Shown: piece by piece, positions 1 to 54,614 of the stretch
Layout of the letters: each line of letters opens with the position of its first letter
How positions within the stretch are numbered: position 1 is the first letter of the stretch
NCBI GenBank assembly: GCA_043818275.1
Contig: JBDRFY010000069.1
Coordinates: 1 to 54,614, forward strand
Source of the DNA: a bacterium
GTDB taxonomy: Bacteria > Babelota > Babeliae > Babelales > JAUWHS01
Length of the DNA: 54,614 bases
Reading direction: 5' to 3'
Notes under the pieces: generated by a model
Told to the model about the DNA's origin: nothing
Databases searched by the model: none
The model's input: only the letters and a program-made list of their open reading frames with translations
Made by a program: the position numbers and the translations under genes

Positions 1-100
1 ATCGTAAGCATCATCTTTTGTATTTACTTAATATTTCAGCCAAGCTTTGACAGTCTCACTAGTCAAACTAGTGGTTTACCTCTTTTAAATTAATCATTTT

Positions 101-1966
101 TTACTTTAAACTATTAGACTTAACTGGCGGTAAATTCAAAAGCTCATAAACTTCTTCGGAATGTAAAATTTCTTTTTCCAGTAATTTTTGTGCTAATAAA
201 TCCAATTTTTCTCTATTATCATTTAACAATTTTTCAGCTTGCAAATAACAAGTTTTAACAACTTTCTCCACTTCATCATCAACCTTTTGCGCCGTACCTT
301 CAGAATGTTGTCTGGCTTGTTGTATATCTCTTCCCAGGTAAGGATGCTCTTTTGTTTCATCATACATTATTGGTCCAAGTTCATCCGACATTCCATACCT
401 GGAAACCATTAACCTTGCCAATTTAGTTGCGCGTTCAATATCATTTGAAGCGCCACTTGTATGTTCCCCAAATTTCATATTTTCAGCTAAAAGCCCACCT
501 AATAAAACTTTTATTTGAGATAATAATTCTGCTTTAGAGACAGAAACTCTGTCCCCCTCGGGTAAAGACCAGGAAACGCCAAGAGAACTACCTCTTGGAA
601 TAATTGTAACCTTATGAAAAGGGTCAGTATCTGGAAGCAAAACATTAAGTAATGTATGACCTGATTCATGATACGCCAATTTTAATTTATCTTTTTCAGA
701 TAAAACCAAAGATTTTCGTTCTGATCCTAAAATAAGTTTGTCTCGAGCCTTTTCAAAACAATCAATATCAACTGAATCTTTATTTGATTTTGAAGCAAGA
801 AGCGCTGCTTCATTTATTAAATTTTCAAGATCTGCTCCACTAAATCCAGGAGTTCCCTGAGCAATTTTTTTTAAATTTACATCTGAATCAAGTTTCACAT
901 TTTTTACATGCACTTCAAGAATTTTTTCACGACTTTTAACATCTGGATATGGAACCTCAATGATTCGGTCAAATCTGCCGGGTCGAAGCAAGGCTTTATC
1001 TAAAACATCCGGTCTGTTTGTTGCTGCCAAAACAATAACCTGGCCATGCTCAGTTGTAAAACCATCCATTTCTGAAAGAAGCTGGTTTAAGGTTTGTTCT
1101 CTTTCATCATTTCCACCGCCAAGACCAATTCCCCTTTGTCTTCCAACAGCATCTATTTCATCAATAAAAACAATACATGGCGCGTATTTTTTAGCCTGAT
1201 CAAAAAGATCTCTGACTCTTGCAGCGCCAACTCCTACAAAAACTTCAACAAAATCAGAACCACTGATACTGAAAAATGGACAATTTGCCTCTCCGGCAAC
1301 AGCTTTTGCAAGCAACGTTTTACCGGTTCCCGGAGCGCCGCTTAATAAAATTCCTTTTGGAACTTTTGCCCCAAGACGCGCGAATTTTTTCGGATTTTTC
1401 AAAAATTCAACAATCTCACCTAAATCTTCCTTCGCTTCCTCAACTCCTGCCACATCTTTAAAATAAACATTAACTGTATTTGGAGAGAAAAATTTAGCTT
1501 TGCTTTTTCCCACATTGAAAATTTTTGAAGCTCCTCCAGGACCACCTTGAGACTGCCTGAAAAAAACAAAAGCCAAAAGTAGAAGTAACGGTAAAAAGGA
1601 CAGAAGCAAATACGCTCCCCAGGATTGAGCTTCCTGTGGAAAAATTTTTATATCAACTTTATGTTTTCTTAATTCAGGCCAAAGAGAATCTGTTGGAACA
1701 ATATAAGTTTCAAATCCCTTACCCGATTTTAATTTTCCCTGAACATGCTGATCCCGAATGTAAACTTCTGAAATATCATCGCTTTCAACCAAATTTAAAA
1801 AAGCTGAATATTTAATTAACAATAAATCTTTGTTAACAGCATTGTAATAGAACAAAACGCCTAAAGCCAAACCTAATAAAAGCAAAAGACCCCAAAATGG
1901 ATTTGGTGTTTTTTTCTTATTTCCAAGAATTTTAAACCGATCGAATGAACCTTTTTTCTTACTCAT
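101..1966 (-). CDS. ftsH: ATP-dependent zinc metalloprotease FtsH
   Basis: Two N-terminal TM segments, Walker A GAPGTGKT, Walker [30 protein letters not shown], zinc motif HESGH, GASND. Confidence 0.98.
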
Positions 1967-2114
1967 TGAAAACCTAATAAATTAAAACATTAAAAATTTT
2001 TCAATACCTAAATTTCTTCAATAATCTTCATGTAAAAAAAGAGGAAACCTCCATTTAACAGGAAGATAATTTGGATACTATATTAATAAAGGAAGAAACA
2101 AAAAAAATCAATTT

Positions 2115-3446
2115 TTAAATAGCAAAAAACGTTTTATGAGTCCAAACAGGAAAGCTTTTTGGGGATTCCCCCTCAGTAAGTATGCGAATTCTTCCGCTGT
2201 TGAGGTTTAAAATTGCTATTTGGGGAGGATATAACCTTAAGGAATCCCGCTGGCTATTAGAAAATATAACATATTTTCCACATTCTGAAAATGTAGGTTC
2301 ACGCTTATCTGCATTATCAAAAGTCAATTGTTTTTCCTGCAAATCATTCAGATCTAAACTAAATAACTGAAAAGCCCCGTTGAGCATTCGCGTATAAACA
2401 ATAGAATTGATTTTTTCACAATACGCGGGAGCCGCGCAATAACCCCTCCCGTTTGTCAACCGTCTGACGTTTTTATTTTTTGGATTTAAAAGAAAAATCT
2501 GGGGACTTCCAGTCTGAAAATCCGAGCAGAAAACAACATTATTATTAGGTAATAAACAAGGAGAAATGTTATTTCCTTTGTTATTTGTTAATTTCTTAAA
2601 AACTCTTTTGCCAACCTTTTTGCAAACTCTTTTATCATACAAATAAATTTCTGAATTTCCTCCCGCAGATAAACACATAACAGCACGCATACCATCCTTA
2701 GAAAATGAAGGCTGCATATTCAGACCATCATAAGAAAAAATAACTTTATGTTTTCCGGTCCTTAAATCAGTAGACATTAGACGATTATTTCTGCGTGTAA
2801 ATTGTGAATAAAAAACGATAGGTACTCTGGTATGCCAACGGGGTGCCACACTTATCGCTTTAGTCGGAACAATAATTTTTGAATTCCTACATGAATAATC
2901 AGAAACTTTAACTATTTTTTGATTAGGATTAATCATTTCACAATATGCGATTGAACTTAAAAAGGGTCCTTTATCTCCTGTCAACACATTCATTATTTCA
3001 GAAGAAATTTCGTGTGAACGAAAAACAAAGTTTTTTTTATCAACCGTATAATCCTTTTCAAACAAAACAATATCTGAACTTGTATCCTTTACTACCACAT
3101 TAATATTTTCTTCTTTATCTATATTCTCTTTTAAAAATGTAAAAAGGGATATTCCTTTTTTGAAATATTTATCTAAAGCTTTTGTTTCAATTGATTTATT
3201 ATATTTTTTTAAATCGACATCCAACTGATCTGTAGAATTTAAATCATGTTGAATTAAACTACACAAACTTAAAACAAACTTATCTTTTGATAAACATAAG
3301 AATTGATTTTTAATTTTTTCGTTACTAACTGAAGCGCTACTTACACTGAATTCAGCTTCATCCTGAAAAAAATTATCCGAATTATTTTGCGCCAGGCAAG
3401 TAAAAAAAATAAACATTAAAATTAAAAATTTTTTAAAAAATTTCAT
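2115..3446 (-). CDS. tolB: TolB-like periplasmic beta-propeller protein
   Basis: Signal peptide MKFFKKFLILMFIFFTCLA (ATG 3446 preferred over ORF-track start 3515); PD40-like repeats GLNMQPSFSKDG, GNNISP, GSPQIF, PTFSECG; last gene of the tolQRA cluster. Confidence 0.85.
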   Translation of the reverse strand: MKFFKKFLILMFIFFTCLAQNNSDNFFQDEAEFSVSSASVSNEKIKNQFLCLSKDKFVLSLCSLIQHDLNSTDQLDVDLKKYNKSIETKALDKYFKKGISLFTFLKENIDKEENINVVVKDTSSDIVLFEKDYTVDKKNFVFRSHEISSEIMNVLTGDKGPFLSSIAYCEMINPNQKIVKVSDYSCRNSKIIVPTKAISVAPRWHTRVPIVFYSQFTRRNNRLMSTDLRTGKHKVIFSYDGLNMQPSFSKDGMRAVMCLSAGGNSEIYLYDKRVCKKVGKRVFKKLTNNKGNNISPCLLPNNNVVFCSDFQTGSPQIFLLNPKNKNVRRLTNGRGYCAAPAYCEKINSIVYTRMLNGAFQLFSLDLNDLQEKQLTFDNADKREPTFSECGKYVIFSNSQRDSLRLYPPQIAILNLNSGRIRILTEGESPKSFPVWTHKTFFAI

Positions 3447-3459
3447 ATTTACACAACCC

Positions 3460-4329
3460 TTATTGTCTAAAAACAATATTAAATCTTTTACCCCAAAGAG
3501 ATTTATCAAATTCAAATTTTTTAGCCACTCGTATTATACTTAATTTATATAATAAATTATTTGGTTCTTTAATCATTTCAAATTCTTTAATCTCTCCTTT
3601 TTTGTCAACAATAAAACCAACCGAAGCTTCAGTCCCCTTAGGAACTCCAACAGGAGGACGCCACAAAGCTACAACCGCTTTTTGAATGTGTTTTTTTTGA
3701 TATTCATATAGTTTTGGATCAGAGCCACCAATTAAATCAAAAGTATAAATCTCTTCTTGTTCAATTATTTTTTCTTCTTCAATAACCTTTTCTTCCTTTT
3801 CAATAACTTCTTTTTTTTGTTCAATATCAGATCTTTGCACCTCTTCAATTTTTTCTTTTTCTTTTTTTTCTAAATTCTTTTTTTTCTGATCCTCTTTTAT
3901 AATGGCCTGTTTTTTTTCCGGAATTTTTTTCTCTGGTATTTTTTTAGGCTCTTCTTTTTTAACTTCATTCTTTTTAGGTTGAGTTTTTTTTATTTCCGGC
4001 TTTTTAGGCTGTTCTCTTTTTGATTGTTTTTTTGGCTTTACTTCTTTTTTATTTGGTTGTTCTTTGGATTTGGTGTTTTTTTTCTGAGAATTATTTATTT
4101 TAGCAACCTTTTTTTGGCCTGAAATAGTCCCTTGAGAAATATTTAAACCACCAGAATTTTTACTTAATCGTAAAGGTTTGAAATAAGCATGTGTTGGTAC
4201 ACTTGATCTTGGACCAAAAACGATAAACGATTTATTAATTTTATTATCAAAAGATATTGAAAATAAAAAAATCAAAATAATTAAATGAAACAAAAAAGAA
4301 ATATATAGATATTTCTTGTCAAAATTCAT
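3460..4329 (-). CDS. tolA: TolA/TonB-family energy transducer
   Basis: N-terminal TM with SxxxH (SFLFHLII), long Lys/Glu/Pro linker, TonB_C-like C-terminus (WRPP...FIVDKKGEI); lies between tolR and tolB. Confidence 0.75.
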   Translation of the reverse strand: MNFDKKYLYISFLFHLIILIFLFSISFDNKINKSFIVFGPRSSVPTHAYFKPLRLSKNSGGLNISQGTISGQKKVAKINNSQKKNTKSKEQPNKKEVKPKKQSKREQPKKPEIKKTQPKKNEVKKEEPKKIPEKKIPEKKQAIIKEDQKKKNLEKKEKEKIEEVQRSDIEQKKEVIEKEEKVIEEEKIIEQEEIYTFDLIGGSDPKLYEYQKKHIQKAVVALWRPPVGVPKGTEASVGFIVDKKGEIKEFEMIKEPNNLLYKLSIIRVAKKFEFDKSLWGKRFNIVFRQ

Positions 4330-4341
4330 AAAAAACCTATT

Positions 4342-4755
4342 TTATGTAATCGCTCTTGTCGACATTGCAACATATTTGACACCTGCTTGCTTAAGTTCGT
4401 CAACAATACTTATCACATTTCCGTAAGAAATTGTTTCATCCGCCCTGATGTAAACGGGAAAATCTTCTTTTTGATTTAATGCTTTTTTAACAGAATCAAC
4501 TAAAGAACTTCTTTTAATTGGGTAACTGTTAAAAAATAATTTTCCATCTTTATTCATAGTTACAACCAAATCCTGTTGCACCCCAACTTCTTTACTATTT
4601 CCCTGAGGAAGATCAACTTTAATTCCATTTTGAACCATAGGAGCTGTTATCATAAAAATAACCAACAACGTTAATGCCGTATCAATTAAAGGAGTCAAAG
4701 AAATTTCAGGCATAACAAATCGCCGAGTTCGTCTTTTTTTTATTATTTTTGCCAT
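4342..4755 (-). CDS. tolR: TolR/ExbD biopolymer transport protein
   Basis: EISLTPLIDTALTLLVIFMITAP TM with conserved Asp, IKVDLP, IRADE..YGNV. Confidence 0.92.
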   Translation of the reverse strand: MAKIIKKRRTRRFVMPEISLTPLIDTALTLLVIFMITAPMVQNGIKVDLPQGNSKEVGVQQDLVVTMNKDGKLFFNSYPIKRSSLVDSVKKALNQKEDFPVYIRADETISYGNVISIVDELKQAGVKYVAMSTRAIT

Positions 4756-4757
4756 CC

Positions 4758-5447
4758 CTACCCCACAAAAGTTTGTTTAACAATATTATAAAAACGACCA
4801 GAAATATTTCCGAGTTGTTGTTCCAGTTTTCTTAATTCATTTGAAAAATAATGAAAAGCTACCATTGCCGGAATCGCAACAATTAAACCGGCCAAAGTTG
4901 TTGTTAGTGCTTCAGCAATTCCTGGAGCAACAACAGATATATCTGCCGATTTTTCCTGACTGATATTTATAAACGCATGAATCAATCCCCAGACAGTTCC
5001 AAATAAACCTATAAGAGGAGAAACAACCGCGCTCGTTCCCAAAACCGGAAGATATTTTTCTTCCTCTATTAAAAGTTGATCCACCGATTGATCAACTGAT
5101 AATTCCAAAAATTCCATTTGTTCTAAAGTTAAATGTGAATTTTTTTTATTGTCCTCCGCGTCCTTTAACAACTCATGCAATTCATTTAAATTTTGCATCA
5201 AAAAATCACCCCCTATGCAATCTTTAAATTCTTTACTAATTTCAATTAATCCCGCAAATGTTTTTACGCCTCTTAATTTTGACAACAATTTTTTAACACG
5301 ATTTCTTTGAAATTTTATTGAAACATATTTATATGCAATTATTGCAAGGCATAAAACAGATAAAGAAAATAATAAAAGTAAAATCATTTTTGTCATGAAA
5401 TCTGACTGCCAAACCAACTGCCACGCGGAAGTACCAAATAAATTCAT
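4758..5447 (-). CDS. tolQ: TolQ (MotA/TolQ/ExbB proton channel)
   Basis: SPLIGLFGTVWGLI and VAPGIAEALTTT.AGL.VAIPA motifs; ATG 5447 preceded by a GGAGAG RBS. Confidence 0.93.
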   Translation of the reverse strand: MNLFGTSAWQLVWQSDFMTKMILLLLFSLSVLCLAIIAYKYVSIKFQRNRVKKLLSKLRGVKTFAGLIEISKEFKDCIGGDFLMQNLNELHELLKDAEDNKKNSHLTLEQMEFLELSVDQSVDQLLIEEEKYLPVLGTSAVVSPLIGLFGTVWGLIHAFINISQEKSADISVVAPGIAEALTTTLAGLIVAIPAMVAFHYFSNELRKLEQQLGNISGRFYNIVKQTFVG

Positions 5448-5704
5448 CTGTTCTCTCCAAAAATTTGTAGAATTATAAAAAAACAATTTTTTTTCAGTAT
5501 AAAGAAAAAGATTTCTTTAATAAACAGTAAAAACAAAATGATCAAAAACTGTTAAAAACAAAAGAATCAATAAATAAATTGCAACATCATTGACAGTTGA
5601 CGACGAATTTGAAAAAATTTTTGTATCAACTTCAACAAATTGATCGACTTAAAACTAGGAGAAATTTTTATCCCAACCTTTCCAAATAAAAAAGGAGCTC
5701 TTTT

Positions 5705-8700
5705 ATGGAAATAAGAAAAAACATTCTATATGTACTCACAACATTTCTGATATTAAGCAATTTTTTATCTGTTCAATCTCTGGATATTGGAGAATATGAA
5801 GAAGGAGCGTTAAAAAAAGCCTCAATCAAACGCAAAGCCGTAACACCAACACCAGATATTCTTTCTTATGGCAGCATCTTAAGATTTAAAAACGAAAATA
5901 CTGCAACATTTATAGGTCTTGAAGGAAGTTCTGTTGGTGGAAAAGAAGACTCAACACTTGATACATACTGGTATATTTATCCTGAAAACATAGAAGATAA
6001 AGATCTTAAAAATAAATATGCAATTAAAAACGGCGCGACAGTAAGAATTGTAAACGTTGTAACCAATAAAGAGCTTGAAGGACACACATGGATCCTTGAA
6101 GCAATAGGATCAATCGAATATTATCTAAAAAAAGATAATAGGCTTGTTTTTAAAAATCCTGATGATGGAACATATTTAACGGGATCATTAGATATTTCAG
6201 GAAATACATCTTTATATAAATTAACAACACAGACAAAATTAAGCGGTTATAGTTATTGGTCAATAGCTGATTTTTATCCATCATATCTTGAAAGTGATTT
6301 TAAATCTGGTGATATAGTTGCAATTAAATGCTTATTTAATGACAAATTTTTAACGTTTTTTCAAGATAGGATAGAAGTAATATCAGTTAGAAACTTTCCT
6401 AACCCTCCTGATAAAATTTTCTTTCAAAATCTCGCATCTCCAATGCGAGACAATACAGACAATGATGAATCAAAGTTTCAATTCGTTAGAGAAAAAGGGT
6501 CTATAGGATTTAAATCTTTAGCCCCTACAGGTAAAGATCATTTCATACGAGCAAACAATACAAAAGACGTCGGACACGATAGAGCATTTATGCAAGGACA
6601 AAAAGAATATTTCTACAATCGTGGACTCGTACAAATATGGAGTAAAACTCTTGGTGAATGGGAACGATTTAAACCAGAACACTTTCACATAAAAGGATTA
6701 GGCTCCAATGGATATTTAGCATACTTATATACAATATCAAAATATTTAGAATCGCTTGGAAACAGGGGTAGAAGCGTCACAAGGAACGATTCTCCTATAC
6801 ATAATGGTATAGAAACAGATGCAGTTATTCTAAGCACATATGATAATGTTTATTTTTCAGAGGGAAAACCAAATAAAAAAACACCAAAAGGTTTATTCGC
6901 TATTATTAAAATATCTGGTGACCCAATAATGCCAATAATTCCCGAAGAAGAAATAATTGAAGGACCAATTGAAGAACCTGAAATTAAACTAGAAAAAGCT
7001 TTAATGGGAAAATATGAAAATTGGAAAGAAATAACACAACAGGGACTTGCTGATGTAATTTTTGAAGCAAAGGCTCTGGATAATATAATGATAGGTCTTG
7101 CTCCTGAAGCCAAAGATTATAAAAAAGATGAAAAAATATACGAAGTTGTAATTGGAGGCGGTGTTGGTAATGAAGCCAATACTTATTCATTAATAAGAAA
7201 TACTCATATGGGAAAAGCATCTGATCCAAAAATTGGTACATATAAAATGGGCAAAGATATACCAAATAAGGACTGGAATTCGTATTGGGTAAGGATCATT
7301 GATCAAAAAATCTCTTTTGGTAGCGGTAGAACTCCGGGTGAAAATATGATACTTGAATGGACTGATCCAACAGAACCTGGAATTCTTGTTAAATATATAG
7401 GTTTAAGTAATTATAAAGATCCTGTTTATTTTAAAAACATTGAATACTTAACTCCTGAAGTTGAAGAAGAAGTTAAAGCAGAATTTTTTACGGACAAATT
7501 AAAAAACGCCAGAAGCATTAAAATATTTAAAGATATGATTGATAAATATATTTCTTTAATTCCTGAAGCTGGCGAATCAGAAAGTAAAACAAAAGTCTTT
7601 TTTGATGAGATCATATGGTTAAGTCAAAATACACCAAAAGGAAAAGAAGTAGAACTTCAACGTTTAGTCGAAAGTGTTCGCTGGAATCCTAAACTTGTTC
7701 GACCAACAACAGAAAATATCATTAATTACTTGACCATTGAGGCTGGAACTCCTATGTCATTTGACAAAAAGATTGCAACATTTGAAGGATTAATCAATCA
7801 AGCGTATACAGATGAACAAGTCAAAGCATTTTTAACAGATAATCGTGAAGATATTGTTTCACTGTTAAAAATTTTGGCAGAAGAAGGAATAGAATCTTCA
7901 CCTGCAAATATGAAACGCGTACAAGGGGTTATAGAAACTCTGGTTTATGATCCAATATTTGCAGATTACGTAACACTTCTTGAATCAATTGCTTCTGAAT
8001 TAACAAAACCAATCACAGTTGAAACCTTACTGGAAAGAATTGCTTCAGAAAGTGCGACAGCTGATGAGCCAACAGAAATAAGATTTATAAAAACAACAAC
8101 TAACTTATTGCAAAAAGAATTTGGACCCTTGATCGAGGAAGTAAAAACAGGAGCAATATCCGAAGAATCAAAACAAAAAATAATTAATCTGGAAAAACTT
8201 CTTAACTCCATTATATATGGCATAGAATTTGAAGGTCTTCACAAAAATATTGCAAAAGAATGGCTTGCAAGATTACCAAAAACAACTGCCGGACTAATCA
8301 TCGTAGAAACTCCAGGAGAAAGTGCCACCAACGAAGAAAAGGTTAACTATTTAATCGCTGCTACAACAAATGAGACATTAAAATCTGCAGAAAAGAAAAA
8401 AATCTTTTTTGAGATTATAAGTCAGTTAGTTAAAGATAAAAATCTTCCCGCCGATTTAATAGAAAAAGTTAGAACCGTTTTGGGAATAATCAAATGGCAT
8501 CCTGATGTAAATGATCAGGAAGACGCGTTAGTAAAATATTATGAAACCCAAATTTCCATTCCTGTTACAATTGATGATCAAATTAATGATCTATTAAATC
8601 GTATTTTGACAATAACAGATGAAGCCGGCAAAAAAACATTCCTGACAAAAGTTGATAAAGTAATTGAGGCAACAGAAAAAGATATTAATGAAAGTAAAAA

Positions 8701-8986
8701 GGTCACAAGTCTACCTAAACTTCAAACTCTTTTAAAAACAATGCTAAGCTTGCCAAATTTTGTCTCTGATAAAGACGCAATTAATGCAAAGCTTACAAAG
8801 GTTGCTGAATTAATTCAAAGGAACGCTGGCGTGACAACAGCAACAACAACGACTCAAGCCACAACAACTACGCCTCAAAGAACAACACCTTCAACAAGAA
8901 TAACAACTGTTCCTCAAACAACAATAAGAGGAAGAGCTATAATACCAACAAGACCATCAGTAGCAACATCTATGCCTGCGGCATAA
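5705..8986 (+). CDS. Large exported modular protein: MIR/beta-trefoil-like domains, FAMeT-like (Methyltransf_FA-like) domain, helical repeats, Thr/Arg-rich tail
   Basis: AAGGAG RBS; signal peptide; YGSILRFKN and GDIVAIKCL trefoil-like starts; YEVVIGG...SLIR...YWV...EWTDP...VKYIGLS pattern at ~7040-7450; helical C-terminal half. Confidence 0.7.
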   Translation: MEIRKNILYVLTTFLILSNFLSVQSLDIGEYEEGALKKASIKRKAVTPTPDILSYGSILRFKNENTATFIGLEGSSVGGKEDSTLDTYWYIYPENIEDKDLKNKYAIKNGATVRIVNVVTNKELEGHTWILEAIGSIEYYLKKDNRLVFKNPDDGTYLTGSLDISGNTSLYKLTTQTKLSGYSYWSIADFYPSYLESDFKSGDIVAIKCLFNDKFLTFFQDRIEVISVRNFPNPPDKIFFQNLASPMRDNTDNDESKFQFVREKGSIGFKSLAPTGKDHFIRANNTKDVGHDRAFMQGQKEYFYNRGLVQIWSKTLGEWERFKPEHFHIKGLGSNGYLAYLYTISKYLESLGNRGRSVTRNDSPIHNGIETDAVILSTYDNVYFSEGKPNKKTPKGLFAIIKISGDPIMPIIPEEEIIEGPIEEPEIKLEKALMGKYENWKEITQQGLADVIFEAKALDNIMIGLAPEAKDYKKDEKIYEVVIGGGVGNEANTYSLIRNTHMGKASDPKIGTYKMGKDIPNKDWNSYWVRIIDQKISFGSGRTPGENMILEWTDPTEPGILVKYIGLSNYKDPVYFKNIEYLTPEVEEEVKAEFFTDKLKNARSIKIFKDMIDKYISLIPEAGESESKTKVFFDEIIWLSQNTPKGKEVELQRLVESVRWNPKLVRPTTENIINYLTIEAGTPMSFDKKIATFEGLINQAYTDEQVKAFLTDNREDIVSLLKILAEEGIESSPANMKRVQGVIETLVYDPIFADYVTLLESIASELTKPITVETLLERIASESATADEPTEIRFIKTTTNLLQKEFGPLIEEVKTGAISEESKQKIINLEKLLNSIIYGIEFEGLHKNIAKEWLARLPKTTAGLIIVETPGESATNEEKVNYLIAATTNETLKSAEKKKIFFEIISQLVKDKNLPADLIEKVRTVLGIIKWHPDVNDQEDALVKYYETQISIPVTIDDQINDLLNRILTITDEAGKKTFLTKVDKVIEATEKDINESKKVTSLPKLQTLLKTMLSLPNFVSDKDAINAKLTKVAELIQRNAGVTTATTTTQATTTTPQRTTPSTRITTVPQTTIRGRAIIPTRPSVATSMPAA

Positions 8987-9019
8987 TTTAAAATAAATTT
9001 AATTATATGGAGAATAGTT

Positions 9020-10465
9020 ATGAATAAAAAAATAAGTAAATTAATGATTTTAGGATTACTCATATTTACAACAATCAATATTTATTCATTTTCGTTTTTT
9101 GACCTTGTCGGAATCACTAGTACTGAACCAACTTTTCAGGATTCTTTGGATAAAATTCAGGCTGTAGGAGAGTTGCAGGATTTAATAACGAAAGCCCTGG
9201 AATCCCAGCAAAACCTAACCGCATTTACAAAAAAGCTCGAAGATTTTGTAAATGAAAGAGAAGAATTTGAATTAGATACAATCAAAAAAGTAATAAATTA
9301 TATTTTATATAATCCGGAAATATCCAAATATCCAGCTACTCAAAAAATCTTAACAGAATTAGGAACGCGCGCGGCCAAACCGATGACTACTATGGAAATA
9401 TTACAAGTTATGCAACAAATGGCTTCTGACCCACAAAAAATACTTTTATTAAAAGAAAATCCTGAAAAAACTATGCGTAGTCTGGTCTTGTTTGTATCAG
9501 AACGAAATGATGAAACAAAAAATAAATTAACTGATTTATTAAATTCCATAAAAGTTCGTAAGATTTTTACGGATCCGGGATATACAGAACAACTTGATGA
9601 ATTAATAGCGCTTATCCCACAAACTGTCTCGCTTTATGAAAAAATATATACACTGTATTTAAAATTAAGAAAAATTGATTCAACAGAAGCTATAAATACA
9701 TTATTAACTCTTATGTCTGAATACAGAAAAGCAACAGCCGAAGAAAAAAATAAGGTCTTGGATAAATTAGAATTATTATTAAATTCAATTATTTATAGTC
9801 CTAAATTTTCTATTACCCAACAACAACAAGCTTTAACATTATTAAATGAAGTTAAAAAAGAAGAAGTTTCAGGCAAAGAACCTACTAAATATTCTGAGAA
9901 AATAGATTTTTACTACAAAAAGGCACTGAATGATTTAACATCACCAGAAAATAAATCTAATCTTTTGGCTGGTCTGGCAACTTTATCTAAAGAAAAAATG
10001 AAGGCTGCTGGAAACGATCTTCAAATTCTTTTGTCAATTTTAAAATTTTTGCAACAATCTCCTTATTTTACTGAAATGGAAAAAATCCAATTAGCTCAAT
10101 TTATTATAGATATTGAAGCAGAAGTTTCTGTGTCAGATTTAATAGGCAAAATTTATAGTTTACTCGGAGCAGCCCAAACAGACACAGCAACAAGAGATTA
10201 CATTGTAAAATTAGTTGAAAAGGCGGTTAACAGTCTAATTGAACAAATTAAAAAAGATAAAAAAATTCCCGCGGAAAATGAAACTCTTAAAAATTTACTT
10301 ACCCTTTACATTCTCGAATCACCAACATACGCAGCAAAAAAAGCTGATATAGAAAAGCTACAAAATAATTTAAATACAGAAATCGCTGCAATTTCTCAAC
10401 CTGCAGCTCAAACAGCAGCAACAACAACAATATCAACTGATATAAGAGGACGATTAAGAAGATAA
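9020..10465 (+). CDS. Exported all-helical repeat protein, paralogous to the C-terminal half of 5705..8986
   Basis: GGAG RBS; signal peptide; LELLLNSIIYSPKF matches LEKLLNSIIYGIEF in the upstream protein; tail TTTISTDIRGRLRR. Confidence 0.7.
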   Translation: MNKKISKLMILGLLIFTTINIYSFSFFDLVGITSTEPTFQDSLDKIQAVGELQDLITKALESQQNLTAFTKKLEDFVNEREEFELDTIKKVINYILYNPEISKYPATQKILTELGTRAAKPMTTMEILQVMQQMASDPQKILLLKENPEKTMRSLVLFVSERNDETKNKLTDLLNSIKVRKIFTDPGYTEQLDELIALIPQTVSLYEKIYTLYLKLRKIDSTEAINTLLTLMSEYRKATAEEKNKVLDKLELLLNSIIYSPKFSITQQQQALTLLNEVKKEEVSGKEPTKYSEKIDFYYKKALNDLTSPENKSNLLAGLATLSKEKMKAAGNDLQILLSILKFLQQSPYFTEMEKIQLAQFIIDIEAEVSVSDLIGKIYSLLGAAQTDTATRDYIVKLVEKAVNSLIEQIKKDKKIPAENETLKNLLTLYILESPTYAAKKADIEKLQNNLNTEIAAISQPAAQTAATTTISTDIRGRLRR

Positions 10466-10474
10466 GGAACACAA

Positions 10475-11257
10475 ATGAATCTCAAACATCGGTTTTATTT
10501 TTTCAGCTTAATTATTCTTATATCTTTTTTTGAAATTCAAACAAGTGAGATAAATCTAAATCCGGAAGGAGGCGCCTTAACAGGCGCCTCTTTTCAAAAA
10601 GATGAAACAACAGACCAAACAAGTTTAGAAAAATCAGAAGAAATTTTGGTAAAAAAAGATTCATCAATTGAACAAAGCAAAACAATTGAAGAAATTAAAA
10701 CTGAAAAAATTAATTTGGAAAAAAACATTGAAACTTTAAATCAAAAATTAAAAAACCGTATATTCGATAAAGAATTTATTGAAATTGTAAAAACAACAAT
10801 TGAACAAAAAGTAAAATTAAATTCCGAACAGGAAAAAAAATTAATCACAATCATAATGGAAGCAAGATCAAGAAGTATTGGGGACACAAAAAAAGAATTA
10901 CAAAAAATACTTGAAGATTTATATAGACCGCCCCAAAAAAAAACATCTATTAAAAAGGAAGAACAGGAAAAAGAAAAAACAACAATTGAACAATTAAAAG
11001 AAAAAATAGAAAAAAATCCAAACATCTCTGCTGATGAAAAAACTGAAATTATTAATCTTATAAAAAAACTTGAATCAGAAATAAAAAAGAGCAACGTAAC
11101 ACAACGCATGCAAATACCTGAACAAAGAATTCAGACAACAAGAAGAAGTGAAGGTAAAAGAGTTGATCCATTTACCGTAGAAGATACTTCAAAAAGAAAA
11201 ACTCAAATACTAAAAACTTCAACTAAAGGAAGAAAAGAAACTGTTATAAAAAGATAA
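10475..11257 (+). CDS. Exported Lys/Glu-rich coiled-coil hypothetical protein
   Basis: AAGGA RBS overlapping the upstream stop; hydrophobic N-terminus; heptad-rich body. Confidence 0.65.
   Translation: MNLKHRFYFFSLIILISFFEIQTSEINLNPEGGALTGASFQKDETTDQTSLEKSEEILVKKDSSIEQSKTIEEIKTEKINLEKNIETLNQKLKNRIFDKEFIEIVKTTIEQKVKLNSEQEKKLITIIMEARSRSIGDTKKELQKILEDLYRPPQKKTSIKKEEQEKEKTTIEQLKEKIEKNPNISADEKTEIINLIKKLESEIKKSNVTQRMQIPEQRIQTTRRSEGKRVDPFTVEDTSKRKTQILKTSTKGRKETVIKR
10564..10595 (+). terminator. Intragenic GC-rich hairpin resembling an intrinsic terminator
   Basis: GAGGCGCCT-TAAC-AGGCGCCTC followed by TTTT, inside the 10475 ORF. Confidence 0.4.
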
Positions 11258-11286
11258 TTATAAAAACACTTTAAGAGGAGAAATTA

Positions 11287-13668
11287 ATGAAAATATTAAA
11301 TTTTTTATCCAAAGGATTATTTATCTGCCTGGCAACGTTTCTATCCAATTCTCCGACAAATGCTTTAACGTATCAGGATGTTCAAAATGCTTTAAATGGT
11401 TCTCAAACAGCTGTAAATAACATTATTAATTTTCAAAATCCTGTAACACAGGCAATGGGTATATCAATACCGAAACCTAATTTTATTGCAGAATTTACAA
11501 ACACAAAAAGAAGGCTTGAAGACACAATAAATTTAATTCTTGCATATAATCAAACAACTCTTAATTCTTCAGCTGTATCAAATTTAATAACTGAAGCTCA
11601 AACTTCTGCAAATAATGCTAACCCTAGTAATTCAGCAAATAATTATGGTCGCGATTTTCTTGTAAACGCGCAAGCTAAATTAACATCAGCTTTTAATTTA
11701 TTAAACACACAACAGTCACAACCACAACCACAAGTTCAACTAGTAACGACAATTCCTGATGGCAGTTATATTAAATTAAAAAATATTAAAACAGGCAGAT
11801 ACTTAACAACTAATCCTTATTCCGGAAATAATCCGGCAATTGGACTAACCCTTGAAAACACAACCAACCCAGAAACTCAAACATACTTAGTTAAAGGCTC
11901 AAATGGAAACTATCAATTAGTTGGAACAGCTGGAAGCCAAAGAGGGGCTTTATTTGTTAGTCCACAAAGCGCTTACTTTGACCACACGGAAAATTGGGAT
12001 AATAGTACTACAATGCAAATATACAAACAAGTAAATAGCAATATATATTACTTAACAAATCCATCTCTTAACGGAAAATACATAGGTATAAGTGATAAAA
12101 TAAGTTTCCCAAGAGATTTAAATTTATTTGATGAAAATGCAAAATGGGAAATAATTCAAGTCACTGTGCAACCACAGCCTCAACCAACAATGCCATTTAA
12201 TGATGGTGATCTTGTAACAATTAAAAGTTATGATAATCAATACTTGCAAATGCCTACTCAATTACCATCAGTAGGCTATTATCAAGCTCAATTTACAAAT
12301 AAAACAAATCAACCTAATCAAGTATTTAAAATAAAAAAATATACAAATAATTACTATGCTTTAATTGGCACTAAAACTGGAGAATATACTGGAGCTAATT
12401 CAGGATTCCTCGGTGCATACAGCCCTTATTCAAGTAGATTCGAAATTAAAGATACGCCTGGCGAAAACAATTATTTCTTATTATATAACAAAGGTGATTA
12501 TAGCTTCGCTATTAAAAACACCAAATATAATAAGTTTGAAGAAAAATCTGGACCTTTTTTAAAGGATACTGATGCAACATTTAATAATCTTCCAGCTTCA
12601 GCTATTTTTACAATCGAAAAATATACAGCTCCAACCATACAACCACAGCCACAACCAGAACCGCTACCAAATCCAACAATGCCATTTAATGATGGTGATC
12701 TGATTACAATAAAAAATTTAAATGGAATTTATTATCAAATGAGCGATAATAATCAAGGTCAATTTTATTACAATACATTCAAATCCCCCAACCAAGTTTT
12801 ACGAATAAAAGTAAATCCTAATAACAGTTATTCATTCATAGGAACAGTAAATGAAAAATCTGGAATGTTAAAAAGTGACCCAAGCTATGCTAGATTTACT
12901 CTCAACCAACAGATAGCTAATCCAGAAAACTCTTTTACTCTTTTTAGTAAAGGAGACAATTCTTTTGCTATCTATAATATCGGCTCTAATAAATTTGAAA
13001 ATCAAGATAGTTGGGCTTTAAAGGATACCGCTCAACCATTTAATACCCTTCCTGCTTCAGCAATTTTTACAATTGAAAAATATACGCCACAACCAGAACC
13101 ACAGCCACAACCAGAACCACAGCCACAACCAGAACCACAACCAGAACCACAGCCACAACCAGAACCACAGCCACAACCAGAACCACAGCCACAACCAGAA
13201 CCACAGCCACAACCAGAACCACAGCCACAGCCAGACGAGAAAGCAAAACAAATAGCCGATCTTCAAAATCTATTAATTCAAAAACAAACAGAACTAAGTC
13301 AAACTTCTCCAGTAAACAGAATAAAAAGGTCTCAACTTAACAGCGAAATCACAAACATTCAAAATCAGATAAACTCTCTTCAGGGAACAACAACTACTCC
13401 TTCAACAACAACTCCAACACAAGTTGTAACTCAACCAACAACTGTTGTAACTCCAAGAGGAGGTGTAACTCCCCGGGTTTATCAACGGCCTGGCGGAACC
13501 AAAGTAAGTCCATCCTCAGCTTTTGGCAGAACAGCTGCAACAGGAAGAAGTACTGCTCAACCGACATATCCAACAACAAGAACAGGTCAAGCAGTACTCC
13601 AAACAAGTACAACAGCGACAGGAAGAGGCGGTTACCAGGCAACAACTCAAACTTCACAACGATGGTAA
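11287..13668 (+). CDS. Exported protein: helical N-domain, three beta-trefoil-like domains, PQPE linker, Thr/Arg/Gly tail
   Basis: GAGGAG RBS; signal peptide; DGSYIKLKNIKTGRYLT and twice MPFNDGDL.TIK...LPASAIFTIEKYT. Confidence 0.7.
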   Translation: MKILNFLSKGLFICLATFLSNSPTNALTYQDVQNALNGSQTAVNNIINFQNPVTQAMGISIPKPNFIAEFTNTKRRLEDTINLILAYNQTTLNSSAVSNLITEAQTSANNANPSNSANNYGRDFLVNAQAKLTSAFNLLNTQQSQPQPQVQLVTTIPDGSYIKLKNIKTGRYLTTNPYSGNNPAIGLTLENTTNPETQTYLVKGSNGNYQLVGTAGSQRGALFVSPQSAYFDHTENWDNSTTMQIYKQVNSNIYYLTNPSLNGKYIGISDKISFPRDLNLFDENAKWEIIQVTVQPQPQPTMPFNDGDLVTIKSYDNQYLQMPTQLPSVGYYQAQFTNKTNQPNQVFKIKKYTNNYYALIGTKTGEYTGANSGFLGAYSPYSSRFEIKDTPGENNYFLLYNKGDYSFAIKNTKYNKFEEKSGPFLKDTDATFNNLPASAIFTIEKYTAPTIQPQPQPEPLPNPTMPFNDGDLITIKNLNGIYYQMSDNNQGQFYYNTFKSPNQVLRIKVNPNNSYSFIGTVNEKSGMLKSDPSYARFTLNQQIANPENSFTLFSKGDNSFAIYNIGSNKFENQDSWALKDTAQPFNTLPASAIFTIEKYTPQPEPQPQPEPQPQPEPQPEPQPQPEPQPQPEPQPQPEPQPQPEPQPQPDEKAKQIADLQNLLIQKQTELSQTSPVNRIKRSQLNSEITNIQNQINSLQGTTTTPSTTTPTQVVTQPTTVVTPRGGVTPRVYQRPGGTKVSPSSAFGRTAATGRSTAQPTYPTTRTGQAVLQTSTTATGRGGYQATTQTSQRW
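13087..13233 (+). repeat. Coding minisatellite, 18-bp unit CCACAACCAGAACCACAG (PQPEPQ)
   Basis: Seven identical full units, one 12-bp unit (13123-13134) and a partial final unit. Confidence 0.97.
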
Positions 13669-13700
13669 GAAACTAAATTATTTTATAAAAAACAATCAAA

Positions 13701-13731
13701 AAAACGGCGGTTTTTTTTAATCCGCCGTTTT
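13701..13731 (+). terminator. Intrinsic terminator-like hairpin after 11287..13668
   Basis: AAAACGGCGG ... CCGCCGTTTT inverted repeat. Confidence 0.7.
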
Positions 13732-13767
13732 AATATTATGAGAATTTGCACAAAATCTGATTTTTTC

Positions 13768-13797
13768 TTGAATTTACCTTGATAAAACTGGCATAAT
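13768..13797 (+). promoter_or_regulatory. Possible sigma70 promoter for the 13873 gene
   Basis: TTGAAT-18 nt-CATAAT with an extended -10 TG. Confidence 0.35.
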
Positions 13798-13872
13798 AAA
13801 AATGTACGATTAAAAGGATTTTTTGAAAAATTTTAAATTTTTAAATCAACTTTCATAAAAAAGGAGAATTTC

Positions 13873-14664
13873 ATGAAGGTTTTATGTAATTTTTTAATTT
13901 TAACATCATTATTTTTTAATTTAACTTTTGCGCAAAATTCCAATCAGGCATCTGAAGAAATTTTAAACCCTGGATTTATCAAAATTAAGGCAGCTAACAA
14001 TAAATATGTATCAATTAAAAATAGCCCAAATAATTATAGTTTTGACTTATCTTTAGAAGATTTTTCAACCAACAGCGAACCAAGACAAACTTTTTTCATT
14101 GTTCAAAAAGAAGGAAACCCAATAATTTTTGGGTCTTTAAATCCAAAAGATTACACCTTTCATTCAGAATTAGATCTTTTGGGTAACAGCAAAAATTTAG
14201 GTCAAGGATTTCTAAGCCCTTACAGAAATGGCAGTTTTCAAACAAAGTATTACAACGATTTTTCAGCAAACGTAATTAAAACATTTAAAATTACTGGATC
14301 AACCAATAAATATTTAATAACAAACGTCAATGAATTTAATTCAAAAAAAGAAAATAGTTTTTTTGGTATTGACGCAAATGGAAACTTTACAATTGGATTG
14401 AATAAAAATGATCCTAATGCCCAATTTGAAATAGAACAAGCAACCATACCGGTTAATTTAGAAAAACAAGTTCAGCCAACAAAAAAAGTTGTTCAGCTGG
14501 AATCAAAAAAATTAACCCCGGCAGAACAAAAAAGACCAAAATTAGCTCAATCCACATTAAGAACTCCGCTCGAAAAAAAAGATGAAGGTTATACAGGAAG
14601 AGTTTATAGAAGACCTTCCGGACCATCTGTCACGGGAGGAGGAAGAATCGTTACAAATTTTTAA
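13873..14664 (+). CDS. Exported single beta-trefoil-like domain protein with Arg/Gly tail
   Basis: AAGGAG RBS; signal peptide ending TFA; GFIKIKAANNKYVS...NAQFEIEQ resembles trefoil units of its neighbours. Confidence 0.65.
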   Translation: MKVLCNFLILTSLFFNLTFAQNSNQASEEILNPGFIKIKAANNKYVSIKNSPNNYSFDLSLEDFSTNSEPRQTFFIVQKEGNPIIFGSLNPKDYTFHSELDLLGNSKNLGQGFLSPYRNGSFQTKYYNDFSANVIKTFKITGSTNKYLITNVNEFNSKKENSFFGIDANGNFTIGLNKNDPNAQFEIEQATIPVNLEKQVQPTKKVVQLESKKLTPAEQKRPKLAQSTLRTPLEKKDEGYTGRVYRRPSGPSVTGGGRIVTNF

Positions 14665-14702
14665 GTAAAAAATAATATTTTTAGTTTTTTACTTAAAAAT
14701 TT
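14655..14702. terminator. AT-rich 18-bp perfect inverted repeat at the gene end
   Basis: AAATTTTTAAGTAAAAAA (14655-14672) / TTTTTTACTTAAAAATTT (14685-14702). Confidence 0.45.
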
Positions 14703-14709
14703 AAACACA

Positions 14710-14740
14710 TTGACAAAATTTAAAATAAAATTGTTATAAT
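14710..14740 (+). promoter_or_regulatory. Sigma70-type promoter for the 14795 gene
   Basis: Consensus TTGACA (14710-14715) and extended -10 TGtTATAAT (14732-14740); 19-nt spacer. Confidence 0.6.
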
Positions 14741-14794
14741 CTTAAAGCTTAAAAGAGAATGTTTTTTAATCATATTTTTTAAAGGAGATTTTTC

Positions 14795-17700
14795 ATGAAA
14801 TCATGGAATTTTTTATCGAAAATTTTATTCATATGTTTTGCAACATTATTATTCAATACAACCAAAGCTGTAACTTATGATGAAGTCAAAAAAACATTAG
14901 ATTATGCCGAAAGCAAAGTTAATGAAATACTACGGCACACAAAACCAACAACTGAAGTAAAATTCACACCAATTAAAGAACTCAATATGGATTTTGTAAA
15001 TTTGTATAATATCACTAAACAAGCTCTGAATAATACCGGAAATCTTATAAATAGTTATAATATAGAAACCAATAATAACGCAAATGTAACATTTAAAGTA
15101 AACGAAGCAAAAAATTTGTTAAATTCCGCAGGAGCAAAAAAGGACGGTGGGGATCACAACCACGGAAGAGACTGGCTAGTTAACGCTTTAAACAAACTTA
15201 AAGAGGCGTTTAATTTATTACAAGAACAAACAATTAGTGGTGAAGGCGAAGTTGGCCCATTAAAAAATTATTCCCTGGTAACAATAAAAGTTAATAATAA
15301 ATATCTCAGTGCTGATATAATCAGTGACACACCACAAATAAAACTTGTAGATAAACTTCAAGCACCTTATCAAGGTAACAATAATCAAATTTTTATTATT
15401 CGTAAAAGCGGCGAATATGTAGCATTTCAATCTATGAAAGATTTTATCAATGATGGAAACTTCTTAGAATTTAATATTAATAATGAAGCAAAACTTCTTA
15501 ATCAAGGTTTTGATTCCGGAAAATTTTTCAGACTAAATGCAGTTTCTGGAAAAACAAATACATATTATATTTTTTCTTATCCTAGACAAACATATGTCAT
15601 GCAAACTGGAGAAACAATTAAAACAGGTTATGCCCAAAGTGATATTGGAAATAAAGTTTCTGCCCAATTTGAAATAAAAGAATTCACACTTGATGATCCT
15701 GCGGCCAAAACAATTTTAAACCCAACTTTCTATAGACCAGACTTAGTAACAATAAGAAACGTTGGTCAAAATAAATATTTAAGCGGATCTTATAATGAAG
15801 CTGGATATGGCGGAAATATCAATCAATCAAGAGCTTTACAACTTGTGGATAAACCAATCCCTCTCACTTCCGTTTTCAAAATCGCAAAATCAGACCAAGA
15901 TTTAACAAAACAAGATCCTAATTACAGAGACTGGTTTGACAAACCTGGATATGAAACATGGTTTTCATTCATAGCTACTTATAGATTGGGATTTAGTGGT
16001 GGACAAAGAGGCTTGATGGATATAGCAGATGAAGGATATTTTAATTTAACTGTCGCAACAAATGCATACAGGAACTTTGAATTATCAAGGGTTCCAAATA
16101 CAGAAAAAGAATATTATATAATTAAAAACCAATTCCATAATAAATATTTAAGAGTTTCCGGAGGCAAACTTTTGGCAGATCAGAATGATGCAGGATCCGC
16201 CATGGCAGATCAACATTGCTGGTTTGAGATTGCAGAATTCAAAATGGAACCAAATCTTTATATTTTAAACAAAGAAACAGAAAATTTTAAATTTCCATCA
16301 GCAGGAAATGGTTTTATTACATTTCAGGTAAAAACACCAAATCGTTTAGAATTAACATTTTTAGATAATAACAATAATACGATTGGCAAAATTGTTTTTT
16401 CAAAAAATGAAATCAGCGGAGAATTCCAAACAACTTCATTTAGAGTAAGACAAGACAATATTTTCGATTCAGATTCAACCAAATTTTCTCCTTTCTGGAT
16501 TACTATTAGTAATCAAACTTTAATAACAGGAAAAGGAGATACAGCTGGGCAAAACACATTAAATTTAGAAACAGAAGGAAATGTAAAACAAGCAAGTTTA
16601 AAAATTCCCGCTTTGACAAATATTGTTGCTGTTAAATTCGCAGGAGATCCAAACACTTTCTTATTTAAACCAAGTGTCACACAACCAACAGTTACTATTG
16701 ATATACCACCTAAACCAGGAGAAGGTGAAACTATAGTTAAACTTGAATCGGGATATTATAAAATTAAAAATGTTGAAACAAATACATACATGACAATTAA
16801 AGATTCAAATCTGGATGCTGACATTTATAACACCAACGGAAAACCATGGGTCATATATTCCTTAAGATTCGAAAATCCAATTAATAATGCAACACAAATC
16901 TTTAAAATAGAAGAAACAGATGGCTGGCATAAAATTATCGGTTCACTGGATGCAACATATCAATTACCAAACAGCGGCATTATTGATACAGGTCTTGGAA
17001 CTGCATATTTTAATAAACAATTTGATTTTAGCACTTATAGAAAAATTAAAATCACTCAAAAAGCAGGAGTTCTTGGATCTTTTATAACTTCCGAAAAAGA
17101 TGCAAATAGCAAGTATGGTGTTGAAGCAAATAAATTAATGAAAGATAAAGCAAATCCTCGTTTCATTTTTGAAAAAGTAATGGTGCCTGACGCAACAACA
17201 ATAGAACCAATTGCGGAATTAAAGGTAGAAAAATATGATTTGGATATTAATGAGGTTCCAGGCGGATTAACTCAGGTAAGCGTTGGCGGCAATTTAATTT
17301 GCGGTATAAATAGCTCAAATAGACTTTATAAATGGGATAACGCAAAAAATACATGGACTTTATTTTCTGATGCAAATTATAAACACGTTTCTGTTGGTGA
17401 TGATAATATTGTTCTTACATTAGGAACAGATAATAAAATTTACACAAGAAAAGATGACAAATGGTTACTATTCGGTAAAGGTATTTTACCAACCACACCA
17501 ACAATAACAACTCAAACCGAAACAGCAAATTCAACTCCATCAGGAGAGCTTCCAGTCCCAGGTTCATTACCTGCTCCAACAACATTGCCAACCCCTCCAT
17601 CAACACCAACCCTTCCAGTGATAGGTCCTGATGGAATAGCGTATTTTGCTACAGCCCAGGCAATTCAAATGAAACAAATCGAAATTGGATCTAAAGATTA

Positions 17701-18646
17701 TATTTGGGGCCTAGGGCAAGATAACAAAGCTTATATGTGGAATGGTTCTGAATGGATTGATAAATCAATAGGAATGAAATTTAATTATATTTCTGTTGGA
17801 ATAGATGGAACAGTTATGGCCCTTGATTCAACAAATAAGCTTGCAAGTTGGACAGGTTCAAACTGGACAATTTCACCATTCAAAGTTCATCAGGTAAGTG
17901 TTACAAATAAAGACAAACATTGGGCGATAACAAAAGAAGAAGATGGCAGTTTCAATGTTTATAAATTTGTTGATAACGGATATGTTTTAAGAGCCAAAAA
18001 TTTACAACAAGTATCAGCGAATCTTGAAGGAACTTTATTTGGAATAAGTACTTTAAAAATATCTGGTGGATTTAAAATTTACGCAAGAATCATAAAACTT
18101 TACGGCAAAATTCTTGATAAATTAAACAACGCAAAAGAAAAAACAACAGTAAAAGAAAAAATCGAAGAAATAAATAAAGCGATTGACCTGGCAGTTGCCG
18201 AAAAAGTTGCTGCGGAATTAACATCTGATGAATTAAGCGCTCTTAAATTAGAAACATACACGGAACTATACAATATTTTATCAAAACAATTAGAAGCAGC
18301 AAAAACAGAAAATGTACTTAAGGAACTTAAAAATCTTGTAACTAAGGCGGGAGCTTCTGTTTTAATCGCGGATAATATTAAACCATTGTTAATTAGTTAT
18401 GCTGAAACAAAAATTATACTTGAAGAACCTAAACCAGAAACACCCGCAACCGCAACAACAGCAACCGCGGCAGATAGAAGAAGAATAACAACAACCACTT
18501 ACACCCCACGGGGAAGAGCCGTAGGTCCTTCACAACAAACAACAACAAGAGGAGGAACTGTTATTCCCGTACAACAAACAGCAGTTCCAGCAGCAACAAC
18601 AGGCGGCTCAACAACTCAAGACATAATTGCTAAAAAAACTCTATAA
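14795..18646 (+). CDS. Large exported modular protein: helical N-domain, beta-trefoils, FAMeT-like domain, tectonin-like propeller, helical domain, Thr/Arg tail
   Basis: AAGGAG RBS; signal peptide; tectonin-like blades PGGLTQVSVG, YKHVSVGDD, MKQIEIGSKDYIWGL, YISVGIDGTVMAL; GNGFITFQVK...FWITI. Confidence 0.72.
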   Translation: MKSWNFLSKILFICFATLLFNTTKAVTYDEVKKTLDYAESKVNEILRHTKPTTEVKFTPIKELNMDFVNLYNITKQALNNTGNLINSYNIETNNNANVTFKVNEAKNLLNSAGAKKDGGDHNHGRDWLVNALNKLKEAFNLLQEQTISGEGEVGPLKNYSLVTIKVNNKYLSADIISDTPQIKLVDKLQAPYQGNNNQIFIIRKSGEYVAFQSMKDFINDGNFLEFNINNEAKLLNQGFDSGKFFRLNAVSGKTNTYYIFSYPRQTYVMQTGETIKTGYAQSDIGNKVSAQFEIKEFTLDDPAAKTILNPTFYRPDLVTIRNVGQNKYLSGSYNEAGYGGNINQSRALQLVDKPIPLTSVFKIAKSDQDLTKQDPNYRDWFDKPGYETWFSFIATYRLGFSGGQRGLMDIADEGYFNLTVATNAYRNFELSRVPNTEKEYYIIKNQFHNKYLRVSGGKLLADQNDAGSAMADQHCWFEIAEFKMEPNLYILNKETENFKFPSAGNGFITFQVKTPNRLELTFLDNNNNTIGKIVFSKNEISGEFQTTSFRVRQDNIFDSDSTKFSPFWITISNQTLITGKGDTAGQNTLNLETEGNVKQASLKIPALTNIVAVKFAGDPNTFLFKPSVTQPTVTIDIPPKPGEGETIVKLESGYYKIKNVETNTYMTIKDSNLDADIYNTNGKPWVIYSLRFENPINNATQIFKIEETDGWHKIIGSLDATYQLPNSGIIDTGLGTAYFNKQFDFSTYRKIKITQKAGVLGSFITSEKDANSKYGVEANKLMKDKANPRFIFEKVMVPDATTIEPIAELKVEKYDLDINEVPGGLTQVSVGGNLICGINSSNRLYKWDNAKNTWTLFSDANYKHVSVGDDNIVLTLGTDNKIYTRKDDKWLLFGKGILPTTPTITTQTETANSTPSGELPVPGSLPAPTTLPTPPSTPTLPVIGPDGIAYFATAQAIQMKQIEIGSKDYIWGLGQDNKAYMWNGSEWIDKSIGMKFNYISVGIDGTVMALDSTNKLASWTGSNWTISPFKVHQVSVTNKDKHWAITKEEDGSFNVYKFVDNGYVLRAKNLQQVSANLEGTLFGISTLKISGGFKIYARIIKLYGKILDKLNNAKEKTTVKEKIEEINKAIDLAVAEKVAAELTSDELSALKLETYTELYNILSKQLEAAKTENVLKELKNLVTKAGASVLIADNIKPLLISYAETKIILEEPKPETPATATTATAADRRRITTTTYTPRGRAVGPSQQTTTRGGTVIPVQQTAVPAATTGGSTTQDIIAKKTL

Positions 18647-18657
18647 TTAATTAAAAG

Positions 18658-18704
18658 CAAAAAAAAGAAAGACCAAAGAATTTCTTTGGTCTTTCTTTTT
18701 TTTG
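18658..18704. terminator. Bidirectional terminator-like 23-bp perfect inverted repeat
   Basis: CAAAAAAAAGAAAGACCAAAGAA-T-TTCTTTGGTCTTTCTTTTTTTTG just after the stop. Confidence 0.85.
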
Positions 18705-18773
18705 AAATCATTGCATTAAAAACTCTTTTTTTTTAAAAATAATTTAATCAGGAAATAAAAAACTAATCTTTGA

Positions 18774-19108
18774 CTTTGTTTATCAATTTAATAATTATTT
18801 TGACAAGCCCTGTTAAGGGCGGCATTTGTTAGCCCAGGGTAAGAAAATTCTTGTCCGCCGAAGTACCGCTATTTGCGGTACGAAGGTGGATAATTTTCGC
18901 AACCCTGGGAAAAAGATTAAAATAAAAATTTAGCCCCGTAGGGGCGGCACATAAAATTATTTGTTTGTTTTTTATGTGCCGCCCCTACGGGGCTAGAATG
19001 TGATTATAATTTATACCCAGAGCTGTAACGCTACGCGTTTTGCACTGGGCTAATAAATGTCGCCCTTAACAGGGCTTGTCAAAGTAATTATTAAGTTGAC
19101 ATACAAAG
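18774..19108. mobile_element. REPIN/MITE-like non-coding nested palindromic element
   Basis: 64-bp terminal inverted repeats (18774-18837 / 19045-19108, 58/64 Watson-Crick); perfect 26-bp inner IR (18931-18956 / 18970-18995); mini-hairpins GCCCTGTTAAGGGC and GCCCCGTAGGGGC. Confidence 0.75.
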
Positions 19109-19177
19109 ACTAACGTTGAAAATTTAAAATTTAAGATCAAAACTTAACGCTTCGGACAGTTATGAAACAAGTTCCAA

Positions 19178-19207
19178 CCTTAGTACCGCAAATAACAGCA
19201 CTTCGGC
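19178..19207 (-). repeat. Inverted degenerate copy of the hairpin module at 18857-18886
   Basis: Reverse complement GCCGAAGTGCTGTTATTTGCGGTACTAAGG vs GCCGAAGTACCGCTATTTGCGGTACGAAGG (26/30). Confidence 0.8.
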
Positions 19208-19253
19208 CAACAGGCAAAATGACAATATGGTAAAAAATATAAAAGGAGAGAGA

Positions 19254-21803
19254 ATGAAAAAAAATCTTATAGTTTTATTAACACTTTTTACAATCAACAT
19301 TTGTAACGCCATAGACATCAACATACCAATCATAGATAAAAAAATAACACCATTTGAAGGTTTTGAACCTGGTGAAGTTTTAAAATTTGCTGGTAGACTT
19401 ACAGATAAAACAATTAATGCGATTAAAGAAAAAGTAACAGAAGCTACCAACAAACTTCAATTTTGGAAAGAAGAAGTCAAAAAGCAAGAAAAAAGTGTTC
19501 CTATAAATGTCCCTTATAATTATGAAGAACTTTTATCGGTAGATAATCAGGATTTCTTTACACAAATTTTTGGAACAGCAAAACAAATATCTGTCGGAAA
19601 AAATAAAGATAAAATGTCTGTCTGGATTATCGGAACAGAAGGTATTCCTTACGAATATAATCCTTCCAATAAAATACATAATCTTTCATGGATAAAGCAA
19701 ATAAAAAACTCGGGTATAACAAAAATTGCTGTTGCTGAAGACGGAACTCTTGCCGGAATAGATTCAAATGGGAATATAGCAATATATAAAAATAATAAAT
19801 GGGAACCAACAAAAACAACAAAAAATGGCATAGCAACCAAAATGACTGCGGAGGCAGCTGAAAATTTCAAAGCTGTTGATGTTGATATTGCAAATGAAAA
19901 AGAAATTGTTTATTTAAACGAAAATGGAGACATTTACAAATCTGATGATGGGGGAATGAATTGGAAATCATTGCCATCACTAAAAAATGAAGAAAAATTC
20001 CAGAATGTTTCCATGGGAGCTGATGGAACAATTTTTGCCTGCGCGGATAATTTAGCCGCTTATCATTTTGATGAACAAAAATGGATAGCATTTCCTAATA
20101 AAATTAAAAAAATTGCAGCCGGAAGCAAAACCAACCTGGTTGGAATTTCAAAAGACAACCAGTTATTAATCTTTGACGCAAGCGAAAATAAATGGATGCT
20201 GCAAAAAAATTTAATCTCTGATGCCGCAAAAAAAGGCAAAACAATCGAAGTTATAGATATCGCAACGAACAGTTCCGGAAACATCTGGGCAATAACAAAT
20301 AAAAATGAAATCATAACTAACATCGCAGCAAATACAAATGACGCTTTACAAAAATTAAAATCAGGAAAAGTCATAACAATAAATAGTTTAAGCGAAAATA
20401 AATTTTTAAGAGTTGAAAACAAAGAAAGAAATTATTTAAAACCTACAGCAACAGACCCGGAAGATCCAAACACTTTATTTACAATAATTCGTTCCGGACA
20501 ATATTTTGGACTTCAATATAAAAATCAGTTTGTTACATGTGATCCAAACGAAGGCCTTGGAGAATTTAAAGGCTCAATTAAATTATCGCCTAATTTTTCA
20601 TCCGGAGAAAAATGGCTGCTTTCTGGTGAATTAGAACAATCAACAATTACAAGTTATGCAAACAAAAAAAATCTAACATTTATTGATTTGGAAACAATTT
20701 TAAAAGAAATTAAAAAAATTCAAATGGAAGCTATAGAAAAACAACATACAGAAGCTCAAATAGCTGCTGCTGCCGGAACTTCCGGTCTTGGAACAGCCGC
20801 GGCAGGTGTTACAACTGCAGCAGGAGCTGGAATTGGCGCTGTTGTTGCTGGCGTAATTATGGCAGTTATGGGAACAGTTGTTCCTGGCGCCGGGAACATT
20901 AGTGGAGCCCTGATTGGACTCGCTATTGGAGGTGCAATAGGAGGAACTTTTGGAGGTATGCTTGGCTTCTCAATGGCCACTTCTGGATTTGCTGCAAATG
21001 CTGTTATTGCAACAGCCATTGAATTTCAGCATCAAAGATCTGCTGCAGATGTGGAAGATTTGGCAAGTCCTGTTTTAAACAATCCGGGATTATTGGGCAA
21101 AATTGTTATGGCATACTTTTTAGCAACTGAAAAAAGCGATCAGGAATTTTTACCGACCTTATTCGATATAGAAATTCAAACAAAAAAACAAAAAGAGATG
21201 CTGGCAACAGACGAAAAAGATTTTAAGCAAGATTATCAATTTGAAGTTCCCGGAAACGGATTTATCAAATTTAAATTAACCGGCAGCCCTTTAAATTTCT
21301 GGCTATGGGATGAAGACAAAAAGGAAATAATTTTGCCTGGAATAATTGGCGGACAAAATAATACAACAATTTCAATTGGAACCCCAACCGGCTGGCAACC
21401 AATTGTAAAAAAATATGAAATAATAAAACCAAATACTCCAAATTCATTCTGGATTGAAATTAAGGACAATAAATTAATAATTGGGTCAGGAGATTTAATC
21501 GGTTCGAATAAAATTGGCGAAAGTGAAACAATAGAAGATCTCTCAAAAGTTAAATATGTCACATTTAGTAAACTTCCAACCTCTGATGTGGAAATTTCAG
21601 AAGTTAATTTTTACAGTAAATTATTAAGCGAAGAAAAACCAATTGAAAAAATTGAAATCACAGAAAAAGAAAGAGCTGAACAACCTAAATTTATTTCTCC
21701 AGCGCCAAAACTTATTTCTCCTGCTCCAACAAAAAAAGAAGAAACAAAACCTGAAAAAATTATTGTAACAGAAGAAGAGGAAGAAGCTTACGGCGGGATT
21801 TAA
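19254..21803 (+). CDS. Exported tectonin-like/beta-trefoil/FAMeT-like protein with glycine-zipper hydrophobic insert (paralog A)
   Basis: ATG 19254 after AAGGAG matches the paralog start; blades KQISVG, TKIAVAEDG, QNVSMGADG, KKIAAGS; Gly/Ala segment ~20755-21020; ends EEAYGGI. Confidence 0.75.
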   Translation: MKKNLIVLLTLFTINICNAIDINIPIIDKKITPFEGFEPGEVLKFAGRLTDKTINAIKEKVTEATNKLQFWKEEVKKQEKSVPINVPYNYEELLSVDNQDFFTQIFGTAKQISVGKNKDKMSVWIIGTEGIPYEYNPSNKIHNLSWIKQIKNSGITKIAVAEDGTLAGIDSNGNIAIYKNNKWEPTKTTKNGIATKMTAEAAENFKAVDVDIANEKEIVYLNENGDIYKSDDGGMNWKSLPSLKNEEKFQNVSMGADGTIFACADNLAAYHFDEQKWIAFPNKIKKIAAGSKTNLVGISKDNQLLIFDASENKWMLQKNLISDAAKKGKTIEVIDIATNSSGNIWAITNKNEIITNIAANTNDALQKLKSGKVITINSLSENKFLRVENKERNYLKPTATDPEDPNTLFTIIRSGQYFGLQYKNQFVTCDPNEGLGEFKGSIKLSPNFSSGEKWLLSGELEQSTITSYANKKNLTFIDLETILKEIKKIQMEAIEKQHTEAQIAAAAGTSGLGTAAAGVTTAAGAGIGAVVAGVIMAVMGTVVPGAGNISGALIGLAIGGAIGGTFGGMLGFSMATSGFAANAVIATAIEFQHQRSAADVEDLASPVLNNPGLLGKIVMAYFLATEKSDQEFLPTLFDIEIQTKKQKEMLATDEKDFKQDYQFEVPGNGFIKFKLTGSPLNFWLWDEDKKEIILPGIIGGQNNTTISIGTPTGWQPIVKKYEIIKPNTPNSFWIEIKDNKLIIGSGDLIGSNKIGESETIEDLSKVKYVTFSKLPTSDVEISEVNFYSKLLSEEKPIEKIEITEKERAEQPKFISPAPKLISPAPTKKEETKPEKIIVTEEEEEAYGGI

Positions 21804-21824
21804 AATAATTAATATTATAACGGT

Positions 21825-21859
21825 ATGGCGTCAGGGAATTACCTTGACGCCATTTTTTT
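21825..21859 (+). terminator. Intrinsic terminator
   Basis: ATGGCGTCAGGG-AATTA-CCTTGACGCCAT followed by a T run. Confidence 0.85.
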
Positions 21860-21933
21860 AAACCATTGATTTGCAATATAATTTTTTTTAAAACTAAAAA
21901 ACACTTAATCAAAAAAAATAAAAAGGAGAAAGA

Positions 21934-24306
21934 ATGAAAAAAAATCTTATAATTTTGCTAACACTTTTTACAATCAACATTTCTAACGCAATAGATATCA
22001 AAATACCAATCATAGACAAACCGGTAACAATTGCTGAAGACTTTCAACCCGGAGAAGCTTTAAAATTTTCAGGAAGACTTACAGACAAAACAATTAACGC
22101 AATAAAAGAACAAGTAACAGAAGCTACCGACAAACTTCAATTCTGGAAAGAAGAAATCAAAAAACAGGAAAAAAGTGTTCCTATAAATGTCCCTTATAAT
22201 TATGAAGAACTTTTATCGGTAGATAATCAGGATTTTTTCACACAAATTTTTGGAACTGCAAAACAAATATCTGTTGGAAAGAATAAAGATAAAATGTCTG
22301 TATGGATTATTGGAACAGAAGGTATTCCTTACGAATACAATCCTTCAAATAAAACGCATAACCTTTCATGGATAAAACAAATTAAAAATTCGGGAATAAC
22401 AAAAATTGCCGCAGCTGAAGATGGAACGCTTGCTGGAATTGATTTAAATGGAAATATTGTAATATCAAAAAATGACAAATGGATTCCAACCAAAACAACC
22501 AAAAATGGAATAGCCATGAAAGTGACAGCTCAAGAAGGTGAAAATTTTAAAGCTGTTGATGTTGATATTGCAAATGAAAAAGAAATTGTTTATTTAAATC
22601 AAAATGGAGATATTTATAAATCTGATGATAGCGGAAACAATTGGAAGATATTACCGTCTGAACCTTCTATAAAAAAAGATGAAAAATTTCAAAATGTTTC
22701 AATAGGAGCAGATGGAACAATTGTCGCGTGCACAGATAAACTTTCAGCTTATTATCTTTATGGCCAAAGATGGATGAATTTTCAAGTTAAAATAAAAAAA
22801 ATTGCCGCTGGAAGCAAAACAAATCTGGTTGGAATTTCTAAAGATAATCAGTTATTAATTTTTGACGCAAATAAAAATAACTGGATGCTGCAAAAAAACT
22901 TAATCGCTGATACCGCAAAAAAAGGAAAACCAATTGAAGTCATCGATGTCGCAACAAACAGTTCCGGAAACATCTGGGCAATAACAAATGATAATAAAAT
23001 AATATCCAACATCGCGGCGAATACAAATGAAGCTTTGCAAAAATTAAAATCGGGAAAAATTGTAACAATAAATAGTTTATGTGAAAACAAATTTTTAAGA
23101 GTTGAAAACAAAGAAGGAAATTATTTAAAACCTACAGCAACCGATCCGGAAGATCCGAACGCATTATTTACAATAATTCGCTCAGGACAATATTTTGGTC
23201 TTCAACAAAGCAACCAATTTATTTCATGTGATCCAAATGAAGGAGTTGGAGAATTTAAAGGCTCGATTAAATTATCGCCAAATTTTTTGGCAAATGAAAA
23301 ATGGCTGATTTCAGAAAAATTAGAACAATCAACAATTACAAGTTACGTAAATAAAAAAAATCTGGCTACCGTTCAATTAGAAAAAATAGTTCTTATATTA
23401 AAAGAAGAACAAATGAAACAGATACAAAAACATCACGATTCCTGGCATGGAATGGCACAAATAATAAGATATGTTCTTCCACTTGACCTACCAACAGCTA
23501 TTGCGGCAGCATTTGCTGTAGCTACAGTAGTTGAATTTCAAAGACAAAGAACTGTGGCAGAACTTGAAGATTATACAAATCCTGTATTACAAAATCCTGG
23601 TCTCTTGGGACCAATGATTGCAATGGCTTATTTACCCCCAATATTTAAAGGAGATGAAGAAGATCTAACCGCTCTATTTGATATAGAAATTCAGACAAAA
23701 AAACAAAAAGAAATATTAGCTACAGATGAAAAAGATTTTAGAAATGATTATCAATTTGATATTCCCGGGCAAGGATTTATCAAATTTAAAGTAACAGGCA
23801 ACCCTTTAAATTTCTGGCTATGGGATGAAGACAAAAAGGAAATAATTTTGCCTGGAATAATTGGCGGACAAAATAATACAACAATTTCAATTGGAACTCC
23901 TACCGGTTGGCAACCAATTTTTAAACAAGATGAAATAGTAAAACCAAATACTCCAAATTCATTCTGGATCGAAATTAAGGACAATAAATTAATAATTGGG
24001 TCCGGAGATTTGATAGGATTAAATAAAATTGGCGAAAGTGAAAAAATAGAAGATCTTTCAAAAGTTAAATATGTCACATTCAGTAAATTGCCTACTTCAG
24101 ATGTTGAAATTTCAGAAGTAAATTTCTATAGCAAATTATTAACTCCCCGATTAACCGAACCCATAGCAACAATTCAACCTGTGCCAACAAAAAGAATAAC
24201 ACCTGCGCCAACCAAAGTTATTTCACCAACACCACAAAAAGAACAACCTAAAATCCAACCAAAAAAAATAACAGAAGAAGAGAAAGAAGCTTACGGCGGA
24301 ATTTAA
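21934..24306 (+). CDS. Tandem paralog B of 19254..21803 with an alternative central segment
   Basis: Long identical stretches (e.g. KKQEKSVPINVPYNYEELLSVDNQDFFTQIFGTAKQISVG); different shorter centre; ends EAYGGI. Confidence 0.75.
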   Translation: MKKNLIILLTLFTINISNAIDIKIPIIDKPVTIAEDFQPGEALKFSGRLTDKTINAIKEQVTEATDKLQFWKEEIKKQEKSVPINVPYNYEELLSVDNQDFFTQIFGTAKQISVGKNKDKMSVWIIGTEGIPYEYNPSNKTHNLSWIKQIKNSGITKIAAAEDGTLAGIDLNGNIVISKNDKWIPTKTTKNGIAMKVTAQEGENFKAVDVDIANEKEIVYLNQNGDIYKSDDSGNNWKILPSEPSIKKDEKFQNVSIGADGTIVACTDKLSAYYLYGQRWMNFQVKIKKIAAGSKTNLVGISKDNQLLIFDANKNNWMLQKNLIADTAKKGKPIEVIDVATNSSGNIWAITNDNKIISNIAANTNEALQKLKSGKIVTINSLCENKFLRVENKEGNYLKPTATDPEDPNALFTIIRSGQYFGLQQSNQFISCDPNEGVGEFKGSIKLSPNFLANEKWLISEKLEQSTITSYVNKKNLATVQLEKIVLILKEEQMKQIQKHHDSWHGMAQIIRYVLPLDLPTAIAAAFAVATVVEFQRQRTVAELEDYTNPVLQNPGLLGPMIAMAYLPPIFKGDEEDLTALFDIEIQTKKQKEILATDEKDFRNDYQFDIPGQGFIKFKVTGNPLNFWLWDEDKKEIILPGIIGGQNNTTISIGTPTGWQPIFKQDEIVKPNTPNSFWIEIKDNKLIIGSGDLIGLNKIGESEKIEDLSKVKYVTFSKLPTSDVEISEVNFYSKLLTPRLTEPIATIQPVPTKRITPAPTKVISPTPQKEQPKIQPKKITEEEKEAYGGI

Positions 24307-24318
24307 AAAGGAGGAAAA

Positions 24319-25608
24319 ATGAAATCAAATAAAATTTTATTATTCTTTTTATTTATCTTTTCTCAAATACTGACCGCTCAATTCAATCAAATTCCCGGAA
24401 CATTGCAAAAAATCACTGTTGGAAAAGAAAATAATCAGCTTGCGGTTTATGGAATTCATCCAAACAATACAATTTTTAAATACACACCAGGCATTACCCC
24501 TCCATGGACGGGATTTCAAAATCCTTTTTCATTAAATCAGATCGATTTGGGAAACGATGGTTTTTTGATGGGCGCAAATTTAGCGGAATCCAAAAACATT
24601 TATAAATTTGACGCGACAACAAATCAATGGATTCAGACAAATTTAACCGCGTTTCAAATTGTTGTTAACAATAACAACCTAATAATCGCTCTTGCCAAAA
24701 ATTATCTGGTTTTTGAATCAAATGATGGCGGAAACAGCGCTTATCCAATTTCTTCAGACACATTTAAAACTGTAACGGCAAGTAAAAAACCACAGGAAAG
24801 ATTAATTTTGGCAATTAATAAAAATGACAATAAAATTTACAAACATCAGGGCGGAAAAATTTGGACTATTTTTTCAAATTCAACAAATATTACAAAAATA
24901 GCAATTGGCAACGCGCAAAATATTTGGGGAATCGATTCGCAAAACAAACTGGTTAAATGGAACAATTCTACCTGGATTAGACAAGAAGAACCGCCGTTAA
25001 ATTTCATCCCGCCAATTATAGATATTTCTGTTAATTCTGATGGCGTTTTATTTTTAACAACCGACAGCGGAGAAATTTTCGCAAATATTGAAACTCAACC
25101 AATTTCACCTCAAACCAATCCTCAACAACCAATACAACAACCAACGCAACAACAAATACCTCAACAAACACAAACAACAATTCAACAGCTATCTTTAAAT
25201 CAATTTAATATTTTTAAACAACAGATTGAAACGAATCTTAAAAATCTGGAAAATCAAATTAAAGAAAATGGTGAAAAAGATCAATTAAGAGAAAAGCAAA
25301 TTGGTTATTTAAATCAACAACTCAAAGAACTGCAAAGTAAAATCGTAACATTACAAGAAGAAATCAAACAAGCCACAACTCAATCAACAATTATTCAACC
25401 ACAGATTTCACAACAAAATTTAACTGCTTCTCCACCAATTCAGGCAATTCCGGTTCAAACAACAATTCAGCAACCAGCAACAGTCCCAACTCAAATACAA
25501 TCTCAATTAACAATACAACAACCAACACAACAAACTTTTTCAACACAAAGATCAAGAACTACATCAACAGCGCCAACAAACAGCGCGGTAAGTTTTAGAA
25601 GAAGATAA
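24319..25608 (+). CDS. Exported tectonin-like propeller plus coiled coil with Gln/Thr/Arg tail
   Basis: AGGAGG RBS; signal peptide; IPGTLQKITVG, TKIAIGNAQNIWGID, DISVNSDG blades; ends SFRRR. Confidence 0.7.
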   Translation: MKSNKILLFFLFIFSQILTAQFNQIPGTLQKITVGKENNQLAVYGIHPNNTIFKYTPGITPPWTGFQNPFSLNQIDLGNDGFLMGANLAESKNIYKFDATTNQWIQTNLTAFQIVVNNNNLIIALAKNYLVFESNDGGNSAYPISSDTFKTVTASKKPQERLILAINKNDNKIYKHQGGKIWTIFSNSTNITKIAIGNAQNIWGIDSQNKLVKWNNSTWIRQEEPPLNFIPPIIDISVNSDGVLFLTTDSGEIFANIETQPISPQTNPQQPIQQPTQQQIPQQTQTTIQQLSLNQFNIFKQQIETNLKNLENQIKENGEKDQLREKQIGYLNQQLKELQSKIVTLQEEIKQATTQSTIIQPQISQQNLTASPPIQAIPVQTTIQQPATVPTQIQSQLTIQQPTQQTFSTQRSRTTSTAPTNSAVSFRRR

Positions 25609-25612
25609 ACTC

Positions 25613-25660
25613 ATAAAGTAGAGTATCATACGGCTTTTGACGTATGACACTCTACTTTAT
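25613..25660. terminator. Bidirectional terminator between convergent genes
   Basis: ATAAAGTAGAGTATCATACG / CGTATGACACTCTACTTTAT, 20 bp with one mismatch. Confidence 0.8.
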
Positions 25661-27102
25661 TTAAGCGCCCTTTTTTTTAATTCTTCAACATCTTTTATAT
25701 TTTCTTCAATTTGAATTTCGTAAGCTTTTTTTAAAAATTTTCCCATTTCTGGACCCGGCTTTACAATACCCAGCAAATGTCTTCCAAGTAAAACAGGTTT
25801 TTCTGCCTCGTGTTCAACCTGCGCCTCTTTTGCGCGCTGTAAAAATAAATTATACTTTTCAACACCAACCATTTTTAATGGTTCAGATGATTTTTGATTT
25901 CTTCCCTGCCAGTCCGCCAGAGCTAAAATTGCCAATTGTCTCATGCTTATTTGTGGACTCAGCTTTGCTGCTAATTTTTTATAAGCTTTCAAACCCGCTT
26001 TTTGTTCAATTAATAAACCGGGACGAACATGATAGAAAACAAGCTTGCAGGCAAATTCTATTAACTCTTTATTTATAATAAAACGCTTTAAAAATTTTTT
26101 CGCGATTTTTTCTCCTGTTTTTTCATGCGCGAATGAATGTAATTCTTCGTCAGTTGTTTGAGGTTTACCTAAATCATGACACAAAACTGCAAGCATAATC
26201 GCAAACTTTTCACTTTCATTTTCATATTTATCAAAAATCGCAGCCGCATCAAAACATTGCATTGTATGTTCGAAAACATCCCCTTCCGGATGATAATCTT
26301 TTCGTTGCTTAACGCGGACCAAATCATAAAGTTCGGGAAAAATATCTTTTAATCGATTTATTTTTTTTAACCAACGAAAACCAAGAGATGGACGTTCAGA
26401 TTTTAAAAAAAGTTTTTGAATTTCTGTATAAATTCTCTCTTTTGATAACACTTTATCAGTTTCTAAATCTTTAAAACTCATCGATTTACAAATTTTATTT
26501 AAATTTTCATCCGGAGTCATTTCAAACCGACCGATAAATTGCATCACTCTGAAAAAACGTAGCGGATCCTGCAAAAATAAATCTTCATCTACAGCTCTTA
26601 AAATTTTATTCTTTAGATCTTTTTGACCACCATACGGATCAATAATTTTAATGCTCCCCAGGTCTGAGATAGACTCAGATCCTATTAAATCATTCAAATT
26701 TATAGCCATGGCATTAATTGTCAGATCTCTGCGCCTGCACGCCTGCTCAATTGTCATATCTGGATCAATTTCAACTTTTGGTTTTCGGCCCAGACTATCT
26801 TTTCTTGGCAATGACCAGTCGATATCAATAGGTAAAATTTTAGAATCTTTTTTATTAATTAATTTCAAAACACCAAATTGTTGACCAACAAATTTAACTT
26901 CACCAAAATTTTCCAGACATTTTTTCAATTCTTCCAATGAAATTTTATGTACCTCAATATCGAAATCTTTTACCGGTTTAGCCAACAATAGATCACGCAC
27001 CGACCCACCAACCAGATAACTGACTCCCCCTTTTTTTTCTATTTCATTTAAAATTGGTTTTATATTTTTTACATTATTTAAAAAATCTAAAATATGTTTC
27101 AT
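25657..27102 (-). CDS. cca: CCA tRNA nucleotidyltransferase / poly(A) polymerase family with HD domain
   Basis: VGGSVRD, DFDIE, RRDLTINAMA, DPLR, HPEGDVFEHT...CHDLGKP. Confidence 0.88.
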   Translation of the reverse strand: MKHILDFLNNVKNIKPILNEIEKKGGVSYLVGGSVRDLLLAKPVKDFDIEVHKISLEELKKCLENFGEVKFVGQQFGVLKLINKKDSKILPIDIDWSLPRKDSLGRKPKVEIDPDMTIEQACRRRDLTINAMAINLNDLIGSESISDLGSIKIIDPYGGQKDLKNKILRAVDEDLFLQDPLRFFRVMQFIGRFEMTPDENLNKICKSMSFKDLETDKVLSKERIYTEIQKLFLKSERPSLGFRWLKKINRLKDIFPELYDLVRVKQRKDYHPEGDVFEHTMQCFDAAAIFDKYENESEKFAIMLAVLCHDLGKPQTTDEELHSFAHEKTGEKIAKKFLKRFIINKELIEFACKLVFYHVRPGLLIEQKAGLKAYKKLAAKLSPQISMRQLAILALADWQGRNQKSSEPLKMVGVEKYNLFLQRAKEAQVEHEAEKPVLLGRHLLGIVKPGPEMGKFLKKAYEIQIEENIKDVEELKKRALK

Positions 27103-27243
27103 AAATCACCTAAATTTTTAAATTTTAATCAAAGCTAAAATTCATTTTAGAAAATAAGTATATCCATAACAAACAATTTTATCTTAAACTTGCTATTTTA
27201 AACTTTTTTCGTAAAATTTATGATTATTGAAATATTAAGATTT

Positions 27244-27319
27244 GGGGCTATAGCTCAGTTGGTAGAGCGCATGAATGGCATTCATGAGGTCACCGGTCCG
27301 ATCCCGGTTAGCTCCACCA
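27244..27319 (+). tRNA. tRNA-Ala(GGC)
   Basis: 76 nt; GGGGCTA/TAGCTCC acceptor with G3:U70; anticodon arm CATGA-ATGGCAT-TCATG; encoded CCA; atypical T-loop TCCGATC. Confidence 0.95.
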
Positions 27320-27430
27320 ACTTTCGCCAAGGCTTCAGTTGGCAGGCCTGTTAAATTTAAAAATTTAATTAAATATTATTAAGAACCATTAACGGCGAAA
27401 GTTGTCCTCCGTAGTTTTAACGAAGGAGGA
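27317..27430 (+). repeat. tRNA-3' palindromic repeat pair
   Basis: CCAACTTTCGCCAAGGCTTCAGTTGGCAGGCC hairpin; CAACTTTCGCC (27318-27328) inverted at 27394-27404; then TCCTCCGTAGTTTTAACGAAGGAGGA hairpin. Confidence 0.7.
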
Positions 27431-27493
27431 CTGGCGCGGCCAGTTTTTTAAATGATTGATATTGTTAGAAAAATTGACGAAGGCTATCCAGCG

Positions 27494-27526
27494 TCCTTCG
27501 ACACGCTACGCGGCTCAGGATAAGCG
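27494..27526 (+). repeat. CCTTCGAC...GCTCAG family short palindromic repeat
   Basis: TCCTTCGACACGCTACGCGGCTCAGGATAAGCG; relatives at 43838 and 54365. Confidence 0.7.
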
Positions 27527-27570
27527 AAATATATTGGAACATTTCTAAGAAATTTAAAAAAAAGGCGGTT

Positions 27571-28113
27571 ATGGAGAGAATGAATAGAATTTCAAAAAAG
27601 GCTCTTTTAAAATTTAATATTTTCGTTTCTATTGTCGCCATACTTTTTGCATTTCAAATATTAAAACATGGTATCTCAACAGGTATTCAAATGGCTTTAC
27701 TTATTTGGTCTTTATATATCCTCTGTGTTCCCGCAAAACATGGATTTGTAATTTTAGGTTTTCCTTATCGTTTTATAACAAAACAGAAAATGAAATATCC
27801 GGAAGTTTACATGTGGGTATTTGCACTTTTATTTAGTCTAACTGAATTATTTGTATCACCGTTAATTTTTTTCAAATCGGAATATACACATCTTTTATAC
27901 AGAATTTTAACAACTCCATGGCCATATTGGTTGATTCCTATAACGTCTGCCGCAAGCTCGCTTTATCCTTTTTTTGTTGATGTTGATGTCACAATAAGAA
28001 CAAAAAAACACTTTTTAATCAGAAAAGGTTTATTAATTGTTTCTCTCATAACTCTTTCATATTTTGCATTCGTTGATTTTATAATTTTGCTAAATATGCA
28101 TGCAGGTGGATAA
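27571..28113 (+). CDS. Integral membrane hypothetical protein
   Basis: 180 aa with about five hydrophobic segments; family not recognised. Confidence 0.65.
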   Translation: MERMNRISKKALLKFNIFVSIVAILFAFQILKHGISTGIQMALLIWSLYILCVPAKHGFVILGFPYRFITKQKMKYPEVYMWVFALLFSLTELFVSPLIFFKSEYTHLLYRILTTPWPYWLIPITSAASSLYPFFVDVDVTIRTKKHFLIRKGLLIVSLITLSYFAFVDFIILLNMHAGG

Positions 28114-28216
28114 TCTTTTTTAATTTTTATTCAAATCTATTGATTTTGTAATTCAAAACATTTTATTTTTTAAGCAAGGTTCAATCGAAAATTATTGTTA
28201 AATAAAGGAACTATCA

Positions 28217-29701
28217 ATGAAATCAATAAAAAAAATATTTAGCTTATTTCTTCTGATTCCTGTTTATCTAAACACATCAACAAAAACATTTTTTATGCAA
28301 CGACCAATTCAGCAAGATGCGGTCATGCAAAACGCAATGAATCTGGAATTTTTAAGTTCCGCCGCAATGCAATACAAAAAAGATTCTACAACAAATTGCG
28401 GATTCATATTATCGGGAAATGTATTTTATGAAGAATCAACAAATAGCTCTGATATAACCAAATATTTTTTTCCAACCGATAAAACGGAACTTGTCGTTGC
28501 CGGAAACACATCTGGAATAGCACGTGATGATATAGACATCGCGGCCGAATGGTTGAACATAAAAAACTGGGATCAGGATGATTTAAAAACTGATTACAAT
28601 TCAAAAATAAGTATTGATCCTAAATTTAAAATGTTTGGTGTAAATCTGCAAATTCATAAAGGGCTGAAATTTTTCAGTAAAAATTTTTGGCTAACAATTA
28701 TTCTGCCATTTCTACAAAAAGAAACTGATTTAAATTTACAGGAATATGATATAAAAAATCCACCAACACTTCCTCCGCTTAATGTACCAAGAGTAAGAAC
28801 CACAGGCGCACTGGATTTTTTTCAGACTTCTTATTTAAAATATTCAAAAATTAAAAATGGCGTTAATAAACTGGCGGGTCTTGCAGATATTAATTTAAAA
28901 CTTAGTTATTTTTTCAGAAATAAAAAATCCTGGGCTCTTGCTTTTTATCCTCAATTAACAATACCAACAGGATACAAACCAACAGCTGTAAATCTTTTTG
29001 AACCAATAATCGGAAATGGTAAACACTGGGCCCTTGGCGCGGGAATAAACTGGCAATCGGAAATATTTGATGAAGATAATAGCGTTTTAAGCATTCTTTT
29101 AAATATCGATTACAACTATTTATTTGAAAACACACAACCAAGAACATTTGACTTAAAAGAAAATGGTCCTTGGAGCAGATATACAAGAATTACCGACATT
29201 GACAACACAACTATAAATTCCACACCGGCAAATCTTTTAACTCAAAATTTAAAGGTCACACCGGAATCAGTCGTGAATTTACTTTTAGCACTTCATTTCA
29301 GCAAAAATGATTTTGTTAATATTGAATTTGGTTATAACTTCTGGTGGAAAGACAAAGAAAAAATCAAATTAAAAAATGAATGGATTGAAAATATGGCTTT
29401 ACTTAAAATAAATGGAAATGGCGTCTCAACAAATCAAACGATATCAAAAACTACAATCGCCACAGATCCTGTTAACGAACAAGCTGACACGACAAAAACT
29501 CCTATAAAATTTGAAGATTTAAATTTTGATTCAGTAACACATCCTTCAACGCTTTCAAACAAAATTTATTTATCTTTGGGAATTGAAGGTAACTGGAAAT
29601 TTAATATTTTCCAGACAAATCTGGGCGCGTCGTATGAATTTGGAGATACAAAAGCCTTATCTTCCTGGGGAATCTGGCTGCAAGGCAATCTTTATATTTA
29701 A
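28217..29701 (+). CDS. Putative outer-membrane beta-barrel protein
   Basis: Signal peptide; many alternating amphipathic strands (NLKLSYFF, WALGAGINW, NIEFGYNFWW, NLGASYEF); C-terminal strand WGIWLQGNLYI. Confidence 0.6.
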   Translation: MKSIKKIFSLFLLIPVYLNTSTKTFFMQRPIQQDAVMQNAMNLEFLSSAAMQYKKDSTTNCGFILSGNVFYEESTNSSDITKYFFPTDKTELVVAGNTSGIARDDIDIAAEWLNIKNWDQDDLKTDYNSKISIDPKFKMFGVNLQIHKGLKFFSKNFWLTIILPFLQKETDLNLQEYDIKNPPTLPPLNVPRVRTTGALDFFQTSYLKYSKIKNGVNKLAGLADINLKLSYFFRNKKSWALAFYPQLTIPTGYKPTAVNLFEPIIGNGKHWALGAGINWQSEIFDEDNSVLSILLNIDYNYLFENTQPRTFDLKENGPWSRYTRITDIDNTTINSTPANLLTQNLKVTPESVVNLLLALHFSKNDFVNIEFGYNFWWKDKEKIKLKNEWIENMALLKINGNGVSTNQTISKTTIATDPVNEQADTTKTPIKFEDLNFDSVTHPSTLSNKIYLSLGIEGNWKFNIFQTNLGASYEFGDTKALSSWGIWLQGNLYI

Positions 29702-29710
29702 GGAATAACA

Positions 29711-30133
29711 ATGTTAAAAAATAAAATAATTTCTTTAACTTTTATATTCTTTCTATCGCTAATTTATTTTCAGAAAACAAATGCTGGAAGAATCAGACAA
29801 AAAACAAAAAATATTGATTTAATAAAAGAAGAAGTACAAAAAGAAACAAAACAACAAGCAATATCAATTGTTAAAGAACTTGAACAACAACTTGCCCAGG
29901 AAAGCAAAGCGCAAATGGAATTAATGTCGAATCAAATGAAAAAAGAATTTAAAAATGTTTTAGATAATTTGCAGGAACAAATAAAAAACAAACTTACGCT
30001 CGCATCCCAAAAAGAACTCAATTACGAACTGGAGCTCCATGAAGCAAAAAAACTTTTAACAACTAAAAAGAAAAATAAATTAGATAAGGAGTTGCAAGAA
30101 ATTACACAAAATAAAAGGAATGTGGGATGGTAA
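29711..30133 (+). CDS. Small exported coiled-coil protein
   Basis: AAGGA RBS; signal peptide ending TNA; Gln/Glu/Lys heptads; overlaps the next start. Confidence 0.65.
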   Translation: MLKNKIISLTFIFFLSLIYFQKTNAGRIRQKTKNIDLIKEEVQKETKQQAISIVKELEQQLAQESKAQMELMSNQMKKEFKNVLDNLQEQIKNKLTLASQKELNYELELHEAKKLLTTKKKNKLDKELQEITQNKRNVGW

Positions 30134-33084
30134 AATTGAAAAAAATTTTTTTAATATTTTTACTTTTTTTTCCATCTTTAAAATCATTTGAAGTTGTATC
30201 TAAAGAAATGCAAGAATTACAAAAAATACTTGCTGAAAAAAAAAGTAAATTACAAGCAGGCGAACAAATTTATATTGGAAAAAAACCTGAACCTGGCGTT
30301 GGAACTGGAGCCGGTGTTGGAACTGGATCCGGAGTTGGTGCTGGAGCCGGAGTTGGAGGACCTGAAGCTGTAATCTCTAGAAAGCCAACAAAAAAACCTG
30401 TCGTTAAACCTGAAAAAAAAGAATTAACTCAAAATGAAAAAAACATCCTACAAACAGAAATCATTAAAATATTTAAAGATGTCAGAACAGAAAATTTAAT
30501 ATTTTTATCTTCTAACGGGGATAGCAAAAATCCTCCAAATCCTCTGCGGCAAACAATAAATAAAATAAAAGAAATTAAAAATGTTAATGACTGGTATCTC
30601 GAAAAAATCATTGAACGATTGAATGCAATACCTAATTTTTTGAAAATCGAAAGTTTAAAACTTTTTAAATTTAAAAATAATGTTTTTGAAAAAGGAAAAG
30701 AATTAGATAACACAATTAATCTCATTTTAAATTTGTTTAAAGATTTTGTGGCAAATTTTAGCTCCATTAAAATTGAATTAACAAAAAATCAATCTGATTA
30801 CGATCTTCAATCCTCAATTGTATCATTTATAATAAATGCAAAGGCATATGAAAAATCTCAAAAAAATTTATCCGAAACAGATAGAGCGCAAACTTTATCT
30901 GATGATACATTAATCTTACTTTTCAAAAGCATTAATGATTCAATTAAAAAAGATCCGGATGATCAAAATATAAGAAATATTTTTTTCAATTTTTTAAATA
31001 TTTTAAGAATGAGTGATGAATTTGTAAAATCTCAAGATTCATTATTCAAACAAGGAACTGGACCAACAGGAGCACCCGCAGTAATGCTTATCGCTTTAAA
31101 CCAACCAACGCCTACTATTAATCTTGCAACATTTTTAAATTCCTTAAAACAATGCTTTAACAATCCTGGTAAGGCGATTAAAGATCTTAAAACAGAATTA
31201 TCAGGTAAAACTGATTCTACAGACCAAGAAGCATTTGAAACCTTGTTTAATTTTTTGGTTGCAAAGAAAGAAGCTGGGACTGAAGAAGAAAAAGAAATAA
31301 AAGAATTGATTGAAGAAATAGAAAGAAAAAGATCTCTACCAGAAGAACAAAAACAAAAAAAAGAAGCTCTAATTGCCATGCAAACAATGTTTGAAGAAGC
31401 TAAATTAGAAAGAAAATTACAACCCAAAATACAAGATTTAATAAACAAAATTTCAAAAATAGAAAAAATTGAAACGTTAGAAACAATATTAAGCGAATTG
31501 AAAAGCTATTATGAAATACTTCAATTGACGGAAAAAGAGGAAAGTGTAAGCAATATTTTCAATTCGATTAATTCAATAAAGGCGAATCCTCTAATCGAAA
31601 TAAACCAGGTTATTGAAGAAATATCTAAGGAATTTCAATCTATTAATCCAAAAATTACAATTTCAACAAAACTCACAGAAGCTTTCGTAAATTTATATAT
31701 AAAGCATATTTTTCTTTTAATGATTCCCAAATATCATTACGAATTATTAAAAAATATCTGGTATTATTTGCCTGATTTAATAAAAGAAAATCTTACAGAA
31801 GAAGAAAAACGATCTTTAAATCTAAATTATGATAAGCTTCAAACGGAAAATATTTATTCAATAAATTTAAATCGAAATCAATTAATAACTCAAATTACAA
31901 ATTTGCTTGAAATAGACAAAATTCAGAATAAGGATTTAAAAGAAAAAATTATAAATTTCACCAATCTCGCGCTTAACACAATATGCAATTTAATTTTAGG
32001 ATTAGAAGTTGATGGAAAAACATTTGAAGATTTTATTATTGAAAAAGCAAGCTTGATTCCTTTAAAACGAGCTCAAAACGTGTTCTTAATATCCTTTTAC
32101 AATTATCCCTGGTTATTTGGACTAAAATCTATTAAGCCAATAATTGGCATCGAATATAAAAATATTGAACCATTTTTTAAATTTATTAATCCATACGGAT
32201 TACTTCTTTTAATTCTGCAAGCTGCAACATCTGATAATGCAAATTTATTCGGTGAACAAAGCTCATTATTCAAAATGTTAAAATATTTTGAAACAAAACA
32301 AACAACTCCAATAGAAACAATTAAACTTTTTATTGAAAAAGCAACACTTCCATTTAAGGACGATGAATTTAAAGATTTAAAAAATTTGGTTCCCCCAAAC
32401 AATCAATTACCTGAATACAGTATTTATTTAGCAACTTCGCAGTACATTTCTGATGCCATAAAAGCTTTAGAAGAATATGATGTTGAAAACTTTGTACTCA
32501 ACCTAAAAAAATATCTTCAGGAAACAAGTCTTTCATTTTTTGAGTTTGAAAAAAATTTAGCAACTGAATTGCAAAAAAAGTTAGAAGGATTAAAAACAAA
32601 AAAATCGGAGTCAGATGAAGATATCGATGAGGCTTTTAAATTCTTACTTATAACAGAACCACCAAAAGAAATCCAAAAAATAGTCACCGCAAAAAAAGCT
32701 GAATCAGAAAAAACAACTGTCGAAACTCTCCCAAAACGTGTTGGCTTTTCATTGGAAGACCTTAAGAAACAACAAGCAGAAAGAGGAAGAATCCAAAAGG
32801 AAGGAACAGCTGAAGAAAAAGCAAAACTTAGAAAAACGCCAACGGGAGAAAGAGAAAAATTGTTAGAAGAAATCACAAAACAAAAAGAAACAGAAGAAGA
32901 AATTCAAAAAAAACGATTGGAAGCATTTAAAAAAACTGAAAAGACAAGACTAGAAAAAATAAAACGACTTGAGAAAGAAGAAACTGAAAGACAACGCACC
33001 GAAGCCGAACAAAAAAGTCAGAGACCTCTAACTAGACCAACTAGACTACCACCACAACCACCTACCACAACTTCTGTCATATAA
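30127..33084 (+). CDS. Large exported helical protein with Gly-rich linker, charged coiled coil and Pro-rich tail (effector-like)
   Basis: Signal peptide; GVGTGAGVGTGSGVGAGAGVGG (30295-30360); ends RPLTRPTRLPPQPPTTTSVI. Confidence 0.7.
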   Translation: MVKLKKIFLIFLLFFPSLKSFEVVSKEMQELQKILAEKKSKLQAGEQIYIGKKPEPGVGTGAGVGTGSGVGAGAGVGGPEAVISRKPTKKPVVKPEKKELTQNEKNILQTEIIKIFKDVRTENLIFLSSNGDSKNPPNPLRQTINKIKEIKNVNDWYLEKIIERLNAIPNFLKIESLKLFKFKNNVFEKGKELDNTINLILNLFKDFVANFSSIKIELTKNQSDYDLQSSIVSFIINAKAYEKSQKNLSETDRAQTLSDDTLILLFKSINDSIKKDPDDQNIRNIFFNFLNILRMSDEFVKSQDSLFKQGTGPTGAPAVMLIALNQPTPTINLATFLNSLKQCFNNPGKAIKDLKTELSGKTDSTDQEAFETLFNFLVAKKEAGTEEEKEIKELIEEIERKRSLPEEQKQKKEALIAMQTMFEEAKLERKLQPKIQDLINKISKIEKIETLETILSELKSYYEILQLTEKEESVSNIFNSINSIKANPLIEINQVIEEISKEFQSINPKITISTKLTEAFVNLYIKHIFLLMIPKYHYELLKNIWYYLPDLIKENLTEEEKRSLNLNYDKLQTENIYSINLNRNQLITQITNLLEIDKIQNKDLKEKIINFTNLALNTICNLILGLEVDGKTFEDFIIEKASLIPLKRAQNVFLISFYNYPWLFGLKSIKPIIGIEYKNIEPFFKFINPYGLLLLILQAATSDNANLFGEQSSLFKMLKYFETKQTTPIETIKLFIEKATLPFKDDEFKDLKNLVPPNNQLPEYSIYLATSQYISDAIKALEEYDVENFVLNLKKYLQETSLSFFEFEKNLATELQKKLEGLKTKKSESDEDIDEAFKFLLITEPPKEIQKIVTAKKAESEKTTVETLPKRVGFSLEDLKKQQAERGRIQKEGTAEEKAKLRKTPTGEREKLLEEITKQKETEEEIQKKRLEAFKKTEKTRLEKIKRLEKEETERQRTEAEQKSQRPLTRPTRLPPQPPTTTSVI

Positions 33085-33096
33085 AAAGGACTAAAA

Positions 33097-33975
33097 ATGA
33101 AATTTAAAAATTTAACAAAATTTTTTATATTATTTTTAATGCTCTCCCAAAACATTTCAGCTCAACCTCCTCCCCCACCACCACCTGCGCCACCAGCTCC
33201 TCCTGCGCCACCACCACCAGGCGCACCAGCAGCCCCTGGAATGCCTTCAATAAAACCAACAATTAAAAAAGATGTGTGGAATGAAAAATTAAAAAAGCGT
33301 TACAAAAACATTTTTCAAGCTTTATCCAAAAACATAATCATTCAAGCCTTAGGTAACATAAAAGAAACGCTAACTAAATTAAATAGCGGTGAGATAACAA
33401 TTCCTGAATTAGATAAATTAGGTGAAGGAGAAGGTAAAGTTCAAACCCGACAAGAAATCCAAATAGTTTACAACGCACTAAAAAATAAATTTGATGAAAT
33501 TATTTCTGATCTTGACAAGGTCAAAATTGAAATCGATGAAGAAAATGATACTGCTTACATTAAACCCTATTCTTTTGATGTTGATGAAATAGATCGAAAA
33601 ATGGCTACTTGTTGGTATCAATTAGAAAGTAAACTTGAAGAAAAAATTACAAATAAAACTCAACGAAATTTATATGTAGAAAAAATAACAACCTTTATTG
33701 ATGAAAATTTTAATATTCCAATCAGCAAACTCACAGTAAATATAAAAACAACTGAAAAAGAAGCCTCTGCCGCTGCAACAATTCAACGGGTAGCAAGGGG
33801 ATATCTCGGCAGAGAAGAAACTAAAAAAAGAAAAGAAGAAAAAGAACAAGAAGAACTTCAAAAAGAACAAAAACAACGTCAAGAATTTGTAAGAACAGGA
33901 TTGGAAAAAGCGAAACTATCAAAAGCTCTAAAACGTAGGCCTCCTACAAAAAAAAGGAAGAACAATGATGATTAA
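33097..33975 (+). CDS. Exported poly-proline and IQ-motif protein (effector-like)
   Basis: Signal peptide ending ISA; PPPPPPPAPPAPPAPPPP; AAATIQRVARGYLGR fits IQxxxRGxxxR; basic tail KRRPPTKKRK. Confidence 0.75.
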   Translation: MKFKNLTKFFILFLMLSQNISAQPPPPPPPAPPAPPAPPPPGAPAAPGMPSIKPTIKKDVWNEKLKKRYKNIFQALSKNIIIQALGNIKETLTKLNSGEITIPELDKLGEGEGKVQTRQEIQIVYNALKNKFDEIISDLDKVKIEIDEENDTAYIKPYSFDVDEIDRKMATCWYQLESKLEEKITNKTQRNLYVEKITTFIDENFNIPISKLTVNIKTTEKEASAAATIQRVARGYLGREETKKRKEEKEQEELQKEQKQRQEFVRTGLEKAKLSKALKRRPPTKKRKNNDD

Positions 33976-34633
33976 AAAAAGTTTATTATTAATTAGTTTT
34001 CTCTTCCTAAAACAATTAAATTGTTTTGATGTCATTTCATCTGAAATGCAGGAACTATTAAAAAATAAAATTAATCCTGATGAAAAAATTGAAGCGCTAA
34101 AAAATGTAGAAGCCGAAAATCAGAACCTGATAAAAGAGATACAAAAATTAAAAAATGAAATGGAAGAAAACAAAGAAATTCTAAGTATATTACAAAAAAT
34201 AACCGCTGATCCTGAAATGGGCAACCTGGAAAAAGAGCTGACAGAATTAAAAAAAATCAGGGAAGAACTCGAAAAAGCAAATATTGAAAAAAACACACAG
34301 ATACGACAATTACAAAGAGAAATAGATAAAATTAAATTAGAAAATCAGCAATTAAATTCGTTTAAGGAAGAACTCGAAAAATTAAAGGTTGAAAAAGAAG
34401 AATTGGAAAAACAATTAGAAGAACAAAATGATAAAAAACAAACTTCAGTAAATAAGCTTGTTGGTAAACTTGAAAAAATGAATGTTGATCAAAAATATAT
34501 TGAAAAAATGAAACAAAAACTGACAAGAAGCCCTGAAATAGAAGAAGAATATAACAATATGATTGGAAATTTATTAACCAAAACACTGCGCAGTATTCCT
34601 ATAGAATATTTACTTGAAGATTTGGCAGAATAA
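33965..34633 (+). CDS. Exported long coiled-coil protein
   Basis: Signal peptide; continuous heptads; mature N-terminus FDVISSEMQEL similar to the 30127 protein. Confidence 0.7.
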   Translation: MMIKKSLLLISFLFLKQLNCFDVISSEMQELLKNKINPDEKIEALKNVEAENQNLIKEIQKLKNEMEENKEILSILQKITADPEMGNLEKELTELKKIREELEKANIEKNTQIRQLQREIDKIKLENQQLNSFKEELEKLKVEKEELEKQLEEQNDKKQTSVNKLVGKLEKMNVDQKYIEKMKQKLTRSPEIEEEYNNMIGNLLTKTLRSIPIEYLLEDLAE

Positions 34634-34649
34634 AAAAATCATACGTTAT

Positions 34650-34703
34650 TTAACAAAAAAAGACTCAACTAATTTGATTAGATTGAGTCTTTTTTTTTGT
34701 TAA
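34650..34703. terminator. Intrinsic terminator closing the 28217-34633 operon
   Basis: TTAACAAAAAAAGACTCAA ... TTGAGTCTTTTTTTTTGTTAA inverted repeat. Confidence 0.75.
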
Positions 34704-34768
34704 TGTAAATTTAAATGCTATAAATTAATTAAAAATAAAATAAAATTTTGATTTTCAAAGGATTTAAA

Positions 34769-35902
34769 ATGTTACAACTTCAACTTTCCGGTATAAAAAA
34801 AATTGAAGCGTTTATTCAGCAACAGGATAATTCCATATCATTATCACAAGGAGCTTTGCGGGTTGGCGGTATACCACAAAAAATTAAAAATCATGTCAAA
34901 GAATTACTAACTACAGATAAAACCGACTACTATCAAAGCGCATGGGGAATTTTACCGCTACGTGAAAAAATTCAGACAACACTAAATAATAAATACAAAA
35001 TCAATTTAAAAATTAATCAGATAATAGCAACTCATGGATGTATTGGCGCATTATCAAATATCTTTTTAACCCTTCTTGAACCGGGTGACGAAGTAATAAT
35101 TCCTGAACCAACCTATCCGGCCTACGAAAATCTGACAAAACTTGCAAGATCTAATCCTATTTTTGTTTCATGCATAAATGAAAAAGAAAATATTGAATTT
35201 GACATTGAAAAAATAAAAAAATCCGTAACTAAAAAAACTAAAATTATAATAATCCCAAACCCATGGAATCCATTAGGTCTTGTTGTTGAAGATGAAAAAA
35301 TCAAAGAACTTCTTGAATGGTGTGAAAAAAAACAAATTTATCTGATAATAGACGAAGCTTATGTTGATTACCGGTTTAAATTGCCAGATGAATCATCTGT
35401 AAAATTAATCAATGAATCTGAATATCTGATTTCATGTTTTACGTTTTCAAAAAATATGGCTATGAGTGGCTGGCGAGTTGGATTTGTCATTGTACCGGAA
35501 AAACTTTATTTAAGTATAGGTCAGACACAAGATGCTTTTTTAAATTGCACATCAGTTGTCGCGCAATACGCCGCGCTCTATTCCCTTGATCACCCGGAAT
35601 TAACACTGGAATTTTATAAAAAAGTAAAAGAAAACGCCGATTTTTCGGAAAAAATGCTTCAGCCATTAGTTGAAAAAAATATAATAACTTTTCAAAAACC
35701 GGATGGCGGTTTTTTTCTTTTTTTAAAATCGATAAAATATGATGCCACAGATCTTTGCGCGAAAATTTTGACTGAAAAAAAGGTCGGTTTAATCCCCGGT
35801 CAATATTTTGGGCCAAGTGGTAAAAATTTTATACGTTTGTGCTACGCCAGAGAAAAAACGGTTTTGCAAGCAGGCATTCAACGAATTTTGGAAATATTTT
35901 AG
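34769..35902 (+). CDS. PLP-dependent aminotransferase class I/II
   Basis: GDEVIIPEPTYPAY, PNPWNPLG, IIDEAY, SKNMAMSGWRVG with the PLP lysine; ATG 34769 after AAGGA. Confidence 0.93.
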   Translation: MLQLQLSGIKKIEAFIQQQDNSISLSQGALRVGGIPQKIKNHVKELLTTDKTDYYQSAWGILPLREKIQTTLNNKYKINLKINQIIATHGCIGALSNIFLTLLEPGDEVIIPEPTYPAYENLTKLARSNPIFVSCINEKENIEFDIEKIKKSVTKKTKIIIIPNPWNPLGLVVEDEKIKELLEWCEKKQIYLIIDEAYVDYRFKLPDESSVKLINESEYLISCFTFSKNMAMSGWRVGFVIVPEKLYLSIGQTQDAFLNCTSVVAQYAALYSLDHPELTLEFYKKVKENADFSEKMLQPLVEKNIITFQKPDGGFFLFLKSIKYDATDLCAKILTEKKVGLIPGQYFGPSGKNFIRLCYAREKTVLQAGIQRILEIF

Positions 35903-35957
35903 GTATTTTTTCATAGAGCTTAACTAAACTATAAAATTGGAAAAATAAGGATTTGTT

Positions 35958-37520
35958 ATGAAACAACCGCCAATCGGAATTCAGACATTTGAAAAAATAA
36001 TAAAAGATGATTATTTGTATGTGGATAAAACAAAACAAATTTATGACATCATAACAACAGGAACAACATATTTCATTTCACGTCCACGCAGATTCGGAAA
36101 ATCATTACTTTGTTCTACGTTAGAACAAATATTTAAAGGCAATAAAGAATTATTCAAAAATTTATGGATTTATGATTCAGACTATCAATGGGAATCGCAT
36201 CCGGTAATACGGATAGATATGTCAAAAATAAGACTCAACAACACCGAAGATTTTGAAAAAAAATTATTTAATCAAATGAGAGAAATCGCAAAAGATAATA
36301 ACATTGACTATACAGACTACAATTCACCTGAAGAATTGCTATCTGCGATAATCAAAAATATGTCCAAAAAAAACAAGGTCGTAATTATTGTTGATGAATA
36401 TGACAAACCAATTCTTGATCATATAACAAATACACAAATCGCTGAAAAAGTCAGAAATATATTAAAATCTTTTTATGGCCAATTTAAAACTTTGGACGAA
36501 TATTTAAAATTTATATTTTTGACCGGTGTCACCAGATTTTCAAAAATGTCCGTTTTTTCCGGATTAAATAATTTAAGAGATCTTACGTTTAATGAAAAAG
36601 CTGCAACTTTGTTTGGCTATACTCAAAAAGAACTGGAATTTTATTTCGAAGAACGGATAAAAATTTGCGTGACAAAACAAAAAACTTCAAAAAAGCAGAT
36701 CCTTTTACAATTAAAAGACTGGTATAACGGTTATAGTTTTGTTGATGGAAAACAGAAAGTATATAATCCTTTTTCGATATTGCTCTCACTTGATGATTAC
36801 AAATTCAAAAATTACTGGTTTGAAACAGGAACTCCAACTTTTCTGGTAAACATGATCAGAGAAAAAAATTTTGATTATACCGACCCAAAATCTTTTGAAG
36901 CAACAGAATTACAACTGGGAAATTTTGATATAAATAACATAAATTTAAAAACGTTACTTTTTCAGACCGGATATCTGACTATAGATAGTTATGACCAGTC
37001 ATTAAGAAAATACCATCTAAAATATCCAAACAACGAAGTTGAAGAATCACTGTTGGAAGTTTTACTGGAATCCTTTTCAGGAATAGATGCTGTAATTTCA
37101 GATGATACAATTATAGAAATTACAAATGCATTGATGAAAAATGATTTAAATCAGTTTCGCGAAATTATATATAATTTTTTTGCCTCAATGCCATACACAA
37201 TTCAGATAAATCATGAAAAATATTATCAGTCAATTTTTTACACACTATTGCGATTATTAAATATTCGGATAAAAGTTGAAGTTGCAACAAATACTGGACG
37301 AATAGATTCGGTCGTTCAGATTAAAGATTTTATTTATATCTTTGAATTTAAGATTGATAAAAGCTCGACTGAAGCATTACAACAAATTGAAGACAAAAAA
37401 TATTATCAAAAATTTATGTCCTCCAAATATAAAGATAAAAAAATAATTATTGTCGGCGTAAATTTCGATACAAAACAAAAAAACATTTCTGATTTTTCTT
37501 TTAAAACAATTAAAAAATAG
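35958..37520 (+). CDS. AAA-ATPase-like protein with C-terminal PD-(D/E)XK nuclease domain
   Basis: PIGIQTF..I...YLYVDKT, RPRRFGKS, DEYDKP, YWFETGTP, GRID...IFEFK...ALQQI. Confidence 0.92.
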   Translation: MKQPPIGIQTFEKIIKDDYLYVDKTKQIYDIITTGTTYFISRPRRFGKSLLCSTLEQIFKGNKELFKNLWIYDSDYQWESHPVIRIDMSKIRLNNTEDFEKKLFNQMREIAKDNNIDYTDYNSPEELLSAIIKNMSKKNKVVIIVDEYDKPILDHITNTQIAEKVRNILKSFYGQFKTLDEYLKFIFLTGVTRFSKMSVFSGLNNLRDLTFNEKAATLFGYTQKELEFYFEERIKICVTKQKTSKKQILLQLKDWYNGYSFVDGKQKVYNPFSILLSLDDYKFKNYWFETGTPTFLVNMIREKNFDYTDPKSFEATELQLGNFDINNINLKTLLFQTGYLTIDSYDQSLRKYHLKYPNNEVEESLLEVLLESFSGIDAVISDDTIIEITNALMKNDLNQFREIIYNFFASMPYTIQINHEKYYQSIFYTLLRLLNIRIKVEVATNTGRIDSVVQIKDFIYIFEFKIDKSSTEALQQIEDKKYYQKFMSSKYKDKKIIIVGVNFDTKQKNISDFSFKTIKK

Positions 37521-37528
37521 AAAAACTT

Positions 37529-38953
37529 ATGTACAAAAAAAAGATGCACATTCATTTTATAGGAATTGGTGGAATCGGTATGAGTGGCATTGCCGAAATC
37601 CTAAAATTAAAGGGTTACACTGTTTCCGGTTGCGATGAAACAAAAAATTCAAAAACAATTGACCGCTTAAAAAAAATCGGCTGCGAAATTTATCACAAAC
37701 ACAATAAAACACATATTAAAAATGCAGACGTTTTAGTTTATTCATCAGCTGTTAATAAAAAGAATGAAGAAGTTTGCTCTGCAATACAAAAGGGTATTCC
37801 TGTAATTCCCCGCGCGATAATGTTAGCCGAACTTATGCGTACAAAATATGGGGTGGCAATTTCAGGAACTCATGGTAAAACAACAACAACATCCATGATT
37901 TCACATATTTTTATTGAATCAAAAATGGATCCGACAGTAATTATCGGTGGTATATTAAAAAATATATCGGCTAATGCAAAACTGGGCAATGGGAAAATGC
38001 TGATAGCAGAAGTAGATGAAAGTGATAAATCATTACTTTATCTAAATCCAACGATGGCAATTGTAACAAATATTGAAGCAGAACACTTGGATACTTACAA
38101 GAATTTATCCGATATCCAAAAAACGTTTAAAGATTTTTTGGCCCGCCTACCTTTTTACGGAAAAGCATTTTTATGTATAGATGATCCAAATATAAAATCA
38201 ATTTTACCTCTACCCCACATAAACACAATAAAATATGGATTTGACGAGTCCGCTGACATTATTGGAAAAATTTTAACGATGGAAAAAACAGGTTCCACAT
38301 TTGAGATCTTCAAAAAAAATAAATTTATAAACAACACAATTAAATATGAAAAAATAAAACTTGGCACAATAAAATTAAACATGCCGGGTGAACATAATAT
38401 TTTAAACGCTCTGGCAGCAATAGCTCTAAGCCTGGAGTTTGAAATTTCATTCAATAAAATTCAGAAAGCATTAAAAAATTTTAAGGGTGTTGAACGAAGA
38501 TTTGAATTTAAAGGAATGTTTAATGGAGCGGAAATTTTTGATGATTATGGACATCATCCCACAGAAATTAAAAATACTTTAAAAGTTGCTCAAAAAAGAA
38601 AACAAAATAAGCTTCATGTAATCTTTCAGCCGCATCGTTTTACAAGAACACAAAAATTATGGGATGATTTTGTAAATATTTTTGCTGATTCTAATAACAA
38701 TTATAAAATAGATTCTCTTTATCTGGCAGATATATACCCTGCAAGTGAAAATCCAATTGATGGAATTACAAGCCAAAATTTAACCCTGGCCATTCAGAAA
38801 AAAAATCCTAATATCAAAATTTTCTATGCGCCAACTTATAATCAAATTCAAAAAGAAGTTGAAAAACATCTAAACACAGGTGATTTACTACTGACCGTTG
38901 GAGCAGGAAAAGCAAATATTATTGGTGAAAATCTGGTTAAAAAATCAACTTAA
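37529..38953 (+). CDS. murC: UDP-N-acetylmuramate--L-alanine ligase
   Basis: HFIGIGGIGMSGIA, GTHGKTTTT, EVDESD, DDYGHHPTEI, FQPHRFTRT. Confidence 0.97.
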   Translation: MYKKKMHIHFIGIGGIGMSGIAEILKLKGYTVSGCDETKNSKTIDRLKKIGCEIYHKHNKTHIKNADVLVYSSAVNKKNEEVCSAIQKGIPVIPRAIMLAELMRTKYGVAISGTHGKTTTTSMISHIFIESKMDPTVIIGGILKNISANAKLGNGKMLIAEVDESDKSLLYLNPTMAIVTNIEAEHLDTYKNLSDIQKTFKDFLARLPFYGKAFLCIDDPNIKSILPLPHINTIKYGFDESADIIGKILTMEKTGSTFEIFKKNKFINNTIKYEKIKLGTIKLNMPGEHNILNALAAIALSLEFEISFNKIQKALKNFKGVERRFEFKGMFNGAEIFDDYGHHPTEIKNTLKVAQKRKQNKLHVIFQPHRFTRTQKLWDDFVNIFADSNNNYKIDSLYLADIYPASENPIDGITSQNLTLAIQKKNPNIKIFYAPTYNQIQKEVEKHLNTGDLLLTVGAGKANIIGENLVKKST

Positions 38954-39157
38954 ATATTTGTGAACCAAACGCTTAACCCATTTTATTTTTGTTTTTGCAA
39001 GCCAGGAATTTTTATCTATTTCTAATGCAAAAAATCCCCCGAAAAAACCCATGATTAAGAAAAAAACAACCGGCGTGATGAAAAAAATTAATAAAAAAAG
39101 CAAAATTGTTTTTAACACAATAATCATAAAACAATGTCCCTTTCTAATAAAACTCAA
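38945..39157 (-). CDS. Small membrane hypothetical protein
   Basis: Long hydrophobic stretch; start overlaps the upstream stop; true start uncertain. Confidence 0.45.
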   Translation of the reverse strand: MSFIRKGHCFMIIVLKTILLFLLIFFITPVVFFLIMGFFGGFFALEIDKNSWLAKTKIKWVKRLVHKYLS

Positions 39158-39684
39158 ACAACTGAAGTTAATTTTTTAAAATTAATATCTCTGATTTTGT
39201 TATCTTCTGTTTTTAAATTCCTATTCACAAAAATACATAATTTTGTTTTTTTTGATTTATTTTGTTCGCCTCTAATAGAGATAACACAAGAACGGCTTTG
39301 TTTATTACAAACAAGTAAAGCTTCATTTTGATTTGAAAAATTATTTATGTCCCACCCCAAAATTTCCATATTTTCCAAATAAAATTTCAAACTTTTATCC
39401 AGATCCCTTTGGCCAATTAAACAAAGATAATCTGAATTATCACAATTTTGAGATAAAATATTTTTTTTAATATCCAGAAATTCATATCCAAGAGGTACTG
39501 GTATATCTGAATATTTTGCGAGCTTTTCCCGATTATAAGAATTTTGATCTACAAAGTTTTGATTTTTTTCTTTAGAACAAGAAGAAAGAACAAATAAAAA
39601 CAACAAAAAAATCGTTTTTATTTTTTTTAAGAATATAGCCCAAACCGGGATACAACTACTGGGATCAGGTTCCTGAATTTCCAT
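39154..39684 (-). CDS. Putative lipoprotein
   Basis: KKIKTIFLLFLFVLSSC lipobox-like; DIPVP...FY..NME.LGW; start uncertain (ATG 39684 chosen). Confidence 0.6.
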   Translation of the reverse strand: MEIQEPDPSSCIPVWAIFLKKIKTIFLLFLFVLSSCSKEKNQNFVDQNSYNREKLAKYSDIPVPLGYEFLDIKKNILSQNCDNSDYLCLIGQRDLDKSLKFYLENMEILGWDINNFSNQNEALLVCNKQSRSCVISIRGEQNKSKKTKLCIFVNRNLKTEDNKIRDINFKKLTSVV

Positions 39685-39705
39685 AAAAAAACTCGCTAAA
39701 TAAAT

Positions 39706-39757
39706 TAAGCTCAACTTTTTAACTTAATATTAAATAACATTAAAAAAGTTGAGCTTA
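39706..39757 (-). terminator. Hairpin downstream of rplS
   Basis: TAAGCTCAACTTTTTAA / TTAAAAAAGTTGAGCTTA inverted repeat. Confidence 0.55.
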
Positions 39758-39764
39758 TATAAAA

Positions 39765-40211
39765 TTACTCTTTTCCAGATTCTGTAATTTCCACAACTTC
39801 AGGTGCAACAATGTCTTCTATTCCTTCGGTATTTAAACCTTGTTTTTTCGTTGTAATTTTTTCTTTAATTTTTGTCGCTTTACCAACAAGATCCCGCAAA
39901 TAATATAATTTTGCTCTACGAACAACACCCCTTTTAACCAATGATATATCTTTAATCATAGGAGTGTGATAAGGAAAAATTCTTTCTACCCCAACTCCAT
40001 TTGCGCCAATTCTTCGAACGGTAAACGTTGAAGCAATTCCATTGTTATGTATTGCAATAACATCTCCCTGATACATCTGAATTCTTTCCTTGCCCCCTTC
40101 TTTTACTTTTTGGGCAACTTTAACTGTATCTCCAACTTTAAATTTTGGAAACTTTCTATCCTGGACCTTATAATCAAGAACAGTTTCTTTTGTAAGAAAA
40201 CTAGCTTTCAT
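39765..40211 (-). CDS. rplS: 50S ribosomal protein L19
   Basis: [39 protein letters not shown]. Confidence 0.98.
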
Positions 40212-40301
40212 TGTATGCCTTACCTTATCAATAACCTTTTAATCTCTATTAAAAACTTGTGCTATTCAATATAACTAATCTATAATTTTTATCAACCAAA
40301 C

Positions 40302-41684
40302 TTACTTATTTATCTTAATATCGCTTACTTTTAATCTTTTTTTCAATTGCTCAATGTACGTTTTTTTTGGCTGCAACCCTAAAAAACGATCCATAATTAT
40401 AGCCGCAGCGCTTCTAACTGAAAGGTGATTATAATCAGTTAATCCTTCAATAGGCAATAATAAATAATCACTTCTTTGCAAAATTTCATCACTCAAGCCT
40501 TGCCCTGTTCCAAATAGAAACAAAACAGGCTTTTTTTGTTTCCAAACAAGACCCTGAGAATTAAAATCTATTTTTTCCTTATGTTCAAAATCTTTGGCTG
40601 AAGTTGTAATAATAATTGGATCGGTACCTTCTTTTTCTCTTATTTGTTTTATAACATCATCTAACGACCTTGCTGGCAATACTCTTTCAACCGCCTGATA
40701 GCGGGATAAATTATATTCTTTGCCTATATCCGATAACCAAAAATTTAAAAATTCTTTTAAAATTTTCAGTTGATCTTCAATTTTTGTGACCACAAAATAA
40801 TTTTTAATTCCATAAGTTTTACCTGATCGCGCAATATCATGAATATCCAAAGATGTGATTGACGTGTTTCCAGATTTATTATTAACAATAACATCGGTAT
40901 GCATCAAAGCTACGTAGTGGTTTGGAATAAACTTGTTGCAAAGATCAACGACAGCCCTCGTTAACTCCTGACTTCTTAACCAGTCAAACCGATTTAATAA
41001 TGTTTTTTCACAGGATTGTTCTTTTCGCCAATTTTCAATTTTTGCGTGATCACCGGATAAAAGAATTTCTGGAATTTGTTCACCCTTCCATTCTTTAGGC
41101 AAACCAAATTGCGGATAATCCAAAAAAGGAGTCTGAAATGATTCCTTTTCAACAGATTCAGTCTTTCCAACCACTCCAGAAATTAATCTTAAAAAAGCTT
41201 CTATAAAAACTTGCGCCGGTAAATCTCCGCCCATTAAAACGTAGTCACCAATTGATAAAACCAAATCCGCATAATGTTGCTCAACCCGATCATCAATTCC
41301 TTCATATCTGGCGCAAACTAAAATTATATGTTGAGTATTTTTTGATACATTCCCACCTAACGGATTACCAACAAATTCTTCAACAAATGTATTTAAAATT
41401 TTCTGATCAATTTTTTGTCCCTGGGCTGAAAAGAAAACTTTAAATCCTGGCCCCCATTTTTTCTCGCTTTGCTCAATTGCCGCCTGGATAACCTCCGGTT
41501 TTATAATCATACCCACGCCCGGTCCACAAGTTGGCTCGTCCATTCTTTTTTTGGGCTCAACCAAATCGGAAAAACGAATTAAATTAAATTCAACGATTCC
41601 GTTTTTAATAGCCCGGTCAACTAAGCTGATTTTAATAAACGAATCATAAATTTCTGGAAAAACAGATAATATTGAAATTTTCAT
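40302..41684 (-). CDS. trmD: tRNA (guanine-N1)-methyltransferase TrmD fused to a second SPOUT-type (DUF2168-like) domain
   Basis: RYEGIDDR and SIGDYVLMGGD; C-terminal domain YVALMH...LDIHDIARS..TYG...LFGTGQGL...YNHLSVRSAAAIIMDR. Confidence 0.93.
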   Translation of the reverse strand: MKISILSVFPEIYDSFIKISLVDRAIKNGIVEFNLIRFSDLVEPKKRMDEPTCGPGVGMIIKPEVIQAAIEQSEKKWGPGFKVFFSAQGQKIDQKILNTFVEEFVGNPLGGNVSKNTQHIILVCARYEGIDDRVEQHYADLVLSIGDYVLMGGDLPAQVFIEAFLRLISGVVGKTESVEKESFQTPFLDYPQFGLPKEWKGEQIPEILLSGDHAKIENWRKEQSCEKTLLNRFDWLRSQELTRAVVDLCNKFIPNHYVALMHTDVIVNNKSGNTSITSLDIHDIARSGKTYGIKNYFVVTKIEDQLKILKEFLNFWLSDIGKEYNLSRYQAVERVLPARSLDDVIKQIREKEGTDPIIITTSAKDFEHKEKIDFNSQGLVWKQKKPVLFLFGTGQGLSDEILQRSDYLLLPIEGLTDYNHLSVRSAAAIIMDRFLGLQPKKTYIEQLKKRLKVSDIKINK

Positions 41685-41748
41685 TATTAATACAAAAAGC
41701 ACCACCAAATAATGGCAGTGCTTTAATTTTAATTATTATAAAATTTTA

Positions 41749-41982
41749 TCATTCTAAAATTTCAAGAACAGCTCTTTTGTGATCTTTTGCAGCTGCTGCA
41801 TGAACTAATGTTCTAATTGCTCTGGCGGTTCTGCCTTCTTTTCCAATAACTTTTCCGAGATCTTCGGATGCGACTCTAAGTTCAATAATTGTAGCCTGTT
41901 CCCCACTTACTTCGTTAACTACGACAGCTTCTGGTCTATCAACCAATCTTTTAACTATTAATTCAACTAAGTCTTTTAACAT
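41749..41982 (-). CDS. khpA: KH-domain RNA-binding protein KhpA
   Basis: [17 protein letters not shown]; conserved position after rpsP. Confidence 0.93.
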
Positions 41983-42045
41983 TTACGTTTACCTCTCAAC
42001 AATAACAAACAACGTTCAATCAACACATGAAACTTACTAGCCTAA

Positions 42046-42369
42046 TCAGCTTTCAGCCTCTTTTTCAATTTTTTCTTTAGTCTTAGATTTTGTTTCTTTG
42101 CCGGTTTTTTTAACAGATTGAGTTTTACCAGAAGCTCTTTTTTTTAATTTAATCAATTTTAAAACAGCATCAGAACAAATCGCTCCTTTGCCAACCCAAT
42201 CACCTATCAGATCAACATGTAATTTTTGTATTTCATGTTTAATCGGATCATAAGAACCTAAATTTTCAAGAAACGCGCCATCACGTTTTTTTCTTGAATC
42301 AACCGCAATCACACGCCAATGAGGACGATTTTTTCTACCAACACGGCTCAAGCGAATTTTAACTGACAT
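42046..42369 (-). CDS. rpsP: 30S ribosomal protein S16
   Basis: VKIRLSRVG, DSRKKRDG..LENLGSYDP. Confidence 0.97.
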   Translation of the reverse strand: MSVKIRLSRVGRKNRPHWRVIAVDSRKKRDGAFLENLGSYDPIKHEIQKLHVDLIGDWVGKGAICSDAVLKLIKLKKRASGKTQSVKKTGKETKSKTKEKIEKEAES

Positions 42370-42424
42370 ATTTGAAAAATCCTTTCTGGAAAAACAAACA
42401 ACATTTCATAAATCGTATCAAATT

Positions 42425-43756
42425 TTACCTGAAAAACTTATTGAGTTTTCCATACGTCTTAAACATTTTAGCAAATTGACGACTTTGATCAAATCTTTCT
42501 AACAATCGATTAATATCCTGAACCAAAACCCCCGCTCCCTTTGCAATTCGCTGCTTTCTGGATGCATTTAAAATATCAGGCATTAACCGTTCTTTAATTG
42601 TCATTGAAGAAATTATCGACTTAAAGCTTTTCATCTCCTCTTGCCCTTTTTCAAGCATTTCAGAAGATACAGAACCCATTCCGGGTAACATTTTAACCAA
42701 CCCTTGTAGCGAACCCATTTTATTTACCATACCCATCTGATCCGCAAAATCCTGCAAGGTAAACTTTCCGCTAAACATTCTACCTGAAATATTTTCCTGC
42801 GATTTTAAATCAATTTTTTCACTGGCTTTCTCAATTAATGTAAGAATATCTCCCATCCCTAAAATTCTGGAAGCCATTCTTTCCGATATAAAAGATTCAA
42901 GATCATCAATTTTTTCACCTGAGCCAACAAAAGCTATCGGTTTTTTTAAGGCATATCTAAAAGCAAATGCTGCCCCACCACGGGTATCACTGTCCATTTT
43001 ACTTAAAATTGAATAATCAAATCCAATTGATTTATCAAAAGTTTTCGCCACATTTAAAGATTCCTGACCAGTCATTGCATCTAAAACCAGAAATTTATAT
43101 TTAGGAAAAATCAGTTTATTAATTTGCTGTAATTCAGTCATCATCTTATCATCTATATGAAACCTTCCCGCGGTATCCAAAAATAACAATTCATAACTAT
43201 TGGATTTAAAATATTTATAAATTTCATCCGCCGCAGCTAATACATTTGTATTTTTTGATTCATAAAAATCAACATTAATTTGCTTACTTAATATCTTTAG
43301 TTGTTCAATAGCGGCTGGTCTATAAAAATCCACAGAAGATAAAAGAATCCTTCTTTGCTTTCCTTTTTTTTTGGCCGCAGATAAAACCCAGTTTGCTATT
43401 TTGGCAATTGTTGTGGTTTTACCGCTGCCCTGCAATCCCATAACCATAACAACTGAAGGAATCTGAAATGAAATAGAATCTAAATTTTGTTTCCCGCCCA
43501 AAAAATCCAACAATTTATCATGAACTATTTTTATAAATTGCTGACCGGCATTTAAGGATGTCGTAATTTTTTTACCAACTGATTCATTTTTTATCTGATC
43601 TAAAAACTCCTCAACTAATTCCAGAGGGACGTCTGCTTCCAGCAAAGCATCCTTTACCTGATTCAAGGCATCCTGAATATTTTTTTCGGTTAAAGAACTT
43701 TTTCCTTTAACCCAGGACAAAACACCATTAAATTTTTGAGATAAAAAATCAAACAT
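42425..43756 (-). CDS. ffh: Signal recognition particle protein Ffh
   Basis: ALLEADV, GLQGSGKTTT, DTAGR, DAMTGQ, RILGMGD, M domain SRKQRIAKGAG. Confidence 0.97.
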   Translation of the reverse strand: MFDFLSQKFNGVLSWVKGKSSLTEKNIQDALNQVKDALLEADVPLELVEEFLDQIKNESVGKKITTSLNAGQQFIKIVHDKLLDFLGGKQNLDSISFQIPSVVMVMGLQGSGKTTTIAKIANWVLSAAKKKGKQRRILLSSVDFYRPAAIEQLKILSKQINVDFYESKNTNVLAAADEIYKYFKSNSYELLFLDTAGRFHIDDKMMTELQQINKLIFPKYKFLVLDAMTGQESLNVAKTFDKSIGFDYSILSKMDSDTRGGAAFAFRYALKKPIAFVGSGEKIDDLESFISERMASRILGMGDILTLIEKASEKIDLKSQENISGRMFSGKFTLQDFADQMGMVNKMGSLQGLVKMLPGMGSVSSEMLEKGQEEMKSFKSIISSMTIKERLMPDILNASRKQRIAKGAGVLVQDINRLLERFDQSRQFAKMFKTYGKLNKFFR

Positions 43757-43837
43757 TATTACAAATCCAAATTAAAAAAATGAATTAATTTAAATAAACA
43801 GAAACATCAATTTACATTAAAATTAAAGAATTTAAAG

Positions 43838-43875
43838 TCCTTCGACTTCGCTTGCGCTACGCTCAGAATGAGCGG
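43838..43875 (+). repeat. CCTTCGAC...GCTCAG family short palindromic repeat
   Basis: TCCTTCGACTTCGCTTGCGCTACGCTCAGAATGAGCGG. Confidence 0.7.
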
Positions 43876-43884
43876 ACGAAGAAT

Positions 43885-43944
43885 GGCCTGCCATCCAAAG
43901 CCTATACATCTTTTGCTAAACTTCAACGTGAAGGCGTAGGATGG
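43885..43944 (-). repeat. tRNA-3' palindromic repeat overlapping the tRNA-Phe CCA
   Basis: tRNA sense reads CCATCCTACGCCT...AGGCTTTGGATGGCAGGCC, same layout as after tRNA-Ala. Confidence 0.7.
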
Positions 43945-44017
43945 TGCCGGGAGACGGAGTTGAACCGACGACACAAAGATTTTCAGTCTTCTGCTCTACC
44001 ACCTGAGCTATCCCGGC
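43942..44017 (-). tRNA. tRNA-Phe(GAA)
   Basis: 76 nt GCCGGGATAGCTCAGGTGGTAGAGC...CTGAAAA loop...GGTTCAACTCC...CCCGGCACCA. Confidence 0.96.
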
Positions 44018-44210
44018 ATAATTTGATTGAAAAAAATGTCAGTTTTTTAAAGATTTCATGTTAAAAATCGTACAATTTCACTTAATTTATGTCAACTTAA
44101 ATTTTAATCTATCCAAAAACAACAATCTTTTTGTAAAAATCTTAAAAAATGATATCATCGAGAACGTTATAAAGCCATTAAAAAAACGGGTTGTTTTTTA
44201 AATTCAGGGT

Positions 44211-45260
44211 ATGAAAATGCATGATCTTAAAGAAAAAATTAAAATTCTTACAAGCGAATTAGATGATCAATTACAAAAAATAATCGAATCAAATAACTTT
44301 AAACAACTCGAAGAAATCAGAATTCATTTTATAGGTAAAAAAGGAAAAATAACTTCTTTAATGTCTGAAATAAAAAATTTAACACCTGATGATAAAAAAG
44401 AATTCGGACCACTTTTAAATAATTTAAAAAATGATGCTGATGAAAAAATAAAAAATGCTAAAGAAATAATCATTGAAAATCAGACAAAAGCAGAAATATT
44501 AAAAAAACACAATTTCGATGTAACTGCTTACAAAACAAATCAAAAAAAAGGTCATCTTCATCCCTACTCACAATTCATAGAAGAAATTGAAAACATTTTT
44601 ATTTCAATGGGTTATGAAATTTTGGATGGTCCGGAAGTAGATACTGATTTTTATAATTTTACCGCGCTTAATGTTCCGCTTGATCATCCGGCAAGAGATA
44701 TGTATGACACTTTTTGGTTAAATAAAAAAGATTATTTACTTCGAACTCATACATCAACAATGCAAATTCATACAATGCAAAAACAAAAACCGCCAATTGC
44801 GGCAGTAGTTCCCGGAAGAACATTTAGGCATGAAGCAGTTGACGCATCTCATGATACTCAATTTATGCAATGTGAAGGTTTTTTTATCGCTGAAAATGTT
44901 ACACTGTCTCATCTTTTTGCAACCGCAAAAACATTTTTACAAAAATTATTTAAAACAGAAAATCTTGACATAAGAATCAGGCCTGGTTTTTTTCCTTTCG
45001 TTGAACCGGGCGTGGAAATAGATATGCGGTGCCCTTTTTGTAAGAATGGTTGTTCTGTTTGCAAAAAAACAACCTGGATAGAAGTTTTTCCGGGTGGATT
45101 AATTCATCCAAATGTGTTAAAATTCGGCGGGATTAATCCAGAAATATATTCTGGCTTTGCGTTTGGATTTGGCTTAACTCGTCTCGTAATGCTTCGATAC
45201 GGAATAAATGACATCAGGCTTTTAAGCAATGGAAAAATAAATTTTTTAGAACAATTTTAA
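44211..45260 (+). CDS. pheS: Phenylalanine--tRNA ligase alpha subunit
   Basis: HPARDMYDTF, LLRTHTS, FFPFVEPGVE, GFAFGFG..RL.MLRYGI.DIR. Confidence 0.98.
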   Translation: MKMHDLKEKIKILTSELDDQLQKIIESNNFKQLEEIRIHFIGKKGKITSLMSEIKNLTPDDKKEFGPLLNNLKNDADEKIKNAKEIIIENQTKAEILKKHNFDVTAYKTNQKKGHLHPYSQFIEEIENIFISMGYEILDGPEVDTDFYNFTALNVPLDHPARDMYDTFWLNKKDYLLRTHTSTMQIHTMQKQKPPIAAVVPGRTFRHEAVDASHDTQFMQCEGFFIAENVTLSHLFATAKTFLQKLFKTENLDIRIRPGFFPFVEPGVEIDMRCPFCKNGCSVCKKTTWIEVFPGGLIHPNVLKFGGINPEIYSGFAFGFGLTRLVMLRYGINDIRLLSNGKINFLEQF

Positions 45261-45284
45261 AATCTCACAGAAGGATCAGGAGTA

Positions 45285-46214
45285 ATGAAAGTAACAAAAG
45301 CAATTATTCCTGCAGCGGGTTTAGGTACCAGATTTTTACCTGCTAGCAAAATAACTCCTAAAGAACTTCTTCCTGTTTTTGATAAACCTGCAATTCAATA
45401 TGTCGTCGAAGAAGGAGTTAAATCAGGAATTAAAAATTTCATCATAATATCAAGCAGAAATAAAAAAACAATCGAGGATCATTTTGATTTTTTTCCGGAA
45501 CTCGAAGAAAAATTAAAAAAGCAGGGTAAAGAAAATTTAATATCTACCCTTTCTGGCATAATTAAAAATACAAGCTTTACTTACGTAAGACAAAATGAAC
45601 CACTTGGTCTTGGACATGCTATTTGGGCTGCCAGGCATAATGTTGGTAAAGAACATGTAGCAATTTTTTTACCCGATGACATAATTGATAACCCAATTCC
45701 CGGAATGGCTCAACTTATAAAAGTTGCAACACAAGAAAAATGTAATGTCATCGCAGTACAGGAAATTCCCAAAGAACAAGTATCCAAATATGGAATAATT
45801 GACATCAGAAAACAATTTTCGCCAAATCTTTTTCAGGTAAAAGAATTAGTGGAAAAACCTGATCCTACAAAAGCTCCTTCAAATTTAGCTATTGTTGGAA
45901 GATATGTTTTATCATCAAATATATTTGAAGCTTTAGATGATCTAAAAATTGGCGCAAATAATGAAATTCAGTTAACTGACGGAATTCAAAATTTAATTTT
46001 ATCTGGTGAAAAAGTTTTCGCTTATCGTATGCAAGGTACAAGATATGACGTTGGAAATCCGTTAGGTCTTTTAAAGGCTAGCATAAATTTCGGATTAAAA
46101 CATCCTGAATACTCAGACCTGGTTGTTAAACATTTATCTGAATTAGATAAAGAACTCTTGCTCCTTCAGGGACGGATGGAGATTATCAAAAAACAAAGAA
46201 TTGCTAATCTTTAA
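45285..46214 (+). CDS. galU: UTP--glucose-1-phosphate uridylyltransferase
   Basis: KAIIPAAGLGTRFLPA, PKELLP..DKP.IQY, PLGLGHA, VEKP, EIQLTD. Confidence 0.95.
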   Translation: MKVTKAIIPAAGLGTRFLPASKITPKELLPVFDKPAIQYVVEEGVKSGIKNFIIISSRNKKTIEDHFDFFPELEEKLKKQGKENLISTLSGIIKNTSFTYVRQNEPLGLGHAIWAARHNVGKEHVAIFLPDDIIDNPIPGMAQLIKVATQEKCNVIAVQEIPKEQVSKYGIIDIRKQFSPNLFQVKELVEKPDPTKAPSNLAIVGRYVLSSNIFEALDDLKIGANNEIQLTDGIQNLILSGEKVFAYRMQGTRYDVGNPLGLLKASINFGLKHPEYSDLVVKHLSELDKELLLLQGRMEIIKKQRIANL

Positions 46215-46299
46215 AATTGTAATTTTATTCCTCATATCTTTTTCTTATTTAATCATTATGTTAAATTAACCTAAGTTATGTTTAAAATATAATAACGAG

Positions 46300-46335
46300 A
46301 TCCTGAACTTCGATCCTGACGAGAAGTCTCAGGAT
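46300..46335. repeat. Short imperfect palindrome upstream of the 46374 gene
   Basis: ATCCTGAACTTC ... GAAGTCTCAGGAT. Confidence 0.5.
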
Positions 46336-46373
46336 ATAAACAATGAATTCACCTCATTTCTAAAGGGAGAAAA

Positions 46374-49300
46374 ATGAGTAAAAAACTTTTTCCAAGAAAT
46401 ATTTTTTTAATATTTTTATTTTTTCTATTCACAAACTTATCTCCAGCAGAAACAGTATTACCTGAACCAGGAGCACAAATCACATTACCAACAGAAGAGC
46501 CTGTTCTAGAGGCAATAAAATCTGAACAGCCAACAACAGAAACTCCTTTTGTAGAACAAGCAACACCAACCACACAGACAACAGAAGGAATAAAAGAATC
46601 AACTGCTTATGAAAAAATATTAAAATATGGAGACCGAATCAGACTACGTTTTGCAAATCTTGAAAATACAACATTACACACTCAACAAAATTACTACACA
46701 CAACCAAATACATCAAAAAACCAAATTATTTCTGGCTATCTAAATGTCAATGCATATCAAAAATATCAACAGAATCTAAATGATGATGAATGGATTATTG
46801 CCGGTCCATTTCCTTTGCCTCAGGATTATAAAAAAGGGGAGGCTGTAAAAAGTGGCGATGTTGTCCGATTTTTAAATCCAAAAACACAAAAATATTTACA
46901 TTATTTTTATGATGAAAAATATAAAGCTCCTGGAAGTGATTTTTTACTGGAAGTTTGCGCCTTTGACCAAAACAGCCCCGCAAACAACTGGCAAATAAAT
47001 GTTGTGGAAAATACGAATGTCGGTAATGAAATAATATTTAATAAAACTTTATTTACAATTGAAGCATTAAATGATTTAGAAAAAAAATATATATCAATTT
47101 CACAAGCCTTATTCATGGTTGTAAACCAAAATCAACAAGTGGCTGGATTAACTGACAATAAAAACAATACCTGGTTTATTGAACAACCGAATCAAAAACC
47201 AGAAGCTGCGCCAAAAAAAGAAATAACGGTCGTTGAAGAAGTAAAAGGTGAGGAAAAAGTTAAAAAGGAAGAACAAAAAATTACAGGGCTTACAAATACT
47301 ATGTGGGCAATAGATACTTTTGGCCGGGCATTAGTAAGAGAAAATATAAATGAAACAAATCAAACCGGAAATAATTGGTCCAACGTTTCTGAAAACGGTT
47401 TAGCTGTTAAAATAATAAACAATATAGCAGTAGGACCACAAAGCTCACTTTGGATTATTGATAATTCTAATCAACTTTATTTCAAACAAAGCACAACCCC
47501 ATGGATTCTTGTACCAAACTCAAATGAAAACACAACTTCTCAATTTTTAGACATTGATATCGGAACAAACATTCCCGGAGGAGGAAATTATAATATCTGG
47601 GCAATAGGAACAAACAACAAAATTTATTACAGATTAGGTACAACTACAAGTAATTTGATGGGAACAGATTGGCAAGAAATTCCATTTCAATCAAAATTAA
47701 ATAACGATTTACCAAAACAAATTTCAGTTGATCCAATTGGCAACCTAGCAATTGTTACAACATTGGGAAATATCTATTATCGTCAAACAAATATTCAAAA
47801 TCCAACAGGAACACGCTGGCTTGAAATCACCAAAAACGGTATGACTACTGGTGAGCCAATCAAACAAGTTCGTCTTGGACCTAATGCAATATCATGGGCA
47901 TTAAATAGTAATCAAAGAATATATTTTATGGATAACATTGTAGGCGCTGGAAAAATTTGGCAGGAAATTCCTGATGGTTATTTAACTGATATTGCAATTA
48001 ACGTAAATGGAACAGTCATTGGTATAAATGCTAACGGAAATTTATACAAACGTGTAAACACAGAAATTTCGCCACAAGGATCCGGCTGGGTAAAATTAAA
48101 AGAAAACGTTCAAAAAGTTTGTTTAGCAACAAATAATACTCCTGTATGCATAGACAGATCAAACTATACTTTTTATAACGAAAAACAGGAAACTTATACT
48201 CAATTTATTGGAAGTAAAACTTCTTTCTTAAACACAAATAATGAATGGTCTGAAATTCCATTAGATGAAATTAAGCCAATCGGCTTTCATGAAATAACAA
48301 TTAATTCACTTGGCCTTACTTTTGCTCTTGATAAATTTTTTAATAGTTATTACCGCACGGGAATAACTACAGAAAATATTAAGGGAAACAACTGGATTAA
48401 ATTTAATTCTATACTTCCTCTTTCTTACGAACTCAGCCAGCAAGATGGAAACTCATCTTTATTGGGAACAAATATAGTTAATACACCATTGCCAACTAAA
48501 ATAGGAATTACGTCAAATAATCCACTAGGAACAACACAGGAAAGTACAACAAATATAGAAACGCTACAATTTGAAGCAGGATCAAATGGGTTTGCCTGTT
48601 CTTTAAGTTTTTTTGAAAACAAATATATTGTATATTTCTTTGATAAAAATCAAAAAAAATGGATTCCTGATTCAACTTCAAAAGAATTAAAACAAATTGC
48701 TCTTAAAACTGAAAGCGAAAAACATACATTATTGGCCGTTGATTTAAATAACAAAGTTTTTATAAAACAAAACATAACACTACAAAACATACAAGGAGAC
48801 ACCTGGCAAGAAATTACCGGTAAGGATATGCAGCAAATTTATGTAAGTCCTAACGAAACAATTTGGGGTCTAAGTACAGAACAACATCATAAATTTAAAA
48901 ACAGTTTTTGGGTTTATTACAGAAAAGGAAATGTTTGGGCTCCATTAAACACTGCTTTGTCCAAACTGACTGATACATGTCCAAATTTTTTAAAATATGG
49001 TGATAAAATTTCTTTGTGCACAGCTTTGAACAGATTAATGCAAAAACAAAAAGCTGGATTACTTCTTGATAGCGAAAATTATCTTTTGTTTGCAAATGGA
49101 GCCACAGGAAAAAATTCACAAACATTTGAAATTATAAATCCAACAAATTCAACGGATACTTCATTGGTTAAATATAACGATCCAATAATGTTGAAAACTG
49201 ATGAAGGAAAATATTTAATGATTGTCGTAAATAAATTTTTATATACCCAGGCAACTGAACAAAAAAATGCAACAACCTTATCCTTTGGGGTAATTAGCAA

Positions 49301-50186
49301 TACAACCAAAGGAAATTTAATTGAATATGGAACACGTGTAAAAATGCAGGTTGGAAATCAATTTTTAGTTTCCGATCCCACACTACTCAATTCAAATCTT
49401 GTTTTAAAAGGAGATACAAACAACGATAATGGTTTATTTATTATCATGAAACCAATAAACAATCAGGTACCAAGCGATCAAAATCAGATCGATACAATTC
49501 AGTCACCTCTAACACTTTTATTACAACAAATAAATCAAAATGCAGAAAATACATTCAAAACAACCGCGCAACCGGATGCTCAAGCAACAAATGGATTCGC
49601 ACAACTTTTAGTCGCTCTTTTTGAAAATAAAATAAATATTCCTTCTCTTACTTTAAATTCCATTTTCCAGACAGCAATATCGGCACAAAAACCAAATTTA
49701 TTAACTCAAGCTCAAAGAGATTATGTTACTACAAACATGATTAATAAAATTCCTGATAATATGACAGAAAAGTTTGGACCATTACTCATGACAATCATTA
49801 CTAAATTCAATGAAAATTTACGAACAATTAATTTGCCTAAACAGGCAATTGTTGTTTTTGTAAATATTGCTTATGAAAATAGAGCTTTAATGGATCCAAA
49901 CGAATTAAATGCATTAAAAAGTTTAATTACAAATATTTATGATAATTCATTATTGTTAACAGAGGCAGAAAAAACTAATTTTGCAAACTTAATTAATTCG
50001 TTGGGTGGAACAACTACCACTCAAATTTCAACAGCGCAACAAACCTTACCTTCTCAACTTCAACTTTCAACTAAAACAACAGAACCACAACCACAAAAAA
50101 TTGCAATTATAAGCAAACAAGAATTGCAACAAACTCGAGCAAATTTGCAACAACGAAGAAGAAGAATTGAAACAATAACACCATAA
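46374..50186 (+). CDS. Large exported modular protein: MIR-like domain, tectonin-like propeller repeats, beta-trefoil, helical domain, Thr/Gln/Arg tail
   Basis: GGGAG RBS; signal peptide; LKYGDRIRL, VKSGDVVRF...TQKYLH; repeated IW(A/G)....IYYR.G.T..N..G..W; ends QQRRRRIETITP. Confidence 0.75.
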   Translation: MSKKLFPRNIFLIFLFFLFTNLSPAETVLPEPGAQITLPTEEPVLEAIKSEQPTTETPFVEQATPTTQTTEGIKESTAYEKILKYGDRIRLRFANLENTTLHTQQNYYTQPNTSKNQIISGYLNVNAYQKYQQNLNDDEWIIAGPFPLPQDYKKGEAVKSGDVVRFLNPKTQKYLHYFYDEKYKAPGSDFLLEVCAFDQNSPANNWQINVVENTNVGNEIIFNKTLFTIEALNDLEKKYISISQALFMVVNQNQQVAGLTDNKNNTWFIEQPNQKPEAAPKKEITVVEEVKGEEKVKKEEQKITGLTNTMWAIDTFGRALVRENINETNQTGNNWSNVSENGLAVKIINNIAVGPQSSLWIIDNSNQLYFKQSTTPWILVPNSNENTTSQFLDIDIGTNIPGGGNYNIWAIGTNNKIYYRLGTTTSNLMGTDWQEIPFQSKLNNDLPKQISVDPIGNLAIVTTLGNIYYRQTNIQNPTGTRWLEITKNGMTTGEPIKQVRLGPNAISWALNSNQRIYFMDNIVGAGKIWQEIPDGYLTDIAINVNGTVIGINANGNLYKRVNTEISPQGSGWVKLKENVQKVCLATNNTPVCIDRSNYTFYNEKQETYTQFIGSKTSFLNTNNEWSEIPLDEIKPIGFHEITINSLGLTFALDKFFNSYYRTGITTENIKGNNWIKFNSILPLSYELSQQDGNSSLLGTNIVNTPLPTKIGITSNNPLGTTQESTTNIETLQFEAGSNGFACSLSFFENKYIVYFFDKNQKKWIPDSTSKELKQIALKTESEKHTLLAVDLNNKVFIKQNITLQNIQGDTWQEITGKDMQQIYVSPNETIWGLSTEQHHKFKNSFWVYYRKGNVWAPLNTALSKLTDTCPNFLKYGDKISLCTALNRLMQKQKAGLLLDSENYLLFANGATGKNSQTFEIINPTNSTDTSLVKYNDPIMLKTDEGKYLMIVVNKFLYTQATEQKNATTLSFGVISNTTKGNLIEYGTRVKMQVGNQFLVSDPTLLNSNLVLKGDTNNDNGLFIIMKPINNQVPSDQNQIDTIQSPLTLLLQQINQNAENTFKTTAQPDAQATNGFAQLLVALFENKINIPSLTLNSIFQTAISAQKPNLLTQAQRDYVTTNMINKIPDNMTEKFGPLLMTIITKFNENLRTINLPKQAIVVFVNIAYENRALMDPNELNALKSLITNIYDNSLLLTEAEKTNFANLINSLGGTTTTQISTAQQTLPSQLQLSTKTTEPQPQKIAIISKQELQQTRANLQQRRRRIETITP

Positions 50187-50212
50187 AAGCAGCCGCGATC
50201 GCGGCTGCTTTT
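50185..50212. terminator. Bidirectional terminator (perfect 28-bp palindrome)
   Basis: AAAAGCAGCCGCGATCGCGGCTGCTTTT between convergent stops. Confidence 0.88.
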
Positions 50213-51586
50213 TTATATCTTTTTTATCTCTCGATTTTTCCAATATTGGGAAACAATATCATTTGAACCAAATATGGCAATCAGGCCATCATGTTCATCA
50301 ACAAATTCCTTTGCCAACTCAAATGCTTGTGAAAAAGATTCCATAGACTTAGCTCTTATACCCATCTCTTTTACCAGGTCAACTAATGTTTGCGTATCAT
50401 GACTTGGTTGATTATTTGGCAGCGGAATAAAATAAATTTGACCTGAAATTTTTCTCAGTAAATAACGGACAGCTTTTATAGCTTCCAAAGAATTTATATT
50501 TTTGGAAATTCCCATAATTATCGCTAAACCTTTTAATGGTTTTTGATAATGAAGAAGACGGATTCCTAAAAATAAATTTTCAAATGCATCAACGTTATGT
50601 GCCGTATCAATTAACACGACAGGTTGTTCTTTTTTTAAAATTTCAAATCTTCCTTTTAGCAAATCGAATTGATCACGCCAAAAATTTTTCAATGTTTTAA
50701 GGGGATTAATTTGAGCGTCCTGTTTTGCTTTAAGGGTTGGTCGTCCACGTTGACCCTTCTGCGTTGCAAGAAGATTTCCTCTTAAAAAAGGTGAAAATCG
50801 TCCTTTAATATCTTCAACATAAATTTGAGCAATTCTTTCCCCTAAAGATGCGGATCTGCCATAAAGTTGTTCGTAAAGATACGGTAACGTTGCCAGCTTT
50901 CTTATCGGCATTGCCCATCGAACTCCACGTTCACTTAAAAAATCTTTCATTTTTTGCAAACGTAACTTACTTTGCTCAGCAGAAATAAACCAACTACCCT
51001 CTTTTGCTATTTCAAGCATTTCAAAAGCAACAGCATCTAAATCTGAACCCAAAGTATTTAAATGATCACATGCTATTCGTGTAACCGCGCAAATTTTTGG
51101 GTTACAAATATTTGTCGCATCATATTTTCCGCCCATTCCAACTTCAAGTAAAATTACATCTGCATTTTGATCATTAAAATAAATTAGTGAAGACATTGTC
51201 AAAATTTCAAAAACAGTTGCACCAATTTCATTTTGTTCCACAACATCAATTATTTTGTTAACAGCATCCGTAAAATCTTTATTTGAAATAATTTCTGAAT
51301 TTAAAATAATTCTTTCATTGTAGTTTAAAAAATGATTTGAATAAGAAACGCCAACCTTAAATCCCTCTTCTTTTAAAAGTTTGGCCGTAAAATGAAGTGC
51401 TGAACTTTTTCCATTTGTACCGCCAATTAAAATAGTATCTATTTTTTCACTTGGATTTTGTAATAATTCATCTAGTTGCTTCATTCTTTCAAGTGATTTT
51501 TCGGAATATTCATAAGATTTTTTAGAATCCAGGTAAGCAACAACTTCGTTATAACTTCTTTGAATTCCAAAAGATTCATTCTCCAT
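50213..51586 (-). CDS. folC: Divergent folylpolyglutamate synthase/dihydrofolate synthase-like Mur-ligase-family protein
   Basis: GGTNGKSS, YNERI, FEILT, LEVGMGGKYDATN, CDH...LG, GRFE, DTAHN, FGS; start uncertain. Confidence 0.8.
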   Translation of the reverse strand: MENESFGIQRSYNEVVAYLDSKKSYEYSEKSLERMKQLDELLQNPSEKIDTILIGGTNGKSSALHFTAKLLKEEGFKVGVSYSNHFLNYNERIILNSEIISNKDFTDAVNKIIDVVEQNEIGATVFEILTMSSLIYFNDQNADVILLEVGMGGKYDATNICNPKICAVTRIACDHLNTLGSDLDAVAFEMLEIAKEGSWFISAEQSKLRLQKMKDFLSERGVRWAMPIRKLATLPYLYEQLYGRSASLGERIAQIYVEDIKGRFSPFLRGNLLATQKGQRGRPTLKAKQDAQINPLKTLKNFWRDQFDLLKGRFEILKKEQPVVLIDTAHNVDAFENLFLGIRLLHYQKPLKGLAIIMGISKNINSLEAIKAVRYLLRKISGQIYFIPLPNNQPSHDTQTLVDLVKEMGIRAKSMESFSQAFELAKEFVDEHDGLIAIFGSNDIVSQYWKNREIKKI

Positions 51587-51828
51587 TTTTTGTTTTTTTC
51601 TAGATACCGTTAACATACTGCTGCTCCTCACCTTTACTTTTGCCTAATAAACTCTTTAAGAACAAAGGAATTATTGCAATTAATTTTCAAATGATATAAT
51701 TTTTACTTTAACTCCACCCCGGGAAATGGTTAATTTTTTTCATCCTGTAATTAAACATAGATGTTAAAATATATTTAAATTGTTGTCAAAAACCGATTAA
51801 TTCAATTAATTCAAAAAATATAATAATT

Positions 51829-52482
51829 ATGAAACTAAATTTTTGGTCAAGTGAAAAAATCATAGAAAAATTAAAACAATCTTTGCAACAAAATAATATT
51901 AATATTACTTCAACAGATACAATTCCCGGTCTTTTGGCAAATATAACCGAAAAATCTTTTAAAAAATTAAATGTAATAAAAAAAGAACGAGAAAATAAAC
52001 CTTATTTGGTTCTTATTTCCTCACAGCAAAAAATAAAAGATTTCGTTGATCCAGATGCATTAACCCCAAATATTGAATTTTTAATTAAAAATTGCTGGCC
52101 TGGTCCAGTAACAATAATTTTTAAAGCAAAACAATCACTCCCTGATTTTTTAAAATCAAAAGAAAATACAATTGCTCTGCGTTGCCCAAAACATAAAAAT
52201 TTATTAAAACTTCTTGAATCTTTTGGTGGTCTTTTTTCAACAAGTGCTAATATAAGTGGTCAAAAAAGTCCAACCGCTTTAAACGAAATTGATCCCACAA
52301 TAATAAATCAAATAGATTTATTTGTTTTAGATGAAAAAGATGAAAAAACATTGGCAAAAATATTACCTTCAACATTAATTGATGCCTCAAAAGCAAAAGA
52401 AGGAATCATAAAAATAGTTCGTGAAGGTCAATATAAAATAGAAGAATTGGAAAAATATTATGGAACTAAATTTGAAAAATAA
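51829..52482 (+). CDS. tsaC: L-threonylcarbamoyladenylate synthase (Sua5/YrdC)
   Basis: TDTIPGL, K.R...KP, WPGPVTII, STSANISG, PSTLID. Confidence 0.9.
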   Translation: MKLNFWSSEKIIEKLKQSLQQNNINITSTDTIPGLLANITEKSFKKLNVIKKERENKPYLVLISSQQKIKDFVDPDALTPNIEFLIKNCWPGPVTIIFKAKQSLPDFLKSKENTIALRCPKHKNLLKLLESFGGLFSTSANISGQKSPTALNEIDPTIINQIDLFVLDEKDEKTLAKILPSTLIDASKAKEGIIKIVREGQYKIEELEKYYGTKFEK

Positions 52483-53425
52483 CCAATTTACTACTGAGAA
52501 AATTTCTGAATGCTGGCAATTAATAAAAAAAGCAAATAAAGTTACTTTTCTAACTCATTACCGCCCGGATGGTGATGGAATTTCGGCTTGTGCTGCACTA
52601 TCAAAAATTTGCGAACATTTATGCAAAGATATTGAAACTATTTACCCAAACAAACCGGAGTTTGATTACACAAGACAGCCAAAAAATATTTTAATTAACA
52701 AGCACAAACAAATTCCAGATTTAATAATAGTATGTGATACTGCAAACTATGAACGTATGTATTTTCATCCGGATTTTGAAATGATTCCAATGATAAATAT
52801 TGATCATCACATCAGCAATTCAATTAACGCTGATTTTAATTTTGTTGATGGCCAGGCTTCAAGTACCTGCGAAATACTTTTTCATTTAATGAAAAAATGG
52901 AATCATAATTTAATTGATAAATATGTGGCAGAATGTCTTTTGATGGGAATTTTGTACGACACACAAGTTTTTCACACGCAAGGAGTCACCCCTCAAACAT
53001 TAATCATTAGTGCTGACTTAATTGAAGAAGGCGCAAATTTATTTGAATTAAAAAAAGAATTATTATCAAGCAAAAATCCTGAAATTATAAAATTATGGGG
53101 ATACGTTTTACAAAATGTACAAATTGACCCCGAAAAAAATGTTGCCTGGGCAAAAATTTCACAAGAAGAAATGAAAAAAATTGGAGTCACTCCAACTTGT
53201 CTGATTGGATTTAATAATTTTCTGGCAGAATTAAGTGATATCGATATAACTCTTATTTTTTATGAAACAAAAAAAGGCAAAACAAAGGTTTCCCTCAGGT
53301 CAAAAAAATATGATGTCAATTTACTTGCATCAATTTTTGGTGGAGGCGGCCATAAAAATGCTGCTGGAATTTTAAGTGATAAACCTATGGATGAATTAAT
53401 TAAAGAAATTTTGAAAGAGATTTAA
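52460..53425 (+). CDS. nrnA: DHH/DHHA1 bifunctional oligoribonuclease/pAp phosphatase
   Basis: HYRPDGDG, NIDHH, SSTCE, GILYDT, SLRSK, GGGGHKNAAG. Confidence 0.9.
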   Translation: MELNLKNNQFTTEKISECWQLIKKANKVTFLTHYRPDGDGISACAALSKICEHLCKDIETIYPNKPEFDYTRQPKNILINKHKQIPDLIIVCDTANYERMYFHPDFEMIPMINIDHHISNSINADFNFVDGQASSTCEILFHLMKKWNHNLIDKYVAECLLMGILYDTQVFHTQGVTPQTLIISADLIEEGANLFELKKELLSSKNPEIIKLWGYVLQNVQIDPEKNVAWAKISQEEMKKIGVTPTCLIGFNNFLAELSDIDITLIFYETKKGKTKVSLRSKKYDVNLLASIFGGGGHKNAAGILSDKPMDELIKEILKEI

Positions 53426-53438
53426 TAAAAGGAGAAAA

Positions 53439-53912
53439 ATGAAATCAAAGGCATTCACATTAATTGAACTTATGATTGTTGTTGCAATCATAGTTTTTCT
53501 TGCGTCAGTTGGAATTCCACGATACAAAAAATATGTCGCTAAAGCAAAACAGGCAGAAATAGCTGTAAATCTTGCAGCGCTGCATGCAGCTGAACAAGCA
53601 TATTGGGCAGAACATGGTGAATATACAACAGAACTTGGAGGAGAAAATGGAATTTGGCAACCCGAAGGTTATAAAGGAGGAGGAAAAGAATCCAATTTTT
53701 ACTATACATACGGATTTAATTTTCCGGGAGCAAAGGAAGGGGTTCATTATTTCACAGGAAAACTCGAAACGCCAAAAGAACAACTCGGAATTTGCAAAGC
53801 CGAAAAAGATACGTTTATTGCAAAAGCTGCAGGTAATTTAATTGAAGATAAAACTGATATTTGGCAAATCGATGAAACTCGTGAAATTAAAAATGTCCAA
53901 AAAGGAATATAA
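53439..53912 (+). CDS. Type IV pilin / prepilin-type N-terminal methylation domain protein
   Basis: AAGGAG RBS; MKSKA|FTLIELMIVVAII class III signal with Glu5. Confidence 0.9.
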   Translation: MKSKAFTLIELMIVVAIIVFLASVGIPRYKKYVAKAKQAEIAVNLAALHAAEQAYWAEHGEYTTELGGENGIWQPEGYKGGGKESNFYYTYGFNFPGAKEGVHYFTGKLETPKEQLGICKAEKDTFIAKAAGNLIEDKTDIWQIDETREIKNVQKGI

Positions 53913-54481
53913 TGAATAACAAATTTTTAATTCTTTCAATAATTTTAATAGCCTCAATATCTGTAATATTATTTTTAAGAAACAAATTTTTTTTAAAACG
54001 CTTTCCACAAAGTTACAACGATATGTTGATAACAAAATTAAATTCTGCTCTTGCAGATGAATGGCTTGCCCATTATCAATATTGGCTTGGTTCAAAAGTT
54101 TTAACAGGCGAACTAAAAAAAGAAATTAATGAAGAATTAATTCAGCATTCAAATGAAGAACTAAAACATGCGGGTATGCTTGCTGATAAAATAATTGAAC
54201 TTGGCGGAGTTCCAATTTTAGAACCTAAAAAATGGTATTCTGAAACAATCTGCGGATATACAACCCCTAAAAACTTTGATGGAAAAACAATTTTGCAGGA
54301 AAATATCGACGGTGAAATTTGCGCAATAAAAGTTTATACGGAATTATCAAATTTTGTTGATCCAACCCTTCGACAAGCTCAGGGTGAACGGGATGAAAAA
54401 ACAATCAAAATGATTCAGGAAATTTTGGATGATGAAATTGAACATCAAAAAGATCTGGAAGAATTATTAAATAAGTTATAA
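53912..54481 (+). CDS. Ferritin-like (bacterioferritin/DPSL-type) protein with N-terminal TM extension
   Basis: ALADEWLAHYQY, EELKHA, ELGG.P, GEICAI..Y, DEIEH diiron motifs; TAATG coupling to the pilin gene. Confidence 0.88.
   Translation: MNNKFLILSIILIASISVILFLRNKFFLKRFPQSYNDMLITKLNSALADEWLAHYQYWLGSKVLTGELKKEINEELIQHSNEELKHAGMLADKIIELGGVPILEPKKWYSETICGYTTPKNFDGKTILQENIDGEICAIKVYTELSNFVDPTLRQAQGERDEKTIKMIQEILDDEIEHQKDLEELLNKL
54365..54391 (+). repeat. In-frame 27-bp palindromic repeat inside the ferritin-like gene
   Basis: ACCCTTCGACAAGCTCAGGGTGAACGG; same family as the intergenic copies at 27494 and 43838. Confidence 0.75.
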
Positions 54482-54614
54482 CGCGCCCGCAAAGCGGGTG
54501 GCTTAATGGTTATGAGCAGTCTCAAAGACTGCCGAATTATTAAAATTACTTATTCAACGTAAAATTTCATTACTCTTCAAATTCAAGAACATCATGTTTT
54601 TCTTGATGCTTAAC
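54482..54614 (-). mobile_element. Probable right end of an IS200/IS605-family element with the 3' end of tnpA (truncated by the window)
   Basis: Minus-strand frame VKHQEKHDVLEFEE* (stop 54570-54572) resembles the YxxxQ tail of TnpA; followed by hairpins GCAGTCT-TTG-AGACTGC and ACCCGC-TTT-GCGGGC. Confidence 0.5.

Follow-up and report, generated by a model that had tools for sequence, protein, structure and literature searches.

Within a 54,614-nucleotide stretch of bacterial DNA, referred to here as the window, nine co-oriented ORFs of 260 to 1283 aa fill positions 5705 to 25608 of the + strand, and a tenth of the same type, A10, lies on the same strand (Table 1), an arrangement that the original prediction had put forward and that ORF analysis of the window confirms. 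Judged by sequence, these genes appear to encode a real, undescribed set of modular secreted lectin-like proteins, and we see about an even chance that they act as multivalent lectin-like surface adhesins for host attachment or uptake, drawn from a diversifying exported-protein island of Babeliales. The source genome (1.33 Mb, ~30% GC) belongs to the Dependentiae/Babeliales on the basis of its FtsH neighbours (of the 120 matches listed, all seven with a named organism are Dependentiae/Babeliales/TM6), and it encodes five intact TLC nucleotide transporters. Cultured Babeliales (Dependentiae/TM6) are obligate intracellular parasites of protists, and this genomic context is compatible with a protist host. 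No RNA runs containing the array locus were found.

Table 1. Positions in the window of genes A1 to A10, their modules and neighbouring features
Gene	Feature	Position	Strand	Remarks
A1	gene	5705-8986	+	1093 aa; signal peptide at start
A1	beta domain d1	5837-6304	+	
A1	beta domain d2	6302-6769	+	
A1	FAMeT-like domain, predicted ConA/galectin fold	7037-7441	+	Pfam PF12248, AF2 model
A1	helical repeats	7487-8752	+	
A1	T-rich basic tail	8822-8983	+	
A2	gene	9020-10465	+	481 aa; signal peptide, short basic tail
A2	helical repeats	9134-10306	+	homologous to A1 C-terminal half
A3	gene	10475-11257	+	260 aa; signal peptide, charged coiled-coil-like region, basic tail
A4	gene	11287-13668	+	793 aa
A4	signal peptide and N-terminal helical domain	11287-11736	+	common to A6
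A4	three tandem trefoil-like units	11734-13077	+	
A4	(P-Q/P-E)n spacer	13084-13239	+	then coiled coil, T/R-rich tail
A5	gene	13873-14664	+	263 aa; signal peptide, basic tail
A5	trefoil-like unit	13954-14457	+	
A6	gene	14795-18646	+	1283 aa; signal peptide, A4-like N-terminal domain
A6	trefoil-like units	15248-15694, 15707-16285, 16727-17194	+	
A6	FAMeT-like unit	16283-16714	+	BLASTP to A8
A6	Tectonin region with T/P-rich insert	17258-18049	+	Pfam; then helical region, T-rich tail
	terminator-like palindrome	18658-18704		directly 3' of A6
A7	gene	19227-21803	+	start perhaps 19254; 858 aa; signal peptide
A7	Tectonin region	19557-20447	+	
A7	trefoil-clan-like middle domain	20328-20726	+	
A7	Gly/Ala-rich hydrophobic segment	20772-21062	+	
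A7	FAMeT-like domain	21231-21575	+	
A7	acidic tail ending YGGI	21789-21800	+	
	terminator-like hairpin	21825-21853		after A7
A8	gene	21934-24306	+	790 aa; tandem paralogue of A7
A8	Tectonin region	22237-23103	+	
A8	middle domain	23017-23415	+	
A8	FAMeT-like domain	23743-24132	+	same YGGI C-terminus
A9	gene	24319-25608	+	429 aa; signal peptide
A9	Tectonin region	24376-25089	+	Pfam; then Q/P-rich spacer, coiled coil, T-rich basic tail
	exported protein nearby	33097-33975		poly-proline tract, IQ-type motif
A10	gene	46374-50186	+	1270 aa; signal peptide
A10	putative MIR-like beta domain	46596-47228	+	
A10	long Tectonin/Hyd_WA region	47271-48953	+	
A10	second beta domain	48957-49478	+	then helical region, T/Q-rich basic tail

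Export signals and shared modules

Signal-peptide-like N-termini had been claimed for every protein, and an N-terminal hydrophobic segment is present in all ten according to a crude hydrophobicity rule of our own (threshold 1.7), which A1-A9 (9/9) and A10 pass; under a stricter variant seven of the nine array ORFs pass, A4 scoring 1.7 and A7 having an additional internal hydrophobic segment. This is to be read against a genome-wide background in which 31-34% of crude ORFs pass the hydrophobicity rule (34% of 1182 under the same rule). The array is the longest co-oriented run of signal-bearing ORFs, nine genes, tied with C73:17148-24638, and shuffling the labels gave a longest run of at least nine in 8 of 2000 rounds; further runs of 8, 7 and 7 signal-bearing genes occur elsewhere in the genome. 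Since such runs are common here, signal peptides alone are weak evidence, and their high frequency in the genome means that export says little on host targeting. Searches of Pfam and NCBIfam detected neither an anchor for the outer membrane nor a recognised secretion signal in the array proteins, and no enzyme family above cut-off in A1-A10 except the misleadingly named PF12248, in keeping with the prediction that no enzyme motif would be recognisable.

The idea that the same few modules recur in differing orders is borne out by Pfam, BLASTP and hhalign links between the array proteins. The helical region of A1 (aa 595-1016) matches aa 39-429 of A2 (BLASTP, E 2e-9), a protein with no family in Pfam or NCBIfam; A4 and A6 share 40% identity over their first 150 aa, and A9 matches A7 with an E of 2e-12 (both BLASTP). 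A7 and A8 form a tandem duplicate with 81% amino-acid identity, the nucleotide identity being 85% (over 1455 nt) and 79% in two blocks with a centre that is not alignable. A3 has in common with the other proteins only its signal peptide and basic tail. Of the 934 ORFs of at least 150 aa, five have tails that are T/S/P/Q-rich and net-basic, and A1, A4, A9 and A10 account for four of the five. In the A4 spacer, matches to the Trypan_PARP and TonB models fall far below cut-off, and the likeness to TonB/procyclin rods is only compositional.

Tectonin, FAMeT-like and trefoil-like domains

The W-rich tectonin-like blades of the original prediction correspond to Tectonin (PF19193), which exceeds the Pfam cut-off in five of the ten proteins: A6 (70.3 bits), A7 (57.1), A8, A9 (55.7) and A10 (105.9), the last also matching Hyd_WA (99.9 bits). 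By sequence membership A6-A10 would belong with the Tectonin/TECPR beta-propeller lectins (PF19193, PF06462), A10 through Hyd_WA as well. Tectonin-type lectins include the Physarum tectonins, Limulus tachylectin-1 and Laccaria Tectonin 2. Human hTectonin is described in one report as binding LPS (PMC2707011). Many other bacterial Tectonin proteins are, as here, long multidomain exported proteins; however, the array proteins score low, at 47-106 bits, where seven typical Tectonin proteins (P0005-P0011) reach 341-583 bits, and the partner modules (trefoil-like unit, FAMeT-like sandwich, Gly-rich segment) are unlike those of the seven other Tectonin proteins examined.

The FAMeT-like domain, likewise anticipated, scores 45.4 bits against Methyltransf_FA (PF12248; cut-off 24.2) in A1, falls below cut-off in A7 (21.1 bits) and A8 (19.1 bits), and is tied to A6 (aa 497-639) only via BLASTP to A8 (E 4e-5). 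An AF2 model of the A1 domain, built from a 50-row alignment, is an all-beta sandwich (pLDDT 83-96), for which all 50 VIA rows (Z 9.7-13.8) are ConA-like, galectin, legume-lectin or CBM-type domains, headed by CBM66 4b1m (Z 13.8, rmsd 3.1, 141 aligned), while the best Foldseek matches are galectins (E ~1e-5, TM by target 0.5-0.67). As modelled, the domain is a ConA/galectin-type beta-sandwich and hence lectin-like, and does not have the methyltransferase fold that its family name implies. The resemblance to galectins and ConA-like domains (CBM66 4b1m, YesU-like 1oq1, legume-lectin-like; Z 13.8-9.7, ~125-155 residues aligned) is one of fold only, with sequence identities of 5-18% and no Pfam galectin match. 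PF12248 is the family of arthropod FAMeT and CPAMD8-/TEP-type proteins, and exceeds its cut-off in A1 and many Babeliales ORFs (at most 98 bits); unlike the arthropod FAMeT, CPAMD8 and TEP proteins, those found here are bacterial signal-peptide proteins, often with three copies each. The seven publications found to name 'Methyltransf_FA' or 'PF12248' concern, by their titles and the starts of their abstracts, animals, wheat BTB genes and a GABA-receptor predictor, and none concerns bacteria.

The beta-trefoil-like calls stand in part. RicinB_lectin_2 exceeds its cut-off only in A6 (28.4 bits; cut-off 25.6), A4 reaching 17-19.5 bits. A5, which has no Pfam match, has RicinB_lectin_2 clusters as its Atlas lead (feature score 0.90, TM 0.52) and was recovered at E 1e-8 by a trefoil-like profile built without it, and an Atlas part search with the A7 middle domain gave trefoil-clan neighbours at 0.89-0.90, Fascin and FRG1 clusters among them. 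Comparisons by hhalign link the A4 units to A5+A6c (prob 72%, E 3.5e-5), A1 d2 to the A7/A8 middle domain (prob 93%), and A1 d1 to the N-terminal domain of A10 (prob 69%). In these traits, and in a tandem layout seen in many lectins, the units resemble R-type beta-trefoil lectin domains (PF14200, whose cut-off A6 exceeds, and PF00652; including bacterial toxin lectin subunits and CBM13). Unlike those domains, 12 of 13 trefoil-like segments have no QxW match, A4 stays below cut-off, and leave-one-protein-out profiles recovered neither A4, A6 nor A7/A8, linking A5 alone. No PDB sequence matched a profile of nine units significantly (best E 0.028), and no confident structure model of the units was obtained. 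The units are thus highly divergent and their trefoil identity is partly supported; given the missing QxW, the weak profile recovery and the lack of a significant PDB match, sugar binding is not readable from sequence. A MIR-like identity of the first domains of A1 and A10 is not established, the best Pfam MIR match among the array proteins being A10 at E 0.044. Beta-propellers, trefoils and ConA-like sandwiches bind proteins or lipids as well.

Relatives and divergence of the array

The array is syntenic in a same-genus genome (G001), with identities of 37-38% for A1, 45% for A2, 30% for A6, 34-35% for A7/A8, 50% for A9 and 57% for A10, against 79%, 67% and 82% for the housekeeping neighbours FtsH, TolB and TolQ. 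In this one congener, array proteins diverge faster than these three; the TolA-like and TolR neighbours are likewise only 39-42% identical, so that low identity is not confined to the array. In a survey of related genomes the array proteins are restricted to the genus or to a few families of the order: G001 is the sole relative genome with a full-length match to A1, and the globular part of A4 has no homologue in 40 relatives. Among 5.8 G proteins A6 is unique over its full length (word-based search) and A10 has two other full-length relatives (58% and 40%); a HMMER search with A7 gave an E of at most 1e-30 in three among the 150 matches listed. Within the order, PF12248 occurs in 30 of 121 genomes (6 of 21 families) and Tectonin in 9 of 41; the two frequently share an ORF of 1200-1900 aa that has a signal peptide, and both are absent from all 14 control genomes. 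In its distribution the array is lineage-specific and clade-restricted.

A proposed role in adhesion and its rivals

If the proteins serve as adhesins, each gene would supply a Sec-type signal peptide and its own combination of binding modules without catalytic function (a Tectonin beta-propeller, trefoil-like units of the ricin/fascin clan, a ConA/galectin-fold sandwich and helical repeats), and most products finish with a low-complexity spacer followed by a basic tail. Once exported through Sec, the products would be retained on, or shed from, the bacterial surface, with spacer and tail nearest the cell, and the binding modules on the N-terminal side could reach glycoconjugates of the host surface or phagosome membrane, a contact that would promote attachment and uptake. 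The analysis shows neither outer-membrane passage, glycan binding nor a host effect, so the earlier wording 'adhesin/effector/toxin' is something we infer, together with signal-peptide cleavage, surface retention and the host as target; the Tectonin and FAMeT-like calls beneath that wording are upheld by Pfam and the model, and the trefoil calls are less secure. In Chromulinavorax destructans, according to its description (PMC6561590), export is proposed to rely on Sec alone, signal peptides are present on 44% of CDS, and the secretome, in which ORFans are over-represented, is proposed to target the host, features that recall the present array; the paper names proteases, nucleases and ankyrin-repeat proteins, and the word 'lectin' has no occurrence in it.

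The internal hydrophobic Gly-rich segment of A7 is more easily reconciled with insertion into a membrane than with a simple adhesin. A toxin combining a trefoil lectin with a membrane-acting module is a known design, and one alternative, which we consider unlikely, is that the proteins act as effectors or toxins in the host phagosome or cytosol after release in soluble form or in vesicles, A7 inserting into a host membrane by this segment and the lectin-like modules providing targeting. The segment (~95 aa, Gly/Ala-rich) finds glycine-zipper-like matches that are weak and sub-threshold, and the glycine-zipper Pfam scores of the matching proteins are themselves below cut-off; moreover, the 81%-identical A8 carries a shorter, unrelated segment in its place. 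A conserved acidic run with YGGI ends A7, A8 and their two G001 homologues, the YGGI ending having two six-frame matches in the whole genome, A7 and A8, and we take it to match, formally, the eukaryotic YxxPhi sorting motif. Secreted effectors and outer-membrane vesicles have been proposed for Chromulinavorax (PMC6561590), but the Pfam and NCBIfam searches of the array detected no family of toxins, proteases, pore-forming proteins or any other enzymes.

Envelope or coat components that bind the bacterium's own glycans or each other, in a surface layer or as the cells switch between an infectious and a replicative form, with no direct host ligand, are a decidedly less probable reading. In this genome as well as in G001 the array begins beside a divergent tolQ-tolR-tolA-like-tolB operon, structural surface proteins typically have helical repeats, coiled coils and low-complexity spacers, and an anionic envelope could be bound through the basic tails; yet a central component of the envelope ought to be found widely, which the distributions of A1 and A4 speak against, and the divergence beyond that of FtsH, TolB and TolQ, like module shuffling with recent duplication, would better suit an interface under diversifying pressure. 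Least credible to us are protein- or lipid-binding scaffolds, such as mimics of host TECPR- or fascin-type proteins that disturb membrane traffic or the cytoskeleton. The A10 repeats match the TECPR-type repeat Hyd_WA, Fascin and FRG1 clusters neighbour the A7 middle domain, QxW is largely missing, and the exported protein nearby carries a poly-proline tract along with an IQ-type motif; however, cytosolic host targets would require crossing two or three membranes by no known route, the FAMeT-like domain is structurally most similar to carbohydrate-binding domains, and Atlas scores of 0.89-0.90 are leads only. On the adhesin reading, these proteins would keep pace with variation of the host surface through duplication, the shuffling of modules and rapid divergence.

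Layout of the array and its export signals

The array belongs to a 1.33 Mb genome assembly (92 contigs, 94% complete, GC content of ~30%), and the window comprises the entire contig C69. The original prediction described nine co-oriented reading frames (A1 through A9) and a separate tenth member (A10), and this layout was confirmed; chance frames are ruled out by ORF length, by orthologues in a genome of the same genus (G001), and by profile matches. Intergenic gaps of 9-33 bases separate A1, A2, A3 and A4, as well as A8 and A9, and terminator-like hairpins lie 3' of A6 and of A7. The Atlas record of A7 begins at residue 10 of the ORF, a Met, and the true start of this gene is probably position 19254 rather than 19227, in agreement with the start of A8. 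A sigma-70 scan returned 69 sites versus 81.6 in shuffled sequence, and no promoter was therefore called; Rfam identified only two tRNAs in the window, while a search for sequencing data found no RNA run containing the locus and five DNA runs with small shares (0.05-0.16).

All ten proteins carry N-termini with 1-5 basic residues and a hydrophobic stretch, and signal peptides were called by a crude hydrophobicity rule. The proposal that the array proteins start with signal-peptide-like sequences stood for all nine ORFs at a threshold of 1.7, but held for only seven under a stricter version of the rule, against a genomic background in which 31-34% of 1182 crude ORFs pass. The longest co-oriented run of such ORFs in the genome has nine members, and is represented both by the array and by a run on contig C73, followed by runs of 8, 7, and 7; among 2000 label shuffles, a longest run of at least nine was seen in 8. 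In view of this rarity and of the comparable runs elsewhere, the clustering of genes for exported proteins is real, yet it is a genome-wide trait, and shared modules are stronger evidence for a family than clustered signal peptides.

Coordinates of features in the window (C69) and in other contigs of the same genome
Feature	Position	Strand	Description
A1-A9	5705-25608	+	Nine ORFs of 260-1283 aa, filling the interval
A10	46374-50186		Tenth ORF
Intergenic region	18647-19226		580 bases
Palindrome in this region	18658-18704		47 bases, A/T-flanked
Hairpin in this region	18807-18820, 19062-19075		GC-rich, 14 bases, two copies in opposite orientation
YGGI end of A7	21789-21800		
YGGI end of A8	24292-24303		
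Second co-oriented run	28217-34633		Five ORFs with signal-peptide-like starts; no Pfam match above cut-off, sub-threshold PknG_TPR (member B3) and DUF4485 (member B5); includes a helical protein of 985 aa and one of 494 aa whose C-terminus resembles that of outer-membrane proteins
Protein with eukaryote-like short motifs	33097-33975		N-terminal poly-proline tract, IQ-type motif near C-terminus
trmD fusion	40302-41708	-	tRNA m1G methyltransferase fused to a Methyltrn_RNA_4 SAM-dependent RNA methyltransferase domain in one 468-aa ORF
Long co-oriented run	C50:10620-23254		Eight ORFs with signal-peptide-like starts; a paralogue family, one member matching Tectonin at 34 bits
Long co-oriented run	C73:17148-24638		Nine ORFs with signal-peptide-like starts
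PF12248 pair	C64:41353-47135 (L025 5354-11135)		Adjacent exported proteins of 957 and 925 aa, three PF12248 copies each, then an exported calcineurin-like phosphoesterase
Broken TLC frame	C37:11825-12949		Sixth TLC frame, 8 stop codons, beside intact copies

Lectin-type modules of the array proteins

The prediction of tectonin-like modules was borne out by sequence profile in five of the ten proteins, A6 through A10, which exceed the curated Pfam cut-off of 30 bits for Tectonin (PF19193) with scores of 70.3, 57.1, 47.3, 55.7 and 105.9, respectively; A1 through A5 gave no match to this profile. A10 additionally matches Hyd_WA.

The FAMeT-like domain (Pfam PF12248, Methyltransf_FA) was likewise upheld, being detected in A1 by hmmscan at 45.4 bits, above the cut-off of 24.2. 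A7 (21.1 bits) and A8 (19.1 bits) fell below it in the same search, A7 reaching 24.9 bits in a six-frame search of the genome; the corresponding unit of A6 has no Pfam match and is tied to A8 through BLASTP only. AlphaFold2 modeling of A1 residues ~425-585, from a 50-row alignment of copies from the window, G001, and other Babeliales, yielded an all-beta sandwich with pLDDT values of 83-96. Galectins ranked first when this model was submitted to Foldseek, and a VIA-align comparison with 48,161 chains placed CBM66 (Z 13.8) and a galectin-like Bacillus protein (Z 13.4) among 50 listed matches, all of which, down to Z 9.7, are ConA-like, galectin, lectin, or CBM-type domains, with no methyltransferase among them. 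The all-beta model and these matches indicate that the domain is lectin-like in its predicted fold, without a methyltransferase or SAM-binding fold, and PF12248 was rejected as a marker of an enzyme on the strength of the modeled fold. The domain has its fold in common with galectins but not its sequence family, and none of the ten proteins matched the galectin profile PF00337 at E <= 0.1.

The case for beta-trefoil-like units, also part of the original prediction, is divided. A6 exceeds the cut-off of the RicinB_lectin_2 profile (PF14200; 28.4 versus 25.6 bits), but A4 remains below it (17.2-19.5 bits), and neither PF14200 nor PF00652 matches A1, A5, A7, A8, or A10. Ricin-type beta-trefoil lectins are recognized by a QxW motif in three subdomains, and this motif is absent from 12 of the 13 candidate segments, its one occurrence being in the second beta domain of A1. 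Low-confidence Atlas models resemble trefoil-family clusters with TM scores of 0.52 (A5) and 0.53-0.58 (A7, residues 366-502), and the Atlas neighbors of A5 and of the middle domain of A7 are ricin, fascin, and FRG1 clusters, which serve as leads only. AlphaFold2 assigned pLDDT values below 50 to the first two beta domains of A1; a model of A1 residues 40-440 built without an alignment was unusable (pLDDT 30), and the second domain stayed below 50 in a second model. A profile of nine trefoil-like units found nothing significant among PDB sequences, the best match being 8bbl (E 0.028), followed by a designed trefoil (E 0.15). Since profiles constructed by leaving out one protein at a time recovered A5 alone, a single common trefoil family is not shown at the sequence level. 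Among 41 genomes, PF14200 was never above its cut-off, and was seen in three at E <= 0.001. A MIR domain assignment was not sustained, as no match to PF02815 reached the cut-off of 25.6 bits: residues 70-290 of A10 scored only 14.1 bits (E 0.044), and residues 40-440 of A1 gave no match.

Links between modules were detected by BLASTP for the helical half of A1 with A2, for the N-terminal 150 residues of A4 and A6, for the FAMeT-like units of A1, A6, A7, and A8, and, through Tectonin, for A7, A8, and A9. Comparison of shallow alignments by hhalign associated the second beta domain of A1 with the middle domain of A7 and A8 (probability 93%), the A4 units with A5 plus the A6c unit (72%), and the first beta domain of A1 with the N-terminal domain of A10 (69%), all remaining pairs being below 30%; A3 has no globular module in common with other array proteins. 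A7 and A8 arose by tandem duplication but differ in their centers, where A7 carries a Gly/Ala-rich hydrophobic segment. The C-termini of both proteins, and of two G001 proteins (locus L021 on G001:C116), consist of an acidic run and YGGI, a combination that six-frame translation shows to be absent from the rest of the genome. Tails that are rich in T/S/P/Q and net-basic occur in five of 934 ORFs of at least 150 aa, of which A1, A4, A9, and A10 represent four, and the spacer of A4 has the form (P-Q/P-E)n. An NCBIfam search of the ten proteins produced only low-complexity or far sub-threshold matches.

Relatives, divergence, and distribution

Of 120 FtsH homologues listed, seven carry an organism name, and all seven are Dependentiae, Babeliales, or TM6 (66-71% identity). 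The genome encodes five intact TLC nucleotide transporters, and a sixth, broken frame is probably a pseudogene. In G001, the order FtsH, TolB, TolA-like, TolR, TolQ, A1, A2 is conserved, and a second contig carries A9 along with one gene resembling A7 and a short one resembling A6. The array proteins are 30-57% identical to their G001 counterparts, in comparison to 67-82% for FtsH, TolB, and TolQ; TolA-like and TolR are also just 39-42% identical. No homologue of the globular part of A4 was found in 40 relatives, G001 giving no match, and only its proline-rich spacer (residues ~573-705) was matched, in 11 relatives other than G001.

Among the matches listed for A7 in a search of 1.84 G representatives, three had E <= 1e-30, namely A8, a G001 protein, and a metagenome protein, the latter two both carrying Tectonin and PF12248; the first match outside the genus was a eukaryotic transcript (P0005, E 7e-24), with bacterial multidomain proteins close behind. 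A10 has two full-length relatives besides itself among 5.8 G proteins, and a word-based search with full-length A6 retrieved only A6. Searches of genome contigs yielded no confirmed locus for A10 and, for FtsH, three distant loci, none of the phylum. An A10 homologue (P0275, 40% identity) and an FtsH (P0155, 80%) probably stem from a single related genome, whose A10 would have diverged much faster than its FtsH; in an unrelated protein of 834 aa (P0276), Tectonin/Hyd_WA is combined with a genuine galectin domain.

Within the order, Tectonin was detected in 9 of 41 genomes and PF12248 in 30 of 121, the latter limited to 6 of 21 families (1/1, 4/10, 2/3, 9/10, 7/7, and 6/6 genomes per positive family); both were absent from 14 control genomes. 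Many relatives encode adjacent pairs of ORFs of 1200-1900 aa with three PF12248 copies and, in some cases, an N-terminal Tectonin, mostly with a hydrophobic N-terminal segment and low-complexity tails. The genome under study has its own PF12248 pair on C64 and an additional Tectonin ORF on C50, and the paired arrangement also occurs in G001 and in four further relatives (G012, G017, G030, and G034).

A possible role at the host interface

Dependentiae are widespread protist parasites, and to our knowledge no entry factor has been identified for them, nor has any adhesin, invasin, or effector of the group been characterized. The analysis shows the anatomy of the sequences, the modeled fold of the FAMeT-like domain, and the distribution; the best reading of the array beyond this is that it encodes Sec-exported, multivalent lectin-like proteins that would act at the interface between bacterium and host. 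From the folds and from what is known of Dependentiae, we infer export past the inner membrane, binding of glycans, and a host target. In two published accounts, Chromulinavorax is described as employing Sec export, with signal peptides in 44% of CDS and an ORFan-rich secretome (PMC6561590), and the phylum as having protist hosts (PMC12172432). The proteins would most likely be surface adhesins, whose spacer and tail could form the cell-proximal end. Models for autotransporter barrels, T9SS C-terminal domains, and sortase or exosortase tags matched none of the ten proteins (Pfam E <= 0.1, NCBIfam E <= 0.01), short signals being able to escape profiles.

Under rival readings, the same proteins could be released effectors or membrane-inserting toxins, envelope or coat proteins, or mimics that bind proteins or lipids. 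In a more elaborate proposal, several Babeliales families would have assembled a lectin toolkit of their own by fusing eukaryote-type Tectonin propellers with the galectin-fold sandwich and trefoil-like units. The infectious cell would be coated with self-made opsonins that bridge to host surface glycans or phagocytic receptors, thus bringing about its own uptake; A7-type members would then enter the phagosome membrane via the glycine-rich segment, and their C-terminal YxxPhi-like end would be offered to the host sorting machinery. It is unlikely that this chain holds along its whole length; if true, it would represent a new host-entry strategy for the phylum.

The domains themselves are already known, and what is new is their architecture, their expansion in part of Babeliales, and the fold assignment. 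Titles and opening lines of abstracts revealed no literature tying Dependentiae to tectonins or lectins, or Methyltransf_FA/PF12248 to bacteria, although supplements may list such domains. As concrete candidates for an adhesin, invasin, or effector of Dependentiae, this array and the related genes from 6 of the 21 families of the order offer exported proteins of lectin-type folds only. In addition, the reassignment of the bacterial 'FAMeT' to a ConA/galectin-like binding fold mends a name that misleads for dozens of large proteins of Babeliales. Should the proteins be shown to bind host glycans, rapid divergence and shuffling would make their genes useful as host-range markers for a phylum that is uncultured.

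Follow-up and report, generated by a model that had tools for sequence, protein, structure and literature searches.

The window analysed here is the whole of contig JBDRFY010000069.1 (54,614 nucleotides), part of a 1.33 Mb genome of 31% GC (G000). This genome encodes 5-6 TLC nucleotide-translocase genes, LpxC and three secretins, a gene content consistent with an obligate intracellular diderm and, judging by these traits, probably one of the Dependentiae/Babeliales type. The forward strand of the contig carries a cluster of ORFs whose products end in low-complexity tails, mostly containing Thr and Arg, together with two proteins that have a different, acidic end:

5705..8986, + strand: 1093-aa ORF with a Sec-like N-terminus, lectin-like beta-rich domains (Pfam match to PF12248, Methyltransf_FA, at aa 445-579), an alpha-solenoid C-terminal half and a tail
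8825..8983, + strand: tail of the 5705 ORF, VTTATTTTQATTTT...TTIRGRAIIPTRPSVATSMPAA
9020..10465, + strand: 481-aa ORF with a Sec-like N-terminus and a body composed entirely of alpha-helical repeats
10394..10462, + strand: tail of the 9020 ORF, SQPAAQTAATTTISTDIRGRLRR
11135..11254, + strand: weak tail of mixed Lys/Arg on the 260-aa coiled-coil ORF 10475-11257, ..TSTKGRKETVIKR
13384..13665, + strand: tail of the 793-aa ORF 11287-13668 (body of beta-trefoil repeats, PQ/PE repeats and coiled coil), GTTTTPSTTT...TPRGGVTPRVYQRPGG...TATGRGGYQATTQTSQRW
14587..14661, + strand: tail of the 263-aa beta-trefoil-like ORF 13873-14664, GYTGRVYRRPSGPSVTGGGRIVTNF
18434..18643, + strand: tail of the 1283-aa ORF 14795-18646 (Tectonin PF19193 and RicinB_lectin_2), PETPATATTATAADRRRITTTTYTPRGRAVGPSQQTTTRGGTVIPVQQ...
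21729..21800, + strand: second, acidic tail type on the 858-aa ORF 19227-21803, C-terminal ..TEEEEEAYGGI
24232..24303, + strand: acidic end of a paralogue, the 790-aa ORF 21934-24306, ..EEEKEAYGGI
25510..25605, + strand: tail of the 429-aa ORF 24319-25608 (Tectonin, coiled coil and Gln-rich region), ..TFSTQRSRTTSTAPTNSAVSFRRR
33019..33081, + strand: weak tail of the 985-aa ORF 30127-33084, QRPLTRPTRLPPQPPTTTSVI
50004..50183, + strand: tail of the 1270-aa ORF 46374-50186 (Tectonin and Hyd_WA propellers), GGTTTTQISTAQQ...LQQRRRRIETITP

The first-pass annotation of this DNA had quoted seven tails, all of which are located at the C-termini of ORFs (those ending at 8986, 10465, 13668, 14664, 18646, 25608 and 50186); ORFs 10475-11257 and 30127-33084 add two weaker tails of similar kind. 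Its suggestion of a Sec signal at the opposite end is borne out, as each of the seven ORFs begins with a basic and hydrophobic segment (maximum 10-aa Kyte-Doolittle score 2.0-3.4, from a crude predictor; gene calls and signal-peptide calls in the analysis are likewise crude), and the tails sit only on Sec-type proteins. They recur on bodies unrelated by BLAST, in agreement with the description of their carriers as otherwise different. The preference for Arg in a Lys-rich background is also real: the last 40 aa of the nine tails, when pooled, contain 41 Arg and 18 Lys residues, compared with 134 and 574 in the nine bodies (odds ratio 9.8), and 35 of the 41 Arg codons are AGA. Thr accounts for 75/360 tail residues against 541/6272 in the bodies, and the tails are Ser/Thr/Pro-rich low-complexity segments on exported proteins, whereas Asp and Glu together fall to 22/360 from 745/6272. 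The p-values of these composition tests are descriptive only, because the proteins had been picked by the tail feature beforehand. In the tail of the 5705 ORF, for example, the last 40 aa comprise 12 Thr, five Arg and neither Lys nor Asp/Glu. The tails are net positive, unstructured segments, as judged from composition and from the model of the 9020-ORF tail described below, and they lack a hydrophobic segment, since 15-aa Kyte-Doolittle means over the final 60 aa peak at values of -0.63 to 0.67 among 15 tails, compared with a genome-wide 90th percentile of 2.0. Smith-Waterman comparison of the last 70 aa against shuffled sequences gave a median z of 0.34, with z >3 in 9/105 pairs; the similarity between tails is largely compositional, with short common motifs in addition.

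The body of the 9020 ORF, to which the C-terminal half of the 5705 ORF is homologous, is predicted by AF2 to form helical repeats throughout (mean pLDDT 76), and is generically ARM/HEAT-like by Foldseek, with TM-scores of merely 0.15-0.2. Residues 461-481, the one tail modelled with usable confidence, have pLDDT <50 and no secondary structure. The AF2 model of the 13873 ORF (mean pLDDT 40.5) is unusable and no inference was drawn from it. A HMMER profile search with the 13873 family against 1.84 billion representatives retrieved three proteins: the query, its orthologue in a second genome of the genus (G001) and, as the sole distant match, a weakly scoring ricin-type repeat protein. A word-indexed protein search returned two homologues of the 9020 ORF, and self-matches only for the 13873 ORF and the C-terminal half of the 5705 ORF, while the protein atlas gave only lectin-like and ConA-like leads for the 5705 ORF (scores <=0.81). 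As judged from sequence, this is a fast-evolving syntenic cluster of Sec-type proteins that combine predicted lectin-like beta domains (tectonin propellers, ricin-type beta-trefoils and the PF12248 beta-sandwich) with alpha-solenoid or coiled-coil stalks and a low-complexity extension bearing an Arg cluster.

For an unbiased ranking, a tail score (T+2R-K-D-E over the final 40 aa) was calculated for each of the 1087 predicted G000 proteins with a length of 100 aa or more. The top 20 include nine from this contig, which contributes 37/1087 of the ranked proteins (hypergeometric p about 3e-9). The remaining top scorers are ribosomal or RNA-binding proteins. Signal-peptide proteins as a class are not generally marked by such tails, which is the first of the refuting outcomes named in the first-pass annotation: among 245 signal-peptide-like proteins 200 aa or longer, the final 60 aa have a Thr frequency of 0.054 and R/(R+K) of 0.24, compared with 0.056 and 0.22 in the bodies, and there is no enrichment of either residue. 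The carriers amount to about 9/351 signal-peptide-like proteins, all within one cluster. A strict window (30 aa with T >=4, R >=3, R > K and D+E <=2) is found at the C-terminus of 7/1087 proteins, five of them in the cluster; this composition criterion proved too loose as a detector, since such a window is present somewhere in 75 G000 proteins. As a background, 20/1129 G000 proteins have either three or more Arg among their final 8 residues or an RR pair among the final 3. Counts of an R-R-R-stop codon pattern across genomes were discarded, as the per-genome chance expectation equals the signal in size. An unbiased search of G000 for other common C-terminal 8-mers returned paralogue pairs only and no additional tag. 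In each genome only a single syntenic gene cluster bears the tag, which is family-bound rather than secretome-wide.

In G001, of which about 1.04 of 1.2 Mb was read, both the synteny of the cluster and the tail type are kept. Identity between the two genomes is 70-85% for housekeeping genes and 25-57% for the cluster proteins. Five cluster orthologues rank 1, 2, 3, 5 and 9 of 826 G001 proteins by tail score, and all three occurrences of R[VI][IY].R[RP] in the G001 proteome fall in cluster tails. The short motifs of the genus are RV[YI]xR[RP] and RG[RG]x[VI]IP, which together with RRR are the forms taken by the Arg cluster; for example, GRAVGPSQQ...RGGTVIP aligns with GRQVGTQQ...RGRRVIP between the two genomes, and R243, V244 and R247 of the 13873 ORF, within the RV[YI]xR columns, are invariant in four paralogues/orthologues that are 22-41% identical overall. 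Persistence in orthologues, on which the first-pass annotation had made its proposal depend, holds for these G001 cluster proteins but not for the 9020 ORF, whose orthologue ends in ..SSKLQQLFGA without Arg; no hidden reading frame with an Arg tail was found at that gene. Another protein, P0003, ends in ..AAIKTTT, a tail without an Arg cluster. The tail can thus be lost, and from these alignments is dispensable in at least one lineage. Across four homologues of the 9020 ORF the body aligns well and the tails are wholly different. The N-terminal half of the 14795 ORF has its closest G001 match in a protein with an EEYGGI end instead. A tail-motif profile run across 201 genomes of the order matched long frames in G000 and G001 alone, which indicates a motif of the genus and not of the order; three other matches, all in short open frames (17-32 aa), were counted as noise. 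Matches to an EEYGGI profile across the same 201 genomes were limited to four proteins of G000 and G001. A search of genome contigs for related loci returned the G001 contig only, and two scans of metagenome contigs gave no match.

Homologues detected solely through their bodies are nevertheless found in another family of the order (f7; genomes G058, G103, G118 and G125), and all ten visible C-termini are Arg-clustered, although orthologues and paralogues are not independent and the count goes back to some three gene lineages, spread over four genomes. In these proteins a Pro/Ala/Lys/Glu-rich linker is followed by clustered Arg, for example GGRRR or RRVPRRR, and the ten tandem homologues each have at least two Arg in the last 4 residues, also after a Lys-rich linker (e.g. 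..KKKKKVQEVPKFRGGGRRR). Two adjacent ORFs of G027, a further f7 genome, end in KKGGGRR and KTRRR. So far, the tag-bearing protein family is represented in f1 (the family of G000 and G001) and in 4/12 f7 genomes. Since the Arg end is kept across families while the linker changes, the Arg cluster is the conserved element and Thr-richness a flavour of the genus; the f7 tails have few Thr and, by sequence comparison, Thr-richness is not conserved beyond the genus. Tectonin proteins of other families mostly lack Arg ends (the G015 L003 ORF and three L008 ORFs have none), and the G030 L010 tectonin ORF has a poly-Lys tail in place of an Arg end. Rather than acting as a general signal for export, the Arg-ended tail probably serves for attachment or recognition, as a tag specific to this protein family.

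These comparisons bear on whether the tails are near-neutral low-complexity extensions, produced by replication slippage in ACA/CAA/AGA-rich 3' ends and similar only through composition and common descent. Tandem repeats are present in the DNA beneath the Thr-rich parts (8836-8887, with a 21-nt unit, in the 5705-ORF tail, and 13410-13472) and also beneath Gln tracts; in the Thr tracts they are of slippage type, as expected of neutral low-complexity growth. The median z between tails and the divergent ends of the 9020-ORF homologues agree with this explanation. However, Arg (mostly AGA, one step from the favoured Lys codon AAA) is kept against the Lys bias of the genome, the Arg cluster terminates every one of the f7 homologues, those with Lys-rich linkers included, and the RV[YI]xR columns are invariant at low overall identity. 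On balance we regard a near-neutral origin as improbable.

The reading that we tentatively favour is based on architecture, and appears quite possible if still short of probable: a disordered stalk with a polycationic foot would hold Sec-exported lectin/alpha-solenoid proteins on an anionic surface. Once Sec has exported the protein, the tail would act as a flexible spacer, the foot of which would bind the head non-covalently to the putative anionic surface, most likely the bacterium's own lipid A/LPS-bearing outer membrane, and the lectin heads would thereby be displayed towards host glycans. Guanidinium is better than Lys at binding phosphate groups, which may be why Arg has been selected. 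The Thr-rich spacer may be O-glycosylated, given that G000 and G001 each encode three PMT_2-type GT-C transferases; the PMT_2 family also includes lipid A-modifying enzymes. The presence of LpxC agrees with a surface of this kind. In this genus the Arg motif is often set back 10-55 aa from the C-terminus (5705, 14795 and 46374 ORFs; 30-55 aa upstream of the C-terminal end in the 14795-ORF tail), which fits a charge cluster better than recognition of a free C-terminus. Against such an anchor we count the loss of the tail in the G001 orthologue of the 9020 ORF, the TTT end of P0003, the weak similarity between tails, the slippage-type Thr repeats and the scarcity of such ends among tectonin proteins of other families.

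Alternatively, the tail could be a dedicated sorting or second-step export signal, with a machine that would recognise the Arg-bearing C-terminus of a Sec-exported protein and either carry it through the outer membrane or deposit it there; this machine would be one of the three secretins that each of G000 and G001 encodes, or an undescribed factor. The restriction of the tail to Sec-type proteins accords with such a signal, as do the conservation of the Arg end at family-level distance despite the change of linker and the finding that similar bodies can be followed by tails of either type (as in the 14795 ORF and the G001 match to its N-terminal half). A release route for the many signal-peptide proteins of Dependentiae is, moreover, not described in the excerpted text of PMC6561590. 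We nevertheless consider a sorting signal unlikely, because its carriers are so few and belong to one cluster, the Arg motif is frequently not terminal in this genus, the tail has been lost from an intact G001 orthologue, no co-occurring machinery was identified and no known sorting domain was matched.

It is also conceivable, though rather unlikely, that the tails present short linear motifs to a eukaryotic host, such as an NLS, RRxS/T basophilic kinase sites, RGG/RG boxes or mucin-type O-glycosylation sites. An obligate intracellular lifestyle, indicated by the TLC translocases, and eukaryote-typical domains (Tectonin and PF12248) would suit this role, and the tails contain many RRxT, RxRxxT and RGG strings. 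The neighbouring 33097 ORF has eukaryote-like motifs by eye, namely a poly-Pro stretch, IQRVARGYLGR and PPTKKRK, which would be in keeping with it. However, chance would produce such strings in tails where Thr and Arg each make up 10-30% of the residues, the proteins have no known way into the host cytosol and the f7 tails are Thr-poor. Of the interpretation first offered for this stretch, the tails on Sec-type proteins, the Arg preference and the presence in orthologues have stood, whereas the general tag and its machinery have not: no machinery for second-step export, glycosylation or anchoring could be linked to the tails.

What this revises in the first reading is that the Arg cluster is the conserved part and the Thr-rich part local, the tag being that of one gene family. 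In a Dependentiae isolate, 44% of coding sequences have a putative signal peptide, and the excerpted description names no exit routes other than the Sec system and, as a possibility, outer-membrane vesicles (PMC6561590). A conserved, Arg-specific C-terminal element on an exported lectin-like family is a concrete and testable candidate that could explain how some host-interaction proteins are retained on, or handed over from, the cell surface. More speculatively, and we think improbably, an oligo-Arg cluster after a disordered linker might represent an undescribed Babeliales-type tag, whose second step would be either secretin-mediated passage of the outer membrane or an ordered presentation on LPS; were this true, the tag would provide a first handle on how these signal-peptide-rich bacteria present host-interaction factors. 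The open-access literature that we searched contained no description of such tails, and none joining Dependentiae with tectonin.

Among known C-terminal signals, that of the VirB/D4-type T4SS is similarly short, unstructured, Arg-rich and poorly conserved in sequence (excerpts of PMC3297438 and PMC8714903), and a simple cluster of positive residues at the C-terminus is functional as a signal, according to the excerpts of PMC3297438. It is highly improbable that the tails serve such a system, as VirB4 (PF03135) was found in neither of the two genomes (94% and 90% complete; the control search was positive in Caulobacter) and the tail proteins have Sec-type N-termini. Typical T4SS effectors lack such N-termini. 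An outer-membrane beta-signal, with a C-terminal aromatic residue and alternating hydrophobic residues, was likewise considered and rejected, with F or W ending 2/9 window tails (13873 and 11287 ORFs), F ending 2/6 G001 tails and neither ending any of the ten f7 proteins. Substrates of the T9SS leave by Sec and, once their C-terminal signal has been recognised, are attached to the cell surface; this signal, Por_Secre_tail, is a folded domain of about 70-100 aa, found in Bacteroidota, whereas the tails described here are of low complexity and that of the 9020 ORF is predicted to be unstructured. The tails matched no model in Pfam (15 proteins) or NCBIfam (12 proteins), Por_Secre_tail included.

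The layout also resembles that of the tags of sortase, exosortase, rhombosortase and myxosortase systems (LPXTG, PEP-CTERM, GlyGly-CTERM and MYXO-CTERM), which likewise combine an N-terminal Sec signal with a C-terminal tag that has a basic end. A Thr/Ser/Pro-rich spacer often precedes tripartite tags of this kind. The layout of MYXO-CTERM is tripartite (excerpt of PMC11980579). Unlike these signals, the Arg tails contain neither a transmembrane helix (<=0.67 in the last 60 aa) nor, by eye, an LPXTG, PEP, GlyGly or Cys motif, and 12 cluster proteins gave no NCBIfam match to known sorting-domain models at E up to 0.1. One PEP-CTERM-like protein is encoded on another contig (C35). Finally, mucin-like Thr/Pro-rich O-glycosylated linkers occur on exported bacterial proteins with Pmt-type or PglL-type systems. 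Although the tails differ from these in that Wzy_C/PglL was found in neither G000 nor G001 and Thr-richness is missing from the f7 homologues, they share with such linkers the character of Thr/Pro/Gln-rich, acid-poor, low-complexity segments on Sec-exported proteins.

The tails are family-specific C-terminal extensions that carry a selected Arg cluster and show no detectable fold; the proteins bearing them are lectins and solenoids of Sec type, encoded in one syntenic, fast-evolving gene cluster. The seven ends quoted in the first-pass annotation are indeed the C-termini of ORFs, stopping at 8986, 10465, 13668, 14664, 18646, 25608 and 50186, and weaker tails are present on two further ORFs (10475-11257 and 30127-33084). 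All nine have a basic and hydrophobic N-terminus by a crude home-made hydropathy rule, which was used for signal-peptide calls in place of SignalP; gene calling was also home-made. Pooled tails prefer Arg over Lys, as initially described, in a comparison for which the proteins were chosen beforehand by the tail feature.

Pooled composition of nine tails (last 40 aa) and of the protein bodies
Arg/Lys: tails 41/18; bodies 134/574
Thr: tails 75/360; bodies 541/6272
Asp+Glu: tails 22/360; bodies 745/6272

An unbiased ranking of the 1087 predicted proteins of at least 100 aa in the source genome (G000), by a tail score of T+2R-K-D-E over the last 40 aa, places nine of the top 20 on the window contig, which encodes 37 of these proteins; the others near the top are ribosomal or RNA-binding proteins.

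The tails mark this one cluster and not the secretome at large. The check proposed in the first-pass annotation is negative at class level: no enrichment is seen in 245 signal-peptide-like G000 proteins of at least 200 aa (last 60 aa, Thr 0.054 and R/(R+K) 0.24; bodies, 0.056 and 0.22), and cytosolic proteins have a similar tail composition. Of the 351 signal-peptide-like proteins, about 9 carry the tail. Thr-rich tracts in other exported proteins (contigs C79, C85, C64 and C19) are non-terminal and lack the Arg part, and all-against-all comparison of the last 8 residues in G000 revealed no other shared C-terminal tag. A classical-looking PEP-CTERM end (..VPEPCTMLLLGTGLVGLAGVRKRKKRE) is found on a single G000 protein of 226 aa, encoded on the minus strand of contig C35 (1785-2465); that contig is 3.6 kb long with 32% GC. 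Within the genus the Arg motif often lies 10-55 aa before the end, a position more in keeping with a charge cluster than with a signal read at a free C-terminus, and we consider it unlikely that the tail is genuinely a tag for sorting or for a second export step.

The likeness among tails is mostly compositional; Smith-Waterman scores for the C-terminal 70 aa, set against shuffled sequences, gave a median z of 0.34, with z above 3 in 9 of 105 pairs. Thr tracts coincide with slippage-type DNA tandem repeats, and 35 of the 41 tail Arg codons are AGA, a single transition away from AAA, the Lys codon that the genome favours. That the tails represent near-neutral low complexity nevertheless seems quite unlikely; Arg motifs are retained in aligned orthologue pairs between G000 and the same-genus sister genome G001, and RV[YI]xR keeps its R, V and R unchanged across four sequences of 22-41% overall identity. 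Two patterns, defined only after inspection of the tails, recur in them: 5 of the 10 occurrences of T.RG[RG] in the G000 proteome fall in four cluster tails, and R[VI][IY].R[RP] occurs three times in G000 (two in cluster tails) and three times in G001 (all in cluster tails), compared with about 0.5 per proteome expected from within-protein shuffles. To read the tails as host-directed linear motifs appears rather unlikely.

Gene order is conserved in G001 (about 1.04 of 1.2 Mb read), where cluster proteins share only 25-57% identity with those of G000 and housekeeping genes 70-85%. The tails extend to cluster orthologues that rank 1, 2, 3, 5 and 9 of 826 G001 proteins by tail score and end, for example, ..RVIQRRPTSR, ..TTRGRTTT..RGRRVIPRR, ..RQVIQRRTVDF and ..RPRVYQRRSGKRLSPTNARQIGIGF. 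A counter-example is the orthologue of the 9020 ORF (ORFs are named by their start), which ends ..TTTGTQESSKLQQLFGA without Arg and has no hidden Arg tail in other reading frames; two more homologues of this ORF from elsewhere end ..KPTKRKNRRR and ..AAIKTTT.

The genus-specific tail profile found no convincing match elsewhere in 201 genomes of the order. A profile of the 9020 body, run against 261 genomes, identified homologues in f7, another family of the order (4 of 12 genomes); there the window's tandem arrangement of 5705-like and 9020-like genes recurs. In these genomes, sampled as short loci, 8 of 8 visible homologue ends comprise a Pro/Ala/Lys/Glu-rich linker and a terminal Arg cluster, and the tectonin gene that follows has such an end in two of them; because the homologues are kin, these ten ends count as fewer than ten independent events.

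C-terminal ends at f7 loci
G103: ..PSPVKRRR; ..AKPTRHR
G118: ..RGRGRGDRGRGR; ..RRRGGRGGRGSARR
G058: ..SSGGRRR; ..FRGGGRRR; ..SSGGRRR
G125: ..KLRKRR; ..ARPGRRRR; ..RRVPRRR

The RRVPRRR end of G125 is close to RGRRVIPRR of G001, and neighbouring ORFs in G027, also of f7, end KKGGGRR and KTRRR. A comparably Arg-rich end occurs in 20 of 1129 G000 proteins. Exceptions at the f7 loci are two closed ORFs without an Arg end, one ending ..LVNLKVQK and the other a likely antisense shadow; tectonin proteins in other families mostly lack an Arg end, one of them having a tail of poly-Lys. Since the f7 linkers are Pro/Ala/Lys/Glu-rich yet Arg-ended, the Arg cluster behind a disordered linker is the conserved element and Thr-richness a genus-level trait. 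Only the Arg half of the shared Thr-rich, Arg-bearing tail first proposed is kept in f7.

The bodies, originally described as different, are mostly unrelated by BLAST, although several are paralogous: 11287 with 14795 (N-terminal 140 aa) and with 13873, and 9020 with the C-terminal half of 5705. The recurring plan is a signal peptide, lectin-like head, helical or coiled-coil stalk, low-complexity spacer and Arg motif. Pfam detects Tectonin (PF19193) in the 14795, 19227, 21934, 24319 and 46374 ORFs, with Hyd_WA additionally in 46374, RicinB_lectin_2 in 14795 (weakly in 11287) and PF12248 in 5705 (weakly in 19227 and 21934). Against 1.84 billion representatives, the 13873/11287 family profile retrieved only itself, the G001 orthologue and one ricin-repeat protein. 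The AF2 model of 9020 is an all-helical solenoid (mean pLDDT 76) whose last 21 residues have no structure (pLDDT <50), and Foldseek matched it to generic ARM/HEAT proteins at low TM-scores of 0.15-0.2; the 13873 model was too poor to interpret. In 11287, an 18-nt tandem repeat of 8.7 copies (13086-13236) encodes (PQPEPQ)n upstream of the coiled coil and tail, with weak TonB/PARP low-complexity matches.

A second conserved C-terminal end, an acidic stretch followed by EE[AE]YGGI with 8 of 24 columns invariant, occurs on four proteins of G000 and G001 and had no match in a further 199 genomes of the order.

EE[AE]YGGI ends
21729-21800, window
24232-24303, window
3446-3517, L013 (relative's DNA)
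5181-5252, L013

Among the carriers is the G001 protein that best matches the N-terminal half of 14795, itself an Arg-tailed ORF, and two carriers have a Gly-zipper-like hydrophobic stretch mid-protein. The signal-peptide-like ORF 33097-33975 (292 aa) displays three eukaryote-like motifs by eye, namely a poly-Pro run (PPPPPPPAPPAPPAPPPPGAP), an IQ-like IQRVARGYLGR and PPTKKRK near the C-terminus; the Pfam scan (E up to 0.01) gave no IQ domain, and the protein may be a host-mimicking effector.

The G000 assembly comprises 1,325,288 bases in 92 contigs (31% GC, 94% complete, 4% contamination), and the window spans one of these, C69, in full. TLC nucleotide-translocase genes number 4-6 per genome in G000 and G001, the same search matching 0 of 14 control genomes; five intact genes lie on G000 contigs C37, C50 and C67, and an extra frame with 8 stops is a likely pseudogene. 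Both genomes, of about 1.3 Mb, encode LpxC, three secretins (C64 and C76 in G000; C49 and C126 in G001) and three PMT_2 GT-C transferases; no Wzy_C/PglL-type O-oligosaccharyltransferase was found in either. One secretin (C64, 11816-14548, 910 aa) ends in a basic ..KNKRSYRRNKR, and its G001 orthologue in ..ARRYRRKRK. The 40 listed relatives, all of the same order, span 21 families and genome sizes of 0.8-1.9 Mb. Taken together, these features fit an obligate intracellular diderm, presumably of the Dependentiae/Babeliales kind. Tectonin-type matches to 14795 occur in six genomes, all among the 14 of 41 genomes (G000-G040) with PMT_2, which is only a lead as kin genomes are not independent. We tentatively propose, at somewhat short of even chances, that the tail would act as a spacer and polycationic foot by which the heads are held on an anionic surface, the simplest candidate being the LPS-bearing outer membrane of the cell itself.

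The tails differ from sortase-, exosortase-, rhombosortase- and myxosortase-type signals in having no hydrophobic helix. NCBIfam sorting-signal models matched none of 12 cluster proteins and Pfam reported no Por_Secre_tail or autotransporter domain in 15 scanned proteins, so these types and the T9SS type are ruled out. VirB/D4 substrates are described as having a positively charged C-terminal signal (PMC3297438), which the tails resemble in charge. A T4SS signal is nonetheless extremely improbable, because no VirB4 was found in G000 or G001 and, unlike in the VirB/D4 setting, the tail proteins carry Sec N-termini.

Follow-up and report, generated by a model that had tools for sequence, protein, structure and literature searches.

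The question raised by two neighboring genes (copies A and B) in a 54,614-nt window, the whole stretch of DNA that was analyzed, is what a hydrophobic segment does in the middle of a lectin-type protein. The biology of host-dependent bacteria of this kind is almost unexplored, and their exported proteins are likely tools for contact with the host. The original prediction had proposed a lectin-guided pore-forming or membrane-inserting protein. The reading that we tentatively favor is that the central segment is a membrane-anchoring hairpin of a two-headed lectin and not a lytic device; we give this somewhat less than an even chance.

Two Tandem Paralogs Differ in Their Centers

The coordinates of all features are given in Table 1. 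An upstream ATG at position 19227 in the frame of copy A would give a protein of 858 aa (19227..21803, + strand), but Met10 at position 19254 is the likely start, as the N-termini of copy B and of the homolog P0003 match there. The gaps at the gene pair are 130 and 12 bases.

Table 1. Features of copies A and B and of the region between them.
Feature	Position	Strand	Basis
Copy A gene, 849 aa from Met10	19254..21803	+	ORF listing, BLASTP
Copy A putative Sec-type signal peptide, MKKNLIVLLTLFTINICNA	19254..19310	+	n/h/c regions by eye, hydrophobic peak
Copy A tectonin beta-propeller	19545..20327	+	PF19193 2.3e-15, 57.1 bits
Copy A middle domain	20328..20687	+	AF2 pLDDT ~30
Long helix into the hydrophobic center, predicted at low confidence	20688..20795	+	AF2 H479-514 of 849-aa model
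Copy A central uncharged Gly/Ala-rich segment, 89 aa (residues 510-598)	20754..21020	+	D/E/K/R-free run
Glycine-zipper hairpin core: helix AGIGAVVAGVIMAVMGTVV, turn PGAGNIS, helix GALIGLAIGGAIGGTFGGMLGF	20826..20969	+	hydrophobicity; ungapped alignment to small Gly-zipper proteins
Conserved post-cassette segment A[VI]ATA[IV]EFQxQR...NPGLLG, predicted helix; A and B alignable again	20985..21092	+	
Copy A galectin-like beta-sandwich (PF12248 Methyltransf_FA-like)	21231..21608	+	Pfam, model, Foldseek
Copy A acidic tail EEAYGGI and stop	21780..21803	+	
Terminator-like hairpin between A and B, 12 bp stem and T run	21825..21853	+	
Copy B gene, 790 aa	21934..24306	+	ORF listing, BLASTP
Copy B tectonin domain	22555..23103	+	PF19193 2.3e-12, 47.3 bits
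Copy B central segment DSWHGMAQIIRYVLPLDLPTAIAAAFAVATVV, residues 502-533	23437..23532	+	
Copy B galectin-like/PF12248-like domain	23746..24123	+	homology with copy A
Copy B tail KEAYGGI and stop	24283..24306	+	

The two genes had been described as tandem paralogs with near-alike flanks and a different center, and pairwise alignment by BLASTP bears this out. In the N-terminal block (A10-507 vs. B1-501) 408 of 501 positions are identical (81%) and in the C-terminal block (A599-858 vs. B534-790) 193 of 265 (73%), and no alignable sequence was found between these blocks, which leaves residues 508-598 of A and 502-533 of B out of the alignment. The two centers are unrelated at the DNA level, where the best local score of 16 was reached by 244 of 1000 shuffles. 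Derivation of the copy B center from that of copy A by deletion or frameshift was considered and rejected, since the 8-nt match between them is no longer than chance would give and stops interrupt the other reading frames of B. Similarity had been predicted to return at EFQ; the alignment does resume near there, but already 8-10 residues before it (A[VI]AT..EF), and the copy-specific DNA is therefore confined to approximately 20748-20988 in A (241 nt) and 23437-23500 in B (64 nt). The difference in length between the centers is in-frame and amounts to 59 codons. Between A and B, dN/dS is 0.18 on each flank at a dS of approximately 0.6, and purifying selection acts on both copies.

Lectin-Type Modules Flank the Central Segment

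Both proteins have the same order of modules. A signal peptide and a tectonin beta-propeller are followed by a middle domain and by a helical stalk with the hydrophobic tip; next comes the galectin-like PF12248 beta-sandwich, and a Pro/Lys-rich spacer leads to the acidic Y-x-G-I tail. The signal peptides show no conserved lipobox (the Cys of copy A is a Ser in copy B), and A and B appear to carry Sec signals and to be exported. Both tectonin matches pass the PF19193 gathering cut-off of 30 bits, and the AF2 model of copy A consists of beta-strands throughout residues 98-358 (pLDDT 70-93), folded as a beta-propeller. No Pfam match was obtained for the middle domain or for the pieces before and after the cassette of copy A.

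For the C-terminal domain, PF12248 scored 21.1 bits by hmmscan and 24.9 bits in the genome search for copy A, and a sub-threshold 19.1-22.0 bits for copy B, against a gathering score of 24.2; the homologs P0004 and P0003 reached 41.2 and 23.4 bits. The sandwich is predicted with confidence in the full-length AF2 model of copy A, the model of this domain has a pLDDT of 80.5, and a Foldseek search of the pdb database placed galectins at the top, with E-values from approximately 4e-6, TM-scores of 0.53-0.69 and identities of 7-15%, a likeness at the level of the fold only. The lectin-type flanks of the original prediction are thus real, and judged by domain matches and models A and B are modular lectin-type proteins with predicted sugar binding.

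Copy A Carries a Glycine-Zipper Cassette

The extents first given for the centers, approximately 85 aa at 20755-21020 in copy A and 23430-23535 in copy B, agree with those measured here. Residues 508-598 of copy A contain 24 Ala and 21 Gly in 91 positions; Ile, Val, Leu, Met and Phe make up 31% of the segment, and the Kyte-Doolittle 19-residue mean reaches 2.26. Its hairpin core is the only TM-grade window in the family. In copy B the uncharged stretch comprises only 15 residues (LPTAIAAAFAVATVV), and the segment contains an Arg and an Asp. A crude sum of Hessa-scale values gave +0.66 for the best 19-mer of copy A, compared with +0.51 for TM1 of FtsH and +1.19 for TM3 of TolQ, both encoded in the window, and +4 to +6 for the centers of B, P0003 and P0004, whose hydrophobic segments are interrupted by Pro.

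The center of copy A is indeed GC-rich, as predicted (51%, against 30.8% for the genome), but this merely reflects its amino-acid composition, since GC3 is 0.24, like that of the remainder of copy A (0.21) and of 18 genes of the window (0.20). A recent foreign origin of the cassette was rejected on the basis of these GC3 values and of the genome, in which no donor or other copy was found.

An exhaustive HMMER search of 1.84 billion representatives yielded eight weak matches of the cassette to small proteins (E 2e-5 to 1e-3). Five of these align to the copy A hairpin without internal gaps, and 14 columns (13 Gly, 1 Pro) are invariant over the six sequences. Copy A has the repeated GxxxG in two hydrophobic stretches, presumably helices, joined by a short turn, and this alignment to glycine-zipper proteins confirms the GxxxG-ladder hairpin noted earlier. 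Gly-zipper_Omp (cut-off 25 bits) was detected below threshold in four of the five ungapped relatives, the best three at 16.7-20.6 bits and P0010, which begins with a lipoprotein-like signal, at 7.1; the fifth, P0006, had no match to this Pfam model. The copy A center itself had no match to the glycine-zipper models PF05433 and PF13488 at E<=10, and its sole Pfam matches were C19orf12-like (16.4 bits, cut-off 30) and TMEM51. Neither the cassette nor the six-sequence profile had a significant relative among PDB sequences; SlyB (7ojf) appeared at E 1.2 with the single cassette sequence and was gone with the profile. In the ESM Atlas, residues 500-625 of copy A had feature scores of 0.80-0.83, below the 0.9 level of a lead, and TM-scores of at most 0.52; some rows were glycine-zipper clusters, and all are to be taken as leads only. 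The alignments show the cassette to be akin, in sequence, to glycine-zipper proteins.

In the AF2 model of full-length copy A the center has a pLDDT below 30, and with both center and middle domain below 50 the model is silent on the hairpin. A complex prediction with four copies of residues 488-622, run without controls, scored 0.00 and carries no weight for or against an oligomer.

A Rare Family With a Hypervariable Center

Seven members of the family were found in approximately 15 billion proteins. The exhaustive HMMER search of the 1.84 billion representatives gave three proteins at E<=1e-10, and P0003, P0014 and P0015 were added by word-index searches. The family is present in 2 of the 261 genomes of the class; a scan of genome contigs matched the G119 contig only, and among the 304 pattern matches of a metagenome contig scan with the family alignment there were no relatives.

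A survey of homologs for central hypervariability, as had been proposed, found that in each of the three close pairs the center evolves faster than any other part. In 30-column steps, the identity of A and B across the center is 30, 6, 3 and 30% (78% overall); for P0004 and P0014 it is 50-60% in the center (76% overall), and for P0005 and P0015 13-20% (54% overall). Six of the seven members have an uncharged run rich in Gly, Ala and other small residues at this place (89, 15, 28, 30, 29, and 35 residues). P0005 has a Lys/Glu-rich helix-type linker there and lacks a hydrophobic segment, so that the family can do without an anchor. This is a rare family with a hypervariable center.

Export and Topology

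Several proteins bear on the side of the membrane on which the C-terminal half resides. The 572-aa neighbor of the G119 ortholog combines a signal peptide with this C-terminal domain and an EEYGGI tail, without an internal hydrophobic segment, and the same holds for the window gene at 5705-8986 as to signal peptide, PF12248 and lack of such a segment. In a further protein, C64, a Gly-rich uncharged segment of 26 residues is flanked by PF12248 domains both before and after it. The occurrence of the same C-terminal domain in relatives without a hydrophobic segment, or on either side of one, shows by homology that this domain type is exported and argues for a hairpin with both halves extracytoplasmic. 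A simple inner-membrane anchor, named at the outset as an outcome that would speak against a membrane-active module, is by the same relatives argued against as a single pass; copy A could nevertheless be anchored by a hairpin in the inner membrane of its producer.

The Gly-rich segment of the C64 family sits within a conserved region of 290 residues and may there belong, as a buried helix, to a soluble domain, a caution against taking every segment of this kind to be membrane-embedded. A homology of the C64-type center with that of the A/B family was rejected: hhalign aligned only 17 columns at the start of PF12248, with a probability of 3.9%, from which we take the two hydrophobic centers not to be homologous. 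Other exported proteins of the same genome also have Gly-rich uncharged segments.

The genome, which is 94% complete, encodes three secretins and two Omp85 proteins and has no match to FHIPEP or VirB4. For Dependentiae, Sec and type II secretion have been described (PMC6561590, PMC4776705). As stated in the original prediction, no immunity gene is evident: neither between the two genes nor next to them does the ORF listing show a small hydrophobic ORF. Pfam found no LXG or other toxin delivery domain in A or B.

A Proposed Membrane-Anchoring Hairpin and Its Alternatives

As a membrane anchor, the central segment would form part of Sec-exported lectin-type proteins of an uncultured, small-genome, host-dependent bacterium: a helix-turn-helix hairpin would dip into or span a membrane, and both lectin-like halves would stay on one extracytoplasmic side of it. 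In copy B and most relatives the hairpin would be short (15-35 uncharged residues, usually with Pro or Gly mid-way) and reach one leaflet or the interface only, while copy A, by an in-frame gain of approximately 59 codons, would have acquired a full glycine-zipper hairpin (GxxxG ladder, VPGAGN, GxxxG ladder) long and hydrophobic enough for two bilayer crossings. We infer membrane insertion itself and the hairpin topology, and likewise the membrane, which could be that of the bacterium's own envelope or vesicles, or of the host. The absence of a toxin context supports the anchor, as there is no immunity-like ORF, constraint is the same on both flanks (dN/dS 0.18), and the cassette has native codons and no donor copy. 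Against it, the strongly hydrophobic helices of a Sec-exported copy A should be caught in the bacterium's own inner membrane with the lectins in the periplasm, a poor fit with the binding of host glycans, and the segment of copy B has an Arg, an Asp and only 15 uncharged residues.

We consider it quite improbable that the glycine-zipper helices oligomerize into a channel or pore, making the protein a lectin-guided permeabilizer of host or competitor membranes after glycan binding. According to PMC12955049, the bacterial membrane toxins Tse4, TelE, CdzC/CdzD and LXG-T2 need GxxxG ladders in hydrophobic helices of variable modules; the copy A cassette is a ladder of this kind, its flanks are indeed lectin-type, and the center is hypervariable, as is often so in toxin modules. 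Pore formation itself is read from the motif only, and vacuole escape, host lysis and a eukaryotic target, also raised in the original prediction, gained no support. A TM-grade segment is found in copy A alone and one member has no such segment at all, and the toxin modules are C-terminal domains or small proteins with type I, VI or VII secretion and immunity genes, unlike the central module of A and B behind a Sec signal, a route on which the first membrane encountered by the cassette would be the producer's own inner membrane, approached from the periplasm, with no immunity-like ORF nearby. Solved toxins show no significant similarity to the cassette. In colicin/Bcl-2-type alpha pore formers the hairpin is buried among 8-10 amphipathic helices; the copy A model, at low confidence, has two flanking helices and no shielding amphipathic bundle, and no such domain was matched by Pfam. 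CEL-III and Vibrio cholerae cytolysin combine lectin domains with membrane-inserting amphipathic beta-hairpins from a dedicated pore-forming domain. A and B resemble them in joining lectin domains to a candidate membrane-inserting element, but Pfam detected no pore-forming domain in either. A stop-transfer anchor in the inner membrane, with a single pass in B and three in A, the N-terminal lectin half periplasmic and the C-terminal half cytoplasmic, seems equally improbable. The layout, with a hydrophobic segment behind a Sec signal, is classical, the two helices gained in copy A would keep the number of passes odd, and the best window of copy A is as hydrophobic as the known inner-membrane helices of the window; yet the C-terminal domain type and YGGI tail stand behind a signal peptide without a membrane segment in the G119 neighbor, P0005 and the gene at 5705-8986, the domain type flanks the C64 segment on both sides, and the segments of B, P0003 and P0004 are Pro-broken and score +4 to +6 on the crude scale. 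Pro/Lys-rich spacers are typical of extracytoplasmic proteins, and the spacer in A and B points the same way.

A center outside any membrane, be it a rapidly evolving linker or a Gly/Ala-rich helix, buried or self-associating, by which the lectin modules are spaced or oligomerized of a soluble or surface-fiber protein, is unlikely in our view, if slightly less so than a pore. The freely varying lengths and sequences of the centers would suit it, as would the Lys/Glu-rich spacer of P0005, the Gly-rich uncharged segments in further exported proteins of the genome and the place of the C64 segment inside a conserved region; but the hydrophobic content and Kyte-Doolittle mean of copy A are far above those of flexible linkers, six of seven members have no charge at the center, and the copy A cassette aligns to membrane-type glycine-zipper modules. 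Bolder, and just as unlikely, is a device for insertion into the host membrane, fusion-peptide-like or a small channel, aimed by the two-headed lectin, with the Y-x-G-I end perhaps serving as an LIR-like Atg8 hook. It would be one case of a class-wide Sec export of internal Gly-rich hydrophobic hairpins by bacteria without type III and IV secretion, in place of the membrane effectors that other intracellular bacteria inject. The proposed examples are the A/B family, a PF12248-repeat family with a presence in 42 of the 261 genomes and, in the A/B genome itself, a family of four paralogs; on this speculative view the three would be mutually unrelated.

Comparison With Known Systems

The closest parallels to a membrane-anchoring hairpin are SlyB, YfgH, OsmB and YiaD, which a preprint describes as 2TM glycine-zipper outer-membrane lipoproteins that act as anchors or organizers and not as toxins (bioRxiv 10.64898/2025.12.22.696046). 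Like these proteins (PF05433/PF13488), copy A would have a two-helix GxxxG hairpin with both ends on one side of the membrane, and the best sub-threshold Pfam matches of the cassette relatives fall on the PF05433/PF13488 models. Unlike them, copy A lacks a lipobox, carries its hairpin mid-way in an 850-residue multi-lectin protein, has a distinctive VPGAG(T/N) turn and misses the Pfam cut-offs, the similarity to SlyB (E 1.2) being lost with the profile.

The bilobed domain of chlamydial Inc proteins consists of two helices of approximately 20 residues and a short loop, with both ends on one side of a host-derived membrane. A and B would share with them a two-helix hairpin in an intracellular bacterium, without a sequence relation; Inc proteins depend on type III secretion, whereas no FHIPEP was found in this genome at 94% completeness.

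The PF19193 beta-propeller is shared with tectonin/tachylectin-type lectins and with eukaryotic TECPR proteins, from which A and B differ in being bacterial, Sec-exported and fused to a PF12248 sandwich and a hydrophobic hairpin. In TECPR2, according to PMC13557572, an LIR motif lies at the end, after the TECPR repeats. The acidic Y-x-G-I end of A and B parallels this LIR end by analogy, and Atg8 binding is putative. A strict DNA pattern for E-E-x-Y-G-G-I-stop, too strict for copy B or the G119 genes, matched copy A and one site in G168 among the 261 genomes; the latter lies within no ORF of at least 20 aa and is probably a chance match.

The combination of a tectonin propeller, a glycine-zipper hairpin and a galectin-like domain in one protein was not found in a literature search limited to tectonin in Dependentiae. 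Should the hairpin be an anchor for the lectin, it would suggest in a simple and testable way how adhesins are displayed or delivered without injection systems, and A and B would be a natural pair for the effect of a glycine zipper over a short hydrophobic hairpin; should it permeabilize membranes, a lectin-aimed alpha-helical toxin of a new kind would be at hand.

Among the sequencing runs listed, no RNA run carries the locus, and none of the Logan contigs listed spans the 5' cassette junction. Three runs, from three studies, yielded short Logan contigs that together cover the cassette and its 3' junction (20802-21127) with no differences; one of these runs may be the source sample.

Copies A and B Share Their Flanks and Differ at the Centre

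Copy A (849 aa) is probably translated from Met10 (19254), because copy B (790 aa) and the homolog P0003 start at that point. The two genes are tandem paralogs with similar flanks around a differing centre, as the original prediction had it: by BLASTP the N-terminal flanks are identical at 408 of 501 positions (81%, A10–507 versus B1–501) and the C-terminal flanks at 193 of 265 (73%, A599–858 versus B534–790), and no alignment was obtained between these blocks. In the DNA, the match of the flanks ends at about 20748 (A) and 23437 (B) and restarts at about 20989 and 23501, leaving an in-frame length difference of 59 codons. The copies thus do rejoin, but similarity is back some 8–10 codons before the EFQ motif named as the point of rejoining.

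Residues 510–598 of copy A form a single 89-residue run without D, E, K or R, and residues 508–598 include 24 Ala and 21 Gly out of 91, versus a centre of about 32 residues in copy B, only 15 of which are in its uncharged run (LPTAIAAAFAVATVV). The likeness between the centres is no better than that of shuffled sequence (score reached in 244 of 1000 shuffles), and the genome holds no second copy of the cassette, the Gly/Ala segment of copy A. The high [G + C] content of this centre (51%) stems from Gly and Ala codons alone, since its third-position GC (0.24) is near that of the rest of the gene (0.21) and of 18 other window genes (0.20). Both flanks show a dN/dS of 0.18 at a dS of about 0.6, which indicates that both copies are under selection and did not arise by a very recent duplication. 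Three public runs from three studies, one run possibly being the source sample, contain short contigs that match 20802–21127 with zero differences; neither the cassette nor its 3′ junction is therefore unique to this assembly, the 5′ junction being left uncovered by the listed contigs. Across 19000–24500, metagenomes of groundwater and biofilm (runs from three studies) contain near-identical low-depth fragments, together with many fragments less than 90% alike, from relatives or repeats.

The intergenic stretch directly upstream of copy A (18740–19226) contains nested inverted repeats (arms 18769–18842/19040–19113, 74 nt, 86% complementary; inner arms 41 nt). This repeat is dispersed, with copies of 100–380 bases and 84–95% identity (blastn) spread over at least 10 further contigs of this genome, and looks like a miniature transposon. 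Between the copies lies a strong terminator-like hairpin (21825–21853; 12-bp stem, 7 G-C pairs, T run), so the two may be transcribed separately. Only 12 bases separate copy B from the next tectonin gene (24319).

Locations of the genes and motifs discussed
Feature	Location	Strand	Remarks
Copy A	19227..21803	+	ORF listing
Copy B	21934..24306	+	ORF listing
C-terminal tail	window 21780-21803, 24283-24306; L016 3496-3520, 5231-5255		conserved extreme C-terminus, acidic run then Y-x-G-I-COOH
957-aa exported protein	G000 (window genome) C64:41353-44226 (L020)		three PF12248 domains; relatives L023-L032
Four paralogs	G000 C41:16634-18433, C57:4351-6255, C73:28384-30255, C32:2-1213		404-634 aa

The Cassette of Copy A Resembles a Glycine-Zipper Hairpin

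In an exhaustive HMMER search with A480–858, the cassette gave eight weak matches (E 2e-5 to 1e-3) to small, otherwise unrelated proteins. Five of these align with copy A without gaps over the hairpin, a GxxxG ladder, (V/I)PG(A/P/L)G(T/N) and a second GxxxG ladder, with 13 Gly and one Pro invariant across the six sequences. The Pfam model Gly-zipper_Omp was found below threshold in four of the five (best three 16.7–20.6 bits, cut-off 25; P0010 7.1 bits) and did not match P0006; some relatives matched other Pfam glycine-zipper models below cut-off, and one has a lipoprotein-like start. The cassette itself matched no Pfam glycine-zipper model, and no solved structure proved significantly related to it, SlyB appearing at only E 1.2 with the single sequence and being absent with the profile. 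Judged by pattern and kinship with such proteins, the cassette is therefore a glycine-zipper hairpin, though its membership of the curated families could not be demonstrated. Its architectural setting is new, while the constituent kinds are already known; we found no published work joining Dependentiae and tectonin, that pairing being what was searched for.

On a crude sum of Hessa-scale values, the best 19-mer of copy A scored +0.66, versus +0.51 and +1.19 for the known inner-membrane helices of FtsH and TolQ, both encoded in the window. Copy B, P0003 and P0004 scored +4 to +6, and only copy A has a 19-mer as hydrophobic as these inner-membrane helices.

The sole relative of the cassette within the class is a small stand-alone Gly-rich hydrophobic protein of 129 aa with a signal peptide (L009 109-498, contig G001:C11 of a same-order genome; E 7.4e-5, 32% identity, query residues 7–121).

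The Centre Is Variable Within a Small Family

Exhaustive HMMER searching of 1.84 billion representative proteins with A480–858 yielded three relatives at E ≤ 1e-10, and word-index searching of 5.8 billion clusters contributed a further three, P0003, P0014 and P0015; the family totals seven members. It occurs in two of the 261 small genomes of the class, the window genome and G119 of the same genus. Five other class genomes gave weak matches, four to the PF12248 domain (Methyltransf_FA) and one (G001) to the cassette part.

As anticipated, the centre is hypervariable among homologs. In each of the three close pairs it shows the lowest conservation of any stretch, with identities per 30 columns of 30/6/3/30% in A/B (78% overall), 50–60% in P0004/P0014 (76%) and 13–20% in P0005/P0015 (54%). 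An uncharged run rich in Gly/Ala/Thr (89, 15, 28, 30, 29, and 35 residues) is nevertheless kept at this place in six of the seven members, mostly having Pro or Gly close to its midpoint, which points to a constraint on the character of the segment and not on its sequence. In P0005, the remaining member, a helix-type spacer rich in Lys and Glu takes this position.

Flanking Domains and Membrane Topology

By visual inspection, both copies have an N-terminal Sec-type signal peptide, in which a lipobox is not conserved. Pfam identified Tectonin in A (57.1 bits) and B (47.3 bits, cut-off 30), and Methyltransf_FA at borderline level, and clearly in P0004 (41.2 bits). AF2 modeling of full-length copy A was confident for the beta-propeller (98–358) and the C-terminal beta-sandwich (660–785) only. 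When the C-terminal domain was modeled alone (pLDDT 80.5), its best PDB matches were galectins (E from 3.6e-6, TM 0.53–0.69, identity 7–15%). With the Tectonin match and this galectin-like predicted fold, the suggestion that the centre lies between glycan-binding domains is borne out as far as family and fold go. Beyond the beta-sandwich, the chain continues with a Pro/Lys-rich spacer and closes with an acidic tail whose last residues are Y-G-G-I.

Next to the G119 ortholog, on its downstream side, is a gene whose 572-residue product combines a signal peptide with the same C-terminal domain and the same EEYGGI end, and lacks any internal hydrophobic stretch; in P0005 and the window gene 5705–8986 this domain type is likewise exported without a membrane segment. 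In the 957-residue protein of contig C64, PF12248 domains (161.5 bits, three copies) flank a 26-residue Gly-rich uncharged segment. As the domain type is extracytoplasmic in these relatives, it is expected to be so in A and B. A central hairpin, crossing the membrane an even number of times or dipping into one leaflet, fits the predicted arrangement, as does full export, and a single-pass stop-transfer anchor does not; a cytoplasmic C-terminal half, the outcome of such an anchor, thus appears improbable. The two helices gained by copy A keep either parity and leave the choice between these topologies undecided.

We tentatively favor, at somewhat below even chances, a helical stalk tipped by a membrane hairpin that would tether a two-headed lectin. 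During Sec export, the bacterium's own inner membrane would trap the helices of copy A; the weaker segments found in B and other members could get past it and act later, at the outer membrane, vesicles or a host membrane. That the centre is a non-membrane linker or buried helix is unlikely: the spacer of P0005 speaks for it, as does the Gly-rich segment of C64-type proteins, lying within a conserved 290-residue region; that region is not homologous to the A/B centre. Pore formation, whose one basis is the glycine-zipper motif, known from accounts of membrane toxins driven by such zippers (PMC12955049), seems rather improbable, as glycine zippers are described as equally building harmless outer-membrane hairpins, e.g., SlyB and YfgH (bioRxiv 10.64898/2025.12.22.696046), and for A/B Pfam showed no delivery domain, the low-confidence model of the centre predicted no shielding bundle, and no immunity candidate was found, the last in agreement with the earlier remark that no immunity gene is evident.

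A Conserved C-Terminal Tail

The tail reads YGGI in A, B, P0004 and the 572-aa G119 neighbor, YEGI in P0003 and YVGI in P0014. Being common to two different architectures, it is a candidate sorting or docking signal. Its sequence fits the pattern of the Atg8-binding LIR motif, acidic [WFY]xx[LIV]. TECPR2, a eukaryotic tectonin-repeat protein, is described as having an LIR at its C-terminal end (PMC13557572), a combination resembling the tectonin domain and LIR-pattern tail of A and B.

Genomic Context and Other Exported Proteins

Contig C69, which makes up the window, comes from a 1.33-Mb assembly (30.8% GC, 94% complete) and also carries ordinary bacterial genes (FtsH, TolQ, a PD40 (WD40-like) beta-propeller-repeat protein, Mur ligases, Ffh and PheS). 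The genome encodes three secretins and two Omp85 proteins and, at this completeness, gave no match for FHIPEP or VirB4, in line with the Sec and type II secretion reported for Dependentiae (PMC6561590, PMC4776705).

About nine successive genes on the plus strand (5705–25608) code for proteins that have a signal peptide and tectonin, ricin-type or PF12248 domains. At the C-terminus, most of them have Thr/Arg-rich tails containing G-R motifs (e.g., ...TIRGRAIIPTRPS, ...DIRGRLRR, ...AVSFRRR), possibly a second C-terminal signal; a similar end is found in the product of the gene upstream of the G119 ortholog.

In the C64 protein, the Gly-rich segment (GGLIGGVASVGMGLAAIGGSVAAAGM) lies between the second and third PF12248 domains. 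The surrounding 294-residue region is kept in 42 of the 261 class genomes, often in tandem genes for proteins of 900–2000 aa, and the segment varies in sequence and keeps its position. The four paralogs of the window genome, by their predicted features, are another exported family with an internal glycine-rich hydrophobic stretch; the three members scanned had no Pfam match. From the N-terminus, they carry a hydrophobic signal, a helical portion with many charges, a 26–37-residue Gly-rich uncharged segment (e.g., AAAVGGGTGMVGLGGLGTASVGLAGLGTAGAAIL) and an acidic region.

Follow-up and report, generated by a model that had tools for sequence, protein, structure and literature searches.

An open reading frame of 292 codons, the subject of this study, lies on the forward strand of the window, by which we mean the whole stretch of 54,614 nucleotides analyzed. 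Both the list of open reading frames and the translation give it as a single, uninterrupted frame. It is the fourth gene of a same-strand run of five, encoding proteins of 494, 140, 985, 292 and 222 residues, in which neighboring genes overlap by 7 or 11 nt or are separated by gaps of 9 or 12 nt (Table 1). All five products carry a signal peptide. The frame is a real gene, because a Shine-Dalgarno-like AAGGA precedes its ATG by 6 nt, its stop overlaps the start of the downstream gene by 11 nt, and the contig around it carries ordinary bacterial genes.

Table 1. Positions of the five genes of the run and of the parts of the 292-residue protein within the window
Feature	Position	Strand	Remarks
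494-residue protein	28217..29701	+	Outer-membrane beta-barrel, first gene of the run; multi-copy family, found in 41 of 41 genomes
140-residue protein	29711..30133	+	Signal peptide, coiled coil; overlaps the 985-residue gene by 7 nt
985-residue protein	30127..33084	+	Orphan, upstream partner; signal peptide, (GVGxGA)n tract, charged C-terminal helix, Pro-rich end
AAGGA	33086..33090	+	Shine-Dalgarno-like; read from the sequence
292-residue protein	33097..33975	+	Whole frame
Signal peptide, residues 1–22	33097..33162	+	MKFKNLTKFFILFLMLSQNISA; by inspection
Pro tract, residues 23–50	33163..33246	+	QPPPPPPPAPPAPPAPPPPGAPAAPGMP; 18 Pro in 28 residues; would be the mature N-terminus
Body, ~174 residues	33247..33768	+	Predicted mostly helical with one beta hairpin; family unassigned
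IQ motif with alanine prefix, residues 225–239	33769..33813	+	AAATIQRVARGYLGR; textbook consensus and order profile
Charged helix, residues 240–270	33814..33906	+	Rich in E, K, R and Q; single-alpha-helix-like
Basic tail, residues 271–288	33907..33960	+	KAKLSKALKRRPPTKKRK; net charge +10; followed by NNDD and the stop
222-residue protein	33965..34633	+	Signal peptide, coiled coil

The source genome (1.33 Mb) belongs to the Dependentiae/Babeliales, since the nearest named relatives of its PheS (65–71% identity) are labeled Candidatus Dependentiae, Babeliales or TM6. The nearest relative of its Ffh (67% identity) is labeled Pseudomonadota, a placement outweighed by the many PheS relatives. The Atlas model of the 494-residue protein resembles the Phenol_MetA_deg barrel with a TM score of 0.60–0.65. 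In another genome of the same genus (G001), the 140- and 222-residue proteins have orthologs with 36% and 48–50% identity, respectively; at this syntenic site, the 292-residue gene and the 985-residue gene upstream of it are both missing, and the two are thus present or absent together. No mobile-element signature was found around this two-gene insert, where we saw low-complexity A-rich repeats only. Within their first 33 residues, the 985- and 222-residue proteins are identical by position at 10 of 17 residues (E 0.026), which hints at a duplicated 5′ end.

Full-length relatives of the 292-residue protein were detected neither in a word-indexed search of 5.8 billion clusters, which returned only the protein itself and low-complexity matches, nor by HMMER among 1.84 billion representatives, nor in six-frame translations of 41 related genomes. 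Scanning genome contigs and the ESM Atlas likewise gave only self or low-complexity matches. Seven of the eight HMMER matches (E 1e-6 to 9e-4) involve the Pro-rich N-terminus or low-complexity sequence; the sole match driven by the IQ motif is an IQ-repeat protein (P0006), aligned to residues 223–257 with 44% identity. The best match in the related genomes (G040, E 5e-4) proved spurious, being a Pro/Ala frame that lies opposite the gene of a Gly-rich lipoprotein. Judged from these searches, the protein is species-specific and has no relatives. Identical pieces of the gene occur in four public DNA runs from three studies, in each case as short, low-depth contigs. One of these may be the source sample itself. 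Many joints and loose ends at 80% likeness are low-complexity matches from other organisms and were given no reading. The public-run search lists no RNA runs that carry the gene.

Architecture of the 292-residue protein

By inspection, the N-terminus is that of a Sec-type signal peptide, with a basic n-region (MKFKNLTK, containing K2, K4 and K8), a 9-residue hydrophobic core (FFILFLMLS) and small residues at the end of QNISA; cleavage is likely to follow ISA, before Q23. A preliminary description of this DNA had proposed that the protein is exported, and the signal peptide agrees with that proposal. A strict signal-peptide script rejects the protein for one reason only: the Pro tract supplies no charged residue within the 40-residue limit. 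The core of this tract (residues 24–48, 33166–33240) is present in the translation directly behind the signal peptide, as previously noted, and is flanked by Q23 and M49-P50, which complete its 28 residues. Its DNA is a short imperfect repeat of 9–15 nt (family D1). Runs of at least five prolines are rare in the genome (2 of 1267 ORFs of at least 100 residues).

The body could not be assigned by sequence or by fold. The AF2 single-sequence model is poor overall, with a mean pLDDT of 57 and a pTM of 0.35, and a Foldseek search of the PDB with this model found nothing at E≤0.001. Its top rows, the four-helix bundles of Dps, have a TM score of 0.16 and are meaningless. A sequence search of the PDB found nothing below E 0.3, and Pfam gave only sub-threshold matches for the body. 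The rejected candidates for the protein are DUF4485 (20.2 bits against a cut-off of 24) and the likewise sub-threshold DUF2089, BPL_N and Mt_ATP_synt in Pfam, and DmpI, the sole NCBIfam match (16 bits against 70). Neither Pfam nor NCBIfam disclosed a catalytic family, kinase-like or other, or a family that binds DNA or chromatin.

The C-terminal portion is highly charged. E, K, R and Q account for 70% of residues 240–279, and the charged helix is the best-modeled part of the protein (pLDDT 76–87). A charge of +10 over the 18 residues of the tail exceeds the 99th percentile (8) of C-terminal windows in the genome, and KKRK occurs in 16 of the 1267 ORFs of at least 100 residues.

The IQ motif and its occurrence in the order

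The textbook consensus for an IQ motif is [FILV]Q-xxx-[RK]G-xxx-[RK], as a rule preceded by alanine. IQRVARGYLGR (residues 229–239, 33781–33813) conforms to this consensus, with AAAT (residues 225–228) immediately before it; both the residues and the coordinates are as the preliminary description gave them. The strict form IQxxxRGxxxR is found once, in this protein, among 2464 ORFs of at least 60 residues in the genome, where composition predicts ~0.07 per genome, a chance figure to be read with the selection of the protein after a scan of many windows in mind. All motifs in the protein are short and of low information.

The motif had been called canonical, and this holds in part: it fits the consensus and an order-specific profile, but not the curated Pfam threshold. 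A Pfam scan had been proposed as a check, and three scans with PF00612 remained below the gathering cut-off of 20.3 bits, scoring 14.5 bits with the whole protein, 18.2 bits with its C-terminal 76 residues and 18.9 bits in a six-frame search of the genome. The order-specific profile, derived from 40 IQ segments that all come from other genomes of the order, recovers the protein with an E of 2.7e-4 as one of two matches among the 2464 ORFs. The other is a 683-residue signal-peptide protein on a different contig (C88), and the next match has an E of 1.3. The segments closest to the motif are IQSVARGYLARK, IQRIARGYLVRK and MQSVARGYLARK. In the AF2 single-sequence model, the motif lies inside a continuous helix predicted for residues 220–278. 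An IQ motif beyond chance is therefore supported at the sequence level, since the textbook consensus fits and the order profile returns the protein as one of only two matches in the genome.

PF00612 exceeds its cut-off in 22 of the 201 genomes of the order and reaches E≤0.1 in 56. None of 14 control genomes has a match over the cut-off. A second control, an unrelated class that is GC-rich and differs from the order in base composition, gave 0 of 151 genomes over the cut-off and 7 of 151 at E≤0.1 (G244 among them). Signal-peptide-like N-termini are found in 19 of 28 complete IQ ORFs by a strict rule, compared to 274 of 977 background ORFs (Fisher p 2e-5), and in 24 of 28 compared to 481 of 977 by a loose rule; both rules are rough and pass 28–49% of the background ORFs, which come from the source genome only. 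Two further IQ ORFs (L040 and L060) also have a signal-peptide-like start by eye. Some of the IQ ORFs contain ankyrin repeats, an otubain-like peptidase or pentapeptide repeats, as exemplified by an otubain and IQ protein in G141, an ankyrin and IQ protein in G001, and six tandem IQs in one ORF of G087 (110 bits). Ankyrin proteins with IQ-like motifs also occur in the genus of the source organism. Together, these comparisons support the motif as one instance of a pattern seen across the order, in which putative signal-peptide proteins bear IQ motifs.

No EF-hand pair protein (PF13499) scores over the cut-off in the 201 genomes of the order, and the source genome has no match at all; therefore, a partner of that kind would be the host's. 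In the library of papers searched, which for PMC4776705 and PMC6561590 means the main texts, no paper pairs IQ motifs with Dependentiae, TM6 or Babela.

Possible routes and partners

The genome encodes three secretins and two T2SS-E ATPases, which could equally serve type IV pili. Neither VirB4 nor FHIPEP was found, and hence no type III or type IV core. PMC4776705 counts type II secretion among the core functions of TM6. In one Dependentiae isolate, according to PMC6561590, signal peptides are present in 44% of CDS, with an enrichment in ORFans, and on 78% of the ankyrin proteins.

We tentatively favor, at a little less than an even chance, the reading that this obligately host-dependent bacterium exports the protein as a lineage-specific effector, one that docks the calmodulin of its host. 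The signal peptide would be removed upon Sec export, and the protein would then leave the periplasm across the outer membrane and reach the host cytoplasm. There, the IQ helix would dock the host's calmodulin, or a light chain resembling it, most likely while free of calcium, and this docking would either anchor the protein or serve as a switch that reports the presence of the host. The N-terminal polyproline rod may provide a second docking site, for profilin or for SH3, WW or EVH1 modules, and the +10 tail may bind acidic membranes or importins.

Several known systems resemble parts of this layout. Eukaryotic IQ proteins (neuromodulin, neurogranin, Sp17, ASPM and myosin lever arms) share the arrangement AA-x-x-IQ-xxx-RG-xxx-R in a long helix, which in some myosin lever arms is followed by a charged helix, as here. 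Sp17 is a weak PDB sequence match (E 0.92), and the IQ-repeat protein P0006 is of the same type. In contrast to these proteins, the protein described here is bacterial, has a signal peptide and is sub-threshold in Pfam, and the homology is confined to ~35 residues. The precedent for bacterial IQ effectors is Legionella SidJ and SdjA, described as calmodulin-activated in excerpts of PMC6858067 and PMC8546864; these are likewise proteins of an amoeba-dwelling intracellular bacterium with a eukaryote-type IQ motif near the C-terminus, through which they bind host calmodulin. [quoted passage not shown] Closer in lineage are the signal-peptide ankyrin proteins and ORFans of the Dependentiae, in which a Sec signal peptide also precedes a eukaryote-type interaction module, although the present protein has no repeat domain.

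The protein could instead be an envelope protein, forming a periplasmic or surface complex with the neighboring barrel and coiled-coil proteins, with an IQ-like helix and tail that bind bacterial partners, peptidoglycan or lipid instead of calmodulin and a Pro tract that acts as a rigid spacer. TonB, likewise an exported protein of the envelope, is an established case of such a Pro-rich spacer in the periplasm, and the tight run of five signal-peptide genes is headed by a barrel gene; the protein lacks, however, the C-terminal domain and membrane anchor of TonB. Directly behind the barrel ortholog in two genomes from two other families of the order lies a large, helical signal-peptide ORFan that is Pro-rich or basic-tailed (G024, 947 residues; G007, 810 residues), which favors an envelope role. 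These positional analogues have no detectable homology to the 985- and 292-residue proteins (best E 0.14 and 0.44). The IQ protein on contig C88 similarly lies behind barrel paralogs. We nevertheless judge an envelope role unlikely. The 985- and 292-residue pair is dispensable, as G001 retains the barrel and genes for 152 and 237 residues without it, and neither a lipobox nor a C-terminal barrel signal is present, the signal peptide being the protein's only membrane segment. An envelope role also leaves unexplained why eukaryote-type IQ motifs recur on signal-peptide proteins that are unrelated to one another and in part contain ankyrin or otubain domains, which act on eukaryotic targets. A young or decaying lineage-specific gene, with motifs that arose by chance through proline-codon slippage and an A- and lysine-rich coding background and with no host-directed function, would account for the orphan status in every search, the absence from G001, the imperfect DNA repeat of the Pro tract and the sub-threshold Pfam scores, and it suits a variable locus at which selfish-looking PD-(D/E)XK nuclease genes adjoin or replace the gene. 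This we regard as improbable, given a frame of 292 codons at 30% GC and ~8% stop codons (chance ~1e-11, estimated from composition), a ribosome-binding site with translational coupling to a conserved downstream gene, three individually rare features in one small protein and the match to the order-wide IQ profile.

A tail with KRRPPTKKRK as a working classical nuclear localization signal would send the protein to host chromatin or to nuclear calmodulin targets; PTKKRK fits the monopartite pattern K-K/R-x-K/R, and the rarity of KKRK and the extreme charge of the tail are in its favor. We consider it highly improbable, as the nuclear signal suggested in the preliminary description fits the classical pattern and yet the loose form, K[KR]x[KR], occurs in 44% of the ORFs of this lysine-rich proteome (555 of 1267) and so carries no information; the protein also matches none of the DNA- or chromatin-binding families of Pfam and NCBIfam, and acidic lipids are bound equally well by basic tails. 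The same description also envisaged a direct link to actin. In such an effector, the polyproline would recruit profilin-actin, a WH2- or FH2-like element would nucleate or elongate filaments, and the tail would bind capping protein. Pro-rich tracts combined with WH2 elements are the layout of the WASP family, VopL/VopF, TARP, BimA, RickA and ActA; a long Pro tract that could bind profilin, SH3 or EVH1 modules is present here too, with 28 residues that would head the mature protein, and by eye alone the stretch behind it (TIKKDVWNEKLKKRY) loosely recalls a WH2 helix with LKKx. However, residues 44–100 match no Pfam family, WH2, FH2 or other, at E up to 10, and the whole protein matches neither WH2 (PF02205) nor FH2 (PF02181) at E up to 1, with the proviso for both searches that the HMMER filters discard most matches above E ~0.1. 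Nor did Pfam return any actin-related family. The ~230 residues behind the tract are too few for FH2, and there are no relatives in which conservation could be checked. The proposed capping-protein motif fares no better: with the consensus LxHxTxxRPK(x6)P, LSKALKRRPP agrees at three of six defined positions (L1, R8 and P9) and not at H3, T5 and K10. We hold an actin-directed effector to be very improbable indeed.

The favored reading, an exported effector that docks host calmodulin, may be part of something broader. The order-wide occurrence of IQ motifs on putatively exported proteins suggests a means, not described before, of tapping into the calcium signaling of the host. In its furthest form, which we regard as somewhat doubtful, the IQ motif would be a widespread and so far undescribed module of Dependentiae secretomes that captures host calmodulin, carried by unrelated exported bodies (ORFans, ankyrin, otubain-like and pentapeptide proteins, in up to six tandem copies) and acting as a switch or anchor only inside the eukaryotic cell. 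The 292-residue protein would then be a minimal adaptor between calmodulin, held by the IQ motif, and proline-recognition proteins such as profilin, held by the Pro rod, with the tail directing it to acidic membranes or to the nucleus.

For this protein alone, the pay-off would be modest, that of one species-specific gene with a candidate motif. The Dependentiae form a large phylum of obligate protist parasites with hardly any cultured members, and next to nothing is known of how they handle the host. If the IQ motifs on their exported proteins do bind calmodulin, they would join Legionella in using the universal calcium sensor of the host as a cue or handle, and would do so by way of Sec and type II secretion instead of an injection system. 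The motif would then also provide a simple sequence handle for picking effector candidates from among dozens of otherwise unreadable ORFans.

IQ motifs across the order

The main new result is the recurrence of IQ calmodulin-binding motifs in the order Babelales. A six-frame search of 201 Babelales genomes with the Pfam profile of this motif (PF00612) gave matches in 56 at E≤0.1 and in 22 over the Pfam cut-off. None of 14 named control genomes, which include AT-rich ones, had a match; among 151 genomes of an unrelated, GC-rich class, none reached the cut-off and seven had matches at E≤0.1, one of them the unpublished G244.

We examined 32 loci around the matches, where a regular expression yielded 33 distinct ORFs of at least 100 residues with an IQ-like pattern; IQ ORFs missed by it at loci L040 and L060 were read separately. 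By a strict, crude rule, 19 of the 28 5′-complete IQ ORFs have a signal-peptide-like start, compared to 274 of 977 ORFs of G000, the genome containing the window (Fisher p 2e-5); a loose rule gave 24/28 and 481/977. The L040 and L060 ORFs also have such starts, as judged by eye. The segments share the form AAT(K)IQxxxRGxxxRK, and the proteins are mutually unrelated outside the motif. According to Pfam, it is combined with ankyrin repeats in two proteins of the same-genus genome G001 and one of G006; two G001 signal-peptide ankyrin proteins with IQ-like motifs are adjacent to each other (locus L050, contig C83, 2723–6615). Signal-peptide proteins of three other genomes combine it with an otubain-like C65 peptidase (G141; L054, C84, 893–3049), carry it terminally after pentapeptide repeats (G111; L044, C9, 682–1569) or contain a six-fold tandem IQ array scoring 110 bits (G087; L069, C4, 1316–3544). 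Pfam identified no known domain in the other IQ ORFs.

The 292-residue protein of the window is a member of this order-wide pattern. An order-specific profile built from 40 segments, none from G000, had exactly two matches among 2464 G000 ORFs: the 292-residue protein (E 2.7e-4) and a 683-residue protein with a signal peptide, encoded on contig C88 (E 1.6e-4). The third-best E was 1.3. In all Pfam scans, the IQ score of the 292-residue protein (14.5, 18.2 and 18.9 bits) falls short of the cut-off of 20.3 bits. None of the 201 genomes has an EF-hand pair (PF13499) over the cut-off of that family, and G000 gave no match to it; a calmodulin-like partner, if any, is therefore not the bacterium's own. 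In the main texts of the literature searched, neither an IQ motif nor, in a relevant sense, calmodulin was found linked with Dependentiae, TM6 or Babela.

The 292-residue protein and its locus

The gene is real, with an AAGGA 6 nt upstream of its start and a stop that overlaps the start of the downstream gene by 11 nt. It stands in fourth place in a compact run of five genes on one strand, each of which encodes a signal peptide. The proline tract described at 33166–33240 corresponds to its residues 24–48, and the IQ motif with its preceding AAAT is likewise confirmed in the sequence.

Features of the 292-residue protein and the genes of its run
Feature	Position	Strand	Remarks
ORF, 292 codons (gene 4)	33097–33975	+	read from sequence
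Sec signal peptide	residues 1–22	+	MKFKNLTKFFILFLMLSQNISA; by reading of sequence
Pro tract	residues 23–50	+	18 Pro in 28 positions
IQ motif IQRVARGYLGR	residues 229–239 (33781–33813)	+	AAAT directly before
Charged stretch	residues 240–270	+	70% E, K, R or Q
Basic tail	residues 271–288	+	KAKLSKALKRRPPTKKRK; net charge +10, then NNDD
Gene 1			494-aa outer-membrane barrel; family in 41/41 genomes, usually several copies
Gene 2			140-aa coiled-coil protein
Gene 3	30127–33084		985-aa orphan
Gene 5			222-aa coiled-coil protein

By sequence comparison, the 292-residue protein is an orphan. A search of 5.8 billion clusters returned only itself, and no genuine relative was found among 41 related genomes, in the genome contig scan, in the Atlas or in PDB sequences. 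Among 1.84 billion representatives, HMMER detected eight weak matches (E 1e-6 to 9e-4), seven of them to the Pro-rich N-terminal part or scattered low-complexity stretches, and one, a 1319-residue IQ-repeat protein, aligned to residues 223–257. The AF2 model, built from the single sequence, is of poor quality (pLDDT 57) and had no Foldseek match; its best-modelled part is one long predicted helix (residues 220–278) comprising the IQ motif and the charged stretch.

In G001, the syntenic genes follow the conserved order (membrane protein, barrel, 152-residue protein, 237-residue protein, aminotransferase, MurC) without the 985- and 292-residue genes (window 30127–33975), in whose place lies a YhcG-type PD-(D/E)XK nuclease gene (PF06250 and PF17761; L037, C128, 5822–6907). 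Directly behind the barrel ortholog, two genomes of other families carry large signal-peptide ORFans: G024 has one of 947 residues with two polyproline stretches and the end PPPPPPPPLPKK (L070, C8, 3556–6399), and G007 a coiled-coil one of 810 residues with a basic tail, ending in KKLPRKKRGQR (L072, C14, 6790–9222); neither contains a Pfam family or has detectable homology to the window's genes. Since the pair is missing in G001 and these ORFans follow the barrel in G024 and G007, the locus is a variable site occupied by exported proteins that evolve fast.

The 985-residue orphan contains a (GVGxGA)n tract arising from 18-nt repeats (30287–30357) and a long charged C-terminal helix, followed by a Pro-rich end closing with TSVI, which fits a class I PDZ ligand. 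Over its first 33 residues, this orphan resembles the 222-residue protein (10/17 identical). An AAA-ATPase_like and PDDEXK_9 gene between the aminotransferase gene and murC (35958–37520), absent there in G001, has a paralog within the barrel-gene cluster of C88 (L048, 3470–5017) and seems to be a selfish or mobile gene that marks variable loci. C88 has a second "secretome island" (L048, 1742–15195), in which barrel paralogs precede five same-strand ORFan proteins of 422, 240, 683, 611 and 151 residues, all with signal-peptide-like N-termini; the 683-residue protein carries the other IQ motif of G000, EKAATTIQRTTRKFLERK.

Organism and secretion

G000 comprises 1.33 Mb in 92 contigs (about 30% GC), the window being contig C69. 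The window's ordinary bacterial genes encode L19, TrmD, Ffh, PheS, MurC and a CCA/poly(A) polymerase. The named closest relatives of PheS (65–71% identity) are Candidatus Dependentiae, Candidatus Babeliales or candidate division TM6; given these, the public record of the closest Ffh relative, titled "uncultured Pseudomonadota bacterium" (L010), is probably mislabelled and was set aside. In the TrmD protein (40302–41708, − strand), the tRNA m1G methyltransferase is fused to PF09936, a further SAM-dependent domain for RNA methylation. Five large proteins (14795–25608 and 46374–50186) contain domains of Tectonin, a mostly eukaryotic β-propeller family; one of these proteins additionally contains a ricin-type lectin domain, and one contains Hyd_WA repeats.

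As obligate intracellular parasites, Dependentiae live in protists. G000 encodes three secretins and two T2SS-E ATPases; VirB4 and FHIPEP were not found in this genome, which is 94% complete. One Dependentiae isolate has signal peptides on 44% of CDS, with ORFans enriched among these, and on 78% of ankyrin proteins (PMC6561590). Type II secretion genes, including two gspD copies, are described as core to the phylum in another study (PMC4776705).

Candidate function

We tentatively favour the possibility that the 292-residue protein is a species-specific exported effector. It would cross the outer membrane and reach the host cytosol, and its IQ helix would dock calmodulin of the host, or a light chain similar to calmodulin, with the polyproline rod and basic tail as putative additional docking elements. 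On general grounds, the Pro tract could bind profilin or SH3, WW or EVH1 modules. The closest known kind is that of bacterial effectors such as SidJ and SdjA of Legionella, in which the IQ helix is of eukaryotic type and which share the motif and the amoeba-parasite lifestyle; in contrast, the 292-residue protein lacks their catalytic domain, would use another secretion route and is outside their family.

One unlikely alternative is that the barrel operon encodes here an envelope protein, exported like its neighbours in the packed run. A young gene with chance motifs, as an orphan could be, is less probable still; the strict IQ pattern occurs once among 2464 G000 ORFs of at least 60 residues (expected 0.07), and at least five consecutive prolines in two of 1267 ORFs of at least 100 residues. 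The basic tail, whose charge exceeds the 99th percentile in G000, had been likened to an NLS, and a nuclear effector is very improbable. KKRK is rare, being present in 16 of the 1267 ORFs; a loose NLS pattern is present in 555, which makes it uninformative. Least probable is an actin nucleator. The proposed actin link found no counterpart in Pfam, which identified no WH2, FH2 or other family in residues 44–100 (E up to 10) and no WH2 or FH2 in the whole protein, and the suggested capping-protein motif of the tail matches three of six defined positions of the consensus. Elsewhere in the order, a 605-residue signal-peptide protein of G033 (L007, C1, 1186–3003) contains PPPPPPPAPP followed by VLSAIEEIVAGGKKLSHV, WH2-like by eye and with no WH2 match in Pfam.

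The interest of the tentatively proposed effector rests mostly on the order-wide IQ pattern, and less on this ORF alone.
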